Below, piece by piece: positions 1 to 32,000 of a stretch of DNA of 32,000 nt (positions are counted from its first letter, which is position 1; each line of letters begins with the position of its first letter). This DNA comes from Ruminococcus albus 7 = DSM 20455. Its GTDB lineage: Bacteria; Bacillota; Clostridia; Oscillospirales; Ruminococcaceae. The stretch spans positions 1-32,000 of the forward strand of contig NC_014824.1 of assembly GCF_000179635.2 (NCBI RefSeq), in the 5' to 3' direction. The notes under the pieces are model-generated. The model had not been told where the DNA came from, made no database searches, and saw only the letters and a list, made by a program, of their open reading frames with translations. The translations under genes and the position numbers were made by a program.

Positions 1-17
1 TCCTTTTTATCTCCTAT

Positions 18-33
18 AATTTTCGACTATAAT
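18..33 (+). promoter_or_regulatory. Recurrent promoter motif copy P1 (AATTTTCGACTATAAT; -10 TATAAT at 28-33)
   Basis: Matches the 17-nt motif found before every operon in the window. The helicase start codon lies 40 nt downstream of the -10 end. Confidence 0.5.
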
Positions 34-47
34 ATTTTTAGCATACT

Positions 48-65
48 TATTGATAAATGGAGGTA
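48..65 (+). promoter_or_regulatory. Conserved 5'-UTR element TATTGATAAATGGAGGTA (includes the RBS) of the helicase operon
   Basis: 17 of 18 nt are identical to 6849-6866 in the dnaE leader. It sits at the same distance from the -10 box and from the ATG. Confidence 0.4.
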
Positions 66-72
66 CATAAAA

Positions 73-2250
73 ATGATAACCGAAAAATTAATGGGAAAAT
101 ATCAAAATTACATTTATAGAGACATAGAAAGCGGCTTTACTATATTCAGACTAAGACCTCAACTGTCGGCAAATATTGCAGATAAAATGAAAGGAGGATT
201 TGTGATCTGCAAAGGTGTGTTAGCTACGATCAATACTGAGATCCCACTGGAATTATCAGGAACATGGGAATCAAATGACCATGGATGGACATTCAGTGTA
301 ATGGATTATACTGAGAAAAACTGGGATGATATGATAACCCTGGATTTTTTGAAAAGCATAAAGGGAATAAATGATATCGTAGCAAAAAAGATCATAGCAG
401 AATTTGATGATTTTTTTAATGATATCAAACTTCCGGGAGCTTCAGTCAGACTATCCATGATCTCCGGAGTAACAGCTGAAAAAAGCCAGCAGATCATAAA
501 TCAGATAAAGAATCAGTCCGAAAAAAGAGAAATAATGAAATTTCTTTTTATTCATGGAGCTAAAATGCTTCATGTGGACAGGCTTTATTCCAACTACGGA
601 CTAGAAGGTATTGAAAAAATCAAGGACGAACCATATGAAATAGGATTACAGATAGGGCTTCCCCTTAAATCCTGTGATTCTATTGCTTCTTCACAGCAAA
701 AAGATATGAAGGATCAAAAAAGGATTAAAGCATATATTGAAAATTATCTTCAAACGCAGATGATGTCCGGTAATATATTTATCAAAGAACCACAGCTCCT
801 GCCGGATGTTTTAAAAGTTTTGAATTTTGACACATTCTCAGGCAGTGACAGATTCAGAGTGCTCATGGCGTTAAAAAACTCTGATGAAGTGGTTTATGCT
901 AAAGATGATGATGGTTCAAAGATCTATCTGAAATACTTGAAGAAAGCTGAAGACAATTTAGCTGAACAAATAATACGATTGCAGAGCGCGGGATTAAAAA
1001 CCAAATACAATGAAGAATATGCCAATTACGCCGAATCTATTGCAGGATTCAAATTTGCTCCCGAGCAAAGAGGAGCTTTCAGACTTCTGCGAAAGACAGG
1101 AATCGGTATCCTCACTGGAGGACCCGGAACCGGAAAAACAACGACGGTGAAGGGGATAATCGATGCATACGAAAAAATGTATCCCGATAATAAGGTCAGA
1201 CTTTGCGCTCCGACAGGACGAGCTGCACAGAGAATGACCGAATCTACCGGACGACCTGCAACAACGATCCACAGGCTCCTTGAATACAAGCCTTTTGAAG
1301 GGAAAGAGTCTGATATAAGATGTAAAAATGAATATGATCCGATCGATGCGGATTTTATAATCGTTGATGAAGTAAGTATGCTTGACTGTCCGCTTGCTTC
1401 GCTGTTCTTCTCAGCGGTAAAATCCGGAGCATTGGTCATTATGGTAGGTGATATTCATCAGCTCCAGTCTGTAGGAGCCGGAGACGTACTGAATGATATG
1501 ATCAAAAGTAAAACCATCCCGGTAGAAAAGCTGATAAAAACATACAGACAGGCTGCGGACAGCAATATAATAAAAAACGCAAATGAGATAAACAATGGTC
1601 ATGACTGCTTAAGGCAGGACAGTGACTTTGAAATTTATCAGACTCAAAACATAACAGACAAAATCGTAGATATAATAAAGGAGTATCATAAACCAGATGA
1701 TCTTTTTTACGCCCAGATACTTTCTCCATCACATAAAAATGACGGCGGAGTTGCTGATATAAATAACAGACTTCAAAAAGAGCTAAACCCGGGGATCGTT
1801 CCGGAGTTGATCTATGGAAGAAACAGAAAATTTAAGCTCCACGATAAGATCATCATGATAAAAAATAATCCCGAAAAAGGATATTATAATGGTGATGTAG
1901 GCTATATAACCGAAATAGGAGAGGAAGAAATGACTGTAAAGATACAGGATACAGAAATAAGACTCAGTAAATCAAATCTGGATGACGTCAAACTTGCTTA
2001 CGCAATGACGATCCATAAGAGTCAGGGTTCTGAATTTCCAATAACTATCATAGCGTTGCCAAATTCGGGAATGCTTAAAAGAAATCTGCTCTATACAGCG
2101 GTAACAAGAGCGAAGAAGAAAGTAATCATAGTCCAGCAGCAAGGTTCAATTTCTATGGCTGTTAAACGTAACGAAGTAGGAAAAAGAAATACGACCTTGG
2201 TTGAAAGATTACATGATATAGTAATCGAAAGATGTATCGAATTGCAATAA
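73..2250 (+). CDS. recD2: RecD2-like SF1B ATP-dependent DNA helicase (RecD/TraA family), paralog A, 725 aa
   Basis: ATG at 73 follows GGAGG (60-64). Helicase motifs read in the translation: Walker A GGPGTGKTT, motif Ia CAPTGRAAQRM, motif II IIVDEVSM, motif III VGDIHQLQSVGAGDV, AMTIHKSQGSEF, and motif VI LLYTAVTRAKKKVII. A non-helicase N-terminal region of about 340 aa matches RecD2 architecture. Confidence 0.85.
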   Translation: MITEKLMGKYQNYIYRDIESGFTIFRLRPQLSANIADKMKGGFVICKGVLATINTEIPLELSGTWESNDHGWTFSVMDYTEKNWDDMITLDFLKSIKGINDIVAKKIIAEFDDFFNDIKLPGASVRLSMISGVTAEKSQQIINQIKNQSEKREIMKFLFIHGAKMLHVDRLYSNYGLEGIEKIKDEPYEIGLQIGLPLKSCDSIASSQQKDMKDQKRIKAYIENYLQTQMMSGNIFIKEPQLLPDVLKVLNFDTFSGSDRFRVLMALKNSDEVVYAKDDDGSKIYLKYLKKAEDNLAEQIIRLQSAGLKTKYNEEYANYAESIAGFKFAPEQRGAFRLLRKTGIGILTGGPGTGKTTTVKGIIDAYEKMYPDNKVRLCAPTGRAAQRMTESTGRPATTIHRLLEYKPFEGKESDIRCKNEYDPIDADFIIVDEVSMLDCPLASLFFSAVKSGALVIMVGDIHQLQSVGAGDVLNDMIKSKTIPVEKLIKTYRQAADSNIIKNANEINNGHDCLRQDSDFEIYQTQNITDKIVDIIKEYHKPDDLFYAQILSPSHKNDGGVADINNRLQKELNPGIVPELIYGRNRKFKLHDKIIMIKNNPEKGYYNGDVGYITEIGEEEMTVKIQDTEIRLSKSNLDDVKLAYAMTIHKSQGSEFPITIIALPNSGMLKRNLLYTAVTRAKKKVIIVQQQGSISMAVKRNEVGKRNTTLVERLHDIVIERCIELQ

Positions 2251-2267
2251 AAAGGAGAAAAATTAAA

Positions 2268-4445
2268 ATGATTATAAAAGGAAAAATAGACAAGATCTTT
2301 GCCGTAAGAGGAGATTGGGCATCTATATTAGTTTCCGGACTCCCTAAAGAAGAACTGAAAAATGCAGGATTTGCACTTTCAAAAAATCAGATAATGTTTG
2401 TAGGGAATATACCAAATCCTGTAGAAGAGTGCGAAATGGGATTCAATGGGGATTGGGTCAATCATCCTAAATACGGAATGCAGTTCAAGGTAACTGCCTC
2501 TAATCTTCTGCTGAATGACAAGAGCTCACTATTTAAGTATCTCACTTCAGGATTCGTCGAGGGCTGCGGGAAAAAAATAGCAGAAGCAATAATTGAAAAA
2601 TTCGGGGATAATGCTATTGACGTAATCAGTAATGACTTTGAAAAATTGACAGAGATACCAAAGATCGGAAAAGCAAAGGCAAAAAAGATCCATGATTCAT
2701 ATATTAATACGTGTGGTATGATGCACATAATGAATCTTTTTAAAGGTCAGATCACTCAGAAAAAATGCGTAAAGATCCACGAGACTTATGGTGATAAGGC
2801 CGAAAAGATCATTCAGGATAATCCTTATCAGCTGATATGTGATATAAGAGGATTCGGATTCAAAACAGTTGATGAATTGGCTGTTTCTTCCGGAATAGCT
2901 CTTAATGATCCAAGAAGAGTAAAAGCAGCAATAATCCACACGCTTGATACAATAAGCAATGATCAGGGGCACTGCTTCATCATGCTTGATGAGCTTGGTG
3001 ATAATATAAGAAGCCTGATAGATAACATCGACGTACCTGATAAAGTTATAATCAAGGAGATCAAAAGTCTTTACGAGGAGGAAAAGATCATTCTTGAAAA
3101 GGATGGCGACTTCGTTCGTGTCTATCTGAAAGAACTGTATGACGCTGAAAATGACCTTGCAAGAAAAATAAGCATTATGAAGAAATACAGGAACAGAGCT
3201 TACAGAGAAGATATTGTAGATGATACAATCGAATTAATTACTTCAAGAGAAACAAATCCGGATTTTGAGTTTGAGCCGCTTCAGGTCGAAGCTGTAAAAA
3301 CATCTTTAAGAAATCATTTCAGCATTATCACCGGCGGCCCCGGCACAGGAAAAACTACTATTATCAATGCAGTTGCTAAAGCAGCGATTGCAATGAAATT
3401 CGGGGTTATACTTCTGGCTCCAACAGGAAGAGCATCAAGAAAACTCGCAGAAAGTACAGGACTTGAAGCCTATACGATAGCAAAATACACTTTCAGTAAA
3501 GGTGCTATCGTTGGCGATGAGATAAATAACAAACCGAACAGGCTGTTTATAGTTGATGAAACATCGATGATAGATGTAGAAAATGCCGCAAAGCTGTTTT
3601 ACTTGATAAAGAAAACAGACACCGTTGTGCTGGTCGGAGATATCGATCAGCTTCCATCTATCGGAGCAGGAAACTTTTTCAGAGATCTTGTCAGCTCAGG
3701 GCTTGTTCCTATGGTAAAACTTACTTTTACTCACCGATTCAAAGGCTCAATTGCGGAGAATGCAAGGTCGATCAATCGAGGTTCAAGCAAATTCAAAGAA
3801 GACGATGAATTTGAGATCATCAAAGAGAAAGATCCTATCAGAAGGCAGGAATTAGTCTTAGCCAAGTATTACGAAGAACTAAAAAATGCAGGAGGTAATT
3901 ATAAAAGAGTGCAGATAATCGTTCCTATGAGACAAAGAGGAGACACCTGCACAAATACGCTTAATAAAATAATACGCGATAAAGTTAATCCACTAAGACT
4001 AAAGCAGCAAGTCTTTGGTCCCAGTCAGTTCAGAGTCGGAGACAGAGTTATGCAGACTTCAAATGATTCTGAACTTGGAGTTGCAAACGGCGATTGCGGT
4101 ATAGTATATGCCATAGACAACGATAATGCATCAATGGACGTAATGATGGATGTAGGCGGACGCAAGACCTACAATAAACTCCAGTCTACAAACCTTACCA
4201 TCGCGTATGCGATCACCGTACACAAGAGCCAGGGTTCTGAATACATGACGGTAATTTCTGCATACGGTAATGCAGACTATGTAATGCTTCAGCGTAACTT
4301 GCTCTATACTGCTGTAACAAGAGCAAAAAATAAAATGATACTGATAGCTGACCCACAGGCGTTGTACAGAGCTGTCAATAATATTGAACCCATTATTAGA
4401 AACACCTCTATAAATGAAAAGATCGCCAAATATGACAGGATATAA
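2268..4445 (+). CDS. recD2: RecD2-like SF1B ATP-dependent DNA helicase, paralog B, 725 aa
   Basis: Start refined to ATG 2268 (AAGGAG at 2252-2257); the track start at 2232 overlaps the upstream gene. Motifs: GGPGTGKTT, LAPTGRASRKL, FIVDETSM, LVGDIDQLPSIGAGNF, AITVHKSQGSEY, LLYTAVTRAKNKMILIA. An HhH-like IPKIGKAKAKKI lies in the N-terminal part. Confidence 0.85.
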   Translation: MIIKGKIDKIFAVRGDWASILVSGLPKEELKNAGFALSKNQIMFVGNIPNPVEECEMGFNGDWVNHPKYGMQFKVTASNLLLNDKSSLFKYLTSGFVEGCGKKIAEAIIEKFGDNAIDVISNDFEKLTEIPKIGKAKAKKIHDSYINTCGMMHIMNLFKGQITQKKCVKIHETYGDKAEKIIQDNPYQLICDIRGFGFKTVDELAVSSGIALNDPRRVKAAIIHTLDTISNDQGHCFIMLDELGDNIRSLIDNIDVPDKVIIKEIKSLYEEEKIILEKDGDFVRVYLKELYDAENDLARKISIMKKYRNRAYREDIVDDTIELITSRETNPDFEFEPLQVEAVKTSLRNHFSIITGGPGTGKTTIINAVAKAAIAMKFGVILLAPTGRASRKLAESTGLEAYTIAKYTFSKGAIVGDEINNKPNRLFIVDETSMIDVENAAKLFYLIKKTDTVVLVGDIDQLPSIGAGNFFRDLVSSGLVPMVKLTFTHRFKGSIAENARSINRGSSKFKEDDEFEIIKEKDPIRRQELVLAKYYEELKNAGGNYKRVQIIVPMRQRGDTCTNTLNKIIRDKVNPLRLKQQVFGPSQFRVGDRVMQTSNDSELGVANGDCGIVYAIDNDNASMDVMMDVGGRKTYNKLQSTNLTIAYAITVHKSQGSEYMTVISAYGNADYVMLQRNLLYTAVTRAKNKMILIADPQALYRAVNNIEPIIRNTSINEKIAKYDRI

Positions 4446-4467
4446 TTTGCAGAAATCAGTTATCATT

Positions 4468-4498
4468 AAAAGAGACCACTTCGGTCTCTTTTTTTTGT
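4468..4498 (+). terminator. Rho-independent terminator after the helicase operon
   Basis: Stem AAAGAGACC / GGTCTCTTT with a 5-nt loop, followed by a T-run (4489-4496). Confidence 0.8.
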
Positions 4499-4503
4499 TT
4501 TTT

Positions 4504-4520
4504 AAATTTTCTGATATAAT
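4504..4520 (+). promoter_or_regulatory. Recurrent promoter motif copy P2 (AAATTTTCTGATATAAT)
   Basis: Extended -10 TGATATAAT with the conserved upstream TTTTC. It lies 20 nt upstream of ATG 4540. Confidence 0.55.
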
Positions 4521-4539
4521 TATAACAGGAGGGGATAGT

Positions 4540-5868
4540 ATGCTTTTTTTTAATCCACTTAGAAGAAGGGAACTTGAGGATTATAAGGATAAAATATTCA
4601 ACCGCACAAAAATCGAACTCAAAAAAGGTTCAAAATACACTGCAGATAAAGCTGAAAAAATATCTGATAGCTTCATAAAATTCAATGTATCAAGAAGAAC
4701 CAAGAAAGGACTGTCTATTGCTTCTGTCTCGGTCGCAGTATTTTTGCTTTCTGTATATATTCCATCATGGATCACAGGTACAGAAAAAGAAGAGTATTAC
4801 TCTTTGCCTATAGACCCTAAAGCCATTGAATTTAATGAAAAAGCTGCCGTAAATTATCCTGATGAAGATTTCGACGGAGATGGAATAACTAATTCTTATG
4901 AAATTTTATCAAAAACGGATATATTCAGTGACGATACAGATGGTGACGGCTTTGGCGATAAAGTTGAACTTGCACTTAATACAGATCCGGTAAAAGCTGA
5001 TCCGCTTATAAAAGCGGTTAAAAAGAAGGATAAAGCTGAGGGTAAAACTATAAGTGATCCGTATAAAGACGACGGAGTGATATTATGGGCGGATAGTTAT
5101 GAGGATAAGGCAAATGGCTATGTCATCAAAGATAAGAACGGATATTATATCAGAAATTTTAAAGGATGGGCTCAGTTCCCAGAGACCTTGCACAAATACG
5201 TGTATAACTACAATACAAAAGCACAAAAACTCGAAAAGATGAAATACAGAAAAGTTGAAGATGCTTATTACATTAATAAAGACAGTTATATCGTTATTCT
5301 GGATAATAAGCCGAAATACAAGTATACATTTTCTGCATTCGGTACAAATTACAAATTAAAAAACGCTTTCTTTGGGAATACACTTGCTTTTGTTTTGCCG
5401 GCAAAGGGGAAGACGTACTTGAAATGCCAAAAAACACCTTTGTTCAGTGATTCTGAGAGCAAAAATATTATTACAGATGTTAAGGTCTTAAAATACACAA
5501 ATGATTTTAAGGACAGAATGACCAAAAACACAAACACAGCAGCTGACCTTTCTTCTGTATTGAAATTTATAGAAAGTAACAAGTGCGTATACGTCTCTTT
5601 GTTTGACCCTGAAGAAGGAGAAAGTGTAGGCATCGTGTATGGTTATACTCCCGAAGGAGATCTGCTTGTAGCCGACCCCGAGACAGGAGATTATTCGGGT
5701 AAGATAAAAATCAAACTTAAGGCAAGAAAAATTGTGGATGAAAATAATGAAATAGGAAAACTTATTTATTTTGATTTTACCGGACTTGGCTTTGATTCAG
5801 AAAAGGGTTCCAGGATTAATTTCTTTGGTACGGAAACATCAGATGACTATGTAGATTATTTTTCATGA
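4540..5868 (+). CDS. Membrane-anchored protein with two thrombospondin-type-3-like Ca-binding repeats, 442 aa
   Basis: Start refined to ATG 4540 (GGAGGGG at 4528-4534). The track extension from 4414 runs through the terminator and the promoter. One TM segment (SIASVSVAVFLLSVYIPSWI). Repeats DEDFDGDGITNSYE and DDTDGDGFGDKVE fit the DxDxDGxxDxxE pattern. The C-terminal 300 aa or so were not recognised. Confidence 0.6.
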   Translation: MLFFNPLRRRELEDYKDKIFNRTKIELKKGSKYTADKAEKISDSFIKFNVSRRTKKGLSIASVSVAVFLLSVYIPSWITGTEKEEYYSLPIDPKAIEFNEKAAVNYPDEDFDGDGITNSYEILSKTDIFSDDTDGDGFGDKVELALNTDPVKADPLIKAVKKKDKAEGKTISDPYKDDGVILWADSYEDKANGYVIKDKNGYYIRNFKGWAQFPETLHKYVYNYNTKAQKLEKMKYRKVEDAYYINKDSYIVILDNKPKYKYTFSAFGTNYKLKNAFFGNTLAFVLPAKGKTYLKCQKTPLFSDSESKNIITDVKVLKYTNDFKDRMTKNTNTAADLSSVLKFIESNKCVYVSLFDPEEGESVGIVYGYTPEGDLLVADPETGDYSGKIKIKLKARKIVDENNEIGKLIYFDFTGLGFDSEKGSRINFFGTETSDDYVDYFS

Positions 5869-5875
5869 CCTATTT

Positions 5876-5910
5876 GAAGGATCGTTTTCATAAAATGATC
5901 CTTCTTTTTA
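5876..5910 (+). terminator. Rho-independent terminator
   Basis: Stem GAAGGATC(GTTTT) / (AAAAT)GATCCTTC followed by TTTTTA. Confidence 0.7.
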
Positions 5911-5917
5911 TTTCATT

Positions 5918-5934
5918 AAATTTCCTCGTATAAT
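5918..5934 (+). promoter_or_regulatory. Recurrent promoter motif copy P3 (AAATTTCCTCGTATAAT)
   Basis: Motif match. The -10 end is 40 nt from ATG 5974. Confidence 0.5.
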
Positions 5935-5973
5935 AATTGTAAGTGATTATTATGAGAAGTGGAGGGAATGCAA

Positions 5974-6768
5974 ATGAAACTGATCACAAATCTTGAAGAC
6001 ATCAAAGATGCCTGCAATCTTGTGGATCTCGCAAGAGAACTGGATATCGATATGCAGAGGTCGGGCAGTCACTGGGCAATAAGATGTCCTAATCACCGAG
6101 GCGGTCAATACGACAGGCATATCGGCAATTGCTACATAACCAAAAATCACAAAAACTTTATATGTAAAAGCTGCGGCAATAAAGGTGATGCGCTTACACT
6201 CGTGCAGCAAGCAACAGGGTGCTCCTTCCTGGAAGCGGTAAAGTTTTTATCCAACTTCGTAGAAATAGAACCGTCTTACATAGAAGAAGGAAAGGAATAC
6301 ACTTCAAATAACGGAGAAAAAGATGTATTAAGAAGAATAATTTCTCAAAAAGAGCAAGATTTTTTAGGAATCAAGAATTTTGCTGTTTACGGGGTTTCTG
6401 AATTGATCGAACCTGACGAATTTGATTTAGCATCAGAACTTAATGCGACCCCGGTAACGTATGAAAATGAAGTATTATTTTATTTCACTGAAAAAACATA
6501 CCTCACAAACCCATTAAAAAAGATAGCATCCCAAAATTATGAACTATACCTGAAAATAATAGAAAATGCAATTTTCAGGAAGTATGAAAAATTGAAGAAA
6601 ATTTTCGATATCTGGGAAAATTCGCCCTATGCAGCTGATTCTTATGATGTTATAAAAATTGAGTTTGAAACACTTCGTACTATATATAAAAATATAGGCG
6701 GAGAAGAGTCGAGAATAAAGATCCCGGTGCTCAAAAATCAAAGTTTAATAGACTTGTCTTCATTATGA
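5974..6768 (+). CDS. Stand-alone DnaG-type CHC2 zinc-finger protein (primase zinc-binding domain only), 264 aa
   Basis: Start refined to ATG 5974 (GGAGGG at 5961-5966, 7-nt spacer). The segment CPNHRGGQYDRHIGNCYITKNHKNFICKSCGNKGDALTLV fits the zf-CHC2 pattern CPxH...CxxCGxxGDxxxL. No RNA-polymerase or TOPRIM motifs are visible in the remaining 170 aa or so. Confidence 0.65.
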   Translation: MKLITNLEDIKDACNLVDLARELDIDMQRSGSHWAIRCPNHRGGQYDRHIGNCYITKNHKNFICKSCGNKGDALTLVQQATGCSFLEAVKFLSNFVEIEPSYIEEGKEYTSNNGEKDVLRRIISQKEQDFLGIKNFAVYGVSELIEPDEFDLASELNATPVTYENEVLFYFTEKTYLTNPLKKIASQNYELYLKIIENAIFRKYEKLKKIFDIWENSPYAADSYDVIKIEFETLRTIYKNIGGEESRIKIPVLKNQSLIDLSSL

Positions 6769-6773
6769 TCAGT

Positions 6774-6810
6774 AAAGACATTTTCTTCATTTGAAAATGT
6801 CTTTTTTGTT
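6774..6810 (+). terminator. Rho-independent terminator
   Basis: A 12-bp stem AAAGACATTTTC / GAAAATGTCTTT with a 7-nt loop, followed by TTTGTT. Confidence 0.8.
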
Positions 6811-6815
6811 GTAGT

Positions 6816-6832
6816 CAGTTTTCACCTATAAT
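6816..6832 (+). promoter_or_regulatory. Recurrent promoter motif copy P4 (CAGTTTTCACCTATAAT)
   Basis: Motif match. The -10 end is 40 nt from ATG 6872. Confidence 0.5.
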
Positions 6833-6848
6833 TATATATAGAATCCCG

Positions 6849-6866
6849 TATTGATGAATGGAGGTA
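6849..6866 (+). promoter_or_regulatory. Conserved 5'-UTR element TATTGATGAATGGAGGTA of the dnaE leader
   Basis: 17 of 18 nt are identical to 48-65 in the helicase leader. Confidence 0.4.
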
Positions 6867-6871
6867 TTAAA

Positions 6872-9800
6872 ATGGGAAAAATAAAAACATTATTATTGCA
6901 TAACCATACGGACAACTCAATTAAAGATGGAGCACAGACTCCGAAAGAACTTGTACAGAGAGCTAAAGAGCTTGATGCACCTGCTGTAACATTAACGGAT
7001 CATGGTGTGCTTACAGGAATATTCGAGTTTATGAATGCATGCGAAGAAGAAAACATAAAGGGTATCCCCGGTGTGGAAGCATATATAAAAGAAGATGAAG
7101 ATGAAACGAGAAGACATCTTGTTATTCTTGCTAAAGATGCGCAGGGCTACAAAGCGATTGAAAAAGCAGTTACGGAAAGCAATCAGCGCCTGGTGACGAT
7201 CCCTTCCATGAAAAAGGACATACCTACTATGAATAAGGCTATCCTGACAAAATGGTTTGGAGAAGGAGCTATGGGGCATGACCATACAATAGCTACATCA
7301 GCATGCGTGCAGGGCGTTATTGCGACGGAGCTTACACAGAACAACAAGTATCAGAAGAACATAGATAAAGCATTAGAAAAAAGAAAGAATTATCACAATC
7401 CCTCTTCTACTATATTTATAGAACTTTCAAAAAAGCTTGAGGATGCTTCCGCAAAAGATAAGGAAATGAAAGAAAAACAAAAAGAACTGAAGAAAGAAGC
7501 TAATCTGGCAACTAAAAAAGCTGAAAATTACATGAAAAAGAAGGAAGGTACACCTGACTACGACGAGGCAAAAGCAGCTTATGACAATCTTATAGAAAGA
7601 AAAGAACTTGCAGCTAAAGAACTTATCACTGTTCAGTCTGAGCTTGCAGTATGTAAAAAACACATAAATGAAATAAAATCGAAAATAAAGCCGTTAAAGG
7701 ACAGTTTTGCAAATTATACAAAATACGACTCGATCGTAAAGGAATACGAAGCAAAGCTTCTTGATGAGAAAACCTTACTGGAAAATGCAAGAAAAGAAGC
7801 CTTGTACTATTCTGAATTATTCGGTAAAAACAATTTTTTTATAGAACTTCAATTTCATGGATTTGAAGATGAACAGTATGTATTTCCAAGACTTTGTAAT
7901 ATTGCTAAAGGATTGAACATACCATGTGTTCCTGCCAACGATGCACACTATACCTATAAAACAGACGCAAAAAGAAGAGAAATGCTTGTAGCTGACTCCT
8001 TCAAGAAAATCATAGAAACATTGGATGAAAGATCTTGTCAGCTTTTCATCAAATCTGATGAAGAACTAACTGAAGCGTTGACTCAGATACTCACTAAAAA
8101 GGACGTTGAACAGGCATTTGAAAATCTCAGACTTATAGCTGACAATTGCAATGTTGTTCTTCCCAAAGAACATCATTATCCTGTTTATCATCTTCCCGAA
8201 GGTGAAACAGACTCGTCCTATATTAGAAAGCTTGTTCTTGAAGGTGTAGAAAAAAGATACCCAGGCGGTAAAGCATCTGACGGAACAGTATGGGATCAGG
8301 AACATATCAACAGAATGGAATCAGAGCTGGAAATAATCGGAAAAATGGGATATAACCATTATCATCTGGTAGTTCAGGATTATCTCAATTTCGGAAGAAA
8401 ACTCGGATTCAACTGCCCGGAAGGTGTAGGATATACGATAGGACCCGGCAGAGGCTCAGCTGTAGGTTCATTGGTATGTTATCTGCTCGGCATAACCGAC
8501 CTTGATCCATTAAAGTACAATCTTTTCTTTGAAAGATATTTGAACCCCGAACGAGTATCTATGCCGGATATCGATGCGGACTTTGCTAATTTTGTAAGAG
8601 AAGACTGTATTGATTATATGAGAGAAAAATACGGAGTTGAAGGCGTTTGCGGAGTTACTACAAAGGGAACACTCGGAATTAAAGCAGCTATCCTGCTTGC
8701 AGGACGAGTAAACCCTAAAACTCATGATGACGTTCAGAGAGTTCGTGCAATCTCTAAATTAGTCCCCAAAGGAGCAAAACATTTTACAGATCTAATCGAT
8801 GTGGCAGATAAAAGCAAAGGCGACATAAAAAGCTTTATGCTCAGCAAATACTCTGCAGGAAGCATAGAAAGACAAATAATCGAAGATGCATCAAGTGTCG
8901 AAGGATTAACCGTCAACTATGGAAGACATGCTGCGGCAGTCATCATATCGGATACGGGTAACGTGTCCGATCAGGTAGCGCTGATGAGTACCGGCGGTGC
9001 CTGGGCAGTACAGTGTACTAAAGAAGAGGCAGAAGCAGAAGTCGGATTATTGAAGATGGACTTTCTCGGGCTCATAAACTTAGATATTATTACAGCGACT
9101 TTACGAAAAATTTATCGTAACACAAGACGCAAGATCAATATGAATACGGATGTTCATTTTGAAGATGAAGTCTTTGAGGGAATATTCTCTACAGGAAATA
9201 CTGATGCTGTATTCCAGTTTTCATCTGATGGAATGAAACAGATGCTTAAGGAATTCAGACCATCATCTTTTGAAGACATCATATTGCTTGTTGCTGCTTA
9301 CAGACCCGGCCCGATGCAGTATCTTTCAGATATCATTGCTGTAAAACACGGCAGAAAACCGGAATCATACGCAATACCGGAACTTAAACCTATTCTTAAC
9401 GGCACATACGGCAAAACTGTATATCAGGAGCAAGTGCAGGAAATCTTCAAAAAACTTGCAGGCTATTCTCTTGGACAGGCTGACCTTGTTAGAAGGGCGA
9501 TGTCTAAGAAAAAACTGAAAGAGCTTGCAAAAGAAAAAGAATCTTTTCTGCACGGAGATCCCGAAAGAGGAATAAAAGGCTGTATTGCTAACGGAATAAA
9601 TGAAGCTGATGCCAATATACTCTTTGACGAAATGATGGATTTTGCATCTTATGCATTCAATAAGAGTCATGCAGCGGCTTATGCTTATGTGGCTTATCAG
9701 ACAGCATGGTTGAAATATCACTATCCGACCGAATACATGGCTGCGGTCATGGAACATTCCAAATATGACAAACTGCCTATGTACATTTATAATAGCAGAG

Positions 9801-10915
9801 ATATGGGACTTACTGTTAAGATCCCGGACATCAATAAATCAGACGTAGGGTTCATAGCTGAAAAAGATTCTATCATTTTTGGCTTTAGCGGAATGAAAGG
9901 TGTCGGAGACGTAGATATCGAAAAAATAATCGAAGAACGCAAGAAAGGAGAATTTAAGTCACTTAAAAATTTTATTTCAAGAACTAATTTATCTATCGAT
10001 ACCTTGAAAAACCTTGTTTTCGGTGGAGCTTTTGATTGTTTTGGACAGACAAGGAAATCAATGTTCAGTTATGTTGAAAGCTTAAAAGATATAAAAAGCG
10101 AAATAGAAAGTATTCAGTCAAAAATTGATGTTTTGACAGAAAAGATGAACGAAGATGCTTCTGAAAAGGACAAGAAAAAGCTAAGAGAGCTTGAAAAGAA
10201 CTGTGATGAATATAAAACAAAGTATCAAGACCTTATTTGCGAACAGGGCTACGAAGATAAGATCGGAAGATTGACCGCAGAGAGGAATATATTGGGAACT
10301 TTTATCAGTGACCATCCGATCAACAGTTATAAACTGGAAAACAGTGTCAAGATCAAAGATCTTCAGCCCGGAAATGATATTACAGTATATGGATTAATAA
10401 CAGATTTTCGTTTACTGACAAAAAAATCTACAGGAGAAAATTTCTGCAGCTTTAATCTTGATGACGGTACCGGAGTGATCCAAGCGATGGTTTTCACAAA
10501 GGCTTATGAAAATTTTGGAGAAAAGCTTGTAGAAAATGAGGTCGTATGTCTTACAGGATTCATAAAAGAGGAAACTGTACAGTCTTTCTCAAACAGCGAG
10601 GAGGATGATGCAGACGAAGAAAAGATCTTAAAATTCTACGCGAACAACATTGGCAAAAAGCCGATAAAAAAACAGTATTCAATACTTCTCGTTCTTAAAA
10701 CTTCTGCTATGTTGCTGGCAAATACGATAGATGGGAAGAAACTTATCGATTATATAACAGAAAATTATGAGTCACCGAACGGGATAGGCTACAATCTTCT
10801 TGTATACGATGAGACCTTCTCACAGATACGAAGAACAGATAAAGGGTTGATAGTTAAGTCCTCTATACTGATGGATAAAAATCTAAAAACCCAAAAAGTT
10901 CAGATAATGGAATAA
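6872..10915 (+). CDS. dnaE: DNA polymerase III alpha subunit, DnaE type, with a coiled-coil insertion in the PHP domain, 1347 aa
   Basis: Start refined to ATG 6872 (GGAGG at 6860-6864). PHP motifs: LHNHTDNSIKDG, TLTDHG, GVEAY, ANDAHY. Palm motif: GPGRGSAVGSLVCYLLGITDLDP...ERVSMPDIDADF. Further motifs: GLLKMDFLGL, AVFQFSS, RPGPMQ, YGKTVYQEQVQEI, LGQADLVRRAMSKKK, FNKSHAAAYAYVAYQTAWLKYHYP. HhH: GMKGVGD. C-terminal OB fold: ITVYGLITDF...FNLDDGTG. Confidence 0.93.
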   Translation: MGKIKTLLLHNHTDNSIKDGAQTPKELVQRAKELDAPAVTLTDHGVLTGIFEFMNACEEENIKGIPGVEAYIKEDEDETRRHLVILAKDAQGYKAIEKAVTESNQRLVTIPSMKKDIPTMNKAILTKWFGEGAMGHDHTIATSACVQGVIATELTQNNKYQKNIDKALEKRKNYHNPSSTIFIELSKKLEDASAKDKEMKEKQKELKKEANLATKKAENYMKKKEGTPDYDEAKAAYDNLIERKELAAKELITVQSELAVCKKHINEIKSKIKPLKDSFANYTKYDSIVKEYEAKLLDEKTLLENARKEALYYSELFGKNNFFIELQFHGFEDEQYVFPRLCNIAKGLNIPCVPANDAHYTYKTDAKRREMLVADSFKKIIETLDERSCQLFIKSDEELTEALTQILTKKDVEQAFENLRLIADNCNVVLPKEHHYPVYHLPEGETDSSYIRKLVLEGVEKRYPGGKASDGTVWDQEHINRMESELEIIGKMGYNHYHLVVQDYLNFGRKLGFNCPEGVGYTIGPGRGSAVGSLVCYLLGITDLDPLKYNLFFERYLNPERVSMPDIDADFANFVREDCIDYMREKYGVEGVCGVTTKGTLGIKAAILLAGRVNPKTHDDVQRVRAISKLVPKGAKHFTDLIDVADKSKGDIKSFMLSKYSAGSIERQIIEDASSVEGLTVNYGRHAAAVIISDTGNVSDQVALMSTGGAWAVQCTKEEAEAEVGLLKMDFLGLINLDIITATLRKIYRNTRRKINMNTDVHFEDEVFEGIFSTGNTDAVFQFSSDGMKQMLKEFRPSSFEDIILLVAAYRPGPMQYLSDIIAVKHGRKPESYAIPELKPILNGTYGKTVYQEQVQEIFKKLAGYSLGQADLVRRAMSKKKLKELAKEKESFLHGDPERGIKGCIANGINEADANILFDEMMDFASYAFNKSHAAAYAYVAYQTAWLKYHYPTEYMAAVMEHSKYDKLPMYIYNSRDMGLTVKIPDINKSDVGFIAEKDSIIFGFSGMKGVGDVDIEKIIEERKKGEFKSLKNFISRTNLSIDTLKNLVFGGAFDCFGQTRKSMFSYVESLKDIKSEIESIQSKIDVLTEKMNEDASEKDKKKLRELEKNCDEYKTKYQDLICEQGYEDKIGRLTAERNILGTFISDHPINSYKLENSVKIKDLQPGNDITVYGLITDFRLLTKKSTGENFCSFNLDDGTGVIQAMVFTKAYENFGEKLVENEVVCLTGFIKEETVQSFSNSEEDDADEEKILKFYANNIGKKPIKKQYSILLVLKTSAMLLANTIDGKKLIDYITENYESPNGIGYNLLVYDETFSQIRRTDKGLIVKSSILMDKNLKTQKVQIME

Positions 10916-10930
10916 TTATTTCCCCAAAAA

Positions 10931-10968
10931 AGCGAGGCTAAAAAAATTAGCTTCGCTATTTTTTTTAT
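10931..10968 (+). terminator. Rho-independent terminator after dnaE
   Basis: Stem AGCGAGGCTAA / TTAGCTTCGCT (one G-U pair) with an A5 loop, followed by a T-run. An A-tract lies upstream. Confidence 0.75.
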
Positions 10969-10973
10969 TTAGA

Positions 10974-10990
10974 CAATTTTCTGCTATAAT
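10974..10990 (+). promoter_or_regulatory. Recurrent promoter motif copy P5 (CAATTTTCTGCTATAAT)
   Basis: Extended -10 TGCTATAAT. It is identical over 16 nt to P7 and P8, and lies 41 nt upstream of ATG 11031. Confidence 0.6.
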
Positions 10991-11030
10991 ATATTTGTAG
11001 AAAAAATAACACACTGAGGAGGTGATACTA

Positions 11031-11522
11031 ATGAAGAAAAAACTTATCATGAGTCTTGTGGCTTTAGCTGCTTGCCTGAGTGCATGCGGGAGTTCCGGCA
11101 AAGAAGCAATACAAAAAGAGCCTTCGAGTTATTATACACAAACAAATTTGTCGGCGCTTGAATACTCAATGTACATAGCAAACAAAATTTCCGTAGCAAC
11201 AGGACAGCTCAATACCCATATGGCAAAGATAAAAAATGTAGCTGATGGTTCTTGCTCGTATGAAGATGAAATAAGCGCCATTGATTCTTCAATCGAGACT
11301 TTAAAAGAAGACAAAGTGGATCTCTCTTATGTTTATCCCCCTGACAGCTACTCAAGAACCAGAGAAGATGCTCTTACATACTGGCAGGATGCTATAGATA
11401 AACTGCAGGAAGTATCCGATGAGTTATCCGATAACGATATCACAAGTGATAGAGCGATCGAATTATCATCCAGACTTTCAGACATCTACACATCCATACA
11501 ATCGCTTAATTTCGTAGTTTGA
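11031..11522 (+). CDS. Lipoprotein, 163 aa
   Basis: Start refined to ATG 11031 (GAGGAGG at 11016-11022). Signal peptide MKKKLIMSLVALAACLSAC with lipobox L-S-A-C. Confidence 0.7.
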   Translation: MKKKLIMSLVALAACLSACGSSGKEAIQKEPSSYYTQTNLSALEYSMYIANKISVATGQLNTHMAKIKNVADGSCSYEDEISAIDSSIETLKEDKVDLSYVYPPDSYSRTREDALTYWQDAIDKLQEVSDELSDNDITSDRAIELSSRLSDIYTSIQSLNFVV

Positions 11523-11592
11523 TACATTACCGAGGATGTAATAACAATCTGCTGTCTCTCGGATATAGACAGTATTTAAATGAGGTGGAAAC

Positions 11593-12426
11593 ATGGCAAA
11601 GGCCAATTATATTTCTTTTTTAGGTCAGATCTTGAATGATCCGCAGCTTAAGATGAATTCGAATTCGGAAATCTTTCAGGGCCGATTGGTCATGAAAGTC
11701 GTAAGGCGTTTTGTTGATGAAAACAGAAGGATCGAGTTTTCTGACCCTATAATCGTTACCGGAAACCCCAAAGTGGCTAAAATGATGACAAATCTTAAAA
11801 AGTGGGATATTTGCTCCTTAAAAGGGGTGCTCACAACAATGAATGTTACCCGTTCATGGATCTGTCCTGAGTGCGATTATACAAATCAGCCTGTTGGTAT
11901 GTATACTTTAATCACTCCTATCTTTATGGAAAAAACCATGGATATGTCACAGGCGTTTTCGTCTTCTGATGAGAGAGATCAGCTTTGCGAAGCGGAAGGC
12001 ATTAAGATACTTAAATCTCACAACGAAGTCTCCAATATAATACATGTTATCGGTACTGTTTGTAAAATGACCGAACTTTACGATAACGGAACTTCGGCTA
12101 CACTTAACTTTCAGATCGCTGTTAATCGTAGTTTCCGACTGATAGAAGGCGATCCGGATATCAGAACGGATTATCCTTGGGTAAAGCTTCATGGAGATAA
12201 AGCAAGAGAAGCAGCAAGAGTTCTTAGTGTAAATTCAACCGTATTTATTGACGGATCTATTTTTACAAAGATGGTCCAGAAGAAAACATACTGTGAAAAA
12301 TGCGGCAACGAACACGTTATAAATGAGCTTGTTACCGAGATACATCCGTACTCCGTGGAATATCTGCATAACTGTAATCTTCCTGCTGATGAATATACCG
12401 AAGACTATACTGATTTCCCCGGATAA
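11593..12426 (+). CDS. Putative ssDNA-binding protein with two tandem OB-fold-like halves, each followed by a CxxC pair, 277 aa
   Basis: The N-terminal half NYISFLGQILNDPQLK...RLVMKVVRR...IIVTGNPKVAKMM..LKKWDICSLKGVLTT follows the SSB strand pattern and ends in CPEC. The second half IIHVIGTVCKM...ATLNFQIAVNRSF...VKLHGDKAREAA..L..NSTVFIDGSIFT ends in CEKC. It sits in the replication neighbourhood. The fold assignment comes from pattern only. Confidence 0.45.
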   Translation: MAKANYISFLGQILNDPQLKMNSNSEIFQGRLVMKVVRRFVDENRRIEFSDPIIVTGNPKVAKMMTNLKKWDICSLKGVLTTMNVTRSWICPECDYTNQPVGMYTLITPIFMEKTMDMSQAFSSSDERDQLCEAEGIKILKSHNEVSNIIHVIGTVCKMTELYDNGTSATLNFQIAVNRSFRLIEGDPDIRTDYPWVKLHGDKAREAARVLSVNSTVFIDGSIFTKMVQKKTYCEKCGNEHVINELVTEIHPYSVEYLHNCNLPADEYTEDYTDFPG

Positions 12427-12443
12427 CGAAAGGATGTGCTGAA

Positions 12444-13277
12444 ATGGCTAATCTTCTTAACGAAAGACTTAATTTGGATAATGATGATACACCAAAGAAG
12501 AAAAAAACAAAAAAAATAAAAAGAAAAAAAACTGAACCACAAAGCCAAATAATAAAACCTATAAATAAAAATGAAGTATTAGAAAAAAATAATAACTCTA
12601 TTTATGACGAAGAACTGGAAGCGTTGACCGCGGATGAATACATTCGTGAGCAAAAAGCGATCAAAAAAAGCAATAGAAAAATTTACTTTACGAAAATCTT
12701 TATGTGTTTTATGTGCGCGTATCTGCTTTTCTTGATATACGGCGTAATGGTAACAAACTACGATTACGACGAAAAGGGAAATGTTACTGCGCAGATATTA
12801 AGCATAGAGGATATACAAAATCAGAATGAATATTCAGCTCTTATGGGCTATTATATAGAAGCACGAAACATTTATGAAAAAATACTTATTTTGAATTATC
12901 GTTATGATCAAAGCGAAGAAGATGCACTTGATCTTGTGCCTGAGTATGAAACGGTGCTTGAAGATGTAAATAAGCTTATAGTTCAACTAAAAGCAGTTAC
13001 TCCCTCAAAGCAGTATTCTCAGGCTTACTCACTTTTGATCAGTTGGGTAGATACGGACATTGCATCTTTTTTACAGGAAATTTCTGCAGCTATCTCGCAA
13101 AATAATGCGGAACATATGCAGAATGCAATAAATGATAAAACAAGAACATATAATGACTGCCATCAGCTTACAGCTAATATGATAAGCCTTGGTGAACATG
13201 TAAAGGGCGTAAGTATTTCTGAACTGAAGGAGTGGTCTCCTGAAGAATTTTTAAAGAAAGAAATGGGTGATGTCTAA
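12444..13277 (+). CDS. Hypothetical membrane protein with a Lys-rich N-terminus and one TM, 277 aa
   Basis: Long ORF in the operon frame. N-terminus KKKKTKKIKRKK. TM segment IFMCFMCAYLLFLIYGVMV. No recognisable domain. Confidence 0.5.
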   Translation: MANLLNERLNLDNDDTPKKKKTKKIKRKKTEPQSQIIKPINKNEVLEKNNNSIYDEELEALTADEYIREQKAIKKSNRKIYFTKIFMCFMCAYLLFLIYGVMVTNYDYDEKGNVTAQILSIEDIQNQNEYSALMGYYIEARNIYEKILILNYRYDQSEEDALDLVPEYETVLEDVNKLIVQLKAVTPSKQYSQAYSLLISWVDTDIASFLQEISAAISQNNAEHMQNAINDKTRTYNDCHQLTANMISLGEHVKGVSISELKEWSPEEFLKKEMGDV

Positions 13278-14786
13278 GTGTCGGCATATAATGATCTGCT
13301 TAATAAGTACAATACTCTGGTAGCTAGATGCCAGTCCCTGCAGGAAACACTGATAAGTAAGGAACAGCAGTGGAATATAGAAGCGGAAGAACATAAAATC
13401 GTAGAAGATAATATAAAAAAATTATGCATACTAATTCTGGCAAAAGATAAATCGCAGATAAATCTCGGTTCAAACAGTGGCTCATGGAACGCTTGTCAGA
13501 TAAGAGATCTGATCATCCAATCAATCGACAGCTATAAAAAATACAACCGGGAAAGATCATTAACTCTACAACAGTTGCTGGATCTTGCGGAAGAAAAACA
13601 ACATACTATCGATGGATTAATAGACGAACTGGAATTCTATAAAAACAACAGCGGGAAAAACGTTGACTACGCAGAAGAAAAGGAATCGAAGGCAAAGGAA
13701 AAAGCTCTCGAAGAGGCGATTGAAGGGCTTGATTTTGAGGAGAAGCAGAAGATAAAAAACAATAACGCTAATATTCAGCTCATCGACAATGAATCCGGAG
13801 TGAGTGACCTTATTCTTGATGCGATGGAAGAACTGGATACATTTATGCCAACCGAAAAATCTGTTCCGATCAAAGATTCCAACGGAAAGATCGCTTTGGC
13901 AAGAGAAAAAAAGCGTCAAAATAACGTTGTAAAAAAATTTGCATCCGAAATGGATGTCGGGAGAGTTCTGAATGATCTGTCTCCTGTTCAAAAAGACATC
14001 ATCACTATAATAGGCGAAAAGGGTTTATCCGAAAATATGGAAATAATCCAGGAGTTGTACAAGGATGAAAAAAACAAGACAAAAACAAAAGATAGCTTAA
14101 GTTCTATGATATACACAGCAGAAAGGGAATTACAGGCAACCGGTGTTATAATTTCGGAAAATACAGCTATTCCTCTTGTAGGAAAAGCAAATGTCAAGAT
14201 AATAAGAATGACAGAACTTGGAAACCGACTGTATTCTATGATGCATAACAAAAAGCCTGTTATTTCCGAAGCAAACAGACTTCAGGCAGAACATGATAAT
14301 ATCCATCATGGGTATGGTATTAAAGCTATCTCGCAAAGTATGCAAAGCTGTGATCTTTACTCGCATGTAAGCATGGATTGCCGAAGAGATCCGTTTATAG
14401 TTGATAAAAACAAAAATAGAAATGTAACATACATTCCTGATATAATTGCTGTTTACAAAAATGGTGACGAAAAATGCTACTTTGAGTATGAAAGATGTAG
14501 TCGTCCCGATGATGTAATTGCTGAAAAATGCAATAAAATGTGTCATTTTACACGAAACATGTATTTTCTGACCAACAATAGTAACCACGCTAATAATTTA
14601 GCTAAACAGCTTACAAAATGGAAAAAAGAAGCTGCTAAAAGAAAAATTAAAGCCAAGATCTTTTTATCTACAGTAAAAAGTTTTCAAGCTAATAATTTTG
14701 ACATAAAGGAAAAATGGCAGTTTTATTGGGGTGACAATGACATTGAACCAATAACGGAAACGAAAGTAGATATGCCCGATAATTAA
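13278..14786 (+). CDS. Coiled-coil protein with a wHTH-like middle and a PD-(D/E)xK-like C-terminal motif (replication-relaxation-like?), 502 aa
   Basis: GTG start directly abuts the upstream TAA, and there is no in-frame ATG for about 180 codons. The C-terminus NIHHGYGIK...YIPDIIAVYKNGDEKCYFEYERCS...EKCNKM fits the restriction-endonuclease-fold pattern H...PD...ExE/K. The functional call is tentative. Confidence 0.45.
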   Translation: MSAYNDLLNKYNTLVARCQSLQETLISKEQQWNIEAEEHKIVEDNIKKLCILILAKDKSQINLGSNSGSWNACQIRDLIIQSIDSYKKYNRERSLTLQQLLDLAEEKQHTIDGLIDELEFYKNNSGKNVDYAEEKESKAKEKALEEAIEGLDFEEKQKIKNNNANIQLIDNESGVSDLILDAMEELDTFMPTEKSVPIKDSNGKIALAREKKRQNNVVKKFASEMDVGRVLNDLSPVQKDIITIIGEKGLSENMEIIQELYKDEKNKTKTKDSLSSMIYTAERELQATGVIISENTAIPLVGKANVKIIRMTELGNRLYSMMHNKKPVISEANRLQAEHDNIHHGYGIKAISQSMQSCDLYSHVSMDCRRDPFIVDKNKNRNVTYIPDIIAVYKNGDEKCYFEYERCSRPDDVIAEKCNKMCHFTRNMYFLTNNSNHANNLAKQLTKWKKEAAKRKIKAKIFLSTVKSFQANNFDIKEKWQFYWGDNDIEPITETKVDMPDN

Positions 14787-14798
14787 TTTTGTCAGATG

Positions 14799-14815
14799 CA
14801 ATTTTCTCATATAAT
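14799..14815 (+). promoter_or_regulatory. Recurrent promoter motif copy P6 (CAATTTTCTCATATAAT)
   Basis: Motif match 26 nt upstream of ATG 14841. No terminator lies upstream, so read-through from the P5 operon is possible. Confidence 0.5.
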
Positions 14816-14840
14816 TAAAATGTGAAAGGAGAATGATTTT

Positions 14841-15020
14841 ATGGCTGATATAATTCATTCATTTATAGCGTTCAATGTTAACGCGTTCAATCATCTTGTA
14901 TATTTACTCTCTCAGAATATCTCTATTATCATTATTCTGATTGCTGCCGTTCTAACGGCTGTTTTATCGCTCAAGGATGTCGTAGTTAAGTCTACCCGTG
15001 ATCAGAGACCAATGATTTAA
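14841..15020 (+). CDS. Small single-TM hydrophobic peptide, 59 aa (missing from the ORF track because it is under 60 aa)
   Basis: ATG 14841 follows AAAGGAGAA (14825-14833). Hand translation: MADIIHSFIAFNVNAFNHLVYLLSQNISIIIILIAAVLTAVLSLKDVVVKSTRDQRPMI, with TAA at 15018-15020. It fills the otherwise empty gap between P6 and the next gene. Confidence 0.5.
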   Translation: MADIIHSFIAFNVNAFNHLVYLLSQNISIIIILIAAVLTAVLSLKDVVVKSTRDQRPMI

Positions 15021-15035
15021 TAAGGAGTGATAAAT

Positions 15036-15554
15036 ATGAAAGGTGTTAATAAAGAAGTATACAAAGAGCCCATGACATCTCAGGAAGCAACTGCTTATAT
15101 AAAAGCCATTGGTTATCCTGTATTGATACTGCTCTTGTCGATGTTTTCTATAAGTGTTTTTTCCGGATTCGGCACAAGACTTATCGCTCCATTGACAGCC
15201 GCAATGTGGGGAGTGGGTGTGATCGGAGCTCTTGTATTAAAATCGATGAGAAAAGAAATCTTAAAAGAAACGCTTGCTTTTATCGGTATTTATCAGACAA
15301 CTCTCCTCGGATGGAGAGAGGCTATAAAGTTAGTATCGAACGTATCCACTGAGCAGATCATGGCATCCTATAATCAAGTGATATCGTTAAACCAGAGTTC
15401 TGCATTGCCCGGATACCTTCAAACGGCACTATGGGCGACAACGATCCTTGTGCCGGCGGGTTTTCTCGGAAGAGAAGCAACGCGAATATATAGGTTTACT
15501 AAAAAAACAGACAAAAACAAAGCTTTGAATCAAGTTCGTGGCATCAGACCATAG
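15036..15554 (+). CDS. Polytopic membrane protein (2-4 TM), 172 aa
   Basis: Start refined to ATG 15036 (AAGGAG at 15022-15027). TM segments: YPVLILLLSMFSISVFSGF, LIAPLTAAMWGVGVIGALVL and LQTALWATTILVPAGFLG. TAG stop. Confidence 0.6.
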   Translation: MKGVNKEVYKEPMTSQEATAYIKAIGYPVLILLLSMFSISVFSGFGTRLIAPLTAAMWGVGVIGALVLKSMRKEILKETLAFIGIYQTTLLGWREAIKLVSNVSTEQIMASYNQVISLNQSSALPGYLQTALWATTILVPAGFLGREATRIYRFTKKTDKNKALNQVRGIRP

Positions 15555-15569
15555 AAAGGAGAATAGGGA

Positions 15570-18500
15570 ATGGCTTTAACAGTATTTGATATCAAAAGAA
15601 TATTACAGCCTAAAATCTCAACTATGCCTTCTGATGATTTCAGGATCATTGATTCTTGGGTAGAAGTCGATGAAAATTCATCCAAATCTGTTCCCAAACG
15701 ACCGATCAAATATCTCTGTTTTAAGATAGAGGTCATTAATCCCGGAAACGGTGAAAAAAACACTATTTATAAAGCACTAAAATTTTACAGAGTTAAAAGA
15801 CTGCCTAAGTCCTCAAAAGAATCAAAAACCTTTATGGATATGCACTCACAGGTTTTGGCAGCTCTTTACGAAAATGAGATCAATTTTGTAACTATAATAG
15901 CAAATATCATGGATCCTCCGTTAGGACTGCTTTTCCTGTACGGTGTTCAGGGCGTTTCAAAAGATCTCGAAGAAGCAAAAATGATAGCGGATACAGATTA
16001 TGTATCTCTCGGTGCAGCGCTGCAGGGAACGTATAAAGTTCTTCATATGTCTCACATAGAACAGCAGGAGACCGAATGGCTGAGACAAAAGATGTTCAAT
16101 ATGGAATACCTGACTGCTGTAAGAGGTATCCCGAAGGCGAATTCTCTTGGTGTTAGTGTTTCAAAAACGACAATGGATAATAAACCCCAGAATCCCGACG
16201 GAACAGGCACACTTGAGGAAATAATTCTCGGTATGTCTGATTATGAGTATGTAATTCAGATTCTTTCAACTCCTGTTAAGATGGATACCTTGACAGCCTG
16301 GAGCATGGCAAACCAGATGAACATGACTGAATGGAATGAACAGCTGCAGGGTACTAAAAGTCTTAATTTTTCGCTTAGTATCCCTATGATGTATATGGCA
16401 AATACATCAAATTCTAAGGGATGGAATCAAGCATATTCTGATTCCTCAACTTTGTCTCACGGTACCGGACAGTCCTTTAATACCGGCTATGGTGAGAACC
16501 TCAGTAATGGTTTGAGCATGAATTATGGTCAGGCTATAGGTCAGTCTTCCGGTCATTCGTTTTCTAATACCATTTCCAACACTGAATCCATATCTCAAAG
16601 TGTAAGTCACGGTCAATCTCTGACTCACAGTGTCGGAGAAAGTCTCGGGCTTTCTCAGGGGCATACACAGGGCCTTACTCAGGGCGTTTCAGAAAATTTT
16701 GGTCATAATACATCCAACAGTCTTAATCACAGTATAAGCAATAATGTGTCCAACAGTTTCGGATTGAGCCAAAATCATGGCTATTCTCACGGAAATTCCG
16801 TAAATATCGGGGAAAGTATCAATCAAAGTGCCGGAATTTCAGAGGGGTATGGTGCTAGTATATCTCAGAATTCCAGTCATTCGCTAAATCACGGTTCGAG
16901 TATCAATAGCTCGATATCTCAATCACAGGGCTTTAGCCAGAGTCAATCATATAATCAATCCCTTGGTCAGTCATCCTCAATGTCCAACTCTATTTCAAGC
17001 GGCAGATCTATGAATTTCGGTCATGGTGAAAGTTGGAACGAAGGTCAGAATTTTTCTCATGGTAATTCTTTGACTTCATCCGAAGGACAGAGCTATGGTC
17101 ATAGTGCAAACTCAGGCAGCAGTTGGAATAATTCGGAAGGATTCTCGGATGGATGGTCGCATGGATCATCCATGAATTCAGGAACATCATCAGGAAGTTC
17201 TGTTAGTTCCGGTTCATCGGAAAACAGCGGTTTATCCAATTCTGTGTCGAATAATGTTTCGCTGGGAATCGGTCCGGTCAACAGCAGTGGCGGCGACGGA
17301 CAGAATTTTTCATCTTCGTCAGGCTACTCTTCCAGCACTTCTGAAAATTTGGGCCACAGCACGGGGTACGGTACAAGTGATTCGAATAATTATGGTCATA
17401 ACAATAGCTTCAGCAATGGTGGTTCTTTCTCCCAGGGCGAAAATTGGGGTGCAAGCAGTTCTTTATCTCAAGGAATGTCCACAAGCGAAGGCTTGAGTTT
17501 CGGTCATGGCGGTTCGATAAATGAATCATATGGCTTTAATTCATCGCAGTCACAGGGTATCACAAACGGTACATCCTTTAGCCAGTCGATTGGTACAGGT
17601 CAATCATTATCCAGTACTCAAGGCATTTCAAACGGATGGGGTCAGAGCTATTCATACGGTGAATCTGCTGGCATGGGCGTTTCTCAGAGTCAGAATCAGG
17701 GATTCTCTCAGAGTTATGGTTCAGGGTCATCCTTTAGTCAGGGTGACAGCCAATCTATATCGGAATCCGTTGGAACGTCTCAAAGCCAGTCTGTCGGCTC
17801 CGGAGAATCGTGGGGTCTTGGTCAGTCGGAAGGTTTTTCCGAAAGTATGGGATATTCAAGATCTGCGTCCGATTCCGTATCTCAGTCTGTTACAAATAGT
17901 ATTTCAAACTCCGATAGCTTCGGAAGATCTATTTCACAGTCTCAGGGTTATTCTCAGGGTATAAGCAGAGGAATGTCTCTCGGAGAAACATCATCACAGT
18001 CATACACACAGAATGTTTCTCAGGGTGCATCAATGAGCACCGGATCCAGTAAATCTGTTTCACAGGGACAGAGTATTTCGGAAAGCAATGGAAGAAGCTT
18101 AGGTCAGTCTATGGGTACTTCAGGTGCTTTTGCGACATCAACCGGCGGATCTATGGGACTCGGCCCTTCGATAAGCTATGGTAAATCTTATCAGTGGCTT
18201 GATCAGCAAGTTAAAGACATTCTGGAAATTCTCAATTATGAGAATGAAAGACTAAAAAATGCTTTAAAAGGTAACGGTGCATTTTACACTGACGTTTATA
18301 TTGCGTGTACGTCACAGGATGCACTTGCAGCAGCAAAAGCTCTCGCCAAGTCATCTTGGCAAAACGACCAGGCACTTAGAATGCCTATTCAAGTTCTTGA
18401 CCTTGAATCAGAAGAACAGAGACATCTGCTTTATCATTTTAGCGCTTTTTCGGCGGATATTACAAGGACTTCGGTGTACGGAGTATCTGAATACAAATAT

Positions 18501-20015
18501 ACTACAGTTTTGCTACCAAGTGAACTTGTAGCATATACTCATCCACCGAGAGCTTCGGAAGGCGGTATTTACAGCGATGTAAATGACGTTCCTAAATTCG
18601 CCGTACCTTCGATGATGCAGGGTGAGATATACATGGGTACGATTCTTTCTGCTGAAAGATGGACTATAAACAACGGGTATAAAACGCCGTTTGATTATAG
18701 AATAGATGAATCTATGCTTATGCACGGTTATTTTACAGGTCAGTCAAGATCCGGTAAAACCGTAGCTGCAATGAGATTCATTGCCGAACTATCAAGAGCG
18801 AGAAGAAAGCAAACAGGAAAGCGTTTTAGAATAGTATGTATGGATCCTAAATCTGATTGGAGATCACTTGCAAGGTTCGTCGAGCCCGAAAGATTCAATT
18901 TCTACAGCCTTGGCAATCCGAATTTCCATCCGATTCATTTTAATCCGTGTAAGATACCATACGGTGTTTTCCCGCAGAAATGGGTAGACGGTCTTATCGA
19001 GATCTTCTGCCGTGCTTACGGGCTCCTTGAAAGAGGTAAACAAATCATGGCTGAAACTATTTTTGCTCTTTACAGAAAAGCAGGAGTTTTTGATGCCTTG
19101 GACGATCCTAATTGGAAGGATGTAGTGCCGGAACTTTCCAAGAAGGTGACTTTCAAGAAGATCTACAAGCATATGGAATCATGCAAGATCGCTCTTGATG
19201 ACTCTAGCAATCCTAAAGGCAGAGCCGGAAACGACACAAGAGACGCTTATTCAAGAATTCTTGAACGTCTGTCATGCTTCGGAAGAGAATATTCGATAGA
19301 ATCGAAACTTTTCGGAGAAGAAGATGGAATGGGAATAGATGATCTGATAGGAGACGATGATATCACAGTTCTTGAATCCTCGGGGCTGGAATCAACTTTC
19401 TCCAACTTCATATTCGGTGTAATAACATCAGGATTCTATCAGTATGGTAAAGCTCAGGAAGGAGGCTATAAAGCTCCTGATCAGTATGAAACAATACTGG
19501 TCATAGAGGAGGCAAATAAAGTCCTTACAGGTAATGATACAGCAGGTACAGGGGGAGGTTCATCGTTGAGCCTCGGCGGACAATCTGAGTTTGAAGAAAT
19601 ACTTGACCAGTCAGCCGGCTATGGTCTGTTTGTAATTGCTATAACACAGAAAATAGCTGACATGCCATCCTCGATCATGGCAAATGCAGGTCTTGTGTTT
19701 GCGGGACGTCTTAAGAGAGTAGAGGATATAAATGTAGTAATCAGAACGATAGCGCGTGAAGAGAAGTTTGAAGATCGTGACATAGTTAAGTGGTTCCCAA
19801 GATCACCTACAGGTTGGTTTATTTGCCAGACATCACGAGGTTATGACTTTTTGGACGCCGAACCCGTTCTTGTTAATATCGCTCCGCTTAACTTTGATCC
19901 GCCTACAAATGATGAGATAGATGAAGTTCTGACACGTAAAAAGATAGATATCATGCTTCGCAACAATGCAAGGAACGATGCACTCGATCATTCTCAGATC
20001 TCGGTTACAGTTTAA
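15570..20015 (+). CDS. Giant HerA/FtsK/VirB4-superfamily (DUF87/AAA_10-like) P-loop ATPase split by a low-complexity domain of about 590 aa, 1481 aa
   Basis: AAAGGAGA RBS. Globular N-terminal region, aa 1-277. Low-complexity region, aa 278-874. In the C-terminal part: Walker A GQSRSGKT (aa 1057-1064), then RIVCMDPKSDW and HPIHFNP, Walker B ILVIEEANK (aa 1309-1317, HerA-type hhhhEEAH/N) and FVIAITQKIADMPSSIMANAG (HerA/FtsK-like sensor region). Confidence 0.8.
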   Translation: MALTVFDIKRILQPKISTMPSDDFRIIDSWVEVDENSSKSVPKRPIKYLCFKIEVINPGNGEKNTIYKALKFYRVKRLPKSSKESKTFMDMHSQVLAALYENEINFVTIIANIMDPPLGLLFLYGVQGVSKDLEEAKMIADTDYVSLGAALQGTYKVLHMSHIEQQETEWLRQKMFNMEYLTAVRGIPKANSLGVSVSKTTMDNKPQNPDGTGTLEEIILGMSDYEYVIQILSTPVKMDTLTAWSMANQMNMTEWNEQLQGTKSLNFSLSIPMMYMANTSNSKGWNQAYSDSSTLSHGTGQSFNTGYGENLSNGLSMNYGQAIGQSSGHSFSNTISNTESISQSVSHGQSLTHSVGESLGLSQGHTQGLTQGVSENFGHNTSNSLNHSISNNVSNSFGLSQNHGYSHGNSVNIGESINQSAGISEGYGASISQNSSHSLNHGSSINSSISQSQGFSQSQSYNQSLGQSSSMSNSISSGRSMNFGHGESWNEGQNFSHGNSLTSSEGQSYGHSANSGSSWNNSEGFSDGWSHGSSMNSGTSSGSSVSSGSSENSGLSNSVSNNVSLGIGPVNSSGGDGQNFSSSSGYSSSTSENLGHSTGYGTSDSNNYGHNNSFSNGGSFSQGENWGASSSLSQGMSTSEGLSFGHGGSINESYGFNSSQSQGITNGTSFSQSIGTGQSLSSTQGISNGWGQSYSYGESAGMGVSQSQNQGFSQSYGSGSSFSQGDSQSISESVGTSQSQSVGSGESWGLGQSEGFSESMGYSRSASDSVSQSVTNSISNSDSFGRSISQSQGYSQGISRGMSLGETSSQSYTQNVSQGASMSTGSSKSVSQGQSISESNGRSLGQSMGTSGAFATSTGGSMGLGPSISYGKSYQWLDQQVKDILEILNYENERLKNALKGNGAFYTDVYIACTSQDALAAAKALAKSSWQNDQALRMPIQVLDLESEEQRHLLYHFSAFSADITRTSVYGVSEYKYTTVLLPSELVAYTHPPRASEGGIYSDVNDVPKFAVPSMMQGEIYMGTILSAERWTINNGYKTPFDYRIDESMLMHGYFTGQSRSGKTVAAMRFIAELSRARRKQTGKRFRIVCMDPKSDWRSLARFVEPERFNFYSLGNPNFHPIHFNPCKIPYGVFPQKWVDGLIEIFCRAYGLLERGKQIMAETIFALYRKAGVFDALDDPNWKDVVPELSKKVTFKKIYKHMESCKIALDDSSNPKGRAGNDTRDAYSRILERLSCFGREYSIESKLFGEEDGMGIDDLIGDDDITVLESSGLESTFSNFIFGVITSGFYQYGKAQEGGYKAPDQYETILVIEEANKVLTGNDTAGTGGGSSLSLGGQSEFEEILDQSAGYGLFVIAITQKIADMPSSIMANAGLVFAGRLKRVEDINVVIRTIAREEKFEDRDIVKWFPRSPTGWFICQTSRGYDFLDAEPVLVNIAPLNFDPPTNDEIDEVLTRKKIDIMLRNNARNDALDHSQISVTV
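16401..18191 (+). repeat. Cryptic 6-nt-periodic coding repeat encoding ([S/G/N/T/A]-X)n, in two arms separated by a one-residue register slip at Gly568-Pro569
   Basis: Hand parse of the translation. From N278 to I567 every first dipeptide position is S, G, N, T or A (about 145 dipeptides). G568-P569-V570 then shift the register by one residue. From N571 to Y874 the rule holds again (about 152 dipeptides). Confidence 0.85.
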
Positions 20016-20033
20016 TCGGATCATACTATATAA

Positions 20034-20079
20034 AAATATCCCGACTAAAGTTCGTCGGGATATTTCTATTTATTTTTTT
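20034..20079 (+). terminator. Rho-independent terminator after the giant ATPase gene
   Basis: A 12-bp stem AAATATCCCGAC / GTCGGGATATTT with an 8-nt loop, followed by a T-rich tail (TTTATTTTTTT). Confidence 0.85.
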
Positions 20080-20088
20080 CAAAATAAA

Positions 20089-20105
20089 AAATTTTCTGCT
20101 ATAAT
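20089..20105 (+). promoter_or_regulatory. Recurrent promoter motif copy P7 (AAATTTTCTGCTATAAT), Tad assembly operon
   Basis: Perfect consensus copy with extended -10 TGCTATAAT, 32 nt upstream of ATG 20137. Confidence 0.6.
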
Positions 20106-20136
20106 ATAATTAGTATAAAAAAAGGAGAGATATACA

Positions 20137-20898
20137 ATGTCAAAATCTCATAAAATTACCATTCTTTTGATCTTGGCGGTCATATCTGCAATAGTTACTG
20201 GTACTTTGATCTATAAGTACTGCAATTCAACCAAAGGCTTTATTTACGTATTTAATGATGATTATAAAGCCGGCGCAAAGATCGAAAAGAGTATGCTTTC
20301 GCCTATGAAGGTTGACGATCAGATAATCAAGACAGGACAAAAGGGAGGTCTTGAAAGCTACTACATAACCGGTGAAAATTACTCTAAGGTCGTAGAACGT
20401 AATGAGTATCTGCTTAACGATGTTGTGAAAAATCAGCCGCTGACACTCGTAGATCTTGCTATGACGAGCGGTTCGAGTATTGAAAGGTCGCTGTCCGGCA
20501 ACGGAATGGCTGTTACTATCCCTATATCCGGAACAGCTGCTGTTACGGACGAATTAAGAGTCGGTTCTGTTGTCAACATTTATTCAAGCGACGCAAGTGG
20601 AACAAAACTCTTGTTTGAAAACATGAGAATAATTGCCAGAAATAATGAAAACTCTGTATCCAAGGTGACATTTGAAACATCACCGGATGATACATTAGAT
20701 CTTATAAATGCAGCAAACAACAAAAAACTTTACTTCTCACTGGTATCACCTGTACTTGATGAAAATGCTCATTCGGGCTATGTGGTAACGGAAGAAGAAA
20801 AGGAAGAATCCATTATTATAAATGATAATGATCCTGATTATACCGAAGATGTTCAGATCCCGGAGGATAATCTTCCTGAGGATACATCATCTAAATAA
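20137..20898 (+). CDS. cpaB: CpaB/RcpC-like Flp pilus assembly protein, 253 aa
   Basis: N-terminal TM (ITILLILAVISAIVTGTLIY). A SAF-like stretch IYVFNDDYKAGAKIEKSMLSPMKV. The segment GMAVTIPISG...LRVGSVVNIYSS resembles the CpaB core. First gene of the Tad operon. Confidence 0.6.
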   Translation: MSKSHKITILLILAVISAIVTGTLIYKYCNSTKGFIYVFNDDYKAGAKIEKSMLSPMKVDDQIIKTGQKGGLESYYITGENYSKVVERNEYLLNDVVKNQPLTLVDLAMTSGSSIERSLSGNGMAVTIPISGTAAVTDELRVGSVVNIYSSDASGTKLLFENMRIIARNNENSVSKVTFETSPDDTLDLINAANNKKLYFSLVSPVLDENAHSGYVVTEEEKEESIIINDNDPDYTEDVQIPEDNLPEDTSSK

Positions 20899-20920
20899 AT
20901 CTTTAACGGAGGGATTTAAT

Positions 20921-22462
20921 TTGAATAAAGTACTGATAGTAGATAACAGAGCAGCTTATTATCAAAACATTAAAACAAGAATCGAAATAAGTGATGAACT
21001 TGAACTCGATGCAGAAATTTTCCTGTATACTGATTACAGCGAATTCCAGGAGCATATTACAAAGAATCACTATGACATGATAGCTGTGGTAAGCGGAGTT
21101 ATAATGTCTGATGATTTTGTGATACCGGCTGAGCAGAAACTCCTTGGATATCTTGAAAGGAAAAATTCCGATAATTCTATTTTTGTTAATAGCGGTATTG
21201 TTGATCTCGGCTATTTCAATGATTCGTTTGAAATGCTTCAAACGCTTGAAAAAATGCAGCCGAACGATGCTGAAATAAAAAATGAAACCAAAAATGAAAC
21301 TCCTGTAACAGCTTTATCAGTAGAAAACACAAACGCAGAAACAACTATAAAGCCTGATGCAGAGGAAGTAAGAGGAATAAGAAGTGAAACAAAAGCAGAA
21401 AATGCGGCTGAAAAAGCTTTTTTCTGTTCGAACTGCGGAATGAAATTACTGCCGGAAACTAGATTCTGTCATATATGCGGAACTCCTGTAGACGATGCTG
21501 ATGCTATGATACGAAATGCGGCTATAGACAGAGATGATCGCACGGATGATATTGAAAAACTTGTAGCTGAAGATCTCAAACTCCAGCGCCATCAATGTAA
21601 AGTGGTATCATCTTATGCTGCTAAAGGCGGTGTTGGCAAGACAACTATTGCCGCAAATCTGGCAGTACTTCTGGCACGTACTACTACAGACAGACGCAAA
21701 ACCAGGGTGTGTATCGTAGATTTCAATATTGATTTTGGAAACATTCGGACTACACTGAATTTCTCGCGTAAGGATGTAACAATGATCGACTGGCTTGCTA
21801 ACATCGATGCAAAAATCGGTGAAGGTATAGACCCAAAGGAAATAAAATATTCAAAGGAAGAGATCGAGTGTTTCCTGCAAAAGAAATCTTTTAAGAAAAC
21901 CTTGAGTAATGACGAAACCGAGATCTATGGTCTTATTGCTCCGCTTATACATAAAGATTCCATGGGCATACCCGAAAAAAGCTTTGAAGTAATGCTGAGA
22001 AATCTAAAAGAAAACGGCGATTTTGATTATATAATCTGTGATACAGGCAACAATACCCGTGATTCGTCTTTTACGGCGCTCGAACTTTCGGATAAAATTC
22101 TGCTTATAGCTACTCAGGACGTTACGACTGTAGATTGCAATGACAGTTTCCTTAAGACCATGGATGAAATATCTGATTTTGATAAAGGAAAAGTTTATCT
22201 GGTTATAAATAACATTATATCTGCAAAAGAAACAGGCGTTTCAGTAAAGGATATAGAAGAGGCAGTGCCGGAATTTCCGTGTATTGGAAGGATCAGAAGA
22301 AATACAAGTGTAACTCTTGCTAATAATAAGGGTATCCCTGCGGCTCTTGACTCGGGTGCTCCGTTTACGAGGGAGCTTTCTGAGATAGTATCAGCCATAA
22401 TCGATGAAGATCTTGAGATCAAGCCGAAGAAAAAAGGTATTTTTTCATTCTTGAGGAAATAA
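20921..22462 (+). CDS. tadZ: TadZ/CpaE-like pilus-localisation ATPase (pseudo-receiver N-domain, inserted zinc ribbon, MinD/ParA-type ATPase), 513 aa
   Basis: Start refined to TTG 20921 (GGAGGG at 20909-20914). The track start at 20822 overlaps cpaB. MNKVLIVDNRAAYY... is receiver-like. Zinc ribbon CSNCGMKLLPETRFCHICG. Deviant Walker A SYAAKGGVGKTTIAANLA. Walker B-like YIICD. Confidence 0.75.
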   Translation: MNKVLIVDNRAAYYQNIKTRIEISDELELDAEIFLYTDYSEFQEHITKNHYDMIAVVSGVIMSDDFVIPAEQKLLGYLERKNSDNSIFVNSGIVDLGYFNDSFEMLQTLEKMQPNDAEIKNETKNETPVTALSVENTNAETTIKPDAEEVRGIRSETKAENAAEKAFFCSNCGMKLLPETRFCHICGTPVDDADAMIRNAAIDRDDRTDDIEKLVAEDLKLQRHQCKVVSSYAAKGGVGKTTIAANLAVLLARTTTDRRKTRVCIVDFNIDFGNIRTTLNFSRKDVTMIDWLANIDAKIGEGIDPKEIKYSKEEIECFLQKKSFKKTLSNDETEIYGLIAPLIHKDSMGIPEKSFEVMLRNLKENGDFDYIICDTGNNTRDSSFTALELSDKILLIATQDVTTVDCNDSFLKTMDEISDFDKGKVYLVINNIISAKETGVSVKDIEEAVPEFPCIGRIRRNTSVTLANNKGIPAALDSGAPFTRELSEIVSAIIDEDLEIKPKKKGIFSFLRK

Positions 22463-22474
22463 GGAGAAGTCAAA

Positions 22475-23800
22475 ATGAGCCTTATTGAAAAAATAATTAA
22501 TAAAGCCGAAAAAGAAAAACAGAGCTTGGCCGATAAAATACAGTCAGAATCCGTTATTCTTGATTCACAACAGCAGGATACAGCCAATGCCTTGATAAAA
22601 GAGATCAGTTCCGAAAACTTCGACACTATCACTTTGAAAGGTATTGATAATTCGGTTAATGAACTGAAAGATCAGCTTCATAAAAAAATTGAAGCACTGG
22701 ATGTTTCATATGAGGAAAAGCTGAAGCTTGAAAAGAACATTGCTGCGAATATATCAGGCCTGGGTCCTCTTGAAGAATTTATGTCAGATCCGGATATCAC
22801 CGAAATAATGGTCTTGCGATATGATCATGTCGTTATCGAGAAGAACGGTGAGAAGATCAATACCGACGTCAAATTCCAGTCCGAACTGCATCTTGTAAAC
22901 GTGATCCAGCGTATAGTTCAGCCAATAGGCAGACAGATAAATCTCTCTACACCAATCGTTGATGCGAGATTGTCTGATGGTTCTCGTGTAAATGCGACGA
23001 TACCGCCCGTATCCGTGGATGGAGCAACTTTAACTATTAGAAAATTTTCTAATAAAGCTTTGACCGGAGAAGATTATCTCAAGCTCGGTACATTAAATCA
23101 GGAAATGCTTGATTTTCTTTGTGCTGCAGTAAAAGGGAAGGCAAATATAATCGTATCCGGCGGAACAAATACGGGAAAAACTACGCTTTTGAATATGCTT
23201 TCGGGTTTTATCCCGGAAGAAGAAATGGTAATTACAATAGAAGATTCATGTGAGCTTCAGCTCAAATCTCCGAATGTAAGAAGACTTGAAGCTAAAGATT
23301 CTCTGGCTACAGACAGAGTGATGAAGATAGATATAAAAGCCTTGGTAAAAAACTCTTTGAGAATGAATCCTGACAGGATAATTGTCGGAGAGATACGTGA
23401 CGGGACGATCGTTGATATGATATCTGCCATGAGTACCGGTCATGAAGGTTCAATGTCTACGACTCATGCTAATAGTCCTGCCAATCTTGTCAATTCGAGG
23501 ATCCCGATTTTTTATAGTATGGCTAATGCAAGCTTTACCGCTGAAACACAAGCACTTCAGGTAGCAGAAGCACTGGATCTTATCGTTCAGATAGGATTCA
23601 GAAATAAAAAAAGAGTCATAACACATATAACAGAAGTTTCGGGTGCTTCAGATTACAGGATAAACCTCAAAGATATTTTTACTTATGACTCAAACGGAGG
23701 TTTCTCCGCAACAGGATACGTTCCCAAAACATTATTATCCAGACTCAAAGCGTATGGTTCTGAGATTGATGAAAAAGTATTCGACCCCAAAAAATCGTAA
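22475..23800 (+). CDS. tadA: CpaF/TadA secretion ATPase (T2SSE family), 441 aa
   Basis: Motifs: GLGPLEEFMSDPDITEIMV, Walker A SGGTNTGKTTLLN, Asp box/Walker B PDRIIVGEIRDG, His box GHEGSMSTTHANS. Confidence 0.9.
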   Translation: MSLIEKIINKAEKEKQSLADKIQSESVILDSQQQDTANALIKEISSENFDTITLKGIDNSVNELKDQLHKKIEALDVSYEEKLKLEKNIAANISGLGPLEEFMSDPDITEIMVLRYDHVVIEKNGEKINTDVKFQSELHLVNVIQRIVQPIGRQINLSTPIVDARLSDGSRVNATIPPVSVDGATLTIRKFSNKALTGEDYLKLGTLNQEMLDFLCAAVKGKANIIVSGGTNTGKTTLLNMLSGFIPEEEMVITIEDSCELQLKSPNVRRLEAKDSLATDRVMKIDIKALVKNSLRMNPDRIIVGEIRDGTIVDMISAMSTGHEGSMSTTHANSPANLVNSRIPIFYSMANASFTAETQALQVAEALDLIVQIGFRNKKRVITHITEVSGASDYRINLKDIFTYDSNGGFSATGYVPKTLLSRLKAYGSEIDEKVFDPKKS

Positions 23801-23817
23801 AAGGAAAGAAGGATACA

Positions 23818-24696
23818 ATGTATTACGCTATTTTTTTCGCCGGATTATCTGTTATACTGATATTTCTCGCAGTTATAATAAATGTTAGGGAAAAGAAAAA
23901 TATCATAAATAAAAAAGATGCTGATTTTATTGATATTTTTATAGAAAAGAAAAAACAGTATCTAGCGTCAATTCCCGGTGCAATGTCGATCAAAACATAT
24001 TTGATTTTGATGTTATTTTTCCCTTTGACCGGTTCTGTTGGGGCATGGTTCTTGAGTAAAGAGTTGTGGCTTTCGATCATTATCTTTTTTGTCGGTCTGT
24101 TTATTCCGAAATTTATAGTAAGCTATACTGAAAAAAAGCATAAGAAAAATTTTGAAGAGAGATACGCAAGAGCATTACGTCAATTATCCAGCTCTTTAAG
24201 AGCCGGAATGACGTTACAGCAGGCTGTGGAAGATCTCTGTAAATGTCCGTTTATCCATTATGAGATAAAAAAAGAATTCAGACAGATAAATTCGGATATT
24301 CAGCTTGGATTCTCAATATCAGAAGCTTTTGGACACATGGCGGAAAGGATACCGACCGCTGATGTAAAAGATGTTGTTTCTGCGATCAAGATGCAAAGTT
24401 TGGTAGGCGGATCTGAAGCGGAATCAATAGAGATCATAACAAATAACATAAACTCCAGAATGATGCTTCGCAAAGAAATAAAAACCTTGTTTGCAAGCAC
24501 TAAAATGACAATAATAGGAATGGATATTCTTCCAGCTATTATTATATTATTTCTGTATTACTCTTCCCCAATGTATTTTAGACCTTTGTTTTCAACGCTT
24601 ATAGGGCGTTTGGTCTTTGTACTTGCTATCATCTTAATGGTGATCGGAAGCTACATTGACAGAAAATTCCTAAATCGAGTAAAGGGGGTAGATTAA
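23818..24696 (+). CDS. tadB: TadB-like inner-membrane platform protein (T2SSF domain), 292 aa
   Basis: N-terminal TM, a cytoplasmic T2SSF-like stretch LRQLSSSLRAGMTLQQAVEDL and C-terminal TMs. It follows tadA. Confidence 0.75.
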   Translation: MYYAIFFAGLSVILIFLAVIINVREKKNIINKKDADFIDIFIEKKKQYLASIPGAMSIKTYLILMLFFPLTGSVGAWFLSKELWLSIIIFFVGLFIPKFIVSYTEKKHKKNFEERYARALRQLSSSLRAGMTLQQAVEDLCKCPFIHYEIKKEFRQINSDIQLGFSISEAFGHMAERIPTADVKDVVSAIKMQSLVGGSEAESIEIITNNINSRMMLRKEIKTLFASTKMTIIGMDILPAIIILFLYYSSPMYFRPLFSTLIGRLVFVLAIILMVIGSYIDRKFLNRVKGVD

Positions 24697-25557
24697 ATGG
24701 AGTTTGCTATTGCTCTTTTTACAGGCGTAACTGTTTTTCTTCTTATTTTACTTGTAGCGACGTTTTTATCAACAGAAAATGTAGCGCTCATAAGTAAAGA
24801 AAAACTTACCGTAGAGCACTTATGCAGCAAGATAATAAAGAAGGAACCTGAAGTACTGGCAGATAAGCTGGGGATTCAGACCGATAAGTATATGTTCAAC
24901 TGCAATCTTATCGGAGTTGAGCCTAATCTCGATAAACTGATAATTACGAGAATACTGGCTGTGACCATTGCTGTTCTGGGAATCCTGATAGCTTTTCTTA
25001 TCAATACTCCTCTAATATCTTTGCTTATCGGATTAGCAACAGCTGTAATTACGATATTGGTGTTTATCTCACCAACGGCTACAATTAATGACCGTGCTCA
25101 AAAGAAGAAAGCTCAGTTTGAATCCGAGATACCGCGTTTTTTGGATCTGTTTCAGACAGCAATAAAAATAAATCTACCCGTTGCAACGGCCATTAAAATA
25201 ACAGCCGAAAGTATTGATGGAATCTTATCGGAGGAGCTTTTAAGAGCACTTGTTGTGACAGAGCTTGGAACAAGCAACTGGCAGGATTCTTTGTATGATA
25301 TAGCACAAAAATACGAAGTGGACAGCTTTTCGGATTTTGTTCTTGACATCGTTACTGCTTTTCAAAAAGGTTCGGATATAACCGAATCTGTAGAGAGACA
25401 AAGCAGAAGTATAAAATCATCGACATTACTCAGTGCAAAAGAGCAAGCAGCTAAAACTACAAGCTTGATACTGATACCTGTTGTGGTGTTCAAAATGATA
25501 CCGCTGATGATAATTTTATTTTTACCTGTCATCATGCAAATACTTAATGGGATGTAA
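24697..25557 (+). CDS. tadC: TadC-like inner-membrane platform protein (T2SSF domain), 286 aa
   Basis: The ATG abuts the tadB TAA. Topology is TM - cytoplasmic helical domain (IPRFLDLFQTAIKINLPVATAIKI) - TMs. It is paired with tadB, as in canonical Tad loci. Confidence 0.7.
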   Translation: MEFAIALFTGVTVFLLILLVATFLSTENVALISKEKLTVEHLCSKIIKKEPEVLADKLGIQTDKYMFNCNLIGVEPNLDKLIITRILAVTIAVLGILIAFLINTPLISLLIGLATAVITILVFISPTATINDRAQKKKAQFESEIPRFLDLFQTAIKINLPVATAIKITAESIDGILSEELLRALVVTELGTSNWQDSLYDIAQKYEVDSFSDFVLDIVTAFQKGSDITESVERQSRSIKSSTLLSAKEQAAKTTSLILIPVVVFKMIPLMIILFLPVIMQILNGM

Positions 25558-25574
25558 AAAATTTTTTATTTTCA

Positions 25575-25591
25575 AAATTTTCTGCTATAAT
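25575..25591 (+). promoter_or_regulatory. Recurrent promoter motif copy P8 (AAATTTTCTGCTATAAT), pilin operon
   Basis: Perfect consensus copy 49 nt upstream of the flp ATG. No hairpin terminator lies between tadC and this site. Confidence 0.6.
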
Positions 25592-25639
25592 AAATAGGGA
25601 AACCTTTATAACATATAATTTTCAAAAGGAGAGATTATA

Positions 25640-25900
25640 ATGAAAGATTACGCAAAAAGATTTTTTAACGAAGAAGAAGGAGAGGAAGGTGCTGAATTCC
25701 TCGAATACGCAGTTATTATAGGTCTGTCGGCTATACTTATAGCTGTAATAATTGTTGTAGTTATGGTCGTAAAATACAAGGGTTTAAAATCTGCCAAAAA
25801 AATCGATGAAGCAGGCAATGACTCTACTGCTGTAGATTGGGATGCTGCTCTCGGAGACAAAGACAAGGAAGTAAACGATGCCTTGAAGAATCTGGATTGA
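25640..25900 (+). CDS. flp: Flp-family (type IVc) prepilin, 86 aa
   Basis: AAAGGAGAG RBS. The leader MKDYAKRFFNEEEGEEG is followed by AEFLEYAVIIGLSAILIAVIIVVVMVV, which gives the Flp processing motif G/XXXXEY and then a hydrophobic helix. Confidence 0.75.
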   Translation: MKDYAKRFFNEEEGEEGAEFLEYAVIIGLSAILIAVIIVVVMVVKYKGLKSAKKIDEAGNDSTAVDWDAALGDKDKEVNDALKNLD

Positions 25901-25904
25901 TAAT

Positions 25905-26417
25905 ATGTATATCCTCAGGACTGTAATAGCCGCCGTCATATGTTTGGCGGCGGCTATATTCGATTATAAAACTACAAAGATACCAAATAAATTCATTTTC
26001 CCCGTTATTATATTGAGTTTTATTTTTTCTCTTATTTGCTACCCTTTGATAAATACCGGATTTTCGGTTTTATTTGTCGTACTTCTGTTCTTTTTTGGAA
26101 TGACAGGATGGATGGGTTTGGGAGATATAAAGCTGTTAATGGCTTTGTCTTTAATAGGAACATGGAAGATGGGGTTATTTACATTTGCGCTTTCATCAAT
26201 TTATCTGATGATCTTCGGTTTCTTGGTTTCTCCATATGAAACAGGATTCTATGCAAAAAAAATGCTGAATAGATTCAAATTAAAAAAAGAACCATTATAT
26301 AAAAAATCGACCAAATACAAATTTGCGCCGTTTATAATGCTTGGAGCATTGTCATACTCGATAATTTTTGATCCGGCGGGACCGATTCATTTCGAGGTGT
26401 TCGGAGGATTTTTATGA
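25905..26417 (+). CDS. tadV: Prepilin peptidase, A24 family, TadV/CpaA type (no methyltransferase domain), 170 aa
   Basis: Polytopic membrane protein with the two catalytic Asp contexts FDYKTTKIPN and GLGDIKLLMAL. Confidence 0.8.
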   Translation: MYILRTVIAAVICLAAAIFDYKTTKIPNKFIFPVIILSFIFSLICYPLINTGFSVLFVVLLFFFGMTGWMGLGDIKLLMALSLIGTWKMGLFTFALSSIYLMIFGFLVSPYETGFYAKKMLNRFKLKKEPLYKKSTKYKFAPFIMLGALSYSIIFDPAGPIHFEVFGGFL

Positions 26418-26920
26418 AATTAAAGATAATCAAAAGATTTTTTCGTTCAGGTAACGGAGAACTCCTGGGATTCGTTATTTGTATGCCATTATTCGTCTGG
26501 CTGCTTATGCTGTTAGTTTCGATAGCACAGTTATCTATCACCAAAGAACAGATCACGTATCTGGCATATGCTGCCGGCAGAGCTGCAGTTGTCTCCGAAA
26601 ATGCAAATGACGCGCTTAATAACGCCCAGGCAGTTGTGGATGAGTCATCAAATCTTTCAGGATTCAGCAACGTAAACGTTGATATCCTGTTTAATGGCGA
26701 ACCTATAACGGAAAGCAATATAAATTCGATCTCATGGCAAAAAGGGGAGTATATAGTAGTTAGGCTAACGTATACAACAGATTCCCTTATCAGCGGTGCT
26801 ATTCCTTTCTCTGATGAAGAGATCGATATGAATGGAACAAGAGAAATGCTTATGGTTATGATGATCGAACGCCCTGTTCCTAATGACCCGTATACAAGCG
26901 AATGGACTAATTTATCGTAA
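26414..26920 (+). CDS. tadE: TadE-like pseudopilin, 168 aa
   Basis: ATGA start/stop overlap with tadV, GGAGGA RBS. The N-terminus RSGNGELLGFVICMPLFVWLLMLLV fits the TadE/TadG N-terminal motif. Confidence 0.6.
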   Translation: MKLKIIKRFFRSGNGELLGFVICMPLFVWLLMLLVSIAQLSITKEQITYLAYAAGRAAVVSENANDALNNAQAVVDESSNLSGFSNVNVDILFNGEPITESNINSISWQKGEYIVVRLTYTTDSLISGAIPFSDEEIDMNGTREMLMVMMIERPVPNDPYTSEWTNLS

Positions 26921-26933
26921 CGGAGGTCTTTTT

Positions 26934-28307
26934 ATGAAACTATCTTTCTTTAAAAAAGGTAATGGAGCTTCTATGATAGGAATGGTCATTATTTTTGGAA
27001 CATTTGTTTTTATCATGATCCTTATTGATCATTTTAATCGATTCAATGCTGTAATAGAAACACAGACAAAAACAGATGCTATTGCTGACGCTATGGCTGT
27101 TGCAGCTAATGATGGGAGCGGTGTGCCGAATTTATACAGAATTTCTAAAGTCAGACACCAAATGACTCAGAAATATATAACTGCGGATTATAAATCCGGA
27201 GAACACGGTATAATGACACCTATCGTGACTCCCGGTCTTACAAGTCCTTTTACAAAAATAAAATCCATAAAATTCAATGAAGAATGGGCTCTTGGAAAAG
27301 AGATAGATCCGCTGAACGAAACTGATAAATACCTTGAAAGTCTGGGAGTAAAAAGCAACGATAAAATACTGTATGTTACAGCGGAAGGCGAAACTCCTTT
27401 TATAAATGCTGATTATCATAAAACTGACAGTGAGGATACTTCGTGGGATTACATATATACCCATGCAACGAATGTCACCAGGATGCTTACATCCAATGAT
27501 GCCCTTATGCAGCAAAAGTTTCCGCTTGACGCATATATAAGAGCAAGACCTACGTACATGAACGGCGATGAAAACAAAGATACTTATTGCGAAAATCCAA
27601 CATTTCCATTGCCGACGTCGGATTATCTCAGAGACGTTACTCAGTTTGAAGTAGAACTTTCTAACAGATACAAGGCAAGCCAGAATATATCGGGTGATCC
27701 GCCGTATACCAGAGAAGCGATTTTTATGTGGGATGTAACATGCGCACTCGGATGTGAGATACCGTGCTACTACAATAAATTCACAGGAGAGCCCTGGCAG
27801 GCTGTATCTGAGGGAAATGAACAGAATTATGACGGAGTTATCCTTTCAAATGGAGCTACTTCTGCTGATATGAGTAAAGTTTACGATCAGCCGGAAGGTT
27901 ACTACACGTTTGTAAAAAACTACTTCTTCCATATTCACAGTGCTGTTTTCCCTACAGACGAAGAATATATAGGCTGTGACAAGTACAATAACTGGCGCTT
28001 AACAGCAAGAGACGGTTCTGATGCGGATACATGTAGAAGGATCCAGATTCAGGCTAATCTCGGATATCCAACAATAATGGTATTCACAAACGGTCAAAAC
28101 TGGGTCGTTCTTCCCGAGGCAAGCACCGTTGATGATGATGTGGATTATGAAGTATCTGATGGAAGCAGAGGCGTTTATATTTCAGCAGCTTCAAATGCTA
28201 CCGAAGAAGAAGCTGCTGCAACGAATGTCTTAAAAAAGAATGTAAATGCTGGATACAGAGTACCTAACGGAAATTATCTTGCTATCACATACAAACCGTT
28301 ACAGTAA
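26934..28307 (+). CDS. TadG-like pilus-associated protein with a large Cys-containing extracellular domain, 457 aa
   Basis: Start refined to ATG 26934 (GGAGG at 26922-26926). The N-terminus KKGNGASMIGMVIIFGTFVFIMILID...TDAIADAMAVAA resembles the TadG-like N-terminal domain. The rest was not recognised. Confidence 0.5.
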   Translation: MKLSFFKKGNGASMIGMVIIFGTFVFIMILIDHFNRFNAVIETQTKTDAIADAMAVAANDGSGVPNLYRISKVRHQMTQKYITADYKSGEHGIMTPIVTPGLTSPFTKIKSIKFNEEWALGKEIDPLNETDKYLESLGVKSNDKILYVTAEGETPFINADYHKTDSEDTSWDYIYTHATNVTRMLTSNDALMQQKFPLDAYIRARPTYMNGDENKDTYCENPTFPLPTSDYLRDVTQFEVELSNRYKASQNISGDPPYTREAIFMWDVTCALGCEIPCYYNKFTGEPWQAVSEGNEQNYDGVILSNGATSADMSKVYDQPEGYYTFVKNYFFHIHSAVFPTDEEYIGCDKYNNWRLTARDGSDADTCRRIQIQANLGYPTIMVFTNGQNWVVLPEASTVDDDVDYEVSDGSRGVYISAASNATEEEAAATNVLKKNVNAGYRVPNGNYLAITYKPLQ

Positions 28308-28323
28308 GGAGTTGAAAATTAAG

Positions 28324-30117
28324 ATGATAAAGAAGTTCTCGGCTTCGGTACTTGCACTGATAATCATGTTTCAGTGTTCCGCATCAATTTCCGCCGCGCC
28401 CAAGACTTACCAAAAAGGAGCGAGTCTTACTTTTACGTGGGCGGGATCTGGAGCTCATGGAGGACAGGATTATCACATGGAAGCTGTAGACAATAGCGGT
28501 AATCCGACTATTATCTGTTCCAATAACGATGGAATAGTGAACTACTTCAGCGGCACAAAAAAGTATATAGACTGGAAAAATCTCGGATACGGGATAGACG
28601 ATGATTTTGTTTGTCATCCTCGCACTCCCGATTACGCAAATGAAGATTTTCTGAATGGTTTGGGCAATTTCGGCTATTTCCCGGAGTTTTCTAATTACAG
28701 AGTACCTATAAATGAAGTAAGGAACTCTATGAACGAAATGTACGCTACTTTTGGTGATTACGGTACTGAAATATGCACCGGAATGCCTGATTATGATGCT
28801 TATTATCTTAACGGACAGGCAATGAATATTAATAATCAGGATTTCATGGCTAATCAGTCAAACGGATTTAATCATTCACAACAAGAATGGACAGGCTCAA
28901 AAGCGCGTTTCATGATCGGTGAAAAAGCCTACAATTCTTTAGCAGAAATGTATCTCGATGCCAACGATGAACAGAGAAGAAAGATAGAAGAACTGATAGA
29001 AAAAGGTCTTACTGAATCGGATGTTGCACCTGAAAAAGTGGAAGCTGTGTTGAATTGGCTCAGGACGATAGCAGAACTGGATGCGGAGGGAAGAATTCGT
29101 TATTTTACTCCTGTAAATGCGACATACTTCACTGAAGCCCCTGACGGCCTATCAGGAGAGGAGATACAGCAGAGATTTATTGACTGGTGTAATGCTCATG
29201 CTTACGATTATGAAGCTCTTGGCTGGAATCTTGACGATAGTGCTACATGGCCAATTGGCATTGATATCGACGGCACGATGGTGCTTAATGTCGGTAATAT
29301 AGAGTTTTTCAATAATTCTGTAATTAATCTTACTCCATTTGATTATTTGAGGATATCTGACCGAATAGCGTGGTTTGAAAGTTTGATGGATGTTTTTGAG
29401 ACCGCCGGAGCAGAAACCGTAGATGTCACAAGAGTTTTGGACAGAAAAATAACGACCTTATGGATAGGTACTTCCTCATACGATAAGCTCTATAATATGT
29501 ATACATGGACAATAGAGAAGGCAGATGATGAAGGAGACGGTAAATACACCTTCCAGCCGTATGCGGGAACAATAGGTGCAAACGGTGATGTTGTGGGAGC
29601 AAACGGACAGTCATTTTCCTTCAGGCCCACATCAGAAGGTCATTACAGGATAACCTGTTACAGGAACTACAAGCCTACCATCTGTAATAAAGTCGCCGTT
29701 AATTTCTGTGAATACACGGTTTTATCCGATATAGGCGCTATCGTATTTTTTGATCATGACGGCTTTATGGCAGGAAATGTACAGAGAAATAACTATGATG
29801 GAGAAATCGACAGCGACAAGATAGTGAGTACATCAACTAAGAAGAATCCCGGAGTTGAAACAGTAGATGGAATAAGAAGGAATATAGACTACCAGGAAGA
29901 CTATACAGAAGGTGAGCTCAGAGCTCATGGTGATGTTAATCCTGATTGTGGAATGTTTCCTTCAGACGCAAATTCAAATCAGGCGTATTATCTGAGTCAA
30001 TACTCCTGCGTCTGGAATTTTTATATTTCCGATGCGGAAGTAGGAAAGACTATTTTCGATTTTGAAGACCCGGATAACGGCCTGAGAAAAGATTTTGACA
30101 CTGAAAGACTTGGATAA
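28324..30117 (+). CDS. Secreted protein of unknown function (candidate pilus-associated adhesin), 597 aa
   Basis: Start refined to ATG 28324 (AAGGAG at 28306-28311). Signal peptide MIKKFSASVLALIIMFQCSASISA/AP. Last gene of the pilin operon. No recognisable motif. Confidence 0.55.
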   Translation: MIKKFSASVLALIIMFQCSASISAAPKTYQKGASLTFTWAGSGAHGGQDYHMEAVDNSGNPTIICSNNDGIVNYFSGTKKYIDWKNLGYGIDDDFVCHPRTPDYANEDFLNGLGNFGYFPEFSNYRVPINEVRNSMNEMYATFGDYGTEICTGMPDYDAYYLNGQAMNINNQDFMANQSNGFNHSQQEWTGSKARFMIGEKAYNSLAEMYLDANDEQRRKIEELIEKGLTESDVAPEKVEAVLNWLRTIAELDAEGRIRYFTPVNATYFTEAPDGLSGEEIQQRFIDWCNAHAYDYEALGWNLDDSATWPIGIDIDGTMVLNVGNIEFFNNSVINLTPFDYLRISDRIAWFESLMDVFETAGAETVDVTRVLDRKITTLWIGTSSYDKLYNMYTWTIEKADDEGDGKYTFQPYAGTIGANGDVVGANGQSFSFRPTSEGHYRITCYRNYKPTICNKVAVNFCEYTVLSDIGAIVFFDHDGFMAGNVQRNNYDGEIDSDKIVSTSTKKNPGVETVDGIRRNIDYQEDYTEGELRAHGDVNPDCGMFPSDANSNQAYYLSQYSCVWNFYISDAEVGKTIFDFEDPDNGLRKDFDTERLG

Positions 30118-30144
30118 TAAAAGTATAAAGATTTAGGCATAAGT

Positions 30145-30180
30145 AAAGGACTGCTGCAATTTTTTGCAACAGTCCTTTTA
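30145..30180. terminator. Bidirectional rho-independent terminator between convergent genes
   Basis: Stem AAAGGACTGCTGCA / TGCAACAGTCCTTT (one mismatch) with a T-rich loop. T-runs lie downstream on + and, more weakly, on -. Confidence 0.75.
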
Positions 30181-30185
30181 ATTTT

Positions 30186-31091
30186 TTACGGTACATAAGG
30201 TATGTCTGAATATGAGAACGATTTAGCTATAGCCTTCATATCATCGAGATAATGGCTTTCATACTCAGAGCCTTTTTTTACATGTGCTATCATTTCTGTT
30301 CCGTTCGCCATCTGGAATAATGTGATGATCGTATCTACGTCTTCAATGTTACAATAATAATCATATGTGTAAATTACATAATCATCCGTCTTTTCATATT
30401 TAGCATTCTCTGTATTAACGCCTTCGTTATTGTTTTTGGTTCCCAAACGAAGCTGATTCGAATAAAAAATGTTCGAACTTCTTTCTGATTTTGATCGAGC
30501 AAATTCTTCAGTAAAATAATCCAGGTTATCATATCCGTTTGACTGCATCTCATAAGGAAGAAAAGAGATGGAACAATCGGCTATAACAGCCTGATCCTTT
30601 AATTTATCAGGACTAAACAGCATCGGTACTTCATTAAAATTAAGAGTCATATTATAATTTTCCGGGACATCAAATTTTATGCTTACACCTTCCCATGTAA
30701 ATGGTCCCTCGTAAAAATCGTAGTGGTTAACAGATTTCGGATCGCCATTTTTAGGAAACACCTGATTTGTTTCAAACGGACGGTATGATGTCGTTACTTT
30801 GGTGGTCGTTGTCGTTTCGGCCTTTGCTCCGATTTTTATTGTTCCATTTTCATGCTTTTTTGTATACTTATCCGGTATCTCTACAGGAGCAGTCGTAACA
30901 GGCTTTTCTTCCATTGTTTCTGAAGATATTATATCATCTTTCTCTTCTTCCGGAACACTCTCTTCTTTATTTGATACGGTTACAACCGCTTCATTTACTT
31001 TTTCATCATCATTCATACTGCTATCACTGCAAGACGCTAAAATTGTAGTGAGCATAACTGAGATTATAGCTGCAGAAATTATCTTTTTCAT
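30186..31091 (-). CDS. Lipoprotein with an acidic/Thr-rich linker, 301 aa
   Basis: Start refined to the second ATG (31091). The upstream ATGAGGAG supplies the GAGGAG RBS. Signal peptide MKKIISAAIISVMLTTILASC with lipobox L-A-S-C. It is the only minus-strand gene supported in the window. Confidence 0.7.
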   Translation of the reverse strand: MKKIISAAIISVMLTTILASCSDSSMNDDEKVNEAVVTVSNKEESVPEEEKDDIISSETMEEKPVTTAPVEIPDKYTKKHENGTIKIGAKAETTTTTKVTTSYRPFETNQVFPKNGDPKSVNHYDFYEGPFTWEGVSIKFDVPENYNMTLNFNEVPMLFSPDKLKDQAVIADCSISFLPYEMQSNGYDNLDYFTEEFARSKSERSSNIFYSNQLRLGTKNNNEGVNTENAKYEKTDDYVIYTYDYYCNIEDVDTIITLFQMANGTEMIAHVKKGSEYESHYLDDMKAIAKSFSYSDIPYVP

Positions 31092-31180
31092 TTTTTGTAT
31101 TCTCCTCATTAAAATTTCTATTATTATTTATTTTAACACGTTAACTCCATTATGTCAATGTATTTCCGATTCTTATTTAT

Positions 31181-31197
31181 ATTATAGCAGATTATTT
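31181..31197 (-). promoter_or_regulatory. Degenerate copy of the promoter motif on the minus strand (AAATAATCTGCTATAAT)
   Basis: The reverse complement of 31181-31197 carries the extended -10 TGCTATAAT. It lies about 90 nt upstream of the minus-strand lipoprotein start. Confidence 0.45.
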
Positions 31198-31390
31198 CAA
31201 ATTTTAAAAATTTCGTATAGTGCAATTTCCACTACAAAAATAATTTTGTTTTGACGCTCAACAAAAAGAACAAATGTTTACAGTGAAATCCGTACAAACG
31301 GACAGTTAATATGTTATAATGTGAAAAAGCAAAAATCAAGCACTTAGCGTAATTAAAATAAATACTTTTATCTTTTGTTTTTATCTGTTT

Positions 31391-31407
31391 CAGTTTTCTT
31401 CTATAAT
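31391..31407 (+). promoter_or_regulatory. Recurrent promoter motif copy P9 (CAGTTTTCTTCTATAAT)
   Basis: Motif match. The -10 end is 40 nt from ATG 31447. Confidence 0.5.
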
Positions 31408-31446
31408 TCATTTAGAATTGTTGATCGAAAACTGGAGGTGATAAAA

Positions 31447-31662
31447 ATGATTAACAGATCACAAAGAGTAATACTGATGAAAAAACTGTCAAACTACTAT
31501 CAGACTGAAAAAGTCAGTTCCGAAAAGAAAAAAGAATTATCAGCATCATTGCTGGATGATAATGATATTAGATTACATAAGCTCATTATGGAGTTGGAGC
31601 CCGTAACTGATATTGGTAAATTGATGCTGGATGAAATTTTTAAGGCAATTCAAATAGGATAA
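31447..31662 (+). CDS. Small hypothetical protein, 71 aa
   Basis: Start refined to ATG 31447 (TGGAGGTG RBS at 31433-31440). The track start at 31375 would include the promoter. No recognisable domain. Confidence 0.4.
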   Translation: MINRSQRVILMKKLSNYYQTEKVSSEKKKELSASLLDDNDIRLHKLIMELEPVTDIGKLMLDEIFKAIQIG

Positions 31663-31682
31663 CATAAGGAGGAACATAAAAA

Positions 31683-32000
31683 ATGAAAGAATTAACAGAG
31701 AACTATTGTAAAACAGGAACTGATAACATGTCCGATTTTTACAATATTCTTGACACTATGGATTCAAGAACGTCTTACCGCAAGATAAGAATGGATCTTA
31801 TAACTCTTCTTCATATTTGTGACGAGCATGATCTCGCTCAGTTTTCTATCGATCCAAATATCGTTCCTAATGATATGTGGCCGATAATACCTATGAATCC
31901 ACGAAATGAAGTCGAAGAAGTGTTACTGCTCAATAAGAACAGAGCAGTACCTAATCACGATCCGTCATGCGCCGAACTAAAAAAAGAAATAGATAGCATG
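31683..32000 (+). CDS. Hypothetical protein, 5' part only (runs off the window end)
   Basis: ATG 31683 follows AAGGAGGA (31667-31674). Hand translation (MKELTENYCKTGTDNMSDFYNIL...) shows 106 codons with no stop up to the window edge. It is absent from the ORF track because no stop codon is present. Confidence 0.4.
   Translation, partial: MKELTENYCKTGTDNMSDFYNILDTMDSRTSYRKIRMDLITLLHICDEHDLAQFSIDPNIVPNDMWPIIPMNPRNEVEEVLLLNKNRAVPNHDPSCAELKKEIDSM

What the first reader, a model, noticed from the sequence alone, without database searches (positions are those of the whole stretch)
18..31407. A 17-nt motif (consensus aAATTTTCtgcTATAAT) precedes every operon: nine + strand copies and one degenerate - strand copy
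**What the sequence shows:**
- Copies lie at 18-33, 4504-4520, 5918-5934, 6816-6832, 10974-10990, 14799-14815, 20089-20105, 25575-25591 and 31391-31407. A degenerate copy lies on the minus strand at 31181-31197.
- Three copies (P5, P7, P8) are identical over 16 nt.
- The invariant parts are TATAAT and a TTT(T/C)C block placed exactly 3 nt upstream of it. Five copies also contain the TG of an extended -10.
- I could not find a convincing TTGACA-like -35 at 17 bp in any copy.
- Five copies sit 5-20 nt downstream of a strong intrinsic terminator, which gives a terminator-promoter cassette architecture.

**Inference:** conservation beyond a generic -10 suggests one of three things. It could be an element-specific transcription programme (its own sigma, activator or RNAP modifier, as for phage middle or late promoters). 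It could be -35-independent extended -10/-16-region promoters tuned for one host. Or it could be recent recombination-driven homogenisation.
Basis: seen in the sequence. Interest (0 to 1): 0.65.

Follow-up and report, generated by a model that had tools for sequence, protein, structure and literature searches.

The report
Private promoters of a mobile element
The repeated motif is real: it is the core of a 30-bp promoter carried by every core operon of a low-GC mobile element in Ruminococcus albus, and it is most likely read by a sigma factor that the element encodes just upstream of the window, not by the host's housekeeping sigma.

Summary
**Observation:** confirmed. TTTYC-N3-TATAAT gives 10 matches against 0.22 expected. 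The nine + strand copies sit at the stated coordinates.

**Full signal:** the motif belongs to a longer three-block signal, TTTTT(A/G)T at -36..-30, AATTTTC at -22..-16 and TATAAT at -12..-7. In most copies the T-block is also the tail of the preceding terminator. The "degenerate" minus-strand copy is a full member.

**Specificity:** a model trained only on two related elements finds exactly these 10 sites in the window (scores 18-31, next best 8.3). It finds none above 9.4 in 93 kb of control Ruminococcus DNA.

**Sigma factor:** 4.4 kb upstream of the window the element encodes a 330-aa sigma-70-family protein with regions 2, 3 and 4. In all five related elements its own operon has an ordinary host-type promoter (TTGnAn-17-TGnTATAAT).

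**Co-variation:** in the most distant relative (sigma 30% identical), 8 of 9 operon promoters read GATAAT. That sigma differs at the residues aligned with the -12 readers of sigma-70.

**Best explanation (about 0.7):** host SigA transcribes the element's sigma gene, and that sigma then drives all core operons. The closest analogue is SigN of plasmid pBS32. No transcript data were available.

The parts
4..33 (+). Promoter P1 (-36 to -7): T-tract, AATTTTC, GAC, TATAAT. It serves the two tandem RecD2-like helicase genes (73-2250, 2268-4445).
   Evidence: cross-trained model score 23.6. Orthologous sites in L148 and L140 keep the blocks while N3 is GAC/GTT/GCC. The preceding hairpin lies just outside the window.
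4491..4520 (+). Promoter P2, for the 442-aa TSP3-repeat protein gene (4540-5868). Its T-tract is the tail of the terminator at 4468-4492.
   Evidence: score 27.9. Conserved in L148 and L140.
5905..5934 (+). Promoter P3 (TTTCC variant), for the DnaG zinc-ribbon primase-like gene (5974-6768). It follows the terminator at 5876-5904.
   Evidence: score 20.5. The L148 orthologue keeps TTTCC but has N3 TGC instead of TCG.
6803..6832 (+). Promoter P4, for the DnaE-type DNA polymerase III alpha gene (6872-10915). It follows the terminator at 6774-6804.
   Evidence: score 19.3. The L148 orthologue has N3 GTT instead of ACC.
10961..10990 (+). Promoter P5, for the operon 11031-14786 (163 aa, SSB-like 277 aa, 277 aa, 502 aa). 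It follows the terminator at 10931-10957.
   Evidence: score 28.7.
14786..14815 (+). Promoter P6, for the operon 14841-20015 (59 aa, 172 aa, 1481-aa serine-rich protein). There is no hairpin upstream, but the T-block is still present (ATTTT).
   Evidence: score 23.3.
20076..20105 (+). Promoter P7, for the Tad-type pilus operon 20137-25557 (253 aa, CpaE-like ATPase, CpaF/TadA ATPase, TadB, TadC). It follows the terminator at 20034-20065.
   Evidence: score 25.3.
25562..25591 (+). Promoter P8, for the operon 25640-30117 (86 aa, prepilin peptidase, 168, 457 and 597 aa). There is no hairpin, and the T-block is present.
   Evidence: score 30.9, the best in the window.
31378..31407 (+). Promoter P9, for the operon that starts at 31447 and runs past the window end.
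   Evidence: score 18.4. Two further promoters of this class lie downstream of the window in L017.
31181..31210 (-). Tenth promoter of the class, on the minus strand (TTTTT-N9-AATAATC-TGC-TATAAT). It lies upstream of the lipoprotein gene 30186-31091 (-).
   Evidence: Score 27.7 with the model trained on other elements. The TAATC variant is also used in L161.
31130..31158 (-). Ordinary host-type promoter TTGACA-17-TG-TAAAAT for the same lipoprotein gene. It serves as the in-window contrast to the element-type promoters.
   Evidence: Top hit of the consensus scan, 11 of 12 matches with TG.
4468..4492 (+). Intrinsic terminator hairpin. Its T-tail is the -36..-32 block of P2. The same arrangement occurs at 5876-5904, 6774-6804, 10931-10957 and 20034-20065.
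   Evidence: In the four elements, 22 of the 30 sites listed directly follow a hairpin (RNAfold energy of -7 kcal/mol or lower).

Best explanation
**What it is.** The motif is the core of a private promoter class of a low-GC (about 37%) mobile element that lies on a Ruminococcus albus replicon. The full signal is TTTT(A/G)T (-35..-30), a 17-bp spacer whose downstream half is AATTTTC (-22..-16, with C-16 invariant), and TATAAT (-12..-7). An A about 7 nt further on is the likely start site.

**How it most likely works.**
1. Host SigA transcribes a small operon from an ordinary TTGnAn-17-TGnTATAAT promoter. The operon lies 4.4-5.9 kb upstream of the window, on the opposite strand, and encodes a conserved 89-aa protein and a 330-aa sigma-70-family protein.
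2. This element-encoded sigma then directs host core RNA polymerase to the T-tract/TC/TATAAT promoters in front of every core operon: helicases, primase, DnaE, SSB, serine-rich protein and Tad pilus.
3. Region 2 would read the -10 hexamer. Region 3.0 would plausibly read T-17/C-16. The divergent, lysine-rich region 4.2 would read the T-rich -35 block.
4. Each operon ends in an intrinsic terminator whose T-tail doubles as the -35 block of the next promoter. This gives insulated terminator-promoter cassettes under one master regulator.

**Shown:** the motif, its three blocks, its restriction to the element, its conservation, the sigma gene and its fold, the two promoter classes, and the T/G change at -12 together with the sigma change.

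**Inferred:** that this sigma is the factor that reads these promoters, which domain reads which block, and the start sites.
For: 1. **Real signal, extended motif.** 10 matches against 0.22 expected. The position table of 29 sites from four loci shows unselected conservation of T at -36..-32, AA at -22/-21 and TTTT at -20..-17.
2. **Cross-validation.** A 34-nt model trained only on L140 and L161 recovers exactly the 10 window sites (scores 18.4-30.9, next best 8.3). It finds nothing above 9.4 in 93 kb of control DNA, and nothing at the threshold of 8 in the host-like-GC end of L017.
3. **Element-specific.**
   - The class stops where GC rises from about 0.36 to about 0.46, some 5 kb past the window.
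   - TATAAT preceded by TC occurs 42 times out of 202 in element loci and 2 times out of 103 in control DNA (Fisher p = 1.4e-6).
   - The R. albus KH2T6 rRNA promoter is TTGACA-17-TGTGATATAAT. Control Ruminococcus promoters are TTGACA-17-TGnTATAAT.
4. **Sigma gene.**
   - L012:1892-2884(-) hits Pfam Sigma70_r2 with 30.6 bits (cut-off 24).
   - It hits TIGR02937 with 48.9 bits (cut-off 42.9).
   - It aligns to SigA and FliA over regions 2 to 4.1.
   - The AlphaFold model (pLDDT 74.5) aligns over its full length to sigma A, sigma S and sigma B chains.
   - It also matches the phage sigma family phrog_351.
5. **Two promoter classes.** In all five elements the sigma operon has TTGCAA, TTGAAA, TTGAAT, TTGCAG or TTGATT, then 17 bp, then TGnTATAAT, with no C at -16. 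The two other minus-strand genes also have TTGAC-type -35 boxes.
6. **Conservation.** Synteny and promoter class hold in relatives whose sigma is 83%, 70%, 32% and 30% identical. Orthologous sites keep the blocks while N3 changes.
7. **Co-variation.** In L163, 8 of 9 operon promoters have GATAAT, while the SigA-type promoter of the sigma operon in the same element keeps TATAAT. Its sigma, P0128, reads SQLFYKLTD where P0001 reads SQIKAAILD. These are the columns aligned with R436, Q437 and T440 of E. coli sigma-70. That these residues read -12 is established knowledge, recalled from memory.
8. **Precedent.** SigN of pBS32 is a plasmid sigma expressed from SigA promoters. Its regulon is confined to the plasmid, and its -10 region contains GATATAAT (PMC6751061).
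Against: - There are no transcript or biochemical data, so start sites and sigma dependence are inferred.
- TATAAT is also the optimum for the host's SigA, so some SigA activity at these sites cannot be excluded.
- The host control is indirect. It consists of about 70 kb of rumen Ruminococcus sp. metagenome contigs reached through an IS3 homologue, one true R. albus rRNA promoter, and 4 kb of host-like flank. I could not sample the R. albus chromosome itself.
- The -12/sigma co-variation rests on one lineage, and the host of that lineage is unknown.
- The sigma lacks the W433/W434 pair of sigma-70 (it has S/Q), so its melting mechanism is unclear.
- No promoter of the element class lies upstream of the sigma operon, so there is no sign of positive feedback.
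- The sigma could in principle serve a further gene set that I did not see.
Confidence: 0.7

Rival explanations
1. These are -35-independent promoters read by the host's housekeeping SigA. A perfect TATAAT plus the T-rich upstream blocks (acting like a -16 region or an UP element) would be enough. The element's sigma would then do something else.
For: - TATAAT is the exact SigA consensus in all 10 window sites.
- TGn is present in 5 of the 10.
- T at -17 and -15 resembles the Gram-positive TRTG region.
- Extended -10 promoters without a -35 box are well known in Firmicutes (established knowledge).
Against: - G at -14 occurs in only 9 of 29 sites, and -16 is C, not a purine (C-16 was forced by the site-selection pattern there, and the unforced check is).
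- No site has TTG at -35..-33.
- True R. albus and control Ruminococcus promoters, and the sigma operon's own promoter in every element, carry TTGnnn -35 boxes. So two discrete classes coexist rather than a continuum.
- L163 uses GATAAT at 8 of 9 sites while its SigA-type promoter keeps TATAAT. G at -12 is strongly disfavoured by primary sigmas (established knowledge).
- The class is absent from 93 kb of control DNA.
Confidence: 0.17
2. Host SigA reads the TATAAT, but only with help from an element-encoded DNA-binding activator or sigma appropriator. This helper would recognise AATTTTC and/or the T-tract, as in phage middle or late promoters that lack a -35 box.
For: - There is a fixed-distance block at -22..-16 and no canonical -35.
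- Many conserved genes of unknown function sit next to the sigma gene, including the 89-aa partner.
- T4 MotA/AsiA and phi29 p4 are precedents (established knowledge).
Against: - The blocks are not palindromic or repeated, as dimeric activator sites usually are.
- The change to GATAAT in L163 affects the part read by sigma, not by an activator.
- A complete sigma with regions 2, 3 and 4 is encoded and conserved next to these operons, which makes a separate activator unnecessary.
Confidence: 0.08
3. The copies are a dispersed repeat kept alike by recent recombination or gene conversion, with no sequence-specific function beyond a generic -10.
For: Three copies are identical over 17 nt. The repeat finder groups six copies into one 38-nt family.
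Against: - Identity is confined to the three blocks. The 9-nt segment between the T-tract and AA, N3, and the flanks all differ between copies.
- Orthologous sites in elements with 70-83% sigma identity changed N3 but kept the blocks.
- The same architecture exists in elements with 30-32% sigma identity and unrelated flanks.
Confidence: 0.02

Closest known systems
SigN (ZpdN) of Bacillus subtilis plasmid pBS32 and its plasmid-confined regulon (PMC6751061)
   Same: - The sigma factor is encoded on a mobile element.
- Its gene is expressed from SigA-type promoters.
- Its regulon is essentially restricted to the element.
- Its -10 region contains (G)ATATAAT with a specific upstream extension, and its -35 is not TTGACA.
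   Different: - No detectable sequence relationship. tblastn of P0001 against the plasmid collection gave only FliA/RpoD-type hits at 20-35% identity and no Bacillus record.
- The consensus differs: TTTACGTTT...CCAGATATAAT there, TTTT(A/G)T-N9-AATTTTC-N3-TATAAT here.
- No LexA box or autoregulatory promoter was seen here.
- The promoter here is fused to the preceding terminator.
Phage-encoded sigma factors with private promoters (SPO1 gp28 and gp33/34, T4 gp55; PHROG family phrog_351)
   Same: A sigma encoded by a mobile genome redirects host core RNA polymerase to element-specific promoters in a temporal cascade that starts from host-type promoters. P0001, P0127 and P0128 match phrog_351 (E = 4e-15 to 5e-20).
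   Different: - No phage structural genes were recognised in the 60 kb examined.
- No close relative of the sigmas tried (P0001-P0003, P0125, P0127) or of DnaE was found in the phage or IMG/VR collections.
- The element carries a Tad-type pilus and plasmid-like replication genes.
- The promoter sequences differ from the SPO1 and T4 consensus sequences as I recall them.
FliA/sigma-28 (group 3) sigma factors and their TAAA-N15-GCCGATAA promoters
   Same: - The best named NCBIfam hit is FliA_WhiG (53 bits).
- Region 2.3-2.4 (FHTFAVSQIKAAILDEL) aligns closely with my recalled E. coli FliA sequence FTTYAVQRIRGAMLDEL.
- The GATAAT variant in L163 resembles the GATAA core of the sigma-28 -10 element.
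   Different: - The score is far below the family cut-off (189.6 bits).
- There are no flagellar genes.
- The -35 block is a T-tract, not TAAA.
- There is no GCC extension.
- The protein is about 90 residues longer, with a conserved C-terminal extension.
Extended -10 (TGnTATAAT) and Gram-positive -16 region (TRTG) promoters of the housekeeping sigma
   Same: There is no need for a TTGACA box, a perfect TATAAT, conserved bases just upstream of the hexamer, and T at -17 and often at -15.
   Different: - G at -14 is not conserved (9 of 29).
- -16 is C in every operon-upstream site examined, not a purine.
- Further blocks are conserved at -22..-18 and -36..-30.
- One lineage has G at -12.

Membership tests
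sigma-70 family sigma factor (the 330-aa protein P0001, encoded upstream of the window) | Region 2 (core binding and -10 recognition) detectable by curated models | tested here: met
   Pfam Sigma70_r2: 30.6 bits against cut-off 24. TIGR02937: 48.9 bits against cut-off 42.9. phmmer to SigA chains in the PDB: E = 1e-8 over residues 28-237.
sigma-70 family sigma factor (the 330-aa protein P0001, encoded upstream of the window) | Domain order sigma2 - sigma3 - linker - sigma4 | tested here: met
   The AlphaFold model from a 13-sequence alignment has mean pLDDT 74.5. Foldseek aligns about 290-330 columns to sigma A, sigma S and sigma B chains, with E down to 1e-7. Inter-domain geometry is not reliable (TM about 0.3).
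sigma-70 family sigma factor (the 330-aa protein P0001, encoded upstream of the window) | Binds core RNA polymerase and directs promoter-specific initiation | not testable with these tools
   Needs in vitro transcription or genetics.
FliA/WhiG (sigma-28) subfamily | Score above the subfamily cut-off, and flagellar or developmental gene context | tested here: not met
   TIGR02479: 53.4 bits against cut-off 189.6. The context is replication and pilus genes.
Canonical housekeeping (SigA) promoter | TTGACA-like hexamer 16-18 bp upstream of TATAAT | tested here: not met
   At -35..-30 the 29 sites read TTTT(A/G)T, and G at -33 occurs once. Of the ten sites, the consensus scan lists only P7 (hexamers TTTTCA/TTCAAA) and the minus-strand copy (TTTAAA), neither with a TTG. 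The sigma operon and the control promoters do meet the criterion.
Extended -10 promoter (TGn) | TG at -15/-14 | tested here: not met
   T at -15 in 19 of 29 sites, G at -14 in 9 of 29. In the window, 5 of 10 sites.
Gram-positive -16 region (TRTG) | Purine at -16 | tested here: not met
   C at -16 in all 10 window sites, in all 12 L161 operon promoters and in 9 of 9 in L163.
SigN/pBS32-type system | Sigma gene on the element, expressed from host-type promoter(s), with a regulon confined to the element | tested here: met
   By sequence only: sigma operon promoters; the class is confined to the low-GC island within the DNA sampled.
SigN/pBS32-type system | Homology to SigN and the SigN promoter consensus (TTTACGTTT / GATATAAT) | tested here: not met
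   No Bacillus plasmid hit for P0001 at E below 1e-3. The consensus differs.

The most novel reading that the evidence does not exclude
A family of large rumen Ruminococcus mobile elements (contigs of 75-208 kb carry these sigma genes) runs an orthogonal transcription system. One element-encoded sigma reads an unusual three-block promoter whose -35 block is physically the U-tract of the preceding intrinsic terminator. Every operon is therefore a self-contained terminator-promoter cassette. Lineages have switched specificity at -12 (T to G) through changes in region 2.4, which gives natural orthogonal sigma/promoter pairs.
Probability: 0.35. Interest if true: 0.6.

Novelty: new member of a known kind. 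Interest (0 to 1): 0.5.

Why it matters
- If the assignment holds, this is a previously undescribed sigma/promoter pair that controls the replication and pilus genes of a mobile element in a major rumen fibre degrader.
- It gives a simple handle for finding the element and its relatives: a 34-nt model separates true sites from background by more than 10 bits.
- It predicts a single master switch for the element's activity.
- It offers compact, insulated terminator-promoter cassettes, and a natural T/G specificity variant, that could serve as orthogonal expression parts in Clostridia.
- For annotation, it shows that a perfect TATAAT is not by itself evidence of housekeeping transcription.

Tried and rejected
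**Dead ends**
- Megablast of the window against the phage and plasmid collections found nothing. R. albus plasmids are not in the PLSDB copy.
- I spent the single genome-contig scan on an R. albus 16S primer (sequence recalled from memory) to reach the host chromosome. It returned only rRNA-only contigs, though one of them supplied a genuine R. albus rRNA promoter.
- I tried to reach the R. albus chromosome through the IS3 transposase at the contig end. This gave rumen Ruminococcus sp. metagenome contigs instead, which I used as a proxy control.
- Sigma-based searches of IMG/VR with A1, P0125 and P0127, and with DnaE, found nothing. Alignment A2 was too diverse to search with.
- The metagenome hit L149 turned out, judging by ORF sizes and order only, to look like a chromosomal FliA in a flagellar operon. 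It is not a family member.
- The first structure prediction, from 3 sequences, was unusable (pLDDT 46.6).
- Rfam and tRNA scans of the window and its flanks found nothing.
- Literature searches for the assembly accession, and for R. albus plasmids together with sigma, found nothing relevant.

**Considered and rejected**
- Operator of a dimeric repressor: the blocks have no symmetry.
- Homogenised repeat: rejected on the comparative data.
- The 301-aa lipoprotein and the 311-aa upstream protein as paralogues: no similarity.

Full report
**1. Observation.** The pattern TTTYC-N3-TATAAT occurs 10 times in the window, against 0.22 expected from dinucleotide shuffles.
Each lies 25-54 nt upstream of a start codon preceded by a ribosome-binding site.
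- Seven of the eight co-directional intergenic gaps longer than 50 nt carry a copy. So do the region before the first gene and the divergent region at 31.1-31.4 kb.
- The consensus scan finds strong terminator hairpins directly upstream of P2, P3, P4, P5 and P7. P1 also follows one, just outside the window.
- The tenth strict match (2271-2284, minus strand) is intragenic and lacks the rest of the signal. I treat it as chance.

**2. The motif is part of a longer, three-block signal.** I aligned 29 operon-upstream sites from the window, its upstream flank and two related elements. Only C-16 and TATAAT were forced by the selection. The unforced positions show:
- T at -36..-32 in 26, 28, 28, 24 and 22 of 29 sites;
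- A at -22 and -21 in 24 and 25 of 29;
- T at -20..-17;
- G at -14 in only 9 of 29.

So there is no TTGACA, but a T-rich hexamer, TTTT(A/G)T, sits exactly 17 bp upstream of TATAAT.
- The repeat finder independently reports a 38-nt family covering this span.
- In 22 of the 30 sites the T-block is the tail of a terminator hairpin. It is also present in 6 of the 7 genuine sites that have no hairpin.
- The "degenerate" minus-strand copy has the complete architecture: TTTTT-N9-AATAATC-TGC-TATAAT.

**3. Origin and surroundings.**
- *Source.* The window is part of contig JHYT01000017.1 (88.7 kb) of assembly GCA_000621285.1. The proteins are labelled Ruminococcus albus, and the same sigma gene occurs on a 420,706-bp contig. 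I recall that figure as the size of R. albus 7 plasmid pRUMAL01.
- *Genes.* Two tandem RecD2-like helicases, a DnaG-type zinc-ribbon protein, DnaE, an SSB-like protein, a 1481-aa serine-rich protein, a Tad-type pilus locus and many unknowns.
- *Extent.* The low-GC region (about 37%) runs from an IS3 copy at the contig end to about 5 kb past the window end. There GC rises to about 46% and ordinary accessory genes begin: SfsA, a cupin, TetR and an ECF sigma.

**4. A sigma factor is encoded by the element.** The gene lies 4.4 kb upstream of the window, on the opposite strand, and encodes a 330-aa protein.
- It passes the Pfam Sigma70_r2 and TIGR02937 cut-offs.
- It aligns to SigA and FliA from region 2 to region 4.1.
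- With a 13-sequence alignment it folds (mean pLDDT 74.5) into sigma2-sigma3-linker-sigma4 plus a C-terminal extension.
- Foldseek aligns the model over its full length to sigma A, sigma S and sigma B chains.
- An exhaustive HMMER search finds only about ten full-length relatives at the 50% cluster level before generic sigmas begin.
- It is co-transcribed with a conserved 89-aa protein of unknown function.

**5. Two promoter classes.** The sigma operon has a canonical promoter in every element examined: TTGCAA, TTGAAA, TTGAAT, TTGCAG or TTGATT, then 17 bp, then TGnTATAAT, with no C at -16. The other two minus-strand genes also have TTGAC-type -35 boxes. All + strand core operons have the T-tract/TC/TATAAT type. 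I found no intermediates.

**6. The class is not the host consensus.**
- A true R. albus rRNA promoter reads TTGACA-17-TGTGATATAAT.
- About 70 kb of rumen Ruminococcus sp. contigs carrying gyrase, PFOR and ATPase genes show TTGACA-17-TGnTATAAT promoters. They hold no strict motif apart from one intragenic match.
- TATAAT preceded by TC occurs 42 times out of 202 in element DNA and 2 times out of 103 in control DNA (p = 1.4e-6).
- A 34-nt model trained only on the related elements L140 and L161 recovers exactly the ten window sites (18.4-30.9 bits, next best 8.3).
- The same model finds nothing above 9.4 bits in 93 kb of control DNA, and nothing at the threshold of 8 in the host-like end of L017.
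- *Caveat:* I could not sample the R. albus chromosome itself.

**7. Comparative evidence.** Four syntenic relatives were recovered: L148 (sigma 83% identical), L140 (70%), L161 (32%, on a 180-kb contig) and L163 (30%, on a 77-kb contig).
- Orthologous promoters keep the blocks while N3 changes: GAC/GTT/GCC at P1, TCG/TGC at P3 and ACC/GTT at P4. This excludes simple homogenisation and shows that TG is not the selected feature.
- In L161, 11 of 12 operon promoters have TC at -17/-16, mostly as TTATC.
- In L163, all nine operon promoters keep the T-tract and TC, but eight read GATAAT. The SigA-type promoter of the sigma operon in the same element keeps TATAAT.
- The L163 sigma differs from the others at the columns aligned with R436, Q437 and T440 of E. 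coli sigma-70: SQLFYKLTD against SQIKAAILD. These residues are known, from my own knowledge, to read position -12. A change in the base read by sigma, matched by a change in the element's sigma and not seen in the element's SigA-type promoter, is what the own-sigma model predicts. The host-SigA model does not predict it.

**8. Mechanism proposed.**
- Host SigA transcribes the 89-aa/sigma operon.
- The new holoenzyme then transcribes all core operons from the three-block promoters.
- The geometry fits a sigma-70-family holoenzyme: a -35 block at 17 bp, a block at -22..-16 within reach of region 3.0, and a -10 hexamer.
- Terminators that share their T-tail with the next -35 block insulate each operon.
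- Assigning blocks to domains is inference.

I put this model at about 0.7. The rivals are host SigA alone at about 0.17, SigA plus an element-encoded activator at about 0.08, and a non-functional repeat at about 0.02.

**9. Comparison with known systems.**
- The nearest functional analogue is SigN of pBS32. It is a plasmid-encoded sigma expressed from SigA promoters, its regulon is confined to the plasmid, and its -10 contains GATATAAT (PMC6751061). There is no detectable homology and the consensus differs.
- Phage sigma cascades are similar in logic, and the proteins match phrog_351. However, no phage structural genes or close phage relatives were found.
- The protein is FliA-like in region 2 but fails the FliA family cut-off.
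- The promoters fail the defining features of canonical, extended -10 and TRTG promoters.

**10. Verdict.** The finding is a new member of a known kind, an element-encoded sigma with a private promoter. It has an unusual promoter layout and a natural specificity variant, and it still needs transcript mapping and biochemistry.

Noticed in passing
L012:1892-3181 (minus strand; 4.1-5.4 kb upstream of window position 1): An operon encoding a conserved 89-aa protein and the 330-aa sigma-70-family protein. The small protein is conserved in all relatives examined (31% identity in L161) and has no family match. It may be an anti-sigma or a co-factor.
   Followed up: partly
L017:1-4100 versus 4101-10904 (about 5 kb past the window end): GC jumps from about 0.36 to about 0.46, and the element-type promoters stop. 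Beyond the jump lie SfsA, cupin, TetR and a 566-aa ECF-type sigma gene. This looks like the right-hand boundary of a low-GC island of roughly 43 kb.
   Followed up: partly
L012:5395-7250 (upstream of window position 1): A 311-aa gene with cysteine-rich motifs is flanked by 390-nt and 520-nt non-coding stretches that are GC-richer than their surroundings. This segment is absent from the close relative L148. L140 has an Fe-hydrogenase gene inserted at the same spot, so it may be an insertion hotspot or an unrecognised mobile unit or RNA. Rfam found nothing.
   Followed up: partly
L012:71-1644: An IS3-family transposase pair lies at the very end of the NCBI contig. It is probably the reason the assembly breaks there. 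Close homologues are abundant in rumen metagenomes.
   Followed up: partly
window 73-2250 and 2268-4445: Two tandem RecD2/YrrC-like helicase genes, both 725 aa, conserved as a pair in all relatives.
   Followed up: no
window 15570-20015: The 1481-aa protein matches NCBIfam 'serine-rich protein' NF033849 at 1616 bits. The gene sits in the only GC-richer stretch of the window (about 0.44 at 16-19 kb).
   Followed up: no
window 20137-30117: A Tad/Flp-type pilus locus in a Gram-positive mobile element: CpaE-like ATPase with a zinc ribbon, CpaF/TadA ATPase, TadB, TadC, prepilin peptidase and an 86-aa candidate pilin. It is split into two element-type transcription units.
   Followed up: no
window 31130-31210 (minus strand): The lipoprotein gene 30186-31091 has tandem promoters: an element-type one (TATAAT at 31186-31181) and, 23 bp downstream of it, a host-type TTGACA-17-TG-TAAAAT.
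   Followed up: partly
window 5140-5163 (minus strand): An antisense near-match (AAATTTC-TGA-TATAAT) lies inside the TSP3-repeat gene and is conserved in L148. It lacks the T-tract. It is either an internal antisense promoter or chance.
   Followed up: no
L140, L161 and L163 (far side of the sigma gene): The relatives carry NrdD (anaerobic ribonucleotide reductase), ThyX, a second SSB and DUF6465 genes, all under the same promoter class. The contigs reach 180 kb. The gene content recalls large phages, but no structural genes were seen.
   Followed up: partly

Follow-up and report, generated by a model that had tools for sequence, protein, structure and literature searches.

The window analysed here, a 32,000-nucleotide stretch of a Ruminococcus albus megaplasmid, contains a three-gene operon encoding tm59, TM175, and a 1,481-aa ATPase, with a strong terminator at its end, followed by a complete monoderm-type Tad locus. 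An original prediction had described this arrangement of ATPase, Tad assembly, and pilin operons, and all of its features were found where it had placed them. An SSB gene lies outside the region it covered, and opens a trio encoding SSB, a single-pass membrane protein, and a nuclease. The main features are as follows.

11593-12426, +: SSB with an N-terminal extension and CxxC motifs (Pfam SSB, 3.1e-9)
12444-13277, +: h277, single-pass membrane protein between SSB and nuclease (hydrophobic segment, aa 85-103)
13278-14786, +: h502, with coiled coil, winged helix, and PD-(D/E)xK nuclease domain (alignment A3)
14800-14815, +: promoter-like 16-mer AATTTTCTCATATAAT, ahead of tm59 and the ATPase operon
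14841-15020, +: tm59, small single-pass membrane protein (ORF with TM segment)
15027-15554, +: TM175-family four-helix polytopic membrane protein (probable start ATG 15036)
15570-20015, +: giant ATPase, 1,481 aa, in three parts (N-domain, linker, P-loop motor)
20034-20079, +: intrinsic-terminator-like hairpin and T-run, closing the ATPase operon
20090-20105, +: promoter-like 16-mer, exact consensus AATTTTCTGCTATAAT, ahead of cpaB
20137-20898, +: CpaB/RcpC-like (TIGR03177 4.5e-7; RcpC 0.0019; both below curated cut-offs)
20921-22462, +: TadZ-like ParA/MinD ATPase with Zn ribbon (AAA_31 4.5e-11, CbiA, Zn_Ribbon_1)
22475-23800, +: CpaF/TadA secretion ATPase (T2SSE 8.2e-51)
23818-24696, +: TadB platform protein (T2SSF 1.9e-15)
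24697-25557, +: TadC platform protein (T2SSF 5.8e-12)
25576-25591, +: promoter-like 16-mer, second exact copy of AATTTTCTGCTATAAT, ahead of flp
25640-25900, +: Flp-type prepilin (G/AEFLEY processing motif, then hydrophobic helix; read from sequence)
25905-26417, +: TadV prepilin peptidase (Peptidase_A24 2.8e-12)
26414-26920, +: TadE-like pseudopilin (TadE 0.0033, weak; kept in relatives)
26883-28307, +: 474-aa protein of the pilin operon (N-terminal TM segment)
28246-30117, +: 623-aa protein of the pilin operon (signal-peptide-like N terminus)

Operon signals and Tad genes

The hairpin that closes the ATPase operon has a 12-bp stem (20034-20065) and a T-run extending to about 20079, and was the top-ranked site in a terminator scan, which bears out the predicted end of the operon. 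The exact 16-mer ahead of cpaB starts approximately 10 nt past the T-run, just where the Tad operon had been predicted to begin. Matches to the 16-mer numbered 13 in the window at three or fewer mismatches, versus 1.3 expected, and 10 of these 13 sites precede essentially every transcription unit, including those of recD2, a dnaG-like gene, dnaE, and a divergent lipoprotein gene. The original prediction took the shared promoter as a sign that the ATPase and Tad modules are coupled; because the 16-mer is common to the whole element, it carries no specific information on such coupling, and this argument was not sustained.

Tad genes were assigned by Pfam/NCBIfam searches. The TadZ ORF spans 20822-22462, with a probable TTG start at 20921 reassigned from the spacing of the ribosome-binding site, and CpaF has an exact database match named 'CpaF family protein [Ruminococcus albus]'. 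The CpaB of the window matched the SAF/RcpC gene of the distant loci described below with an hhalign probability of 97%. The Flp prepilin had no Pfam match, and its homologues were found in loci L003-L005. Neither the 474-aa nor the 623-aa protein matched a family in Pfam or NCBIfam, and the earlier label 'TadG-like' is putative.

The giant ATPase and its neighbours

The giant ATPase is composed of the following parts.

15570-16424, +: N-terminal domain, aa 1-285, conserved in 43 database proteins
16425-18197, +: alternating (S/G/N/T/A - X) linker, aa 286-876, defined by residue-parity composition
18198-20015, +: C-terminal HerA-clade P-loop domain (NCBIfam NF033849, 944 bits; cut-off 650)
18738-18761, +: Walker A GQSRSGKT, in the C-domain
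19494-19517, +: Walker B ILVIEEAN, in the C-domain

The Walker A and B residues are invariant across the family (alignments A1 and A4). In Foldseek searches, the AlphaFold model of the C-domain (pLDDT 75) matched DndH-C (E 5e-15), several HerA structures (approximately 1e-12), and the VirB4 structure 4ag6 (1e-10; TM 0.69 on target), and TdpA was also among the matches. The match to Pfam DUF87 reached 12.6 bits, below its 23.2-bit cut-off, and VirB4 Pfam families matched neither domain of the protein. The C-domain has a fold of HerA/DndH/VirB4 type and is, by sequence and by modelled fold, nearer to the HerA clade than to VirB4, which makes the giant ATPase a member of the FtsK-HerA translocase superfamily. 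The 'HerA/VirB4-like' description was therefore borne out in its HerA part, whereas the VirB4 part proved generic.

The N-domain is present in nearly all full-length family representatives. Its AF2 model is weak (pLDDT 56), and the best fold match of this low-confidence model, to inner-membrane-complex chains of the R388 type IV secretion system (T4SS), was not significant (E 0.04); the resemblance to R388 T4SS/VirB4 is a lead only. The linker, a stretch previously described as serine-rich, comprises about 590 residues and unexpectedly consists of approximately 285 (small residue-X) dipeptides: small residues fill 100% of one parity as far as about aa 555 and then, following a single register slip, 100% of the opposite parity until about aa 870 (lag-2 autocorrelation 0.57 versus a shuffle sd of 0.04). 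This alternation is present family-wide. We know of no counterpart in any DNA translocase, which was counted against a DNA role, as were, for a DNA pump, the absence of a transmembrane segment from a hydrophobicity reading of the giant protein and of any identified channel protein.

In distant loci the giant gene is preceded by a 227-aa gene that shares a BLAST cluster with TM175, and P55, W61, G64, Y89, S107, P143, and G145 of TM175 are invariant (alignment A6). Homologues of tm59 occur in loci L004, L005, and L006. In h502, P387, D388, E403, E405, and K417 are invariant in 19 of 19 members of both families, and the protein matched PDB 8gy8 over the PD..E.K core (E 5.7e-5), with a weak match to Pfam Replic_Relax. 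The recurrence of SSB and a winged-helix (wHTH)/PD-(D/E)xK nuclease in the same conserved neighbourhood offers new support for a putative DNA-related role.

Co-conservation of the ATPase and Tad loci

Nine Clostridial loci and the 435-kb Alkaliphilus plasmid pB6464 retain the gene order. In L002, L004-L006, L008, L014, and L015, SSB, h277, h502, (tm59), TM175, and the giant ATPase precede CpaB, TadZ, CpaF, TadB, TadC, (Flp), TadV, and TadE; the other two are L003, which starts within the giant gene and retains the Tad half, and L013, whose giant gene is interrupted by two IS605-type insertions. The SSB/single-pass protein/nuclease trio accompanies the module directly upstream in all Clostridial loci, and h277 is conserved among them. 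Decay was seen outside the Tad context, with a frameshift in L010, only a remnant in L009, and the split gene of L013. Most of the gene order is kept in pB6464 at 47% identity. This closest complete replicon was typed 'non-mobilizable' by MOB-suite, and therefore lacks a recognised relaxase or T4SS; in the window, no relaxase, VirB4, VirD4, VirB6, or VirB8 family was matched, and neither a coupling protein nor an oriT was found.

A distant subfamily at approximately 22-25% identity yielded 452 relatives from metagenomes, and 80 distant loci were analysed (GC 43-73%; contigs of 0.2-3.0 Mb). Of the 35 loci with enough flank, 32 carry CpaF on the same strand, 2.3-4.0 kb downstream, and the TM175 family was detected upstream by HMM in 47 of 48 loci with at least 1.5 kb upstream, making TM175 a near-universal partner of the giant ATPase. 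Equivalents of CpaB, TadZ, and TadB were found by hhalign (probabilities 97-99%) and Pfam, together with TadE and TadG. The SSB positional homologue c22 was supported by hhalign (probability 96%) and Pfam SSB (3.8e-8), and a single-pass protein, c26, occupies the position of h277 but has no detectable homology to it. The SSB/nuclease pair lay within 10 kb in 12 of 48 loci, or in 9-10 of the 27 whose upstream flank reached at least 9 kb; at this frequency, no more than roughly one distant locus in three or four, it may be an accessory or may be carried along on mobile islands.

The adjacency of ATPase and Tad genes is thus not a local accident, and spans much deeper divergence than could have been known to the original prediction. 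The comparative analysis that it had proposed gave strong linkage among near and distant relatives alike, while the proposed tie to a self-replicating element is not general, with distant members on contigs of 0.2-3.0 Mb.

Known systems and the possible function of the module

The CpaB, TadZ, CpaF, TadB, and TadC of the window, along with its Flp G/xxxxEY site, A24 prepilin peptidase, and TadE-like pseudopilin, resemble monoderm Tad/Flp (type IVc) systems such as those of Bifidobacterium breve and Micrococcus luteus, the latter of which requires Flp pilus biogenesis genes for natural transformation (PMC4322843). The window has no secretin, as would be expected where an outer membrane is absent. 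In the literature searched, no described Tad system had a giant HerA-clade ATPase, TM175, or the SSB/nuclease trio.

In the Ced system of Sulfolobales, a HerA/VirB4-type ATPase acts together with membrane proteins, both small and polytopic. There, in outline, the Ups type IV pilus provides contact and the separate ATPase translocates DNA (PMC9905601), a logic that matches, by description, the division of labour originally proposed for the window. Ups and Ced are encoded apart, whereas the two modules of the window are contiguous; moreover, CedB lacks the N-domain-plus-alternating-linker architecture, and Ced makes its own VirB2-like pilus. In the 'transjugation' of Thermus thermophilus, TdtA, an FtsK/HerA-type hexameric ATPase of the mobile element ICETh1, exports DNA without a canonical T4SS, with the partner cell relying on a competence machine built around a type IV pilus (PMC5365140, PMC7767461). 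Compared by description, TdtA has no long-linker fusion and is not encoded with pilus genes, unlike the window ATPase. Thin type IV pili encoded by the IncI plasmids R64 and TP114 promote mating-pair formation (PMC9045228), but these are type IVb rather than Tad, and DNA passes through a separate canonical T4SS.

In T4SSs (VirB4 with VirB11 and VirD4), the VirB4 C-domain fold resembles that of the window ATPase, and CpaF is of the VirB11/PilT-type ATPase class, but HerA-clade structures outscored VirB4 against the window C-domain. VirB3 precedes VirB4, just as small membrane proteins precede the window ATPase. Serine-rich-repeat adhesins of Gram-positive bacteria contain long Ser-X dipeptide arrays that the (S/G/N/T/A-X) array recalls; unlike these adhesins, the giant ATPase lacks a signal-peptide-like N-terminal hydrophobic segment, has an ATPase domain and no cell-wall sorting signal at its C terminus, and has its array flanked by two cytoplasmic-type domains.

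We tentatively read the region as one conserved supra-operonic system, in which a monoderm-type Tad/Flp (type IVc) locus and a dedicated accessory module may form a pilus-coupled DNA-handling machine. The core of the module consists of a small membrane protein, polytopic TM175, and the giant three-part ATPase, often preceded by SSB, the single-pass membrane protein, and the wHTH/PD-(D/E)xK nuclease. The Tad pilus would contact another cell or DNA, the nuclease would cut or resect the DNA, SSB would coat the single strand, and a HerA-type ring, held at the membrane by docking of its N-domain on TM175, would pump the DNA across, so that pilus and motor would act jointly. Movement could be export, conjugation-like as originally proposed, or import, as in Ced and competence. 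DNA is the presumed substrate because the C-domain folds match the DNA translocases DndH-C, HerA, and TdpA, and because SSB and nuclease recur with the cassette and the nuclease and Walker motifs are invariant. On this sequence-based evidence, a role in DNA transfer or uptake is a possibility, somewhat short of an even chance. Of the original interpretation, the conserved adjacency and the translocase superfamily stand, and the shared promoter, the replicon link, and a specific VirB4 likeness do not.

DNA is not the only substrate among FtsK-HerA relatives: EssC/EccC transport proteins and VirB4 extracts pilins. This counts against the DNA reading and favours an alternative in which the ATPase and TM175 assist this class of Tad machine without handling DNA (possibly a pilin extraction/feeding motor or scaffold, a protein-cargo exporter, a basal-body anchor in the thick monoderm wall, or a CpaF regulator), with SSB and nuclease as mere neighbours. 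The tightest linkages, to TM175 (47/48) and CpaF (32/35) versus SSB/nuclease (12/48), agree with this, as does the T4SS inner-membrane chain being the only fold lead for the N-domain; conserved partners c3_430 and c6_186, with signal-peptide or membrane-anchor N-termini, suggest envelope work. Yet the nearest folds are DNA translocases, the trio is always directly upstream in the Clostridial family, and in well-studied Tad systems CpaF is the only motor needed (PMC6920026); we consider such a non-DNA accessory somewhat less likely than the DNA-handling machine. It is distinctly improbable that an independent HerA-nuclease system for anti-phage defence or end resection, modelled on Sir2-HerA, DUF4297-HerA, or HerA-NurA, hitch-hikes beside Tad on mobile islands. 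In structure, the C-domain is matched best by members of HerA-NurA, Sir2-HerA, DUF4297-HerA, DndFGH, and TdpAB, defence HerAs and DndH among them, a PD-(D/E)xK partner is nearby, weak PADLOC matches to mad8, DndH, and HerA were obtained (1e-5 to 1e-4), and some distant loci contain toxin-antitoxin modules (AbiE, PIN). Those pairs, however, lack the membrane partner, Tad linkage, N-domain, and linker; the window nuclease, with its wHTH, is not NurA, Sir2, or DUF4297; no PADLOC match was convincing, and h502, TM175, and the N-domain had none; the polytopic membrane partner is obligatory; membrane-protein genes stand between nuclease and ATPase; and CpaF spacing is fixed at 2.3-4.0 kb on the same strand across genomes of 43-73% GC.

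In the window and pB6464, the ATPase is preceded by genes for dnaE, a primase-like protein, and SSB, and one promoter motif is common to all these operons, as would fit a segregation or sporulation-septum DNA pump for megaplasmid maintenance, allied to replication genes and not to the pilus; this is very unlikely, since distant members keep the Tad linkage on 0.2-3 Mb contigs with no DnaE match nearby, and the ATPase lacks an FtsK/SpoIIIE-type membrane anchor. Least credible of all is a virion-forming phage in which these genes serve packaging or adsorption. The FtsK-HerA fold is common to packaging ATPases, and the C-domain weakly matched two PHROGs, an unknown family and a large terminase (4e-4, 3e-3), but there was no nucleotide or protein match among 50,697 phage records and no relative in IMG/VR, none of the proteins compared with PHROGs matched a structural-protein family, and exact protein matches assign the window to a Ruminococcus albus record of 420,706 bp.

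No paper linking the giant-ATPase family to Tad was found in the literature searched. The pairing of ATPase and Tad locus recurs in distantly related bacteria, chromosomes included, and hence may represent an undescribed, possibly DNA-moving, add-on to Tad pili.

Organisation of the ATPase and Tad modules

All large genes of the window except one are carried on the plus strand, and the main features are as follows.

Main features of the window
73-4445: two RecD2-type helicases, by family assignment
4414-5868: membrane protein with a TSP3 repeat
5959-6768: DnaG-type zinc-ribbon protein
6851-10915: DnaE
11022-11522: h166, a lipoprotein-like protein
11593-12426, plus strand: single-stranded DNA-binding protein (SSB)
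12444-13277, plus strand: h277, a one-helix protein
13278-14786, plus strand: h502, a nuclease-like protein
14841-15020, plus strand: tm59, a membrane protein
15027-15554, plus strand: TM175, a membrane protein
15570-20015, plus strand: giant ATPase of 1,481 aa (exact protein match ADU23756)
20137-30117, plus strand: Tad locus (CpaF exact match ADU23759)

RecD2 of the window also has an exact protein match (ADU23745), and at the nucleotide level the window had no match in plasmid or phage collections. The RecD2/YrrC-type helicase paralogues at 73-4445 lie in tandem, both full-length, with a 19-nt overlap, and the second matches weakly the TraI helicase-associated ssDNA-binding domain (6.7e-4).

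The Tad gene set predicted from the sequence proved complete for a monoderm: CpaB, TadZ, CpaF, TadB, TadC, Flp, TadV and a putative TadE. The secretion ATPase CpaF/TadA matches PF00437 T2SSE at 8.2e-51 (173 bits, cut-off 24.9), the GspF-type platform proteins TadB and TadC match PF00482 at 57.4 and 46.1 bits (cut-off 25.2), a dedicated A24 peptidase scores 47.4 bits with Peptidase_A24, and TadZ exceeds the cut-offs of both AAA_31 (43.4 bits) and CbiA (37 bits). CpaB alone has sub-threshold family scores and was assigned through hhalign, at 97% probability, to SAF/RcpC-positive homologues. The Flp pilin matches nothing in Pfam, and its translation reads 'EEG-AEFLEYAVIIG' followed by a hydrophobic helix, in agreement with the prepilin processing site G/xxxxEY. 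TadE scores 0.0033, below its cut-off, and the 474-aa 'TadG-like' protein has no Pfam or NCBIfam match. Judged by these family assignments, the locus is a Tad/Flp type IVc pilus locus. The longest tadZ reading frame starts at ATG 20822, with a 77-nt overlap with cpaB; the likelier start is TTG 20921, which has GGAGGG ahead of it and gives the N terminus 'MNKVLIVDN', typical of a receiver-like domain.

The giant ATPase consists of a conserved N-domain (residues 1-285), a linker (286-876) and a C-domain (877-1481) with Walker A GQSRSGKT and Walker B ILVIEEAN, whose Walker residues are invariant across the family alignments. An AlphaFold model of the C-domain built with 23 homologues has pLDDT 75, exceeding 90 over most of the P-loop core, and the region before the P-loop, where an N-terminal HAS barrel would be expected, is modelled at low confidence. 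Foldseek against the PDB placed DndH-C at the top (5e-15, TM 0.76 on the target), together with HerA of the Sir2-HerA and DUF4297-HerA systems, Sulfolobus HerA and TdpA; VirB4 was matched at 1e-10 with TM 0.69. The HerA fold was thus recovered as a RecA-like P-loop core (Foldseek E 1e-12 to 5e-15, probability 1.0). At the sequence level, the window protein scores 12.6 bits with the Pfam DUF87/HerA central domain against a cut-off of 23.2, which places it outside HerA sensu stricto; 9 of 23 relatives give weak DUF87/HerA matches (best E 0.001), and similarity to FtsK_SpoIIIE is marginal (13 of 23 relatives, best 3e-4). Neither the N-domains nor the C-domains (23 + 23 relatives) match the VirB4, TraC or CagE families, even at E <=1 or 10. 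The original prediction of a 'HerA/VirB4-like' protein therefore stands in its HerA-like half, through the fold of the C-domain, and does not hold beyond superfamily level in its VirB4-like half, given that no VirB4 family match was obtained. The N-domain has no family match, and its best Foldseek matches were chains h and V of 8rtd (E 0.04-0.09, model pLDDT 56), which belong to the inner-membrane complex of the R388 T4SS; the resemblance, E 0.04 at best, may serve as a lead and is not a result. The protein does belong to NCBIfam NF033849, 'serine-rich protein' (ser_rich_anae_1), the C-terminal piece alone scoring 944 bits (cut-off 650) and the N piece 354.8 bits; its exact match is titled 'serine-rich protein [Ruminococcus albus]', and the NF033849 name implies no function.

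The linker (window 16425-18197) is annotated as 'serine-rich' low complexity. In its first block, S, G, N, T or A occupies every second residue, at 100% occupancy over about 135 dipeptides; after one register slip at the sole proline-containing stretch, about 150 more perfect dipeptides follow. Autocorrelation is +0.57 at lag 2 and +0.56 at lag 40 (shuffle sd 0.04), with 2 prolines only and 6% charged residues, and the region was checked as a recent DNA repeat and is not one. The alternation is general in the family, with a median lag-2 and lag-20 autocorrelation of 0.37 in 86 proteins; in several members, stretches of 350-700 residues have one parity that is 97-100% small. This pattern suggests an extended stalk, beta/silk-like or SRR-like in kind, and not a disordered spacer.

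Regarding transcription signals, the terminator predicted between the two modules was located at 20034-20065 with a T-run, and the three promoter-like 16-mers at 14800, 20090 and 25576 were found as originally placed. With up to 3 mismatches allowed, the 16-mer AATTTTCTGCTATAAT occurs 13 times in the window (1.3 expected), a count reached by 0 of 100 shuffles; 10 of the 13 precede a ribosome-binding site and start codon by 20-45 nt.

Sites of the 16-mer
18-33, 4505-4520, 5919-5934, 6817-6832, 10975-10990: plus strand
14800-14815, 20090-20105, 25576-25591, 31392-31407: plus strand
31181-31196: minus strand

The sites front practically every transcription unit, including the replication genes and a divergent lipoprotein gene. 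The 16-mer hence appears to mark a replicon-wide promoter type, and the sites look like a replicon-specific promoter class. For this reason, the idea that a common promoter couples the ATPase to the Tad genes was not sustained: the motif says nothing specific about co-regulation of the two operons. The 16-mer is absent from related loci, and hence is unusable as a comparative marker. The motif consensus is A(A/G)TTT(T/C)CnnnTATAAT, usually preceded by a T-rich tract and with no clear -35 element; the related Alkaliphilus plasmid (L016) encodes two sigma-70-family factors.

Conservation of the linkage in close and distant relatives

A HMMER scan of 1.84 billion cluster representatives (50% clustering) with the C-domain profile recovered 2,166 proteins at E <=0.001, 225 of them at E <=1e-30. 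Members of full length (1,000-1,800 aa) almost all retain the three-part layout of N-domain, linker (100-700 residues) and C-terminal motor. The proposal that the ATPase and pilus modules belong together gained support at close range from seven gut and rumen Clostridia loci with about 66% C-domain identity, in which the order h166, SSB, h277, h502, (tm59), TM175, giant ATPase, CpaB, TadZ, CpaF, TadB, TadC, (Flp), TadV, TadE is kept; one further locus (L003) begins within the giant gene and keeps the Tad half. On pB6464, a 435-kb plasmid of Alkaliphilus sp. B6464 typed as non-mobilizable by MOB-suite, the giant protein is 47% identical; SSB, a hypothetical gene, h502 and two small genes precede the 'serine-rich protein', which is followed by a hypothetical gene, an AAA ATPase, CpaF, two T2SS-F proteins, Flp, an A24 peptidase and TadE/G. 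A tblastn search with the ATPase found two plasmids only.

Giant-gene copies seen away from Tad genes were decayed only. One (L010, 1-19290) is frameshifted and has no Tad genes around it: on one side are sortase-pilus genes (Sortase, FctA, SpaA, signal peptidase), on the other SecY/SecG with an integrase, a setting similar to the surface/Sec module of the 'Hodor' megaplasmids (PMC12934698). The other (L009, 10001-10579), on the Blautia producta DSM 2950 chromosome, is an isolated 196-aa C-terminal ATPase remnant at 63% identity, with no partner genes within 10 kb. In another locus (L013, 10001-17542) the giant gene is broken twice by IS605-type OrfB/TnpB genes and Tad genes lie downstream. 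Two loci (L014, 5770-11611; L015, 1642-11611) carry between the giant gene and cpaB an extra 536-aa paralogue of the ATPase domain, without N-domain and linker, and in L015 the full giant gene is also duplicated in tandem. The identification of the window element as a Hodor megaplasmid was dropped: those megaplasmids carry Rep_3, VirB4/VirD4 and sortase/Sec modules, and neither Tad nor DnaE is mentioned in the paper (PMC12934698).

Long-range conservation was assessed with an alignment of a distant subfamily, whose representatives are about 22-25% identical to the window C-domain. Metagenome contigs scanned with it yielded 452 relatives, and the neighbourhoods of 80 of the 452 loci were analysed by ORF clustering and HMM searches. 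These 80 (GC 43-73%) come from sludge, sediment and peat, and their contigs reach 3.0 Mb. CpaF lies on the same strand, 2.3-4.0 kb downstream, in 32 of the 35 loci with a flank of at least 4.5 kb; CpaB (SAF/RcpC) and TadZ (AAA_31) equivalents stand between it and the giant gene, and TadB, TadC, TadE and TadG follow. Upstream, the TM175 family occurs in 47 of 48 distant loci, together with two secreted or anchored families, c3_430 (37/42) and c6_186 (35/42). These two families and a third from the distant loci (c10_133) have no detectable counterparts in the window's family, and sequence searches of the TM175 family against the PDB gave nothing meaningful. The linkage counts indicate that the giant ATPase with TM175 was added long ago to one class of Tad locus and stays tightly linked to it, on chromosomes as well as plasmids. 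Among plasmids, members of the distant subfamily match only the two found with the window ATPase, those of Alkaliphilus and Pontibacillus, plus one weak Acinetobacter match; a profile of distant C-domains, searched against proteins, recovered mainly generic HerA proteins and no usable gene contexts. In two distant loci (L059, 4195-5825; L062, 3693-4127), toxin-antitoxin genes (AbiEii/AbiEi, PIN) are inserted between the core cassette and the SSB/nuclease trio, and genes for a LuxR-type response regulator and a heavy-metal P-type ATPase are repeatedly found close by (L039, 17980-21529). Such neighbours are hints that the chromosomal copies may sit in genomic islands.

Possible functions of the linked modules

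We tentatively favour, as a possibility somewhat short of even confidence, a pilus-coupled DNA-handling machine, working in import or export, in which the Tad pilus and the HerA-type motor module would handle DNA together. The strongest new argument for DNA handling, correlative in nature, is the trio of SSB, one-helix protein and h502 nuclease. In h502 a PD-(D/E)xK core is combined with a winged helix and a coiled coil; P387, D388, E403, E405 and K417 are invariant in 19 of 19 members of the close and distant sets, and its profile matches the PD..E.K region of 8gy8 (5.7e-5). The trio is directly upstream in every Clostridial locus and within 10 kb in 12 of 48 distant loci; in the latter, h502-family members lie a few kb upstream of the core, always after SSB and the one-helix protein, and the SSB is supported by Pfam (3.8e-8) and by hhalign (96%) to the window SSB family. 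In the window SSB, two CxxC pairs flank the OB fold and the N terminus is extended by 147 residues; the equivalent of this SSB in L014 is a 590-aa gene product that matches it twice. A relaxase assignment of h502 through Replic_Relax was rejected as too weak (E 0.14, 2 of 8 relatives). No NurA family match was found among the window proteins, the PD-(D/E)xK protein being nearby instead. The 32-kb window contains no relaxase, VirD4 coupling protein, VirB6 or VirB8, and by sequence it falls outside VirB4/T4SS systems. Conjugation loci of Gram-positive bacteria usually include a cell-wall hydrolase. The window showed none; an Amidase_5/NlpC-P60 hydrolase gene follows the pilin-processing genes in L014 (18817-19680) and L015 (18829-19692) only.

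The main rival, somewhat unlikely in our estimate, is a motor or scaffold accessory to the Tad machine that handles no DNA, for which it speaks that the most universal partners are envelope proteins and not SSB or nuclease. The HerA-nuclease pair might instead belong to an unrelated defence or repair system; this is improbable, since it is hard to reconcile with an obligatory membrane partner and with a spacing to CpaF that stays fixed on the same strand, and the PADLOC matches are weak. A plasmid-maintenance pump is contradicted by the chromosomal members and deserves very little credence, and a phage origin still less, neither a structural and packaging gene set nor relatives among phage genomes having been found.

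Functionally, the nearest analogues of the favoured pilus-coupled DNA-handling machine include the Ups and Ced systems of Sulfolobales (PMC9905601) and TdtA-driven transjugation in Thermus (PMC5365140, PMC7767461); the likeness of Ced to the membrane proteins and ATPase of the window is one of architecture only. A precedent for Tad pili in DNA traffic is Micrococcus luteus, the transformation of which is Flp-pilus-dependent (PMC4322843). A bolder proposal, which we hold to be rather doubtful, is that these loci represent a widespread, hitherto unrecognised class of DNA-transfer apparatus, with a Tad (type IVc) pilus hard-wired to a giant HerA-type translocase that bears a silk-like stalk of (small residue-X)n type and comes with its own membrane partner, SSB and nuclease. 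If true, it would be a bacterial counterpart of the archaeal Ups and Ced division of labour, and could move megaplasmids or islands that current tools call 'non-mobilizable'.

Novelty and significance

Among open-access papers and preprints, we found none describing Tad, CpaF or TadZ with a HerA-type or serine-rich protein; because coverage was limited to open access, this absence is not proof of novelty. The locus is not discussed in the published transcriptome study of R. albus 7. What we describe is a Tad locus with a second motor module, conserved and of HerA type; a demonstration of DNA transfer would make it categorically new.

Should the module move DNA, it would constitute a conjugation or uptake route invisible to MOB/MPF typing, and would matter for how large replicons and islands called 'non-mobilizable' spread among bacteria of the gut, the rumen and the environment. 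Should it move no DNA, the Tad pilus, usually described as a one-motor machine, would have a common two-motor variant, with an architecture without described precedent: hundreds of strictly alternating dipeptides in a small-residue array, with a putative docking domain on one side and a ring ATPase on the other. In both cases a precise and testable genomic context is gained for an NCBI family that had a name and no characterisation, and whose ATPase domain is matched by 2,166 representative proteins at 50% clustering.

Follow-up and report, generated by a model that had tools for sequence, protein, structure and literature searches.

A serine-rich NF033849-family protein of Ruminococcus albus 7 with two length-matched dipeptide-repeat arms and a HerA-like ATPase module

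The window, by which we mean the whole stretch of DNA analysed (32,000 nucleotides from Ruminococcus albus 7 = DSM 20455, contig NC_014824.1), contains a gene for a 1481-aa protein, preceded by genes for an SSB-domain protein, a 502-aa protein and small membrane proteins and followed by a Tad/Flp pilus locus. The features are:

11593..13277, + strand: SSB-domain protein (277 aa; Pfam SSB, E = 3e-9) and a 277-aa single-TM protein, assigned from its TM helix and synteny
13278..14786, + strand: 502-aa protein with a coiled coil, a wHTH-like region and a PD-(D/E)xK-like C-terminus
14841..15020, + strand: 59-aa ORF with a hydrophobic, TM-like stretch in its translation
15027..15554, + strand: small membrane protein of 175 aa with at least two TM helices by hydropathy
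15570..20015, + strand: whole gene, NF033849 "serine-rich protein", a 1481-aa ORF comprising an N-domain, two putative β arms and a HerA-like ATPase
15570..16400, + strand: N-terminal domain, aa 1-277, ending in a conserved LSIPMMYMAN motif at the base of arm 1
16401..17273, + strand: arm 1, aa 278-568, 146 dipeptides [S/G/N/T/A]-X in even register with a His-rich X face
17256..17300, + strand: apex or tip, aa 563-577, SLGIGPVNSSGGDGQ, holding the register slip P569-V570
17280..18191, + strand: arm 2, aa 571-874, 152 dipeptides in odd register, terminating in the conserved motif SMGLGPSISYGKSY
18192..20012, + strand: C-terminal module, aa 875-1481, with a long helix, a poorly modelled region and a HerA-clade RecA-like core
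18738..18761, + strand: Walker A, GQSRSGKT, aa 1057-1064
19494..19511, + strand: Walker B, ILVIEE, aa 1309-1314, read from the sequence
20137..26920, + strand: Tad/Flp pilus locus, downstream, identified by Pfam and NCBIfam

The 502-aa neighbour is syntenic in 20 of the fetched loci and has the invariant columns HGYGIK..PD..ExE..K; its resemblance to Replic_Relax is weak (E = 0.05 here; matches in 2/16 homologues, best E = 0.007). Gene calls on three independent contigs include the same 59-aa ORF, and plasmid pB6464 has a 66-aa gene in its place. The 175-aa membrane protein lies directly upstream of the gene in about 20 homologous loci and has no family match. The Tad locus encodes CpaB, a TadZ/ParA-like ATPase with a zinc ribbon, CpaF, TadB and TadC, together with a Flp-like 86-aa ORF, an A24 prepilin peptidase and TadE, an order that pB6464 and most homologous loci share. 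The Tad locus is absent near the homologues at L027 and L031, and only the ParA-like gene is kept at L017 and L022. The 1481-aa protein itself matches no Tad component, and its tie to Tad is one of conserved, though not universal, adjacency. As a whole, the module (SSB, the PD-(D/E)xK/Replic_Relax-like protein, two to three small membrane proteins and usually then the Tad locus) keeps its gene order across families and classes: pB6464, a plasmid of 436 kb, and about 25 genomes share it. In Clostridia and Bacilli, it is conserved on large plasmids or mobile elements.

The protein is a full-length member of NCBIfam NF033849 (ser_rich_anae_1), scoring 1615.6 bits over its whole length against a curated cut-off of 650. 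The profile has 1163 positions, of which 1-233 are matched by the N-domain alone (335 bits) and 589-1163 by the C-domain alone (933 bits). The protein is thus already catalogued through a curated model, yet it is uncharacterised: the family name reflects composition alone (the pB6464 orthologue is annotated "serine-rich protein" in RefSeq), and the literature searched yielded no description of the register, matched arms, ATPase fold or function of NF033849. The preliminary description of this DNA had considered that the region might be a mis-assembly or a frameshifted pseudogene. This is not so, since 22 contigs from independent sequencing runs call an identical 1481-aa product and the DNA lacks long repeats; Tandem Repeats Finder reported two 12-nt arrays only, of ≈3 copies each, and dispersed DNA repeats are ≤29 nt long and 64-94% identical. 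The gene is neither an assembly artefact nor a recent DNA repeat. The N-domain is conserved in 178 library proteins, mostly fragments cut within the repeat, and the full-length proteins listed among its relatives are 1018-1864 aa long. Likewise, most of the homologues found, 89 for the C-domain and 43 for the N-domain, are fragments that end inside the repeat. Because the repeat breaks short-read assemblies, the family is under-represented and mis-called in metagenomes. No phage relatives of the protein were found.

The N-domain has no Pfam match and no PDB sequence match, and AlphaFold2 (AF2) modelled it as α/β with a pLDDT of 55-80. The C-terminal module was modelled from a 47-sequence MSA with a pLDDT of 79 and a pTM of 0.73, and the fold of its C-terminal ≈450 aa matched HerA-clade translocases with a Foldseek probability of 1.0. 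Against the PDB, Foldseek returned 132 matches at E ≤ 1e-3, headed by the C-domain of DndH (7es4; E = 8e-15, TMt 0.72) and including anti-phage HerA and TdpA at 1e-12 and Sulfolobus HerA (4d2i) at 1.4e-11. In the C-domain alignment A2 (47 sequences), Walker A residues G183, G188, K189 and T190 are invariant and R186 and S187 nearly so, while in the Walker B region E433 and T434 are invariant and E439 is nearly invariant; in alignment A1, all six Walker A positions (G183, R186, S187, G188, K189, T190) are invariant. The Pfam DUF87 model (PF01935) remained sub-threshold (12.6 vs. 23.2 bits, E = 0.15), so that HerA-clade membership applies at the level of the fold only. At that level, the model identifies the C-terminal module as a HerA-clade P-loop translocase. 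Among TraD, VirD4 and VirB4 models, the only response was noise (TIGR03743 SXT_TraD, E = 0.13, 10.7 bits vs. a cut-off of 366), and no structure of these proteins was among the best 50 Foldseek matches. The repeat had been described as an insertion in the middle of a P-loop ATPase. It does lie between the N-domain and the ATPase module, but not inside the ATPase fold, since the P-loop is wholly within the C-terminal 607 aa. No signal peptide was found at the N-terminus, which begins MALTVFDIKRILQP and is not hydrophobic, and an LPxTG-like motif and a TM helix are absent from the protein (maximum 19-residue hydropathy 1.56), whereas its conserved neighbours are membrane proteins.

The repeat had originally been parsed by hand as a strict register of ≈145 + ≈152 dipeptides with a slip of exactly one residue at Gly568-Pro569. 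A scripted parity test reproduced this parse: S, G, N, T or A occupies 146/146 even positions of residues 278-568 and 152/152 odd positions of residues 571-873, with no violations in either arm, and the one-residue slip falls at G568-P569-V570. The bounds given for the repeat, 16401-18191, are also correct, as residue 278 begins at nt 16401 and residue 874 finishes at nt 18191. The small positions are made up of S70 G42 N24 T7 A2 in the 145 dipeptides of residues 278-566 (G568 is the 146th position) and of S84 G51 N10 T5 A2 in arm 2. In 30-aa windows, the in-register fraction was 1.0 across residues 301-870 and 0.93 in the window containing the slip, compared to out-of-register fractions of 0.07-0.47. 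When the same 597 residues were shuffled 2000 times, the longest alternating run had a mean of 12 and a maximum of 34, compared to 152 observed, in agreement with the original statement that the segment is far more ordered than ordinary low-complexity sequence.

The composition was likewise as first described. Lys, Pro and Cys are almost absent (Lys at 283, 828 and 872; Pro at 569 in the slip and 866 near the end; no Cys), and the X positions carry 15 His in arm 1, where more than a dozen had been noted, and three in arm 2; this excess of His in arm 1 recurs in 24/25 homologues. The FG-like units NFGH (twice), SFGL, SFGH and SFGR are all present, and hydrophobic and aromatic residues are found exclusively at X, the second position of the dipeptide. 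The small face of the window protein has 34 Asn and no Asp; pooled over 99 proteins, this face consists of S 0.45, G 0.30, T 0.13, N 0.07 and A 0.045. Hydrophobic X residues shun one another, with a lag-1 autocorrelation of -0.28, and the longest hydrophobic X run is ≤4 (24 proteins). Neither face of the repeat is hydrophobic, and the anti-clustering of hydrophobic X residues looks like negative design against aggregation. Gly has a periodicity of four residues, and no period >4 residues was found in the repeat, its identity autocorrelation to lag 40 showing the even/odd contrast only. A β-solenoid, one of the architectures initially suggested, or a β-helix is not supported, as the repeat has neither a 15-30-residue coil periodicity nor a hydrophobic interior face.

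The preliminary description had allowed that homologues might share this composition with no conserved register. Instead, the alternating register is kept in about 100 homologues, down to an N-domain identity of 21-25%. Across 25 homologues, the length of arm 1 ranges from 93 to 421 aa and that of arm 2 from 97 to 443 aa, and the two are closely matched (Pearson r = 0.992, slope 1.04; arm 2 minus arm 1 = +11 ± 8 aa) in what is a phylogenetically non-independent set, as it is for the Gly statistics below. Arm length spans a 4.5-fold range across the family; the shortest arms of the 22 named loci (47 + 49 dipeptides) belong to a wall-less Anaeroplasmataceae genome (n = 1). At the centre, most homologues have a Gly-rich stretch and a short hydrophobic/Pro junction in the same place (LKLV, IPVIG, LIIA, VPFI, IFVI, IPGVA, LPFG). 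Tip inserts in some relatives range from ≈140 aa to roughly 200 aa by eye, the former in L004, where the insert is irregular and the arms are still 138 and 134 dipeptides. Longer non-repeat tip stretches were also seen by eye in P0155, P0179 and P0181, and in the distant relative P0257, an R/E/H/T-rich centre replaces S-X.

The Gly pattern provides a second correspondence between the arms. In the window protein, arm 1 mirrors arm 2 at an offset of nine dipeptides (r = 0.38, Fisher OR 5.7, p = 1e-5). When all ≈100 ungapped offsets per protein were compared in the mirror and direct orientations, the best mirror match was the base-anchored, fully paired register in 19/24 proteins, and the mean top r was 0.45 for the mirror orientation vs. 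0.36 for the direct one (Wilcoxon p = 0.002), part of the signal stemming from a quasi-periodic G-x-S-x pattern. In the 20 proteins with the paired register as best offset, r by quarter from base to tip was 0.41, 0.52, 0.51 and 0.52, with pooled odds ratios of 6.6-11; local mirror and direct Gly correlations reach 0.5-0.7 at non-central positions. The hydrophobicity of the X face shows no correlation between arms. Since duplication or inversion of DNA cannot yield a mirror pattern at the protein level, the Gly mirror presumably reflects selection.

From these sequence patterns, the repeat most likely folds back on itself as a giant antiparallel two-stranded β-hairpin. Among the three architectures first put forward, the hairpin gains independent support from the arm lengths, the Gly mirror and the tip; a two-layer cross-β element is disfavoured, as neither face is hydrophobic and Gly would face Gly rather than a larger residue, and a glycosylated element like that of the serine-rich-repeat adhesins (SRRPs) does not fit a protein with no signal peptide, LPXTG or TM helix. 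The 596-residue segment would form a projecting arm of the NF033849-family protein, in which two matched β strands of ≈290-300 residues each run out and back in fixed register with a short Gly/hydrophobic tip. With the arms running out and back, the N-domain and the HerA-type ATPase would come together at the base. One face of such a ribbon would present nothing but residues that are small, polar and uncharged (S, G, T and N, with A rare), and the other non-clustered Q, H, E and T with isolated hydrophobic or aromatic residues.

Since neither face could form a hydrophobic core and HerA-clade ATPases form rings, lateral association of the hairpins would be the most economical arrangement. The hairpins of the ring might close into a water-filled β tube coaxial with the motor pore, in which six hairpins would contribute 12 strands and the small polar face would line the lumen. 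Barrel geometry predicts a Cα radius of ≈10.6 Å and a height of ≈0.26 nm per arm residue, corresponding to a tube roughly 75-80 nm high here and ≈25-110 nm across the family. The nearest alternative to a tube is a non-hollow bundle or stalk. Such a solid stalk or ruler, made of single or bundled hairpins that space the tip from the motor with no conduit, is rather unlikely in our estimate; it shares all but the lumen with the tube. It would fit the length matching about a conserved apex, the 140-250-aa domain that forms the tip in some relatives, the range of arm lengths, which suggests distance as a selected variable, and the short arms of the wall-less genome. However, a lone two-stranded ribbon with 300 residues per strand and no core is unlikely to be stable, and the exclusion of charge and bulk from an entire face is beyond the needs of a spacer.

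Alternatively, the segment could be a disordered low-complexity tether with the register a by-product of repeat expansion. The preliminary description had proposed structure prediction of the arms; strands were not obtained, as AF2 (monomer) of the short-arm family member P0004 gave the repeat as disordered coil with no secondary structure (pLDDT ≈22), in a run with a 35-sequence MSA that was uninformative within the repeat. The composition also resembles prion-like/FUS-type low-complexity domains, the length varies widely among homologues, and the layout of N-domain, ≈600-aa low-complexity region and HerA/FtsK-superfamily motor parallels that of E. coli FtsK, whose N-domain and motor are separated by a low-complexity stretch of ≈600 aa. 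However, disorder requires neither 298 in-register positions with no exception, nor arm lengths that co-vary (r = 0.99) about a conserved central tip, nor base-to-tip Gly mirroring, and there are no DNA repeats able to produce the pattern mechanically. We therefore regard a tether as quite unlikely. Matched arms with mirrored facing residues would likewise be needed in a β-arch, with the arms face to face, that stacks or condenses into a self-assembling cross-β, amyloid-like or gel element and clusters the ATPase. The S/G/N/Q-rich composition with spaced aromatic residues favours this option, which was raised at the outset, but it appears improbable: a hydrophobic face is lacking, the small face has little Ala where silk has dry Gly/Ala faces, and the hydrophobic X residues are anti-clustered. 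Gly opposite Gly would suit in-plane neighbours better than interdigitating faces, and 300-residue limbs would produce a fibril cross-section of ≈100 nm.

Returning to the hairpin, a role for the ATPase module in DNA transfer is inferred from the conserved plasmid context. In PLSDB, pB6464 is classed as non-mobilizable, meaning that it has neither a relaxase nor a mating-pair system of a known kind. SecA2/SecY2 accessory and glycosyltransferase genes were not found among the annotated genes of the window. The ATPase may dock on the membrane proteins, with the arm as an envelope-spanning conduit or stalk, in a DNA-transfer apparatus that would use the Tad pilus for cell contact. We hold at about even strength the overall explanation of a giant antiparallel β-hairpin arm, with the hairpins of a ring forming a polar tube or stalk and a presumed role in DNA transfer. 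A more specific version is possible but doubtful. Here, the hairpins of a hexameric HerA-type motor would form a continuous 12-stranded nanotube, tens of nm long and with Ser, Gly, Thr and Asn as its sole lining, through which the motor would push ssDNA or unfolded protein across the thick Gram-positive envelope, providing large plasmids of gut Clostridia and Bacilli with relaxase- and T4SS-independent transfer together with the Tad pilus. Several observations weigh against the overall explanation. No relaxase, VirB4 or VirD4 was identified in the window, some family members have no Tad locus beside them, and the proteins structurally nearest to the ATPase are HerAs of defence and repair. The absence of a hydrophobic belt anywhere in the arms argues against a bilayer-spanning barrel, and dsDNA does not fit through a barrel of 12 strands; since there is no export signal, an extracellular location would require some other route.

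The structural relatives of the ATPase (the top matches being DndH, TdpA and anti-phage HerAs), weak partial PADLOC matches of the C-domain to mad8, DndH and HerA (E = 1e-5 to 6e-4), the nuclease-like motif of the 502-aa neighbour and the lack of Tad genes at some loci could point to a plasmid-borne defence or DNA-repair HerA with a PD-(D/E)xK-like partner in the manner of HerA-NurA, Sir2-HerA, DUF4297-HerA and DndFGH, an arm serving as sensor or scaffold and an incidental Tad adjacency, but this is very improbable, given that the N-domain, the membrane proteins, the 502-aa protein and all other neighbours match no PADLOC defence model, that different families and classes have the SSB, membrane protein and Tad genes in one order, and that to our knowledge no known HerA system carries a comparable β arm, none having been found in the literature searched.

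The hexameric HerA-clade translocases (Sulfolobus HerA, Sir2-HerA, DUF4297-HerA, DndH, TdpA) share the fold and the Walker A and B motifs, but the present protein adds a 277-aa N-domain and a putative β arm of 200-860 aa, and its partners differ. For the arm, a comparison can be made with the stems of pore-forming toxins (α-haemolysin, aerolysin, anthrax PA), in which each protomer of a ring contributes one Gly/Ser/Thr-rich hairpin of strict two-residue periodicity with a Gly-rich tip; the lumen is lined by small polar residues, and the extramembrane stem of PA is soluble on both faces. Toxin strands are ≈15-40 residues long vs. 93-443 here, there is no sequence homology, and, unlike the toxins, the NF033849 protein has no hydrophobic belt or secretion signal and is fused to a motor ATPase. 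Rad50, SMC and MukB have a head split between N- and C-terminus and long matched antiparallel arms with a short apex or hinge. Arm length matching is common to both, but the arms here are of a dipeptide β type rather than heptads, and the N-domain has no recognisable ATPase half. SRRP adhesins (GspB, Fap1, SraP) and silk fibroin share Ser/Gly at every second position; their X positions are A/V/T, whereas those here are diverse, small-face Ala is rare, neither SRRPs nor silk have two matched arms, and a match to ClfA was compositional (21.8 bits vs. a cut-off of 1150). With regard to the module, the archaeal Ced system combines a HerA/VirB4-like ATPase, small membrane proteins and type IV pili (PMC9905601, PMC11868833), a combination of ATPase, small membrane proteins and pilus that is also found here. 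Ced and the Streptomyces TraB/FtsK-type DNA pumps are without a β arm like the one proposed for the present protein.

No counterpart of a giant two-stranded β-hairpin arm of this size was found in the literature searched, and a length-matched hairpin of this kind, if confirmed, would represent a structural principle with no described counterpart. Its strands would be 10-20 times longer than those of any pore-forming toxin stem, and it would be a Gly/Ser code, not a hydrophobic core, that keeps them in register. If they also form a nanotube, this would be the first β-strand counterpart of the length-matched coiled-coil arms of SMC and Rad50, and a protein nanotube that is long, uncharged and genetically tunable in length would be of interest for nanopore engineering. 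Closure of the hairpins on a translocase ring would constitute a new kind of conduit for macromolecules. Such a conduit could account for the cell-to-cell movement of the very large "non-mobilizable" plasmids of gut Clostridia, so that an unsolved problem of horizontal gene transfer in the microbiome would become accessible to direct tests.

The repeat lies in a single long ORF of 1481 residues (15570–20015, forward strand), where residues 278–874, encoded at 16401–18191 as originally placed, separate an N-terminal domain from a C-terminal module of 607 residues. The dipeptide register claimed for it in the preliminary description proved to be exact in a scripted parity test: all 146 even positions between residues 278 and 568 (arm 1) and all 152 odd positions between 571 and 873 (arm 2) are Ser, Gly, Asn, Thr or Ala, with no violations in either run; between the two runs, at G568-P569-V570, the register shifts by one residue. 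The longest alternating run, 152 positions, compares with a mean of 12 and a maximum of 34 in 2000 permutations of the same 597 residues. The domain is indeed far more ordered than ordinary low-complexity sequence. The composition described earlier was likewise borne out by counts: the repeat contains three Lys, no Cys and two Pro (at the slip and near the end), the alternate, variable positions (the X face) carry 15 His in arm 1 versus three in arm 2, and FG units occur as NFGH (twice), SFGL, SFGH and SFGR. On the in-register positions (the small face) there are 34 Asn and no Asp.

We considered the possibility that the region was mis-assembled. Twenty-two contigs, assembled from independent sequencing runs, code for the same 1481-residue product, and the repeat is thus not an assembly artefact. 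At the DNA level, the only repeats are two 12-nt arrays of about three copies each and imperfect matches no longer than 29 nt; since there are no further tandem or dispersed repeats, the pattern cannot be maintained by recent slippage. Most of the 89 matches to the C-terminal module and the 43 matches to the N-domain are fragments cut within the repeat, where short-read assemblies evidently break. Two homologous proteins, P0004 and P0005, have identical N- and C-domains; their repeats are single runs, of just 58 and 97 dipeptides, and lack a central tip. Both probably derive from one longer gene that collapsed during assembly.

Full-length homologues were taken from GTDB genomes (33 loci), from the Alkaliphilus plasmid pB6464 and from a representative library. 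All of them keep the strict two-residue register; the observation is real, exact and conserved. Pooled over 99 proteins, the small face consists of Ser (0.45), Gly (0.30), Thr (0.13), Asn (0.07) and Ala (0.045). In the 25 homologues in which both arms could be delimited, arm 1 spans 93–421 aa and arm 2 spans 97–443 aa, and the two lengths are almost perfectly correlated (Pearson r = 0.992, slope 1.04, mean difference +11 ± 8 aa). The centre is mostly a Gly-rich stretch with two to six hydrophobic or Pro residues, such as LKLV, IPVIG, LIIA, VPFI, IFVI, IPGVA or LPFG, corresponding to GIGPV in the target. At locus L004, the centre is occupied by an irregular insert of 140 aa, and the arms are still 138 and 134 dipeptides long; P0155, P0179 and P0181 also have central non-repeat inserts, of roughly 200 aa as judged by eye. 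Two distant members depart from the S-X pattern: in P0257 the arms are replaced by a centre of ≈580 aa rich in R, E, H, T and D, and in P0267 by a looser alternation of S, T, R, E and V. They may help to tell which features of the arm the protein can do without.

On the small face, Gly recurs every second dipeptide, in alternation with Ser, Thr or Asn (lag-1 autocorrelation −0.30). When arm 1 is read from its base and arm 2 backwards from its C-terminal end, the two Gly patterns of the target coincide at an offset of nine dipeptides (r = 0.38, Fisher odds ratio 5.7, p = 1e-5); in homologues, r for this mirror was as high as 0.70. An unbiased scan put the mirror centre no more than 15 aa from the domain midpoint in 52 of 72 proteins, compared to nine expected, a count that is inflated, because a quasi-periodic G-x-S-x sequence mirrors locally anywhere and because the z-score rises as more pairs are included, favouring central folds. 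With a fixed pair number, the result was 17 of 44 versus six expected, and in a control local mirror or direct Gly correlations were also high away from the centre. The scan was replaced by two other tests. Over all ungapped offsets (about 100 per protein), the best mirror offset was the base-anchored, fully paired register in 19 of 24 proteins, with r usually well above that of the next offset and of the best direct (parallel) offset; the mean r was 0.45 for mirror and 0.36 for direct pairing (Wilcoxon p = 0.002, p-values being tempered here by the non-independence of homologues). In the 20 proteins whose best offset was the paired register, quarter-by-quarter correlations from base to tip were 0.41, 0.52, 0.51 and 0.52, with pooled odds ratios of 6.6–11. 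Arm lengths range from 47 to 222 dipeptides; for the register to stay ungapped up to the tip, insertions in one arm must have been matched at the mirrored site in the other. Since no DNA-level process produces a mirror at the protein level, the Gly pattern reflects selection, and its simplest reading would be a physical antiparallel pairing of the arms. No cross-arm correlation of hydrophobicity, aromaticity or charge above |r| = 0.07 was found on the X face.

The target is a full-length member of the NCBIfam family NF033849 (ser_rich_anae_1, "serine-rich protein"; 1615.6 bits, cut-off 650), a name in use by RefSeq; a Pfam search with the whole protein gave no match. A literature search found no paper on the family, which is thus catalogued yet uncharacterised, and we could find no described counterpart of the arm. 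The C-terminal module, modelled with AlphaFold2 from an alignment of 47 sequences (pLDDT 79, pTM 0.73), matched the DndH C-domain (E = 8e-15), Sulfolobus HerA (E = 1e-11) and the anti-phage HerA and TdpA rings in a Foldseek search of the PDB. Its Walker A (GQSRSGKT) and Walker B (ILVIEE) motifs are conserved, and similarity to Pfam DUF87 is sub-threshold. The N-domain (the first 277 aa) matched no Pfam, NCBIfam, PHROG, PADLOC or PDB profile other than its own family model, NF033849. An exhaustive phmmer search of 1.8 billion representatives gave 178 relatives of this domain, most of them fragments cut in the repeat; the full-length ones (1018–1864 aa) carry it at the N-terminus, and this same architecture was the only one found. 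The repeat is therefore not inserted inside a P-loop ATPase, as first supposed, but lies between a domain that matched no profile beyond its own family and a HerA-clade motor. The target belongs to NF033849 and, at the level of fold, to the HerA clade, and to these only: it failed the tests for a solenoid, a type IV secretion ATPase, a PADLOC system and a Tad component, and also that for a serine-rich-repeat adhesin, having no signal peptide or LPXTG motif; nor was a transmembrane helix found. Among viral structures, the full-length family model matched only HerA/FtsK-type packaging ATPases. Two Bacillus phage proteins, the BFVD entries A7KUX5 and S5MSQ0 (802 and 913 aa, the latter from Bacillus phage JL), aligned over the whole length of the model at a low TM (0.29, E ≈ 1e-13); by this model comparison, they might be relatives that combine the N-domain with HerA and lack the arms. 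A phage origin of the target itself was rejected, there being no relatives in INPHARED or IMG/VR.

Hydrophobic residues on the X face avoid one another (lag-1 autocorrelation −0.28) and never form runs of more than four in 24 proteins, which led us to reject a lipid-embedded barrel along the arm. The small face is polar and carries no charge, Ala being scarce; from base to tip the composition hardly varies, and no periodicity beyond four residues was found. With anti-clustered hydrophobics, a polar small face and no longer period, a hydrophobic core is impossible on either face, which makes a solenoid, a sandwich and a dry steric zipper less likely. Of the folds suggested in the preliminary description, the β-solenoid is thus not supported, and the core-less faces also count against a two-layer cross-β element; the pairing of Gly with Gly would suit cross-strand neighbours in one plane better than faces that interdigitate. 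The giant β-hairpin has strong indirect support from the register, the matched arms and the Gly mirror, all of them properties of sequence. The hairpin model does not account for the charge asymmetry of the arms, in which His is in excess on the X face of arm 1 in 24 of 25 homologues, and Lys and Arg are usually commoner in arm 2 (21 of 25).

With a ring ATPase at the base, we propose that six such hairpins close laterally into a 12-stranded tube whose lumen is lined by the small face. Barrel geometry (a = 3.3 Å, b = 4.4 Å, n = 12, S = 12) would give a Cα radius of ≈10.6 Å, with room for ssDNA or an unfolded chain, not for dsDNA, and a rise of ≈0.26 nm per residue, or ≈77 nm for the target. 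The nearest alternative to the tube is a solid, non-hollow ruler or stalk, which would share the paired, length-matched arms and dispense with the lumen; we regard it as possible, if rather improbable. The AlphaFold2 monomer of P0004, a short-arm member (983 aa, alignment A4), represented the repeat as coil (pLDDT ≈22), with no usable covariation, and the first ≈170 aa of the C-module were likewise low-confidence coil. This result gives the arm no support and is the main reason for caution. A disordered linker would agree with the predicted coil, and is unlikely in view of the Gly mirror held up to the tip; a cross-β or gel-forming element, suggested in the preliminary description and opposed by the core-less faces, we hold to be just as doubtful. 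That the protein is a HerA of defence or repair, as its likeness to DndH and the anti-phage rings might indicate, is very improbable, given the failed PADLOC test.

The gene order around the target is conserved in pB6464 (436 kb, Alkaliphilus sp. B6464) and in about 25 genomes, from Lachnospiraceae, Oscillospiraceae, Ruminococcus, Anaerostipes, Fusicatenibacter and Blautia, and also Neobacillus and Cytobacillus. Cultivable hosts that are candidates for carrying the module include Anaerostipes hominis BG01, Fusicatenibacter saccharivorans AM67-22ACA and Neobacillus paridis, besides Alkaliphilus sp. B6464.

Conserved gene order, with positions in the window for three genes
1. DNA polymerase III alpha
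2. Lipoprotein
3. SSB-domain protein
4. 277-aa single-TM protein
5. 13278–14786, forward: 502-aa protein
6. 14841–15020, forward: 59-aa ORF (MADIIHSF...), unannotated-looking, with a hydrophobic TM-like stretch
7. 175-aa membrane protein
8. 15570–20015, forward: target gene
9. CpaB, TadZ-like ATPase, CpaF, TadB, TadC, Flp, A24 peptidase, TadE

The 59-aa gene was called identically in three independent contigs; its place in pB6464 is taken by a gene of 66 aa. The 502-aa protein has an N-terminal coiled coil, a wHTH-like middle and an invariant C-terminal HGYGIK..PD..ExE..K..K motif. It could not be assigned as a relaxase or nuclease, having only weak similarity to Replic_Relax (PF13814) and no match in the PDB; it is a candidate for the DNA-processing nuclease of the module. 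The TadZ/ParA-like ATPase (20822–22462, forward) contains an inserted zinc ribbon at residues 201–223; the longest ORF shares 77 nt with the end of the CpaB gene, and since gene calls made independently assign 513 aa to the protein, translation probably starts further downstream. The stretch at 73–10915 (forward) encodes the element's own replication set, namely two RecD2/YrrC-type helicases in tandem, a primase with a CHC2 zinc finger and a complete alpha subunit of DNA polymerase III; part of this set also occurs in pB6464, which suggests a large autonomous replicon. PLSDB typed pB6464 as non-mobilizable.

Tad genes are missing beside the copies in an Anaeroplasmataceae MAG (L027, none within 10 kb) and at L017/L022 and L031, leaving an invariant core of SSB, the 502-aa protein, a small upstream protein (the 175-aa homologue or an ORF of the same size) and the ATPase. 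The L027 protein (8657–11773, 1038 aa) has arms of 47 and 49 dipeptides, the shortest among the 22 named loci compared; that these occur in a wall-less host is suggestive, though it is one case only. Four representative proteins of ≈1040–1060 aa have arms about as short. Contigs of three further loci (L002, L024 and L028) were binned to Methanocorpusculum, Flavobacteriales and Bacteroides MAGs despite a Firmicutes-type gene, likely a mis-binning of mobile elements, or else very wide transfer. In the complete chromosome of Blautia producta DSM 2950 (L029, 10001–10579), the match covers only the last ≈200 aa of the C-domain and starts in an ORF of 80 aa; the gene apparently survives there as a decayed remnant.

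The proposed tube or stalk has analogies in known systems. Stems of β-barrel pore-forming toxins likewise contribute one alternating Gly/Ser/Thr hairpin per ring protomer, the arms of Rad50 and SMC proteins are length-matched, and the archaeal Ced apparatus resembles the module at the level of the whole system (PMC9905601, PMC11868833); the Ced papers were the only useful ones found, as an analogy. We infer that a giant antiparallel β-hairpin would project from a HerA-type ring docked on the small membrane proteins, and that the hairpins probably form a polar-lined tube or stalk, which would help to transfer the DNA of the element, contact being made by the Tad pilus.
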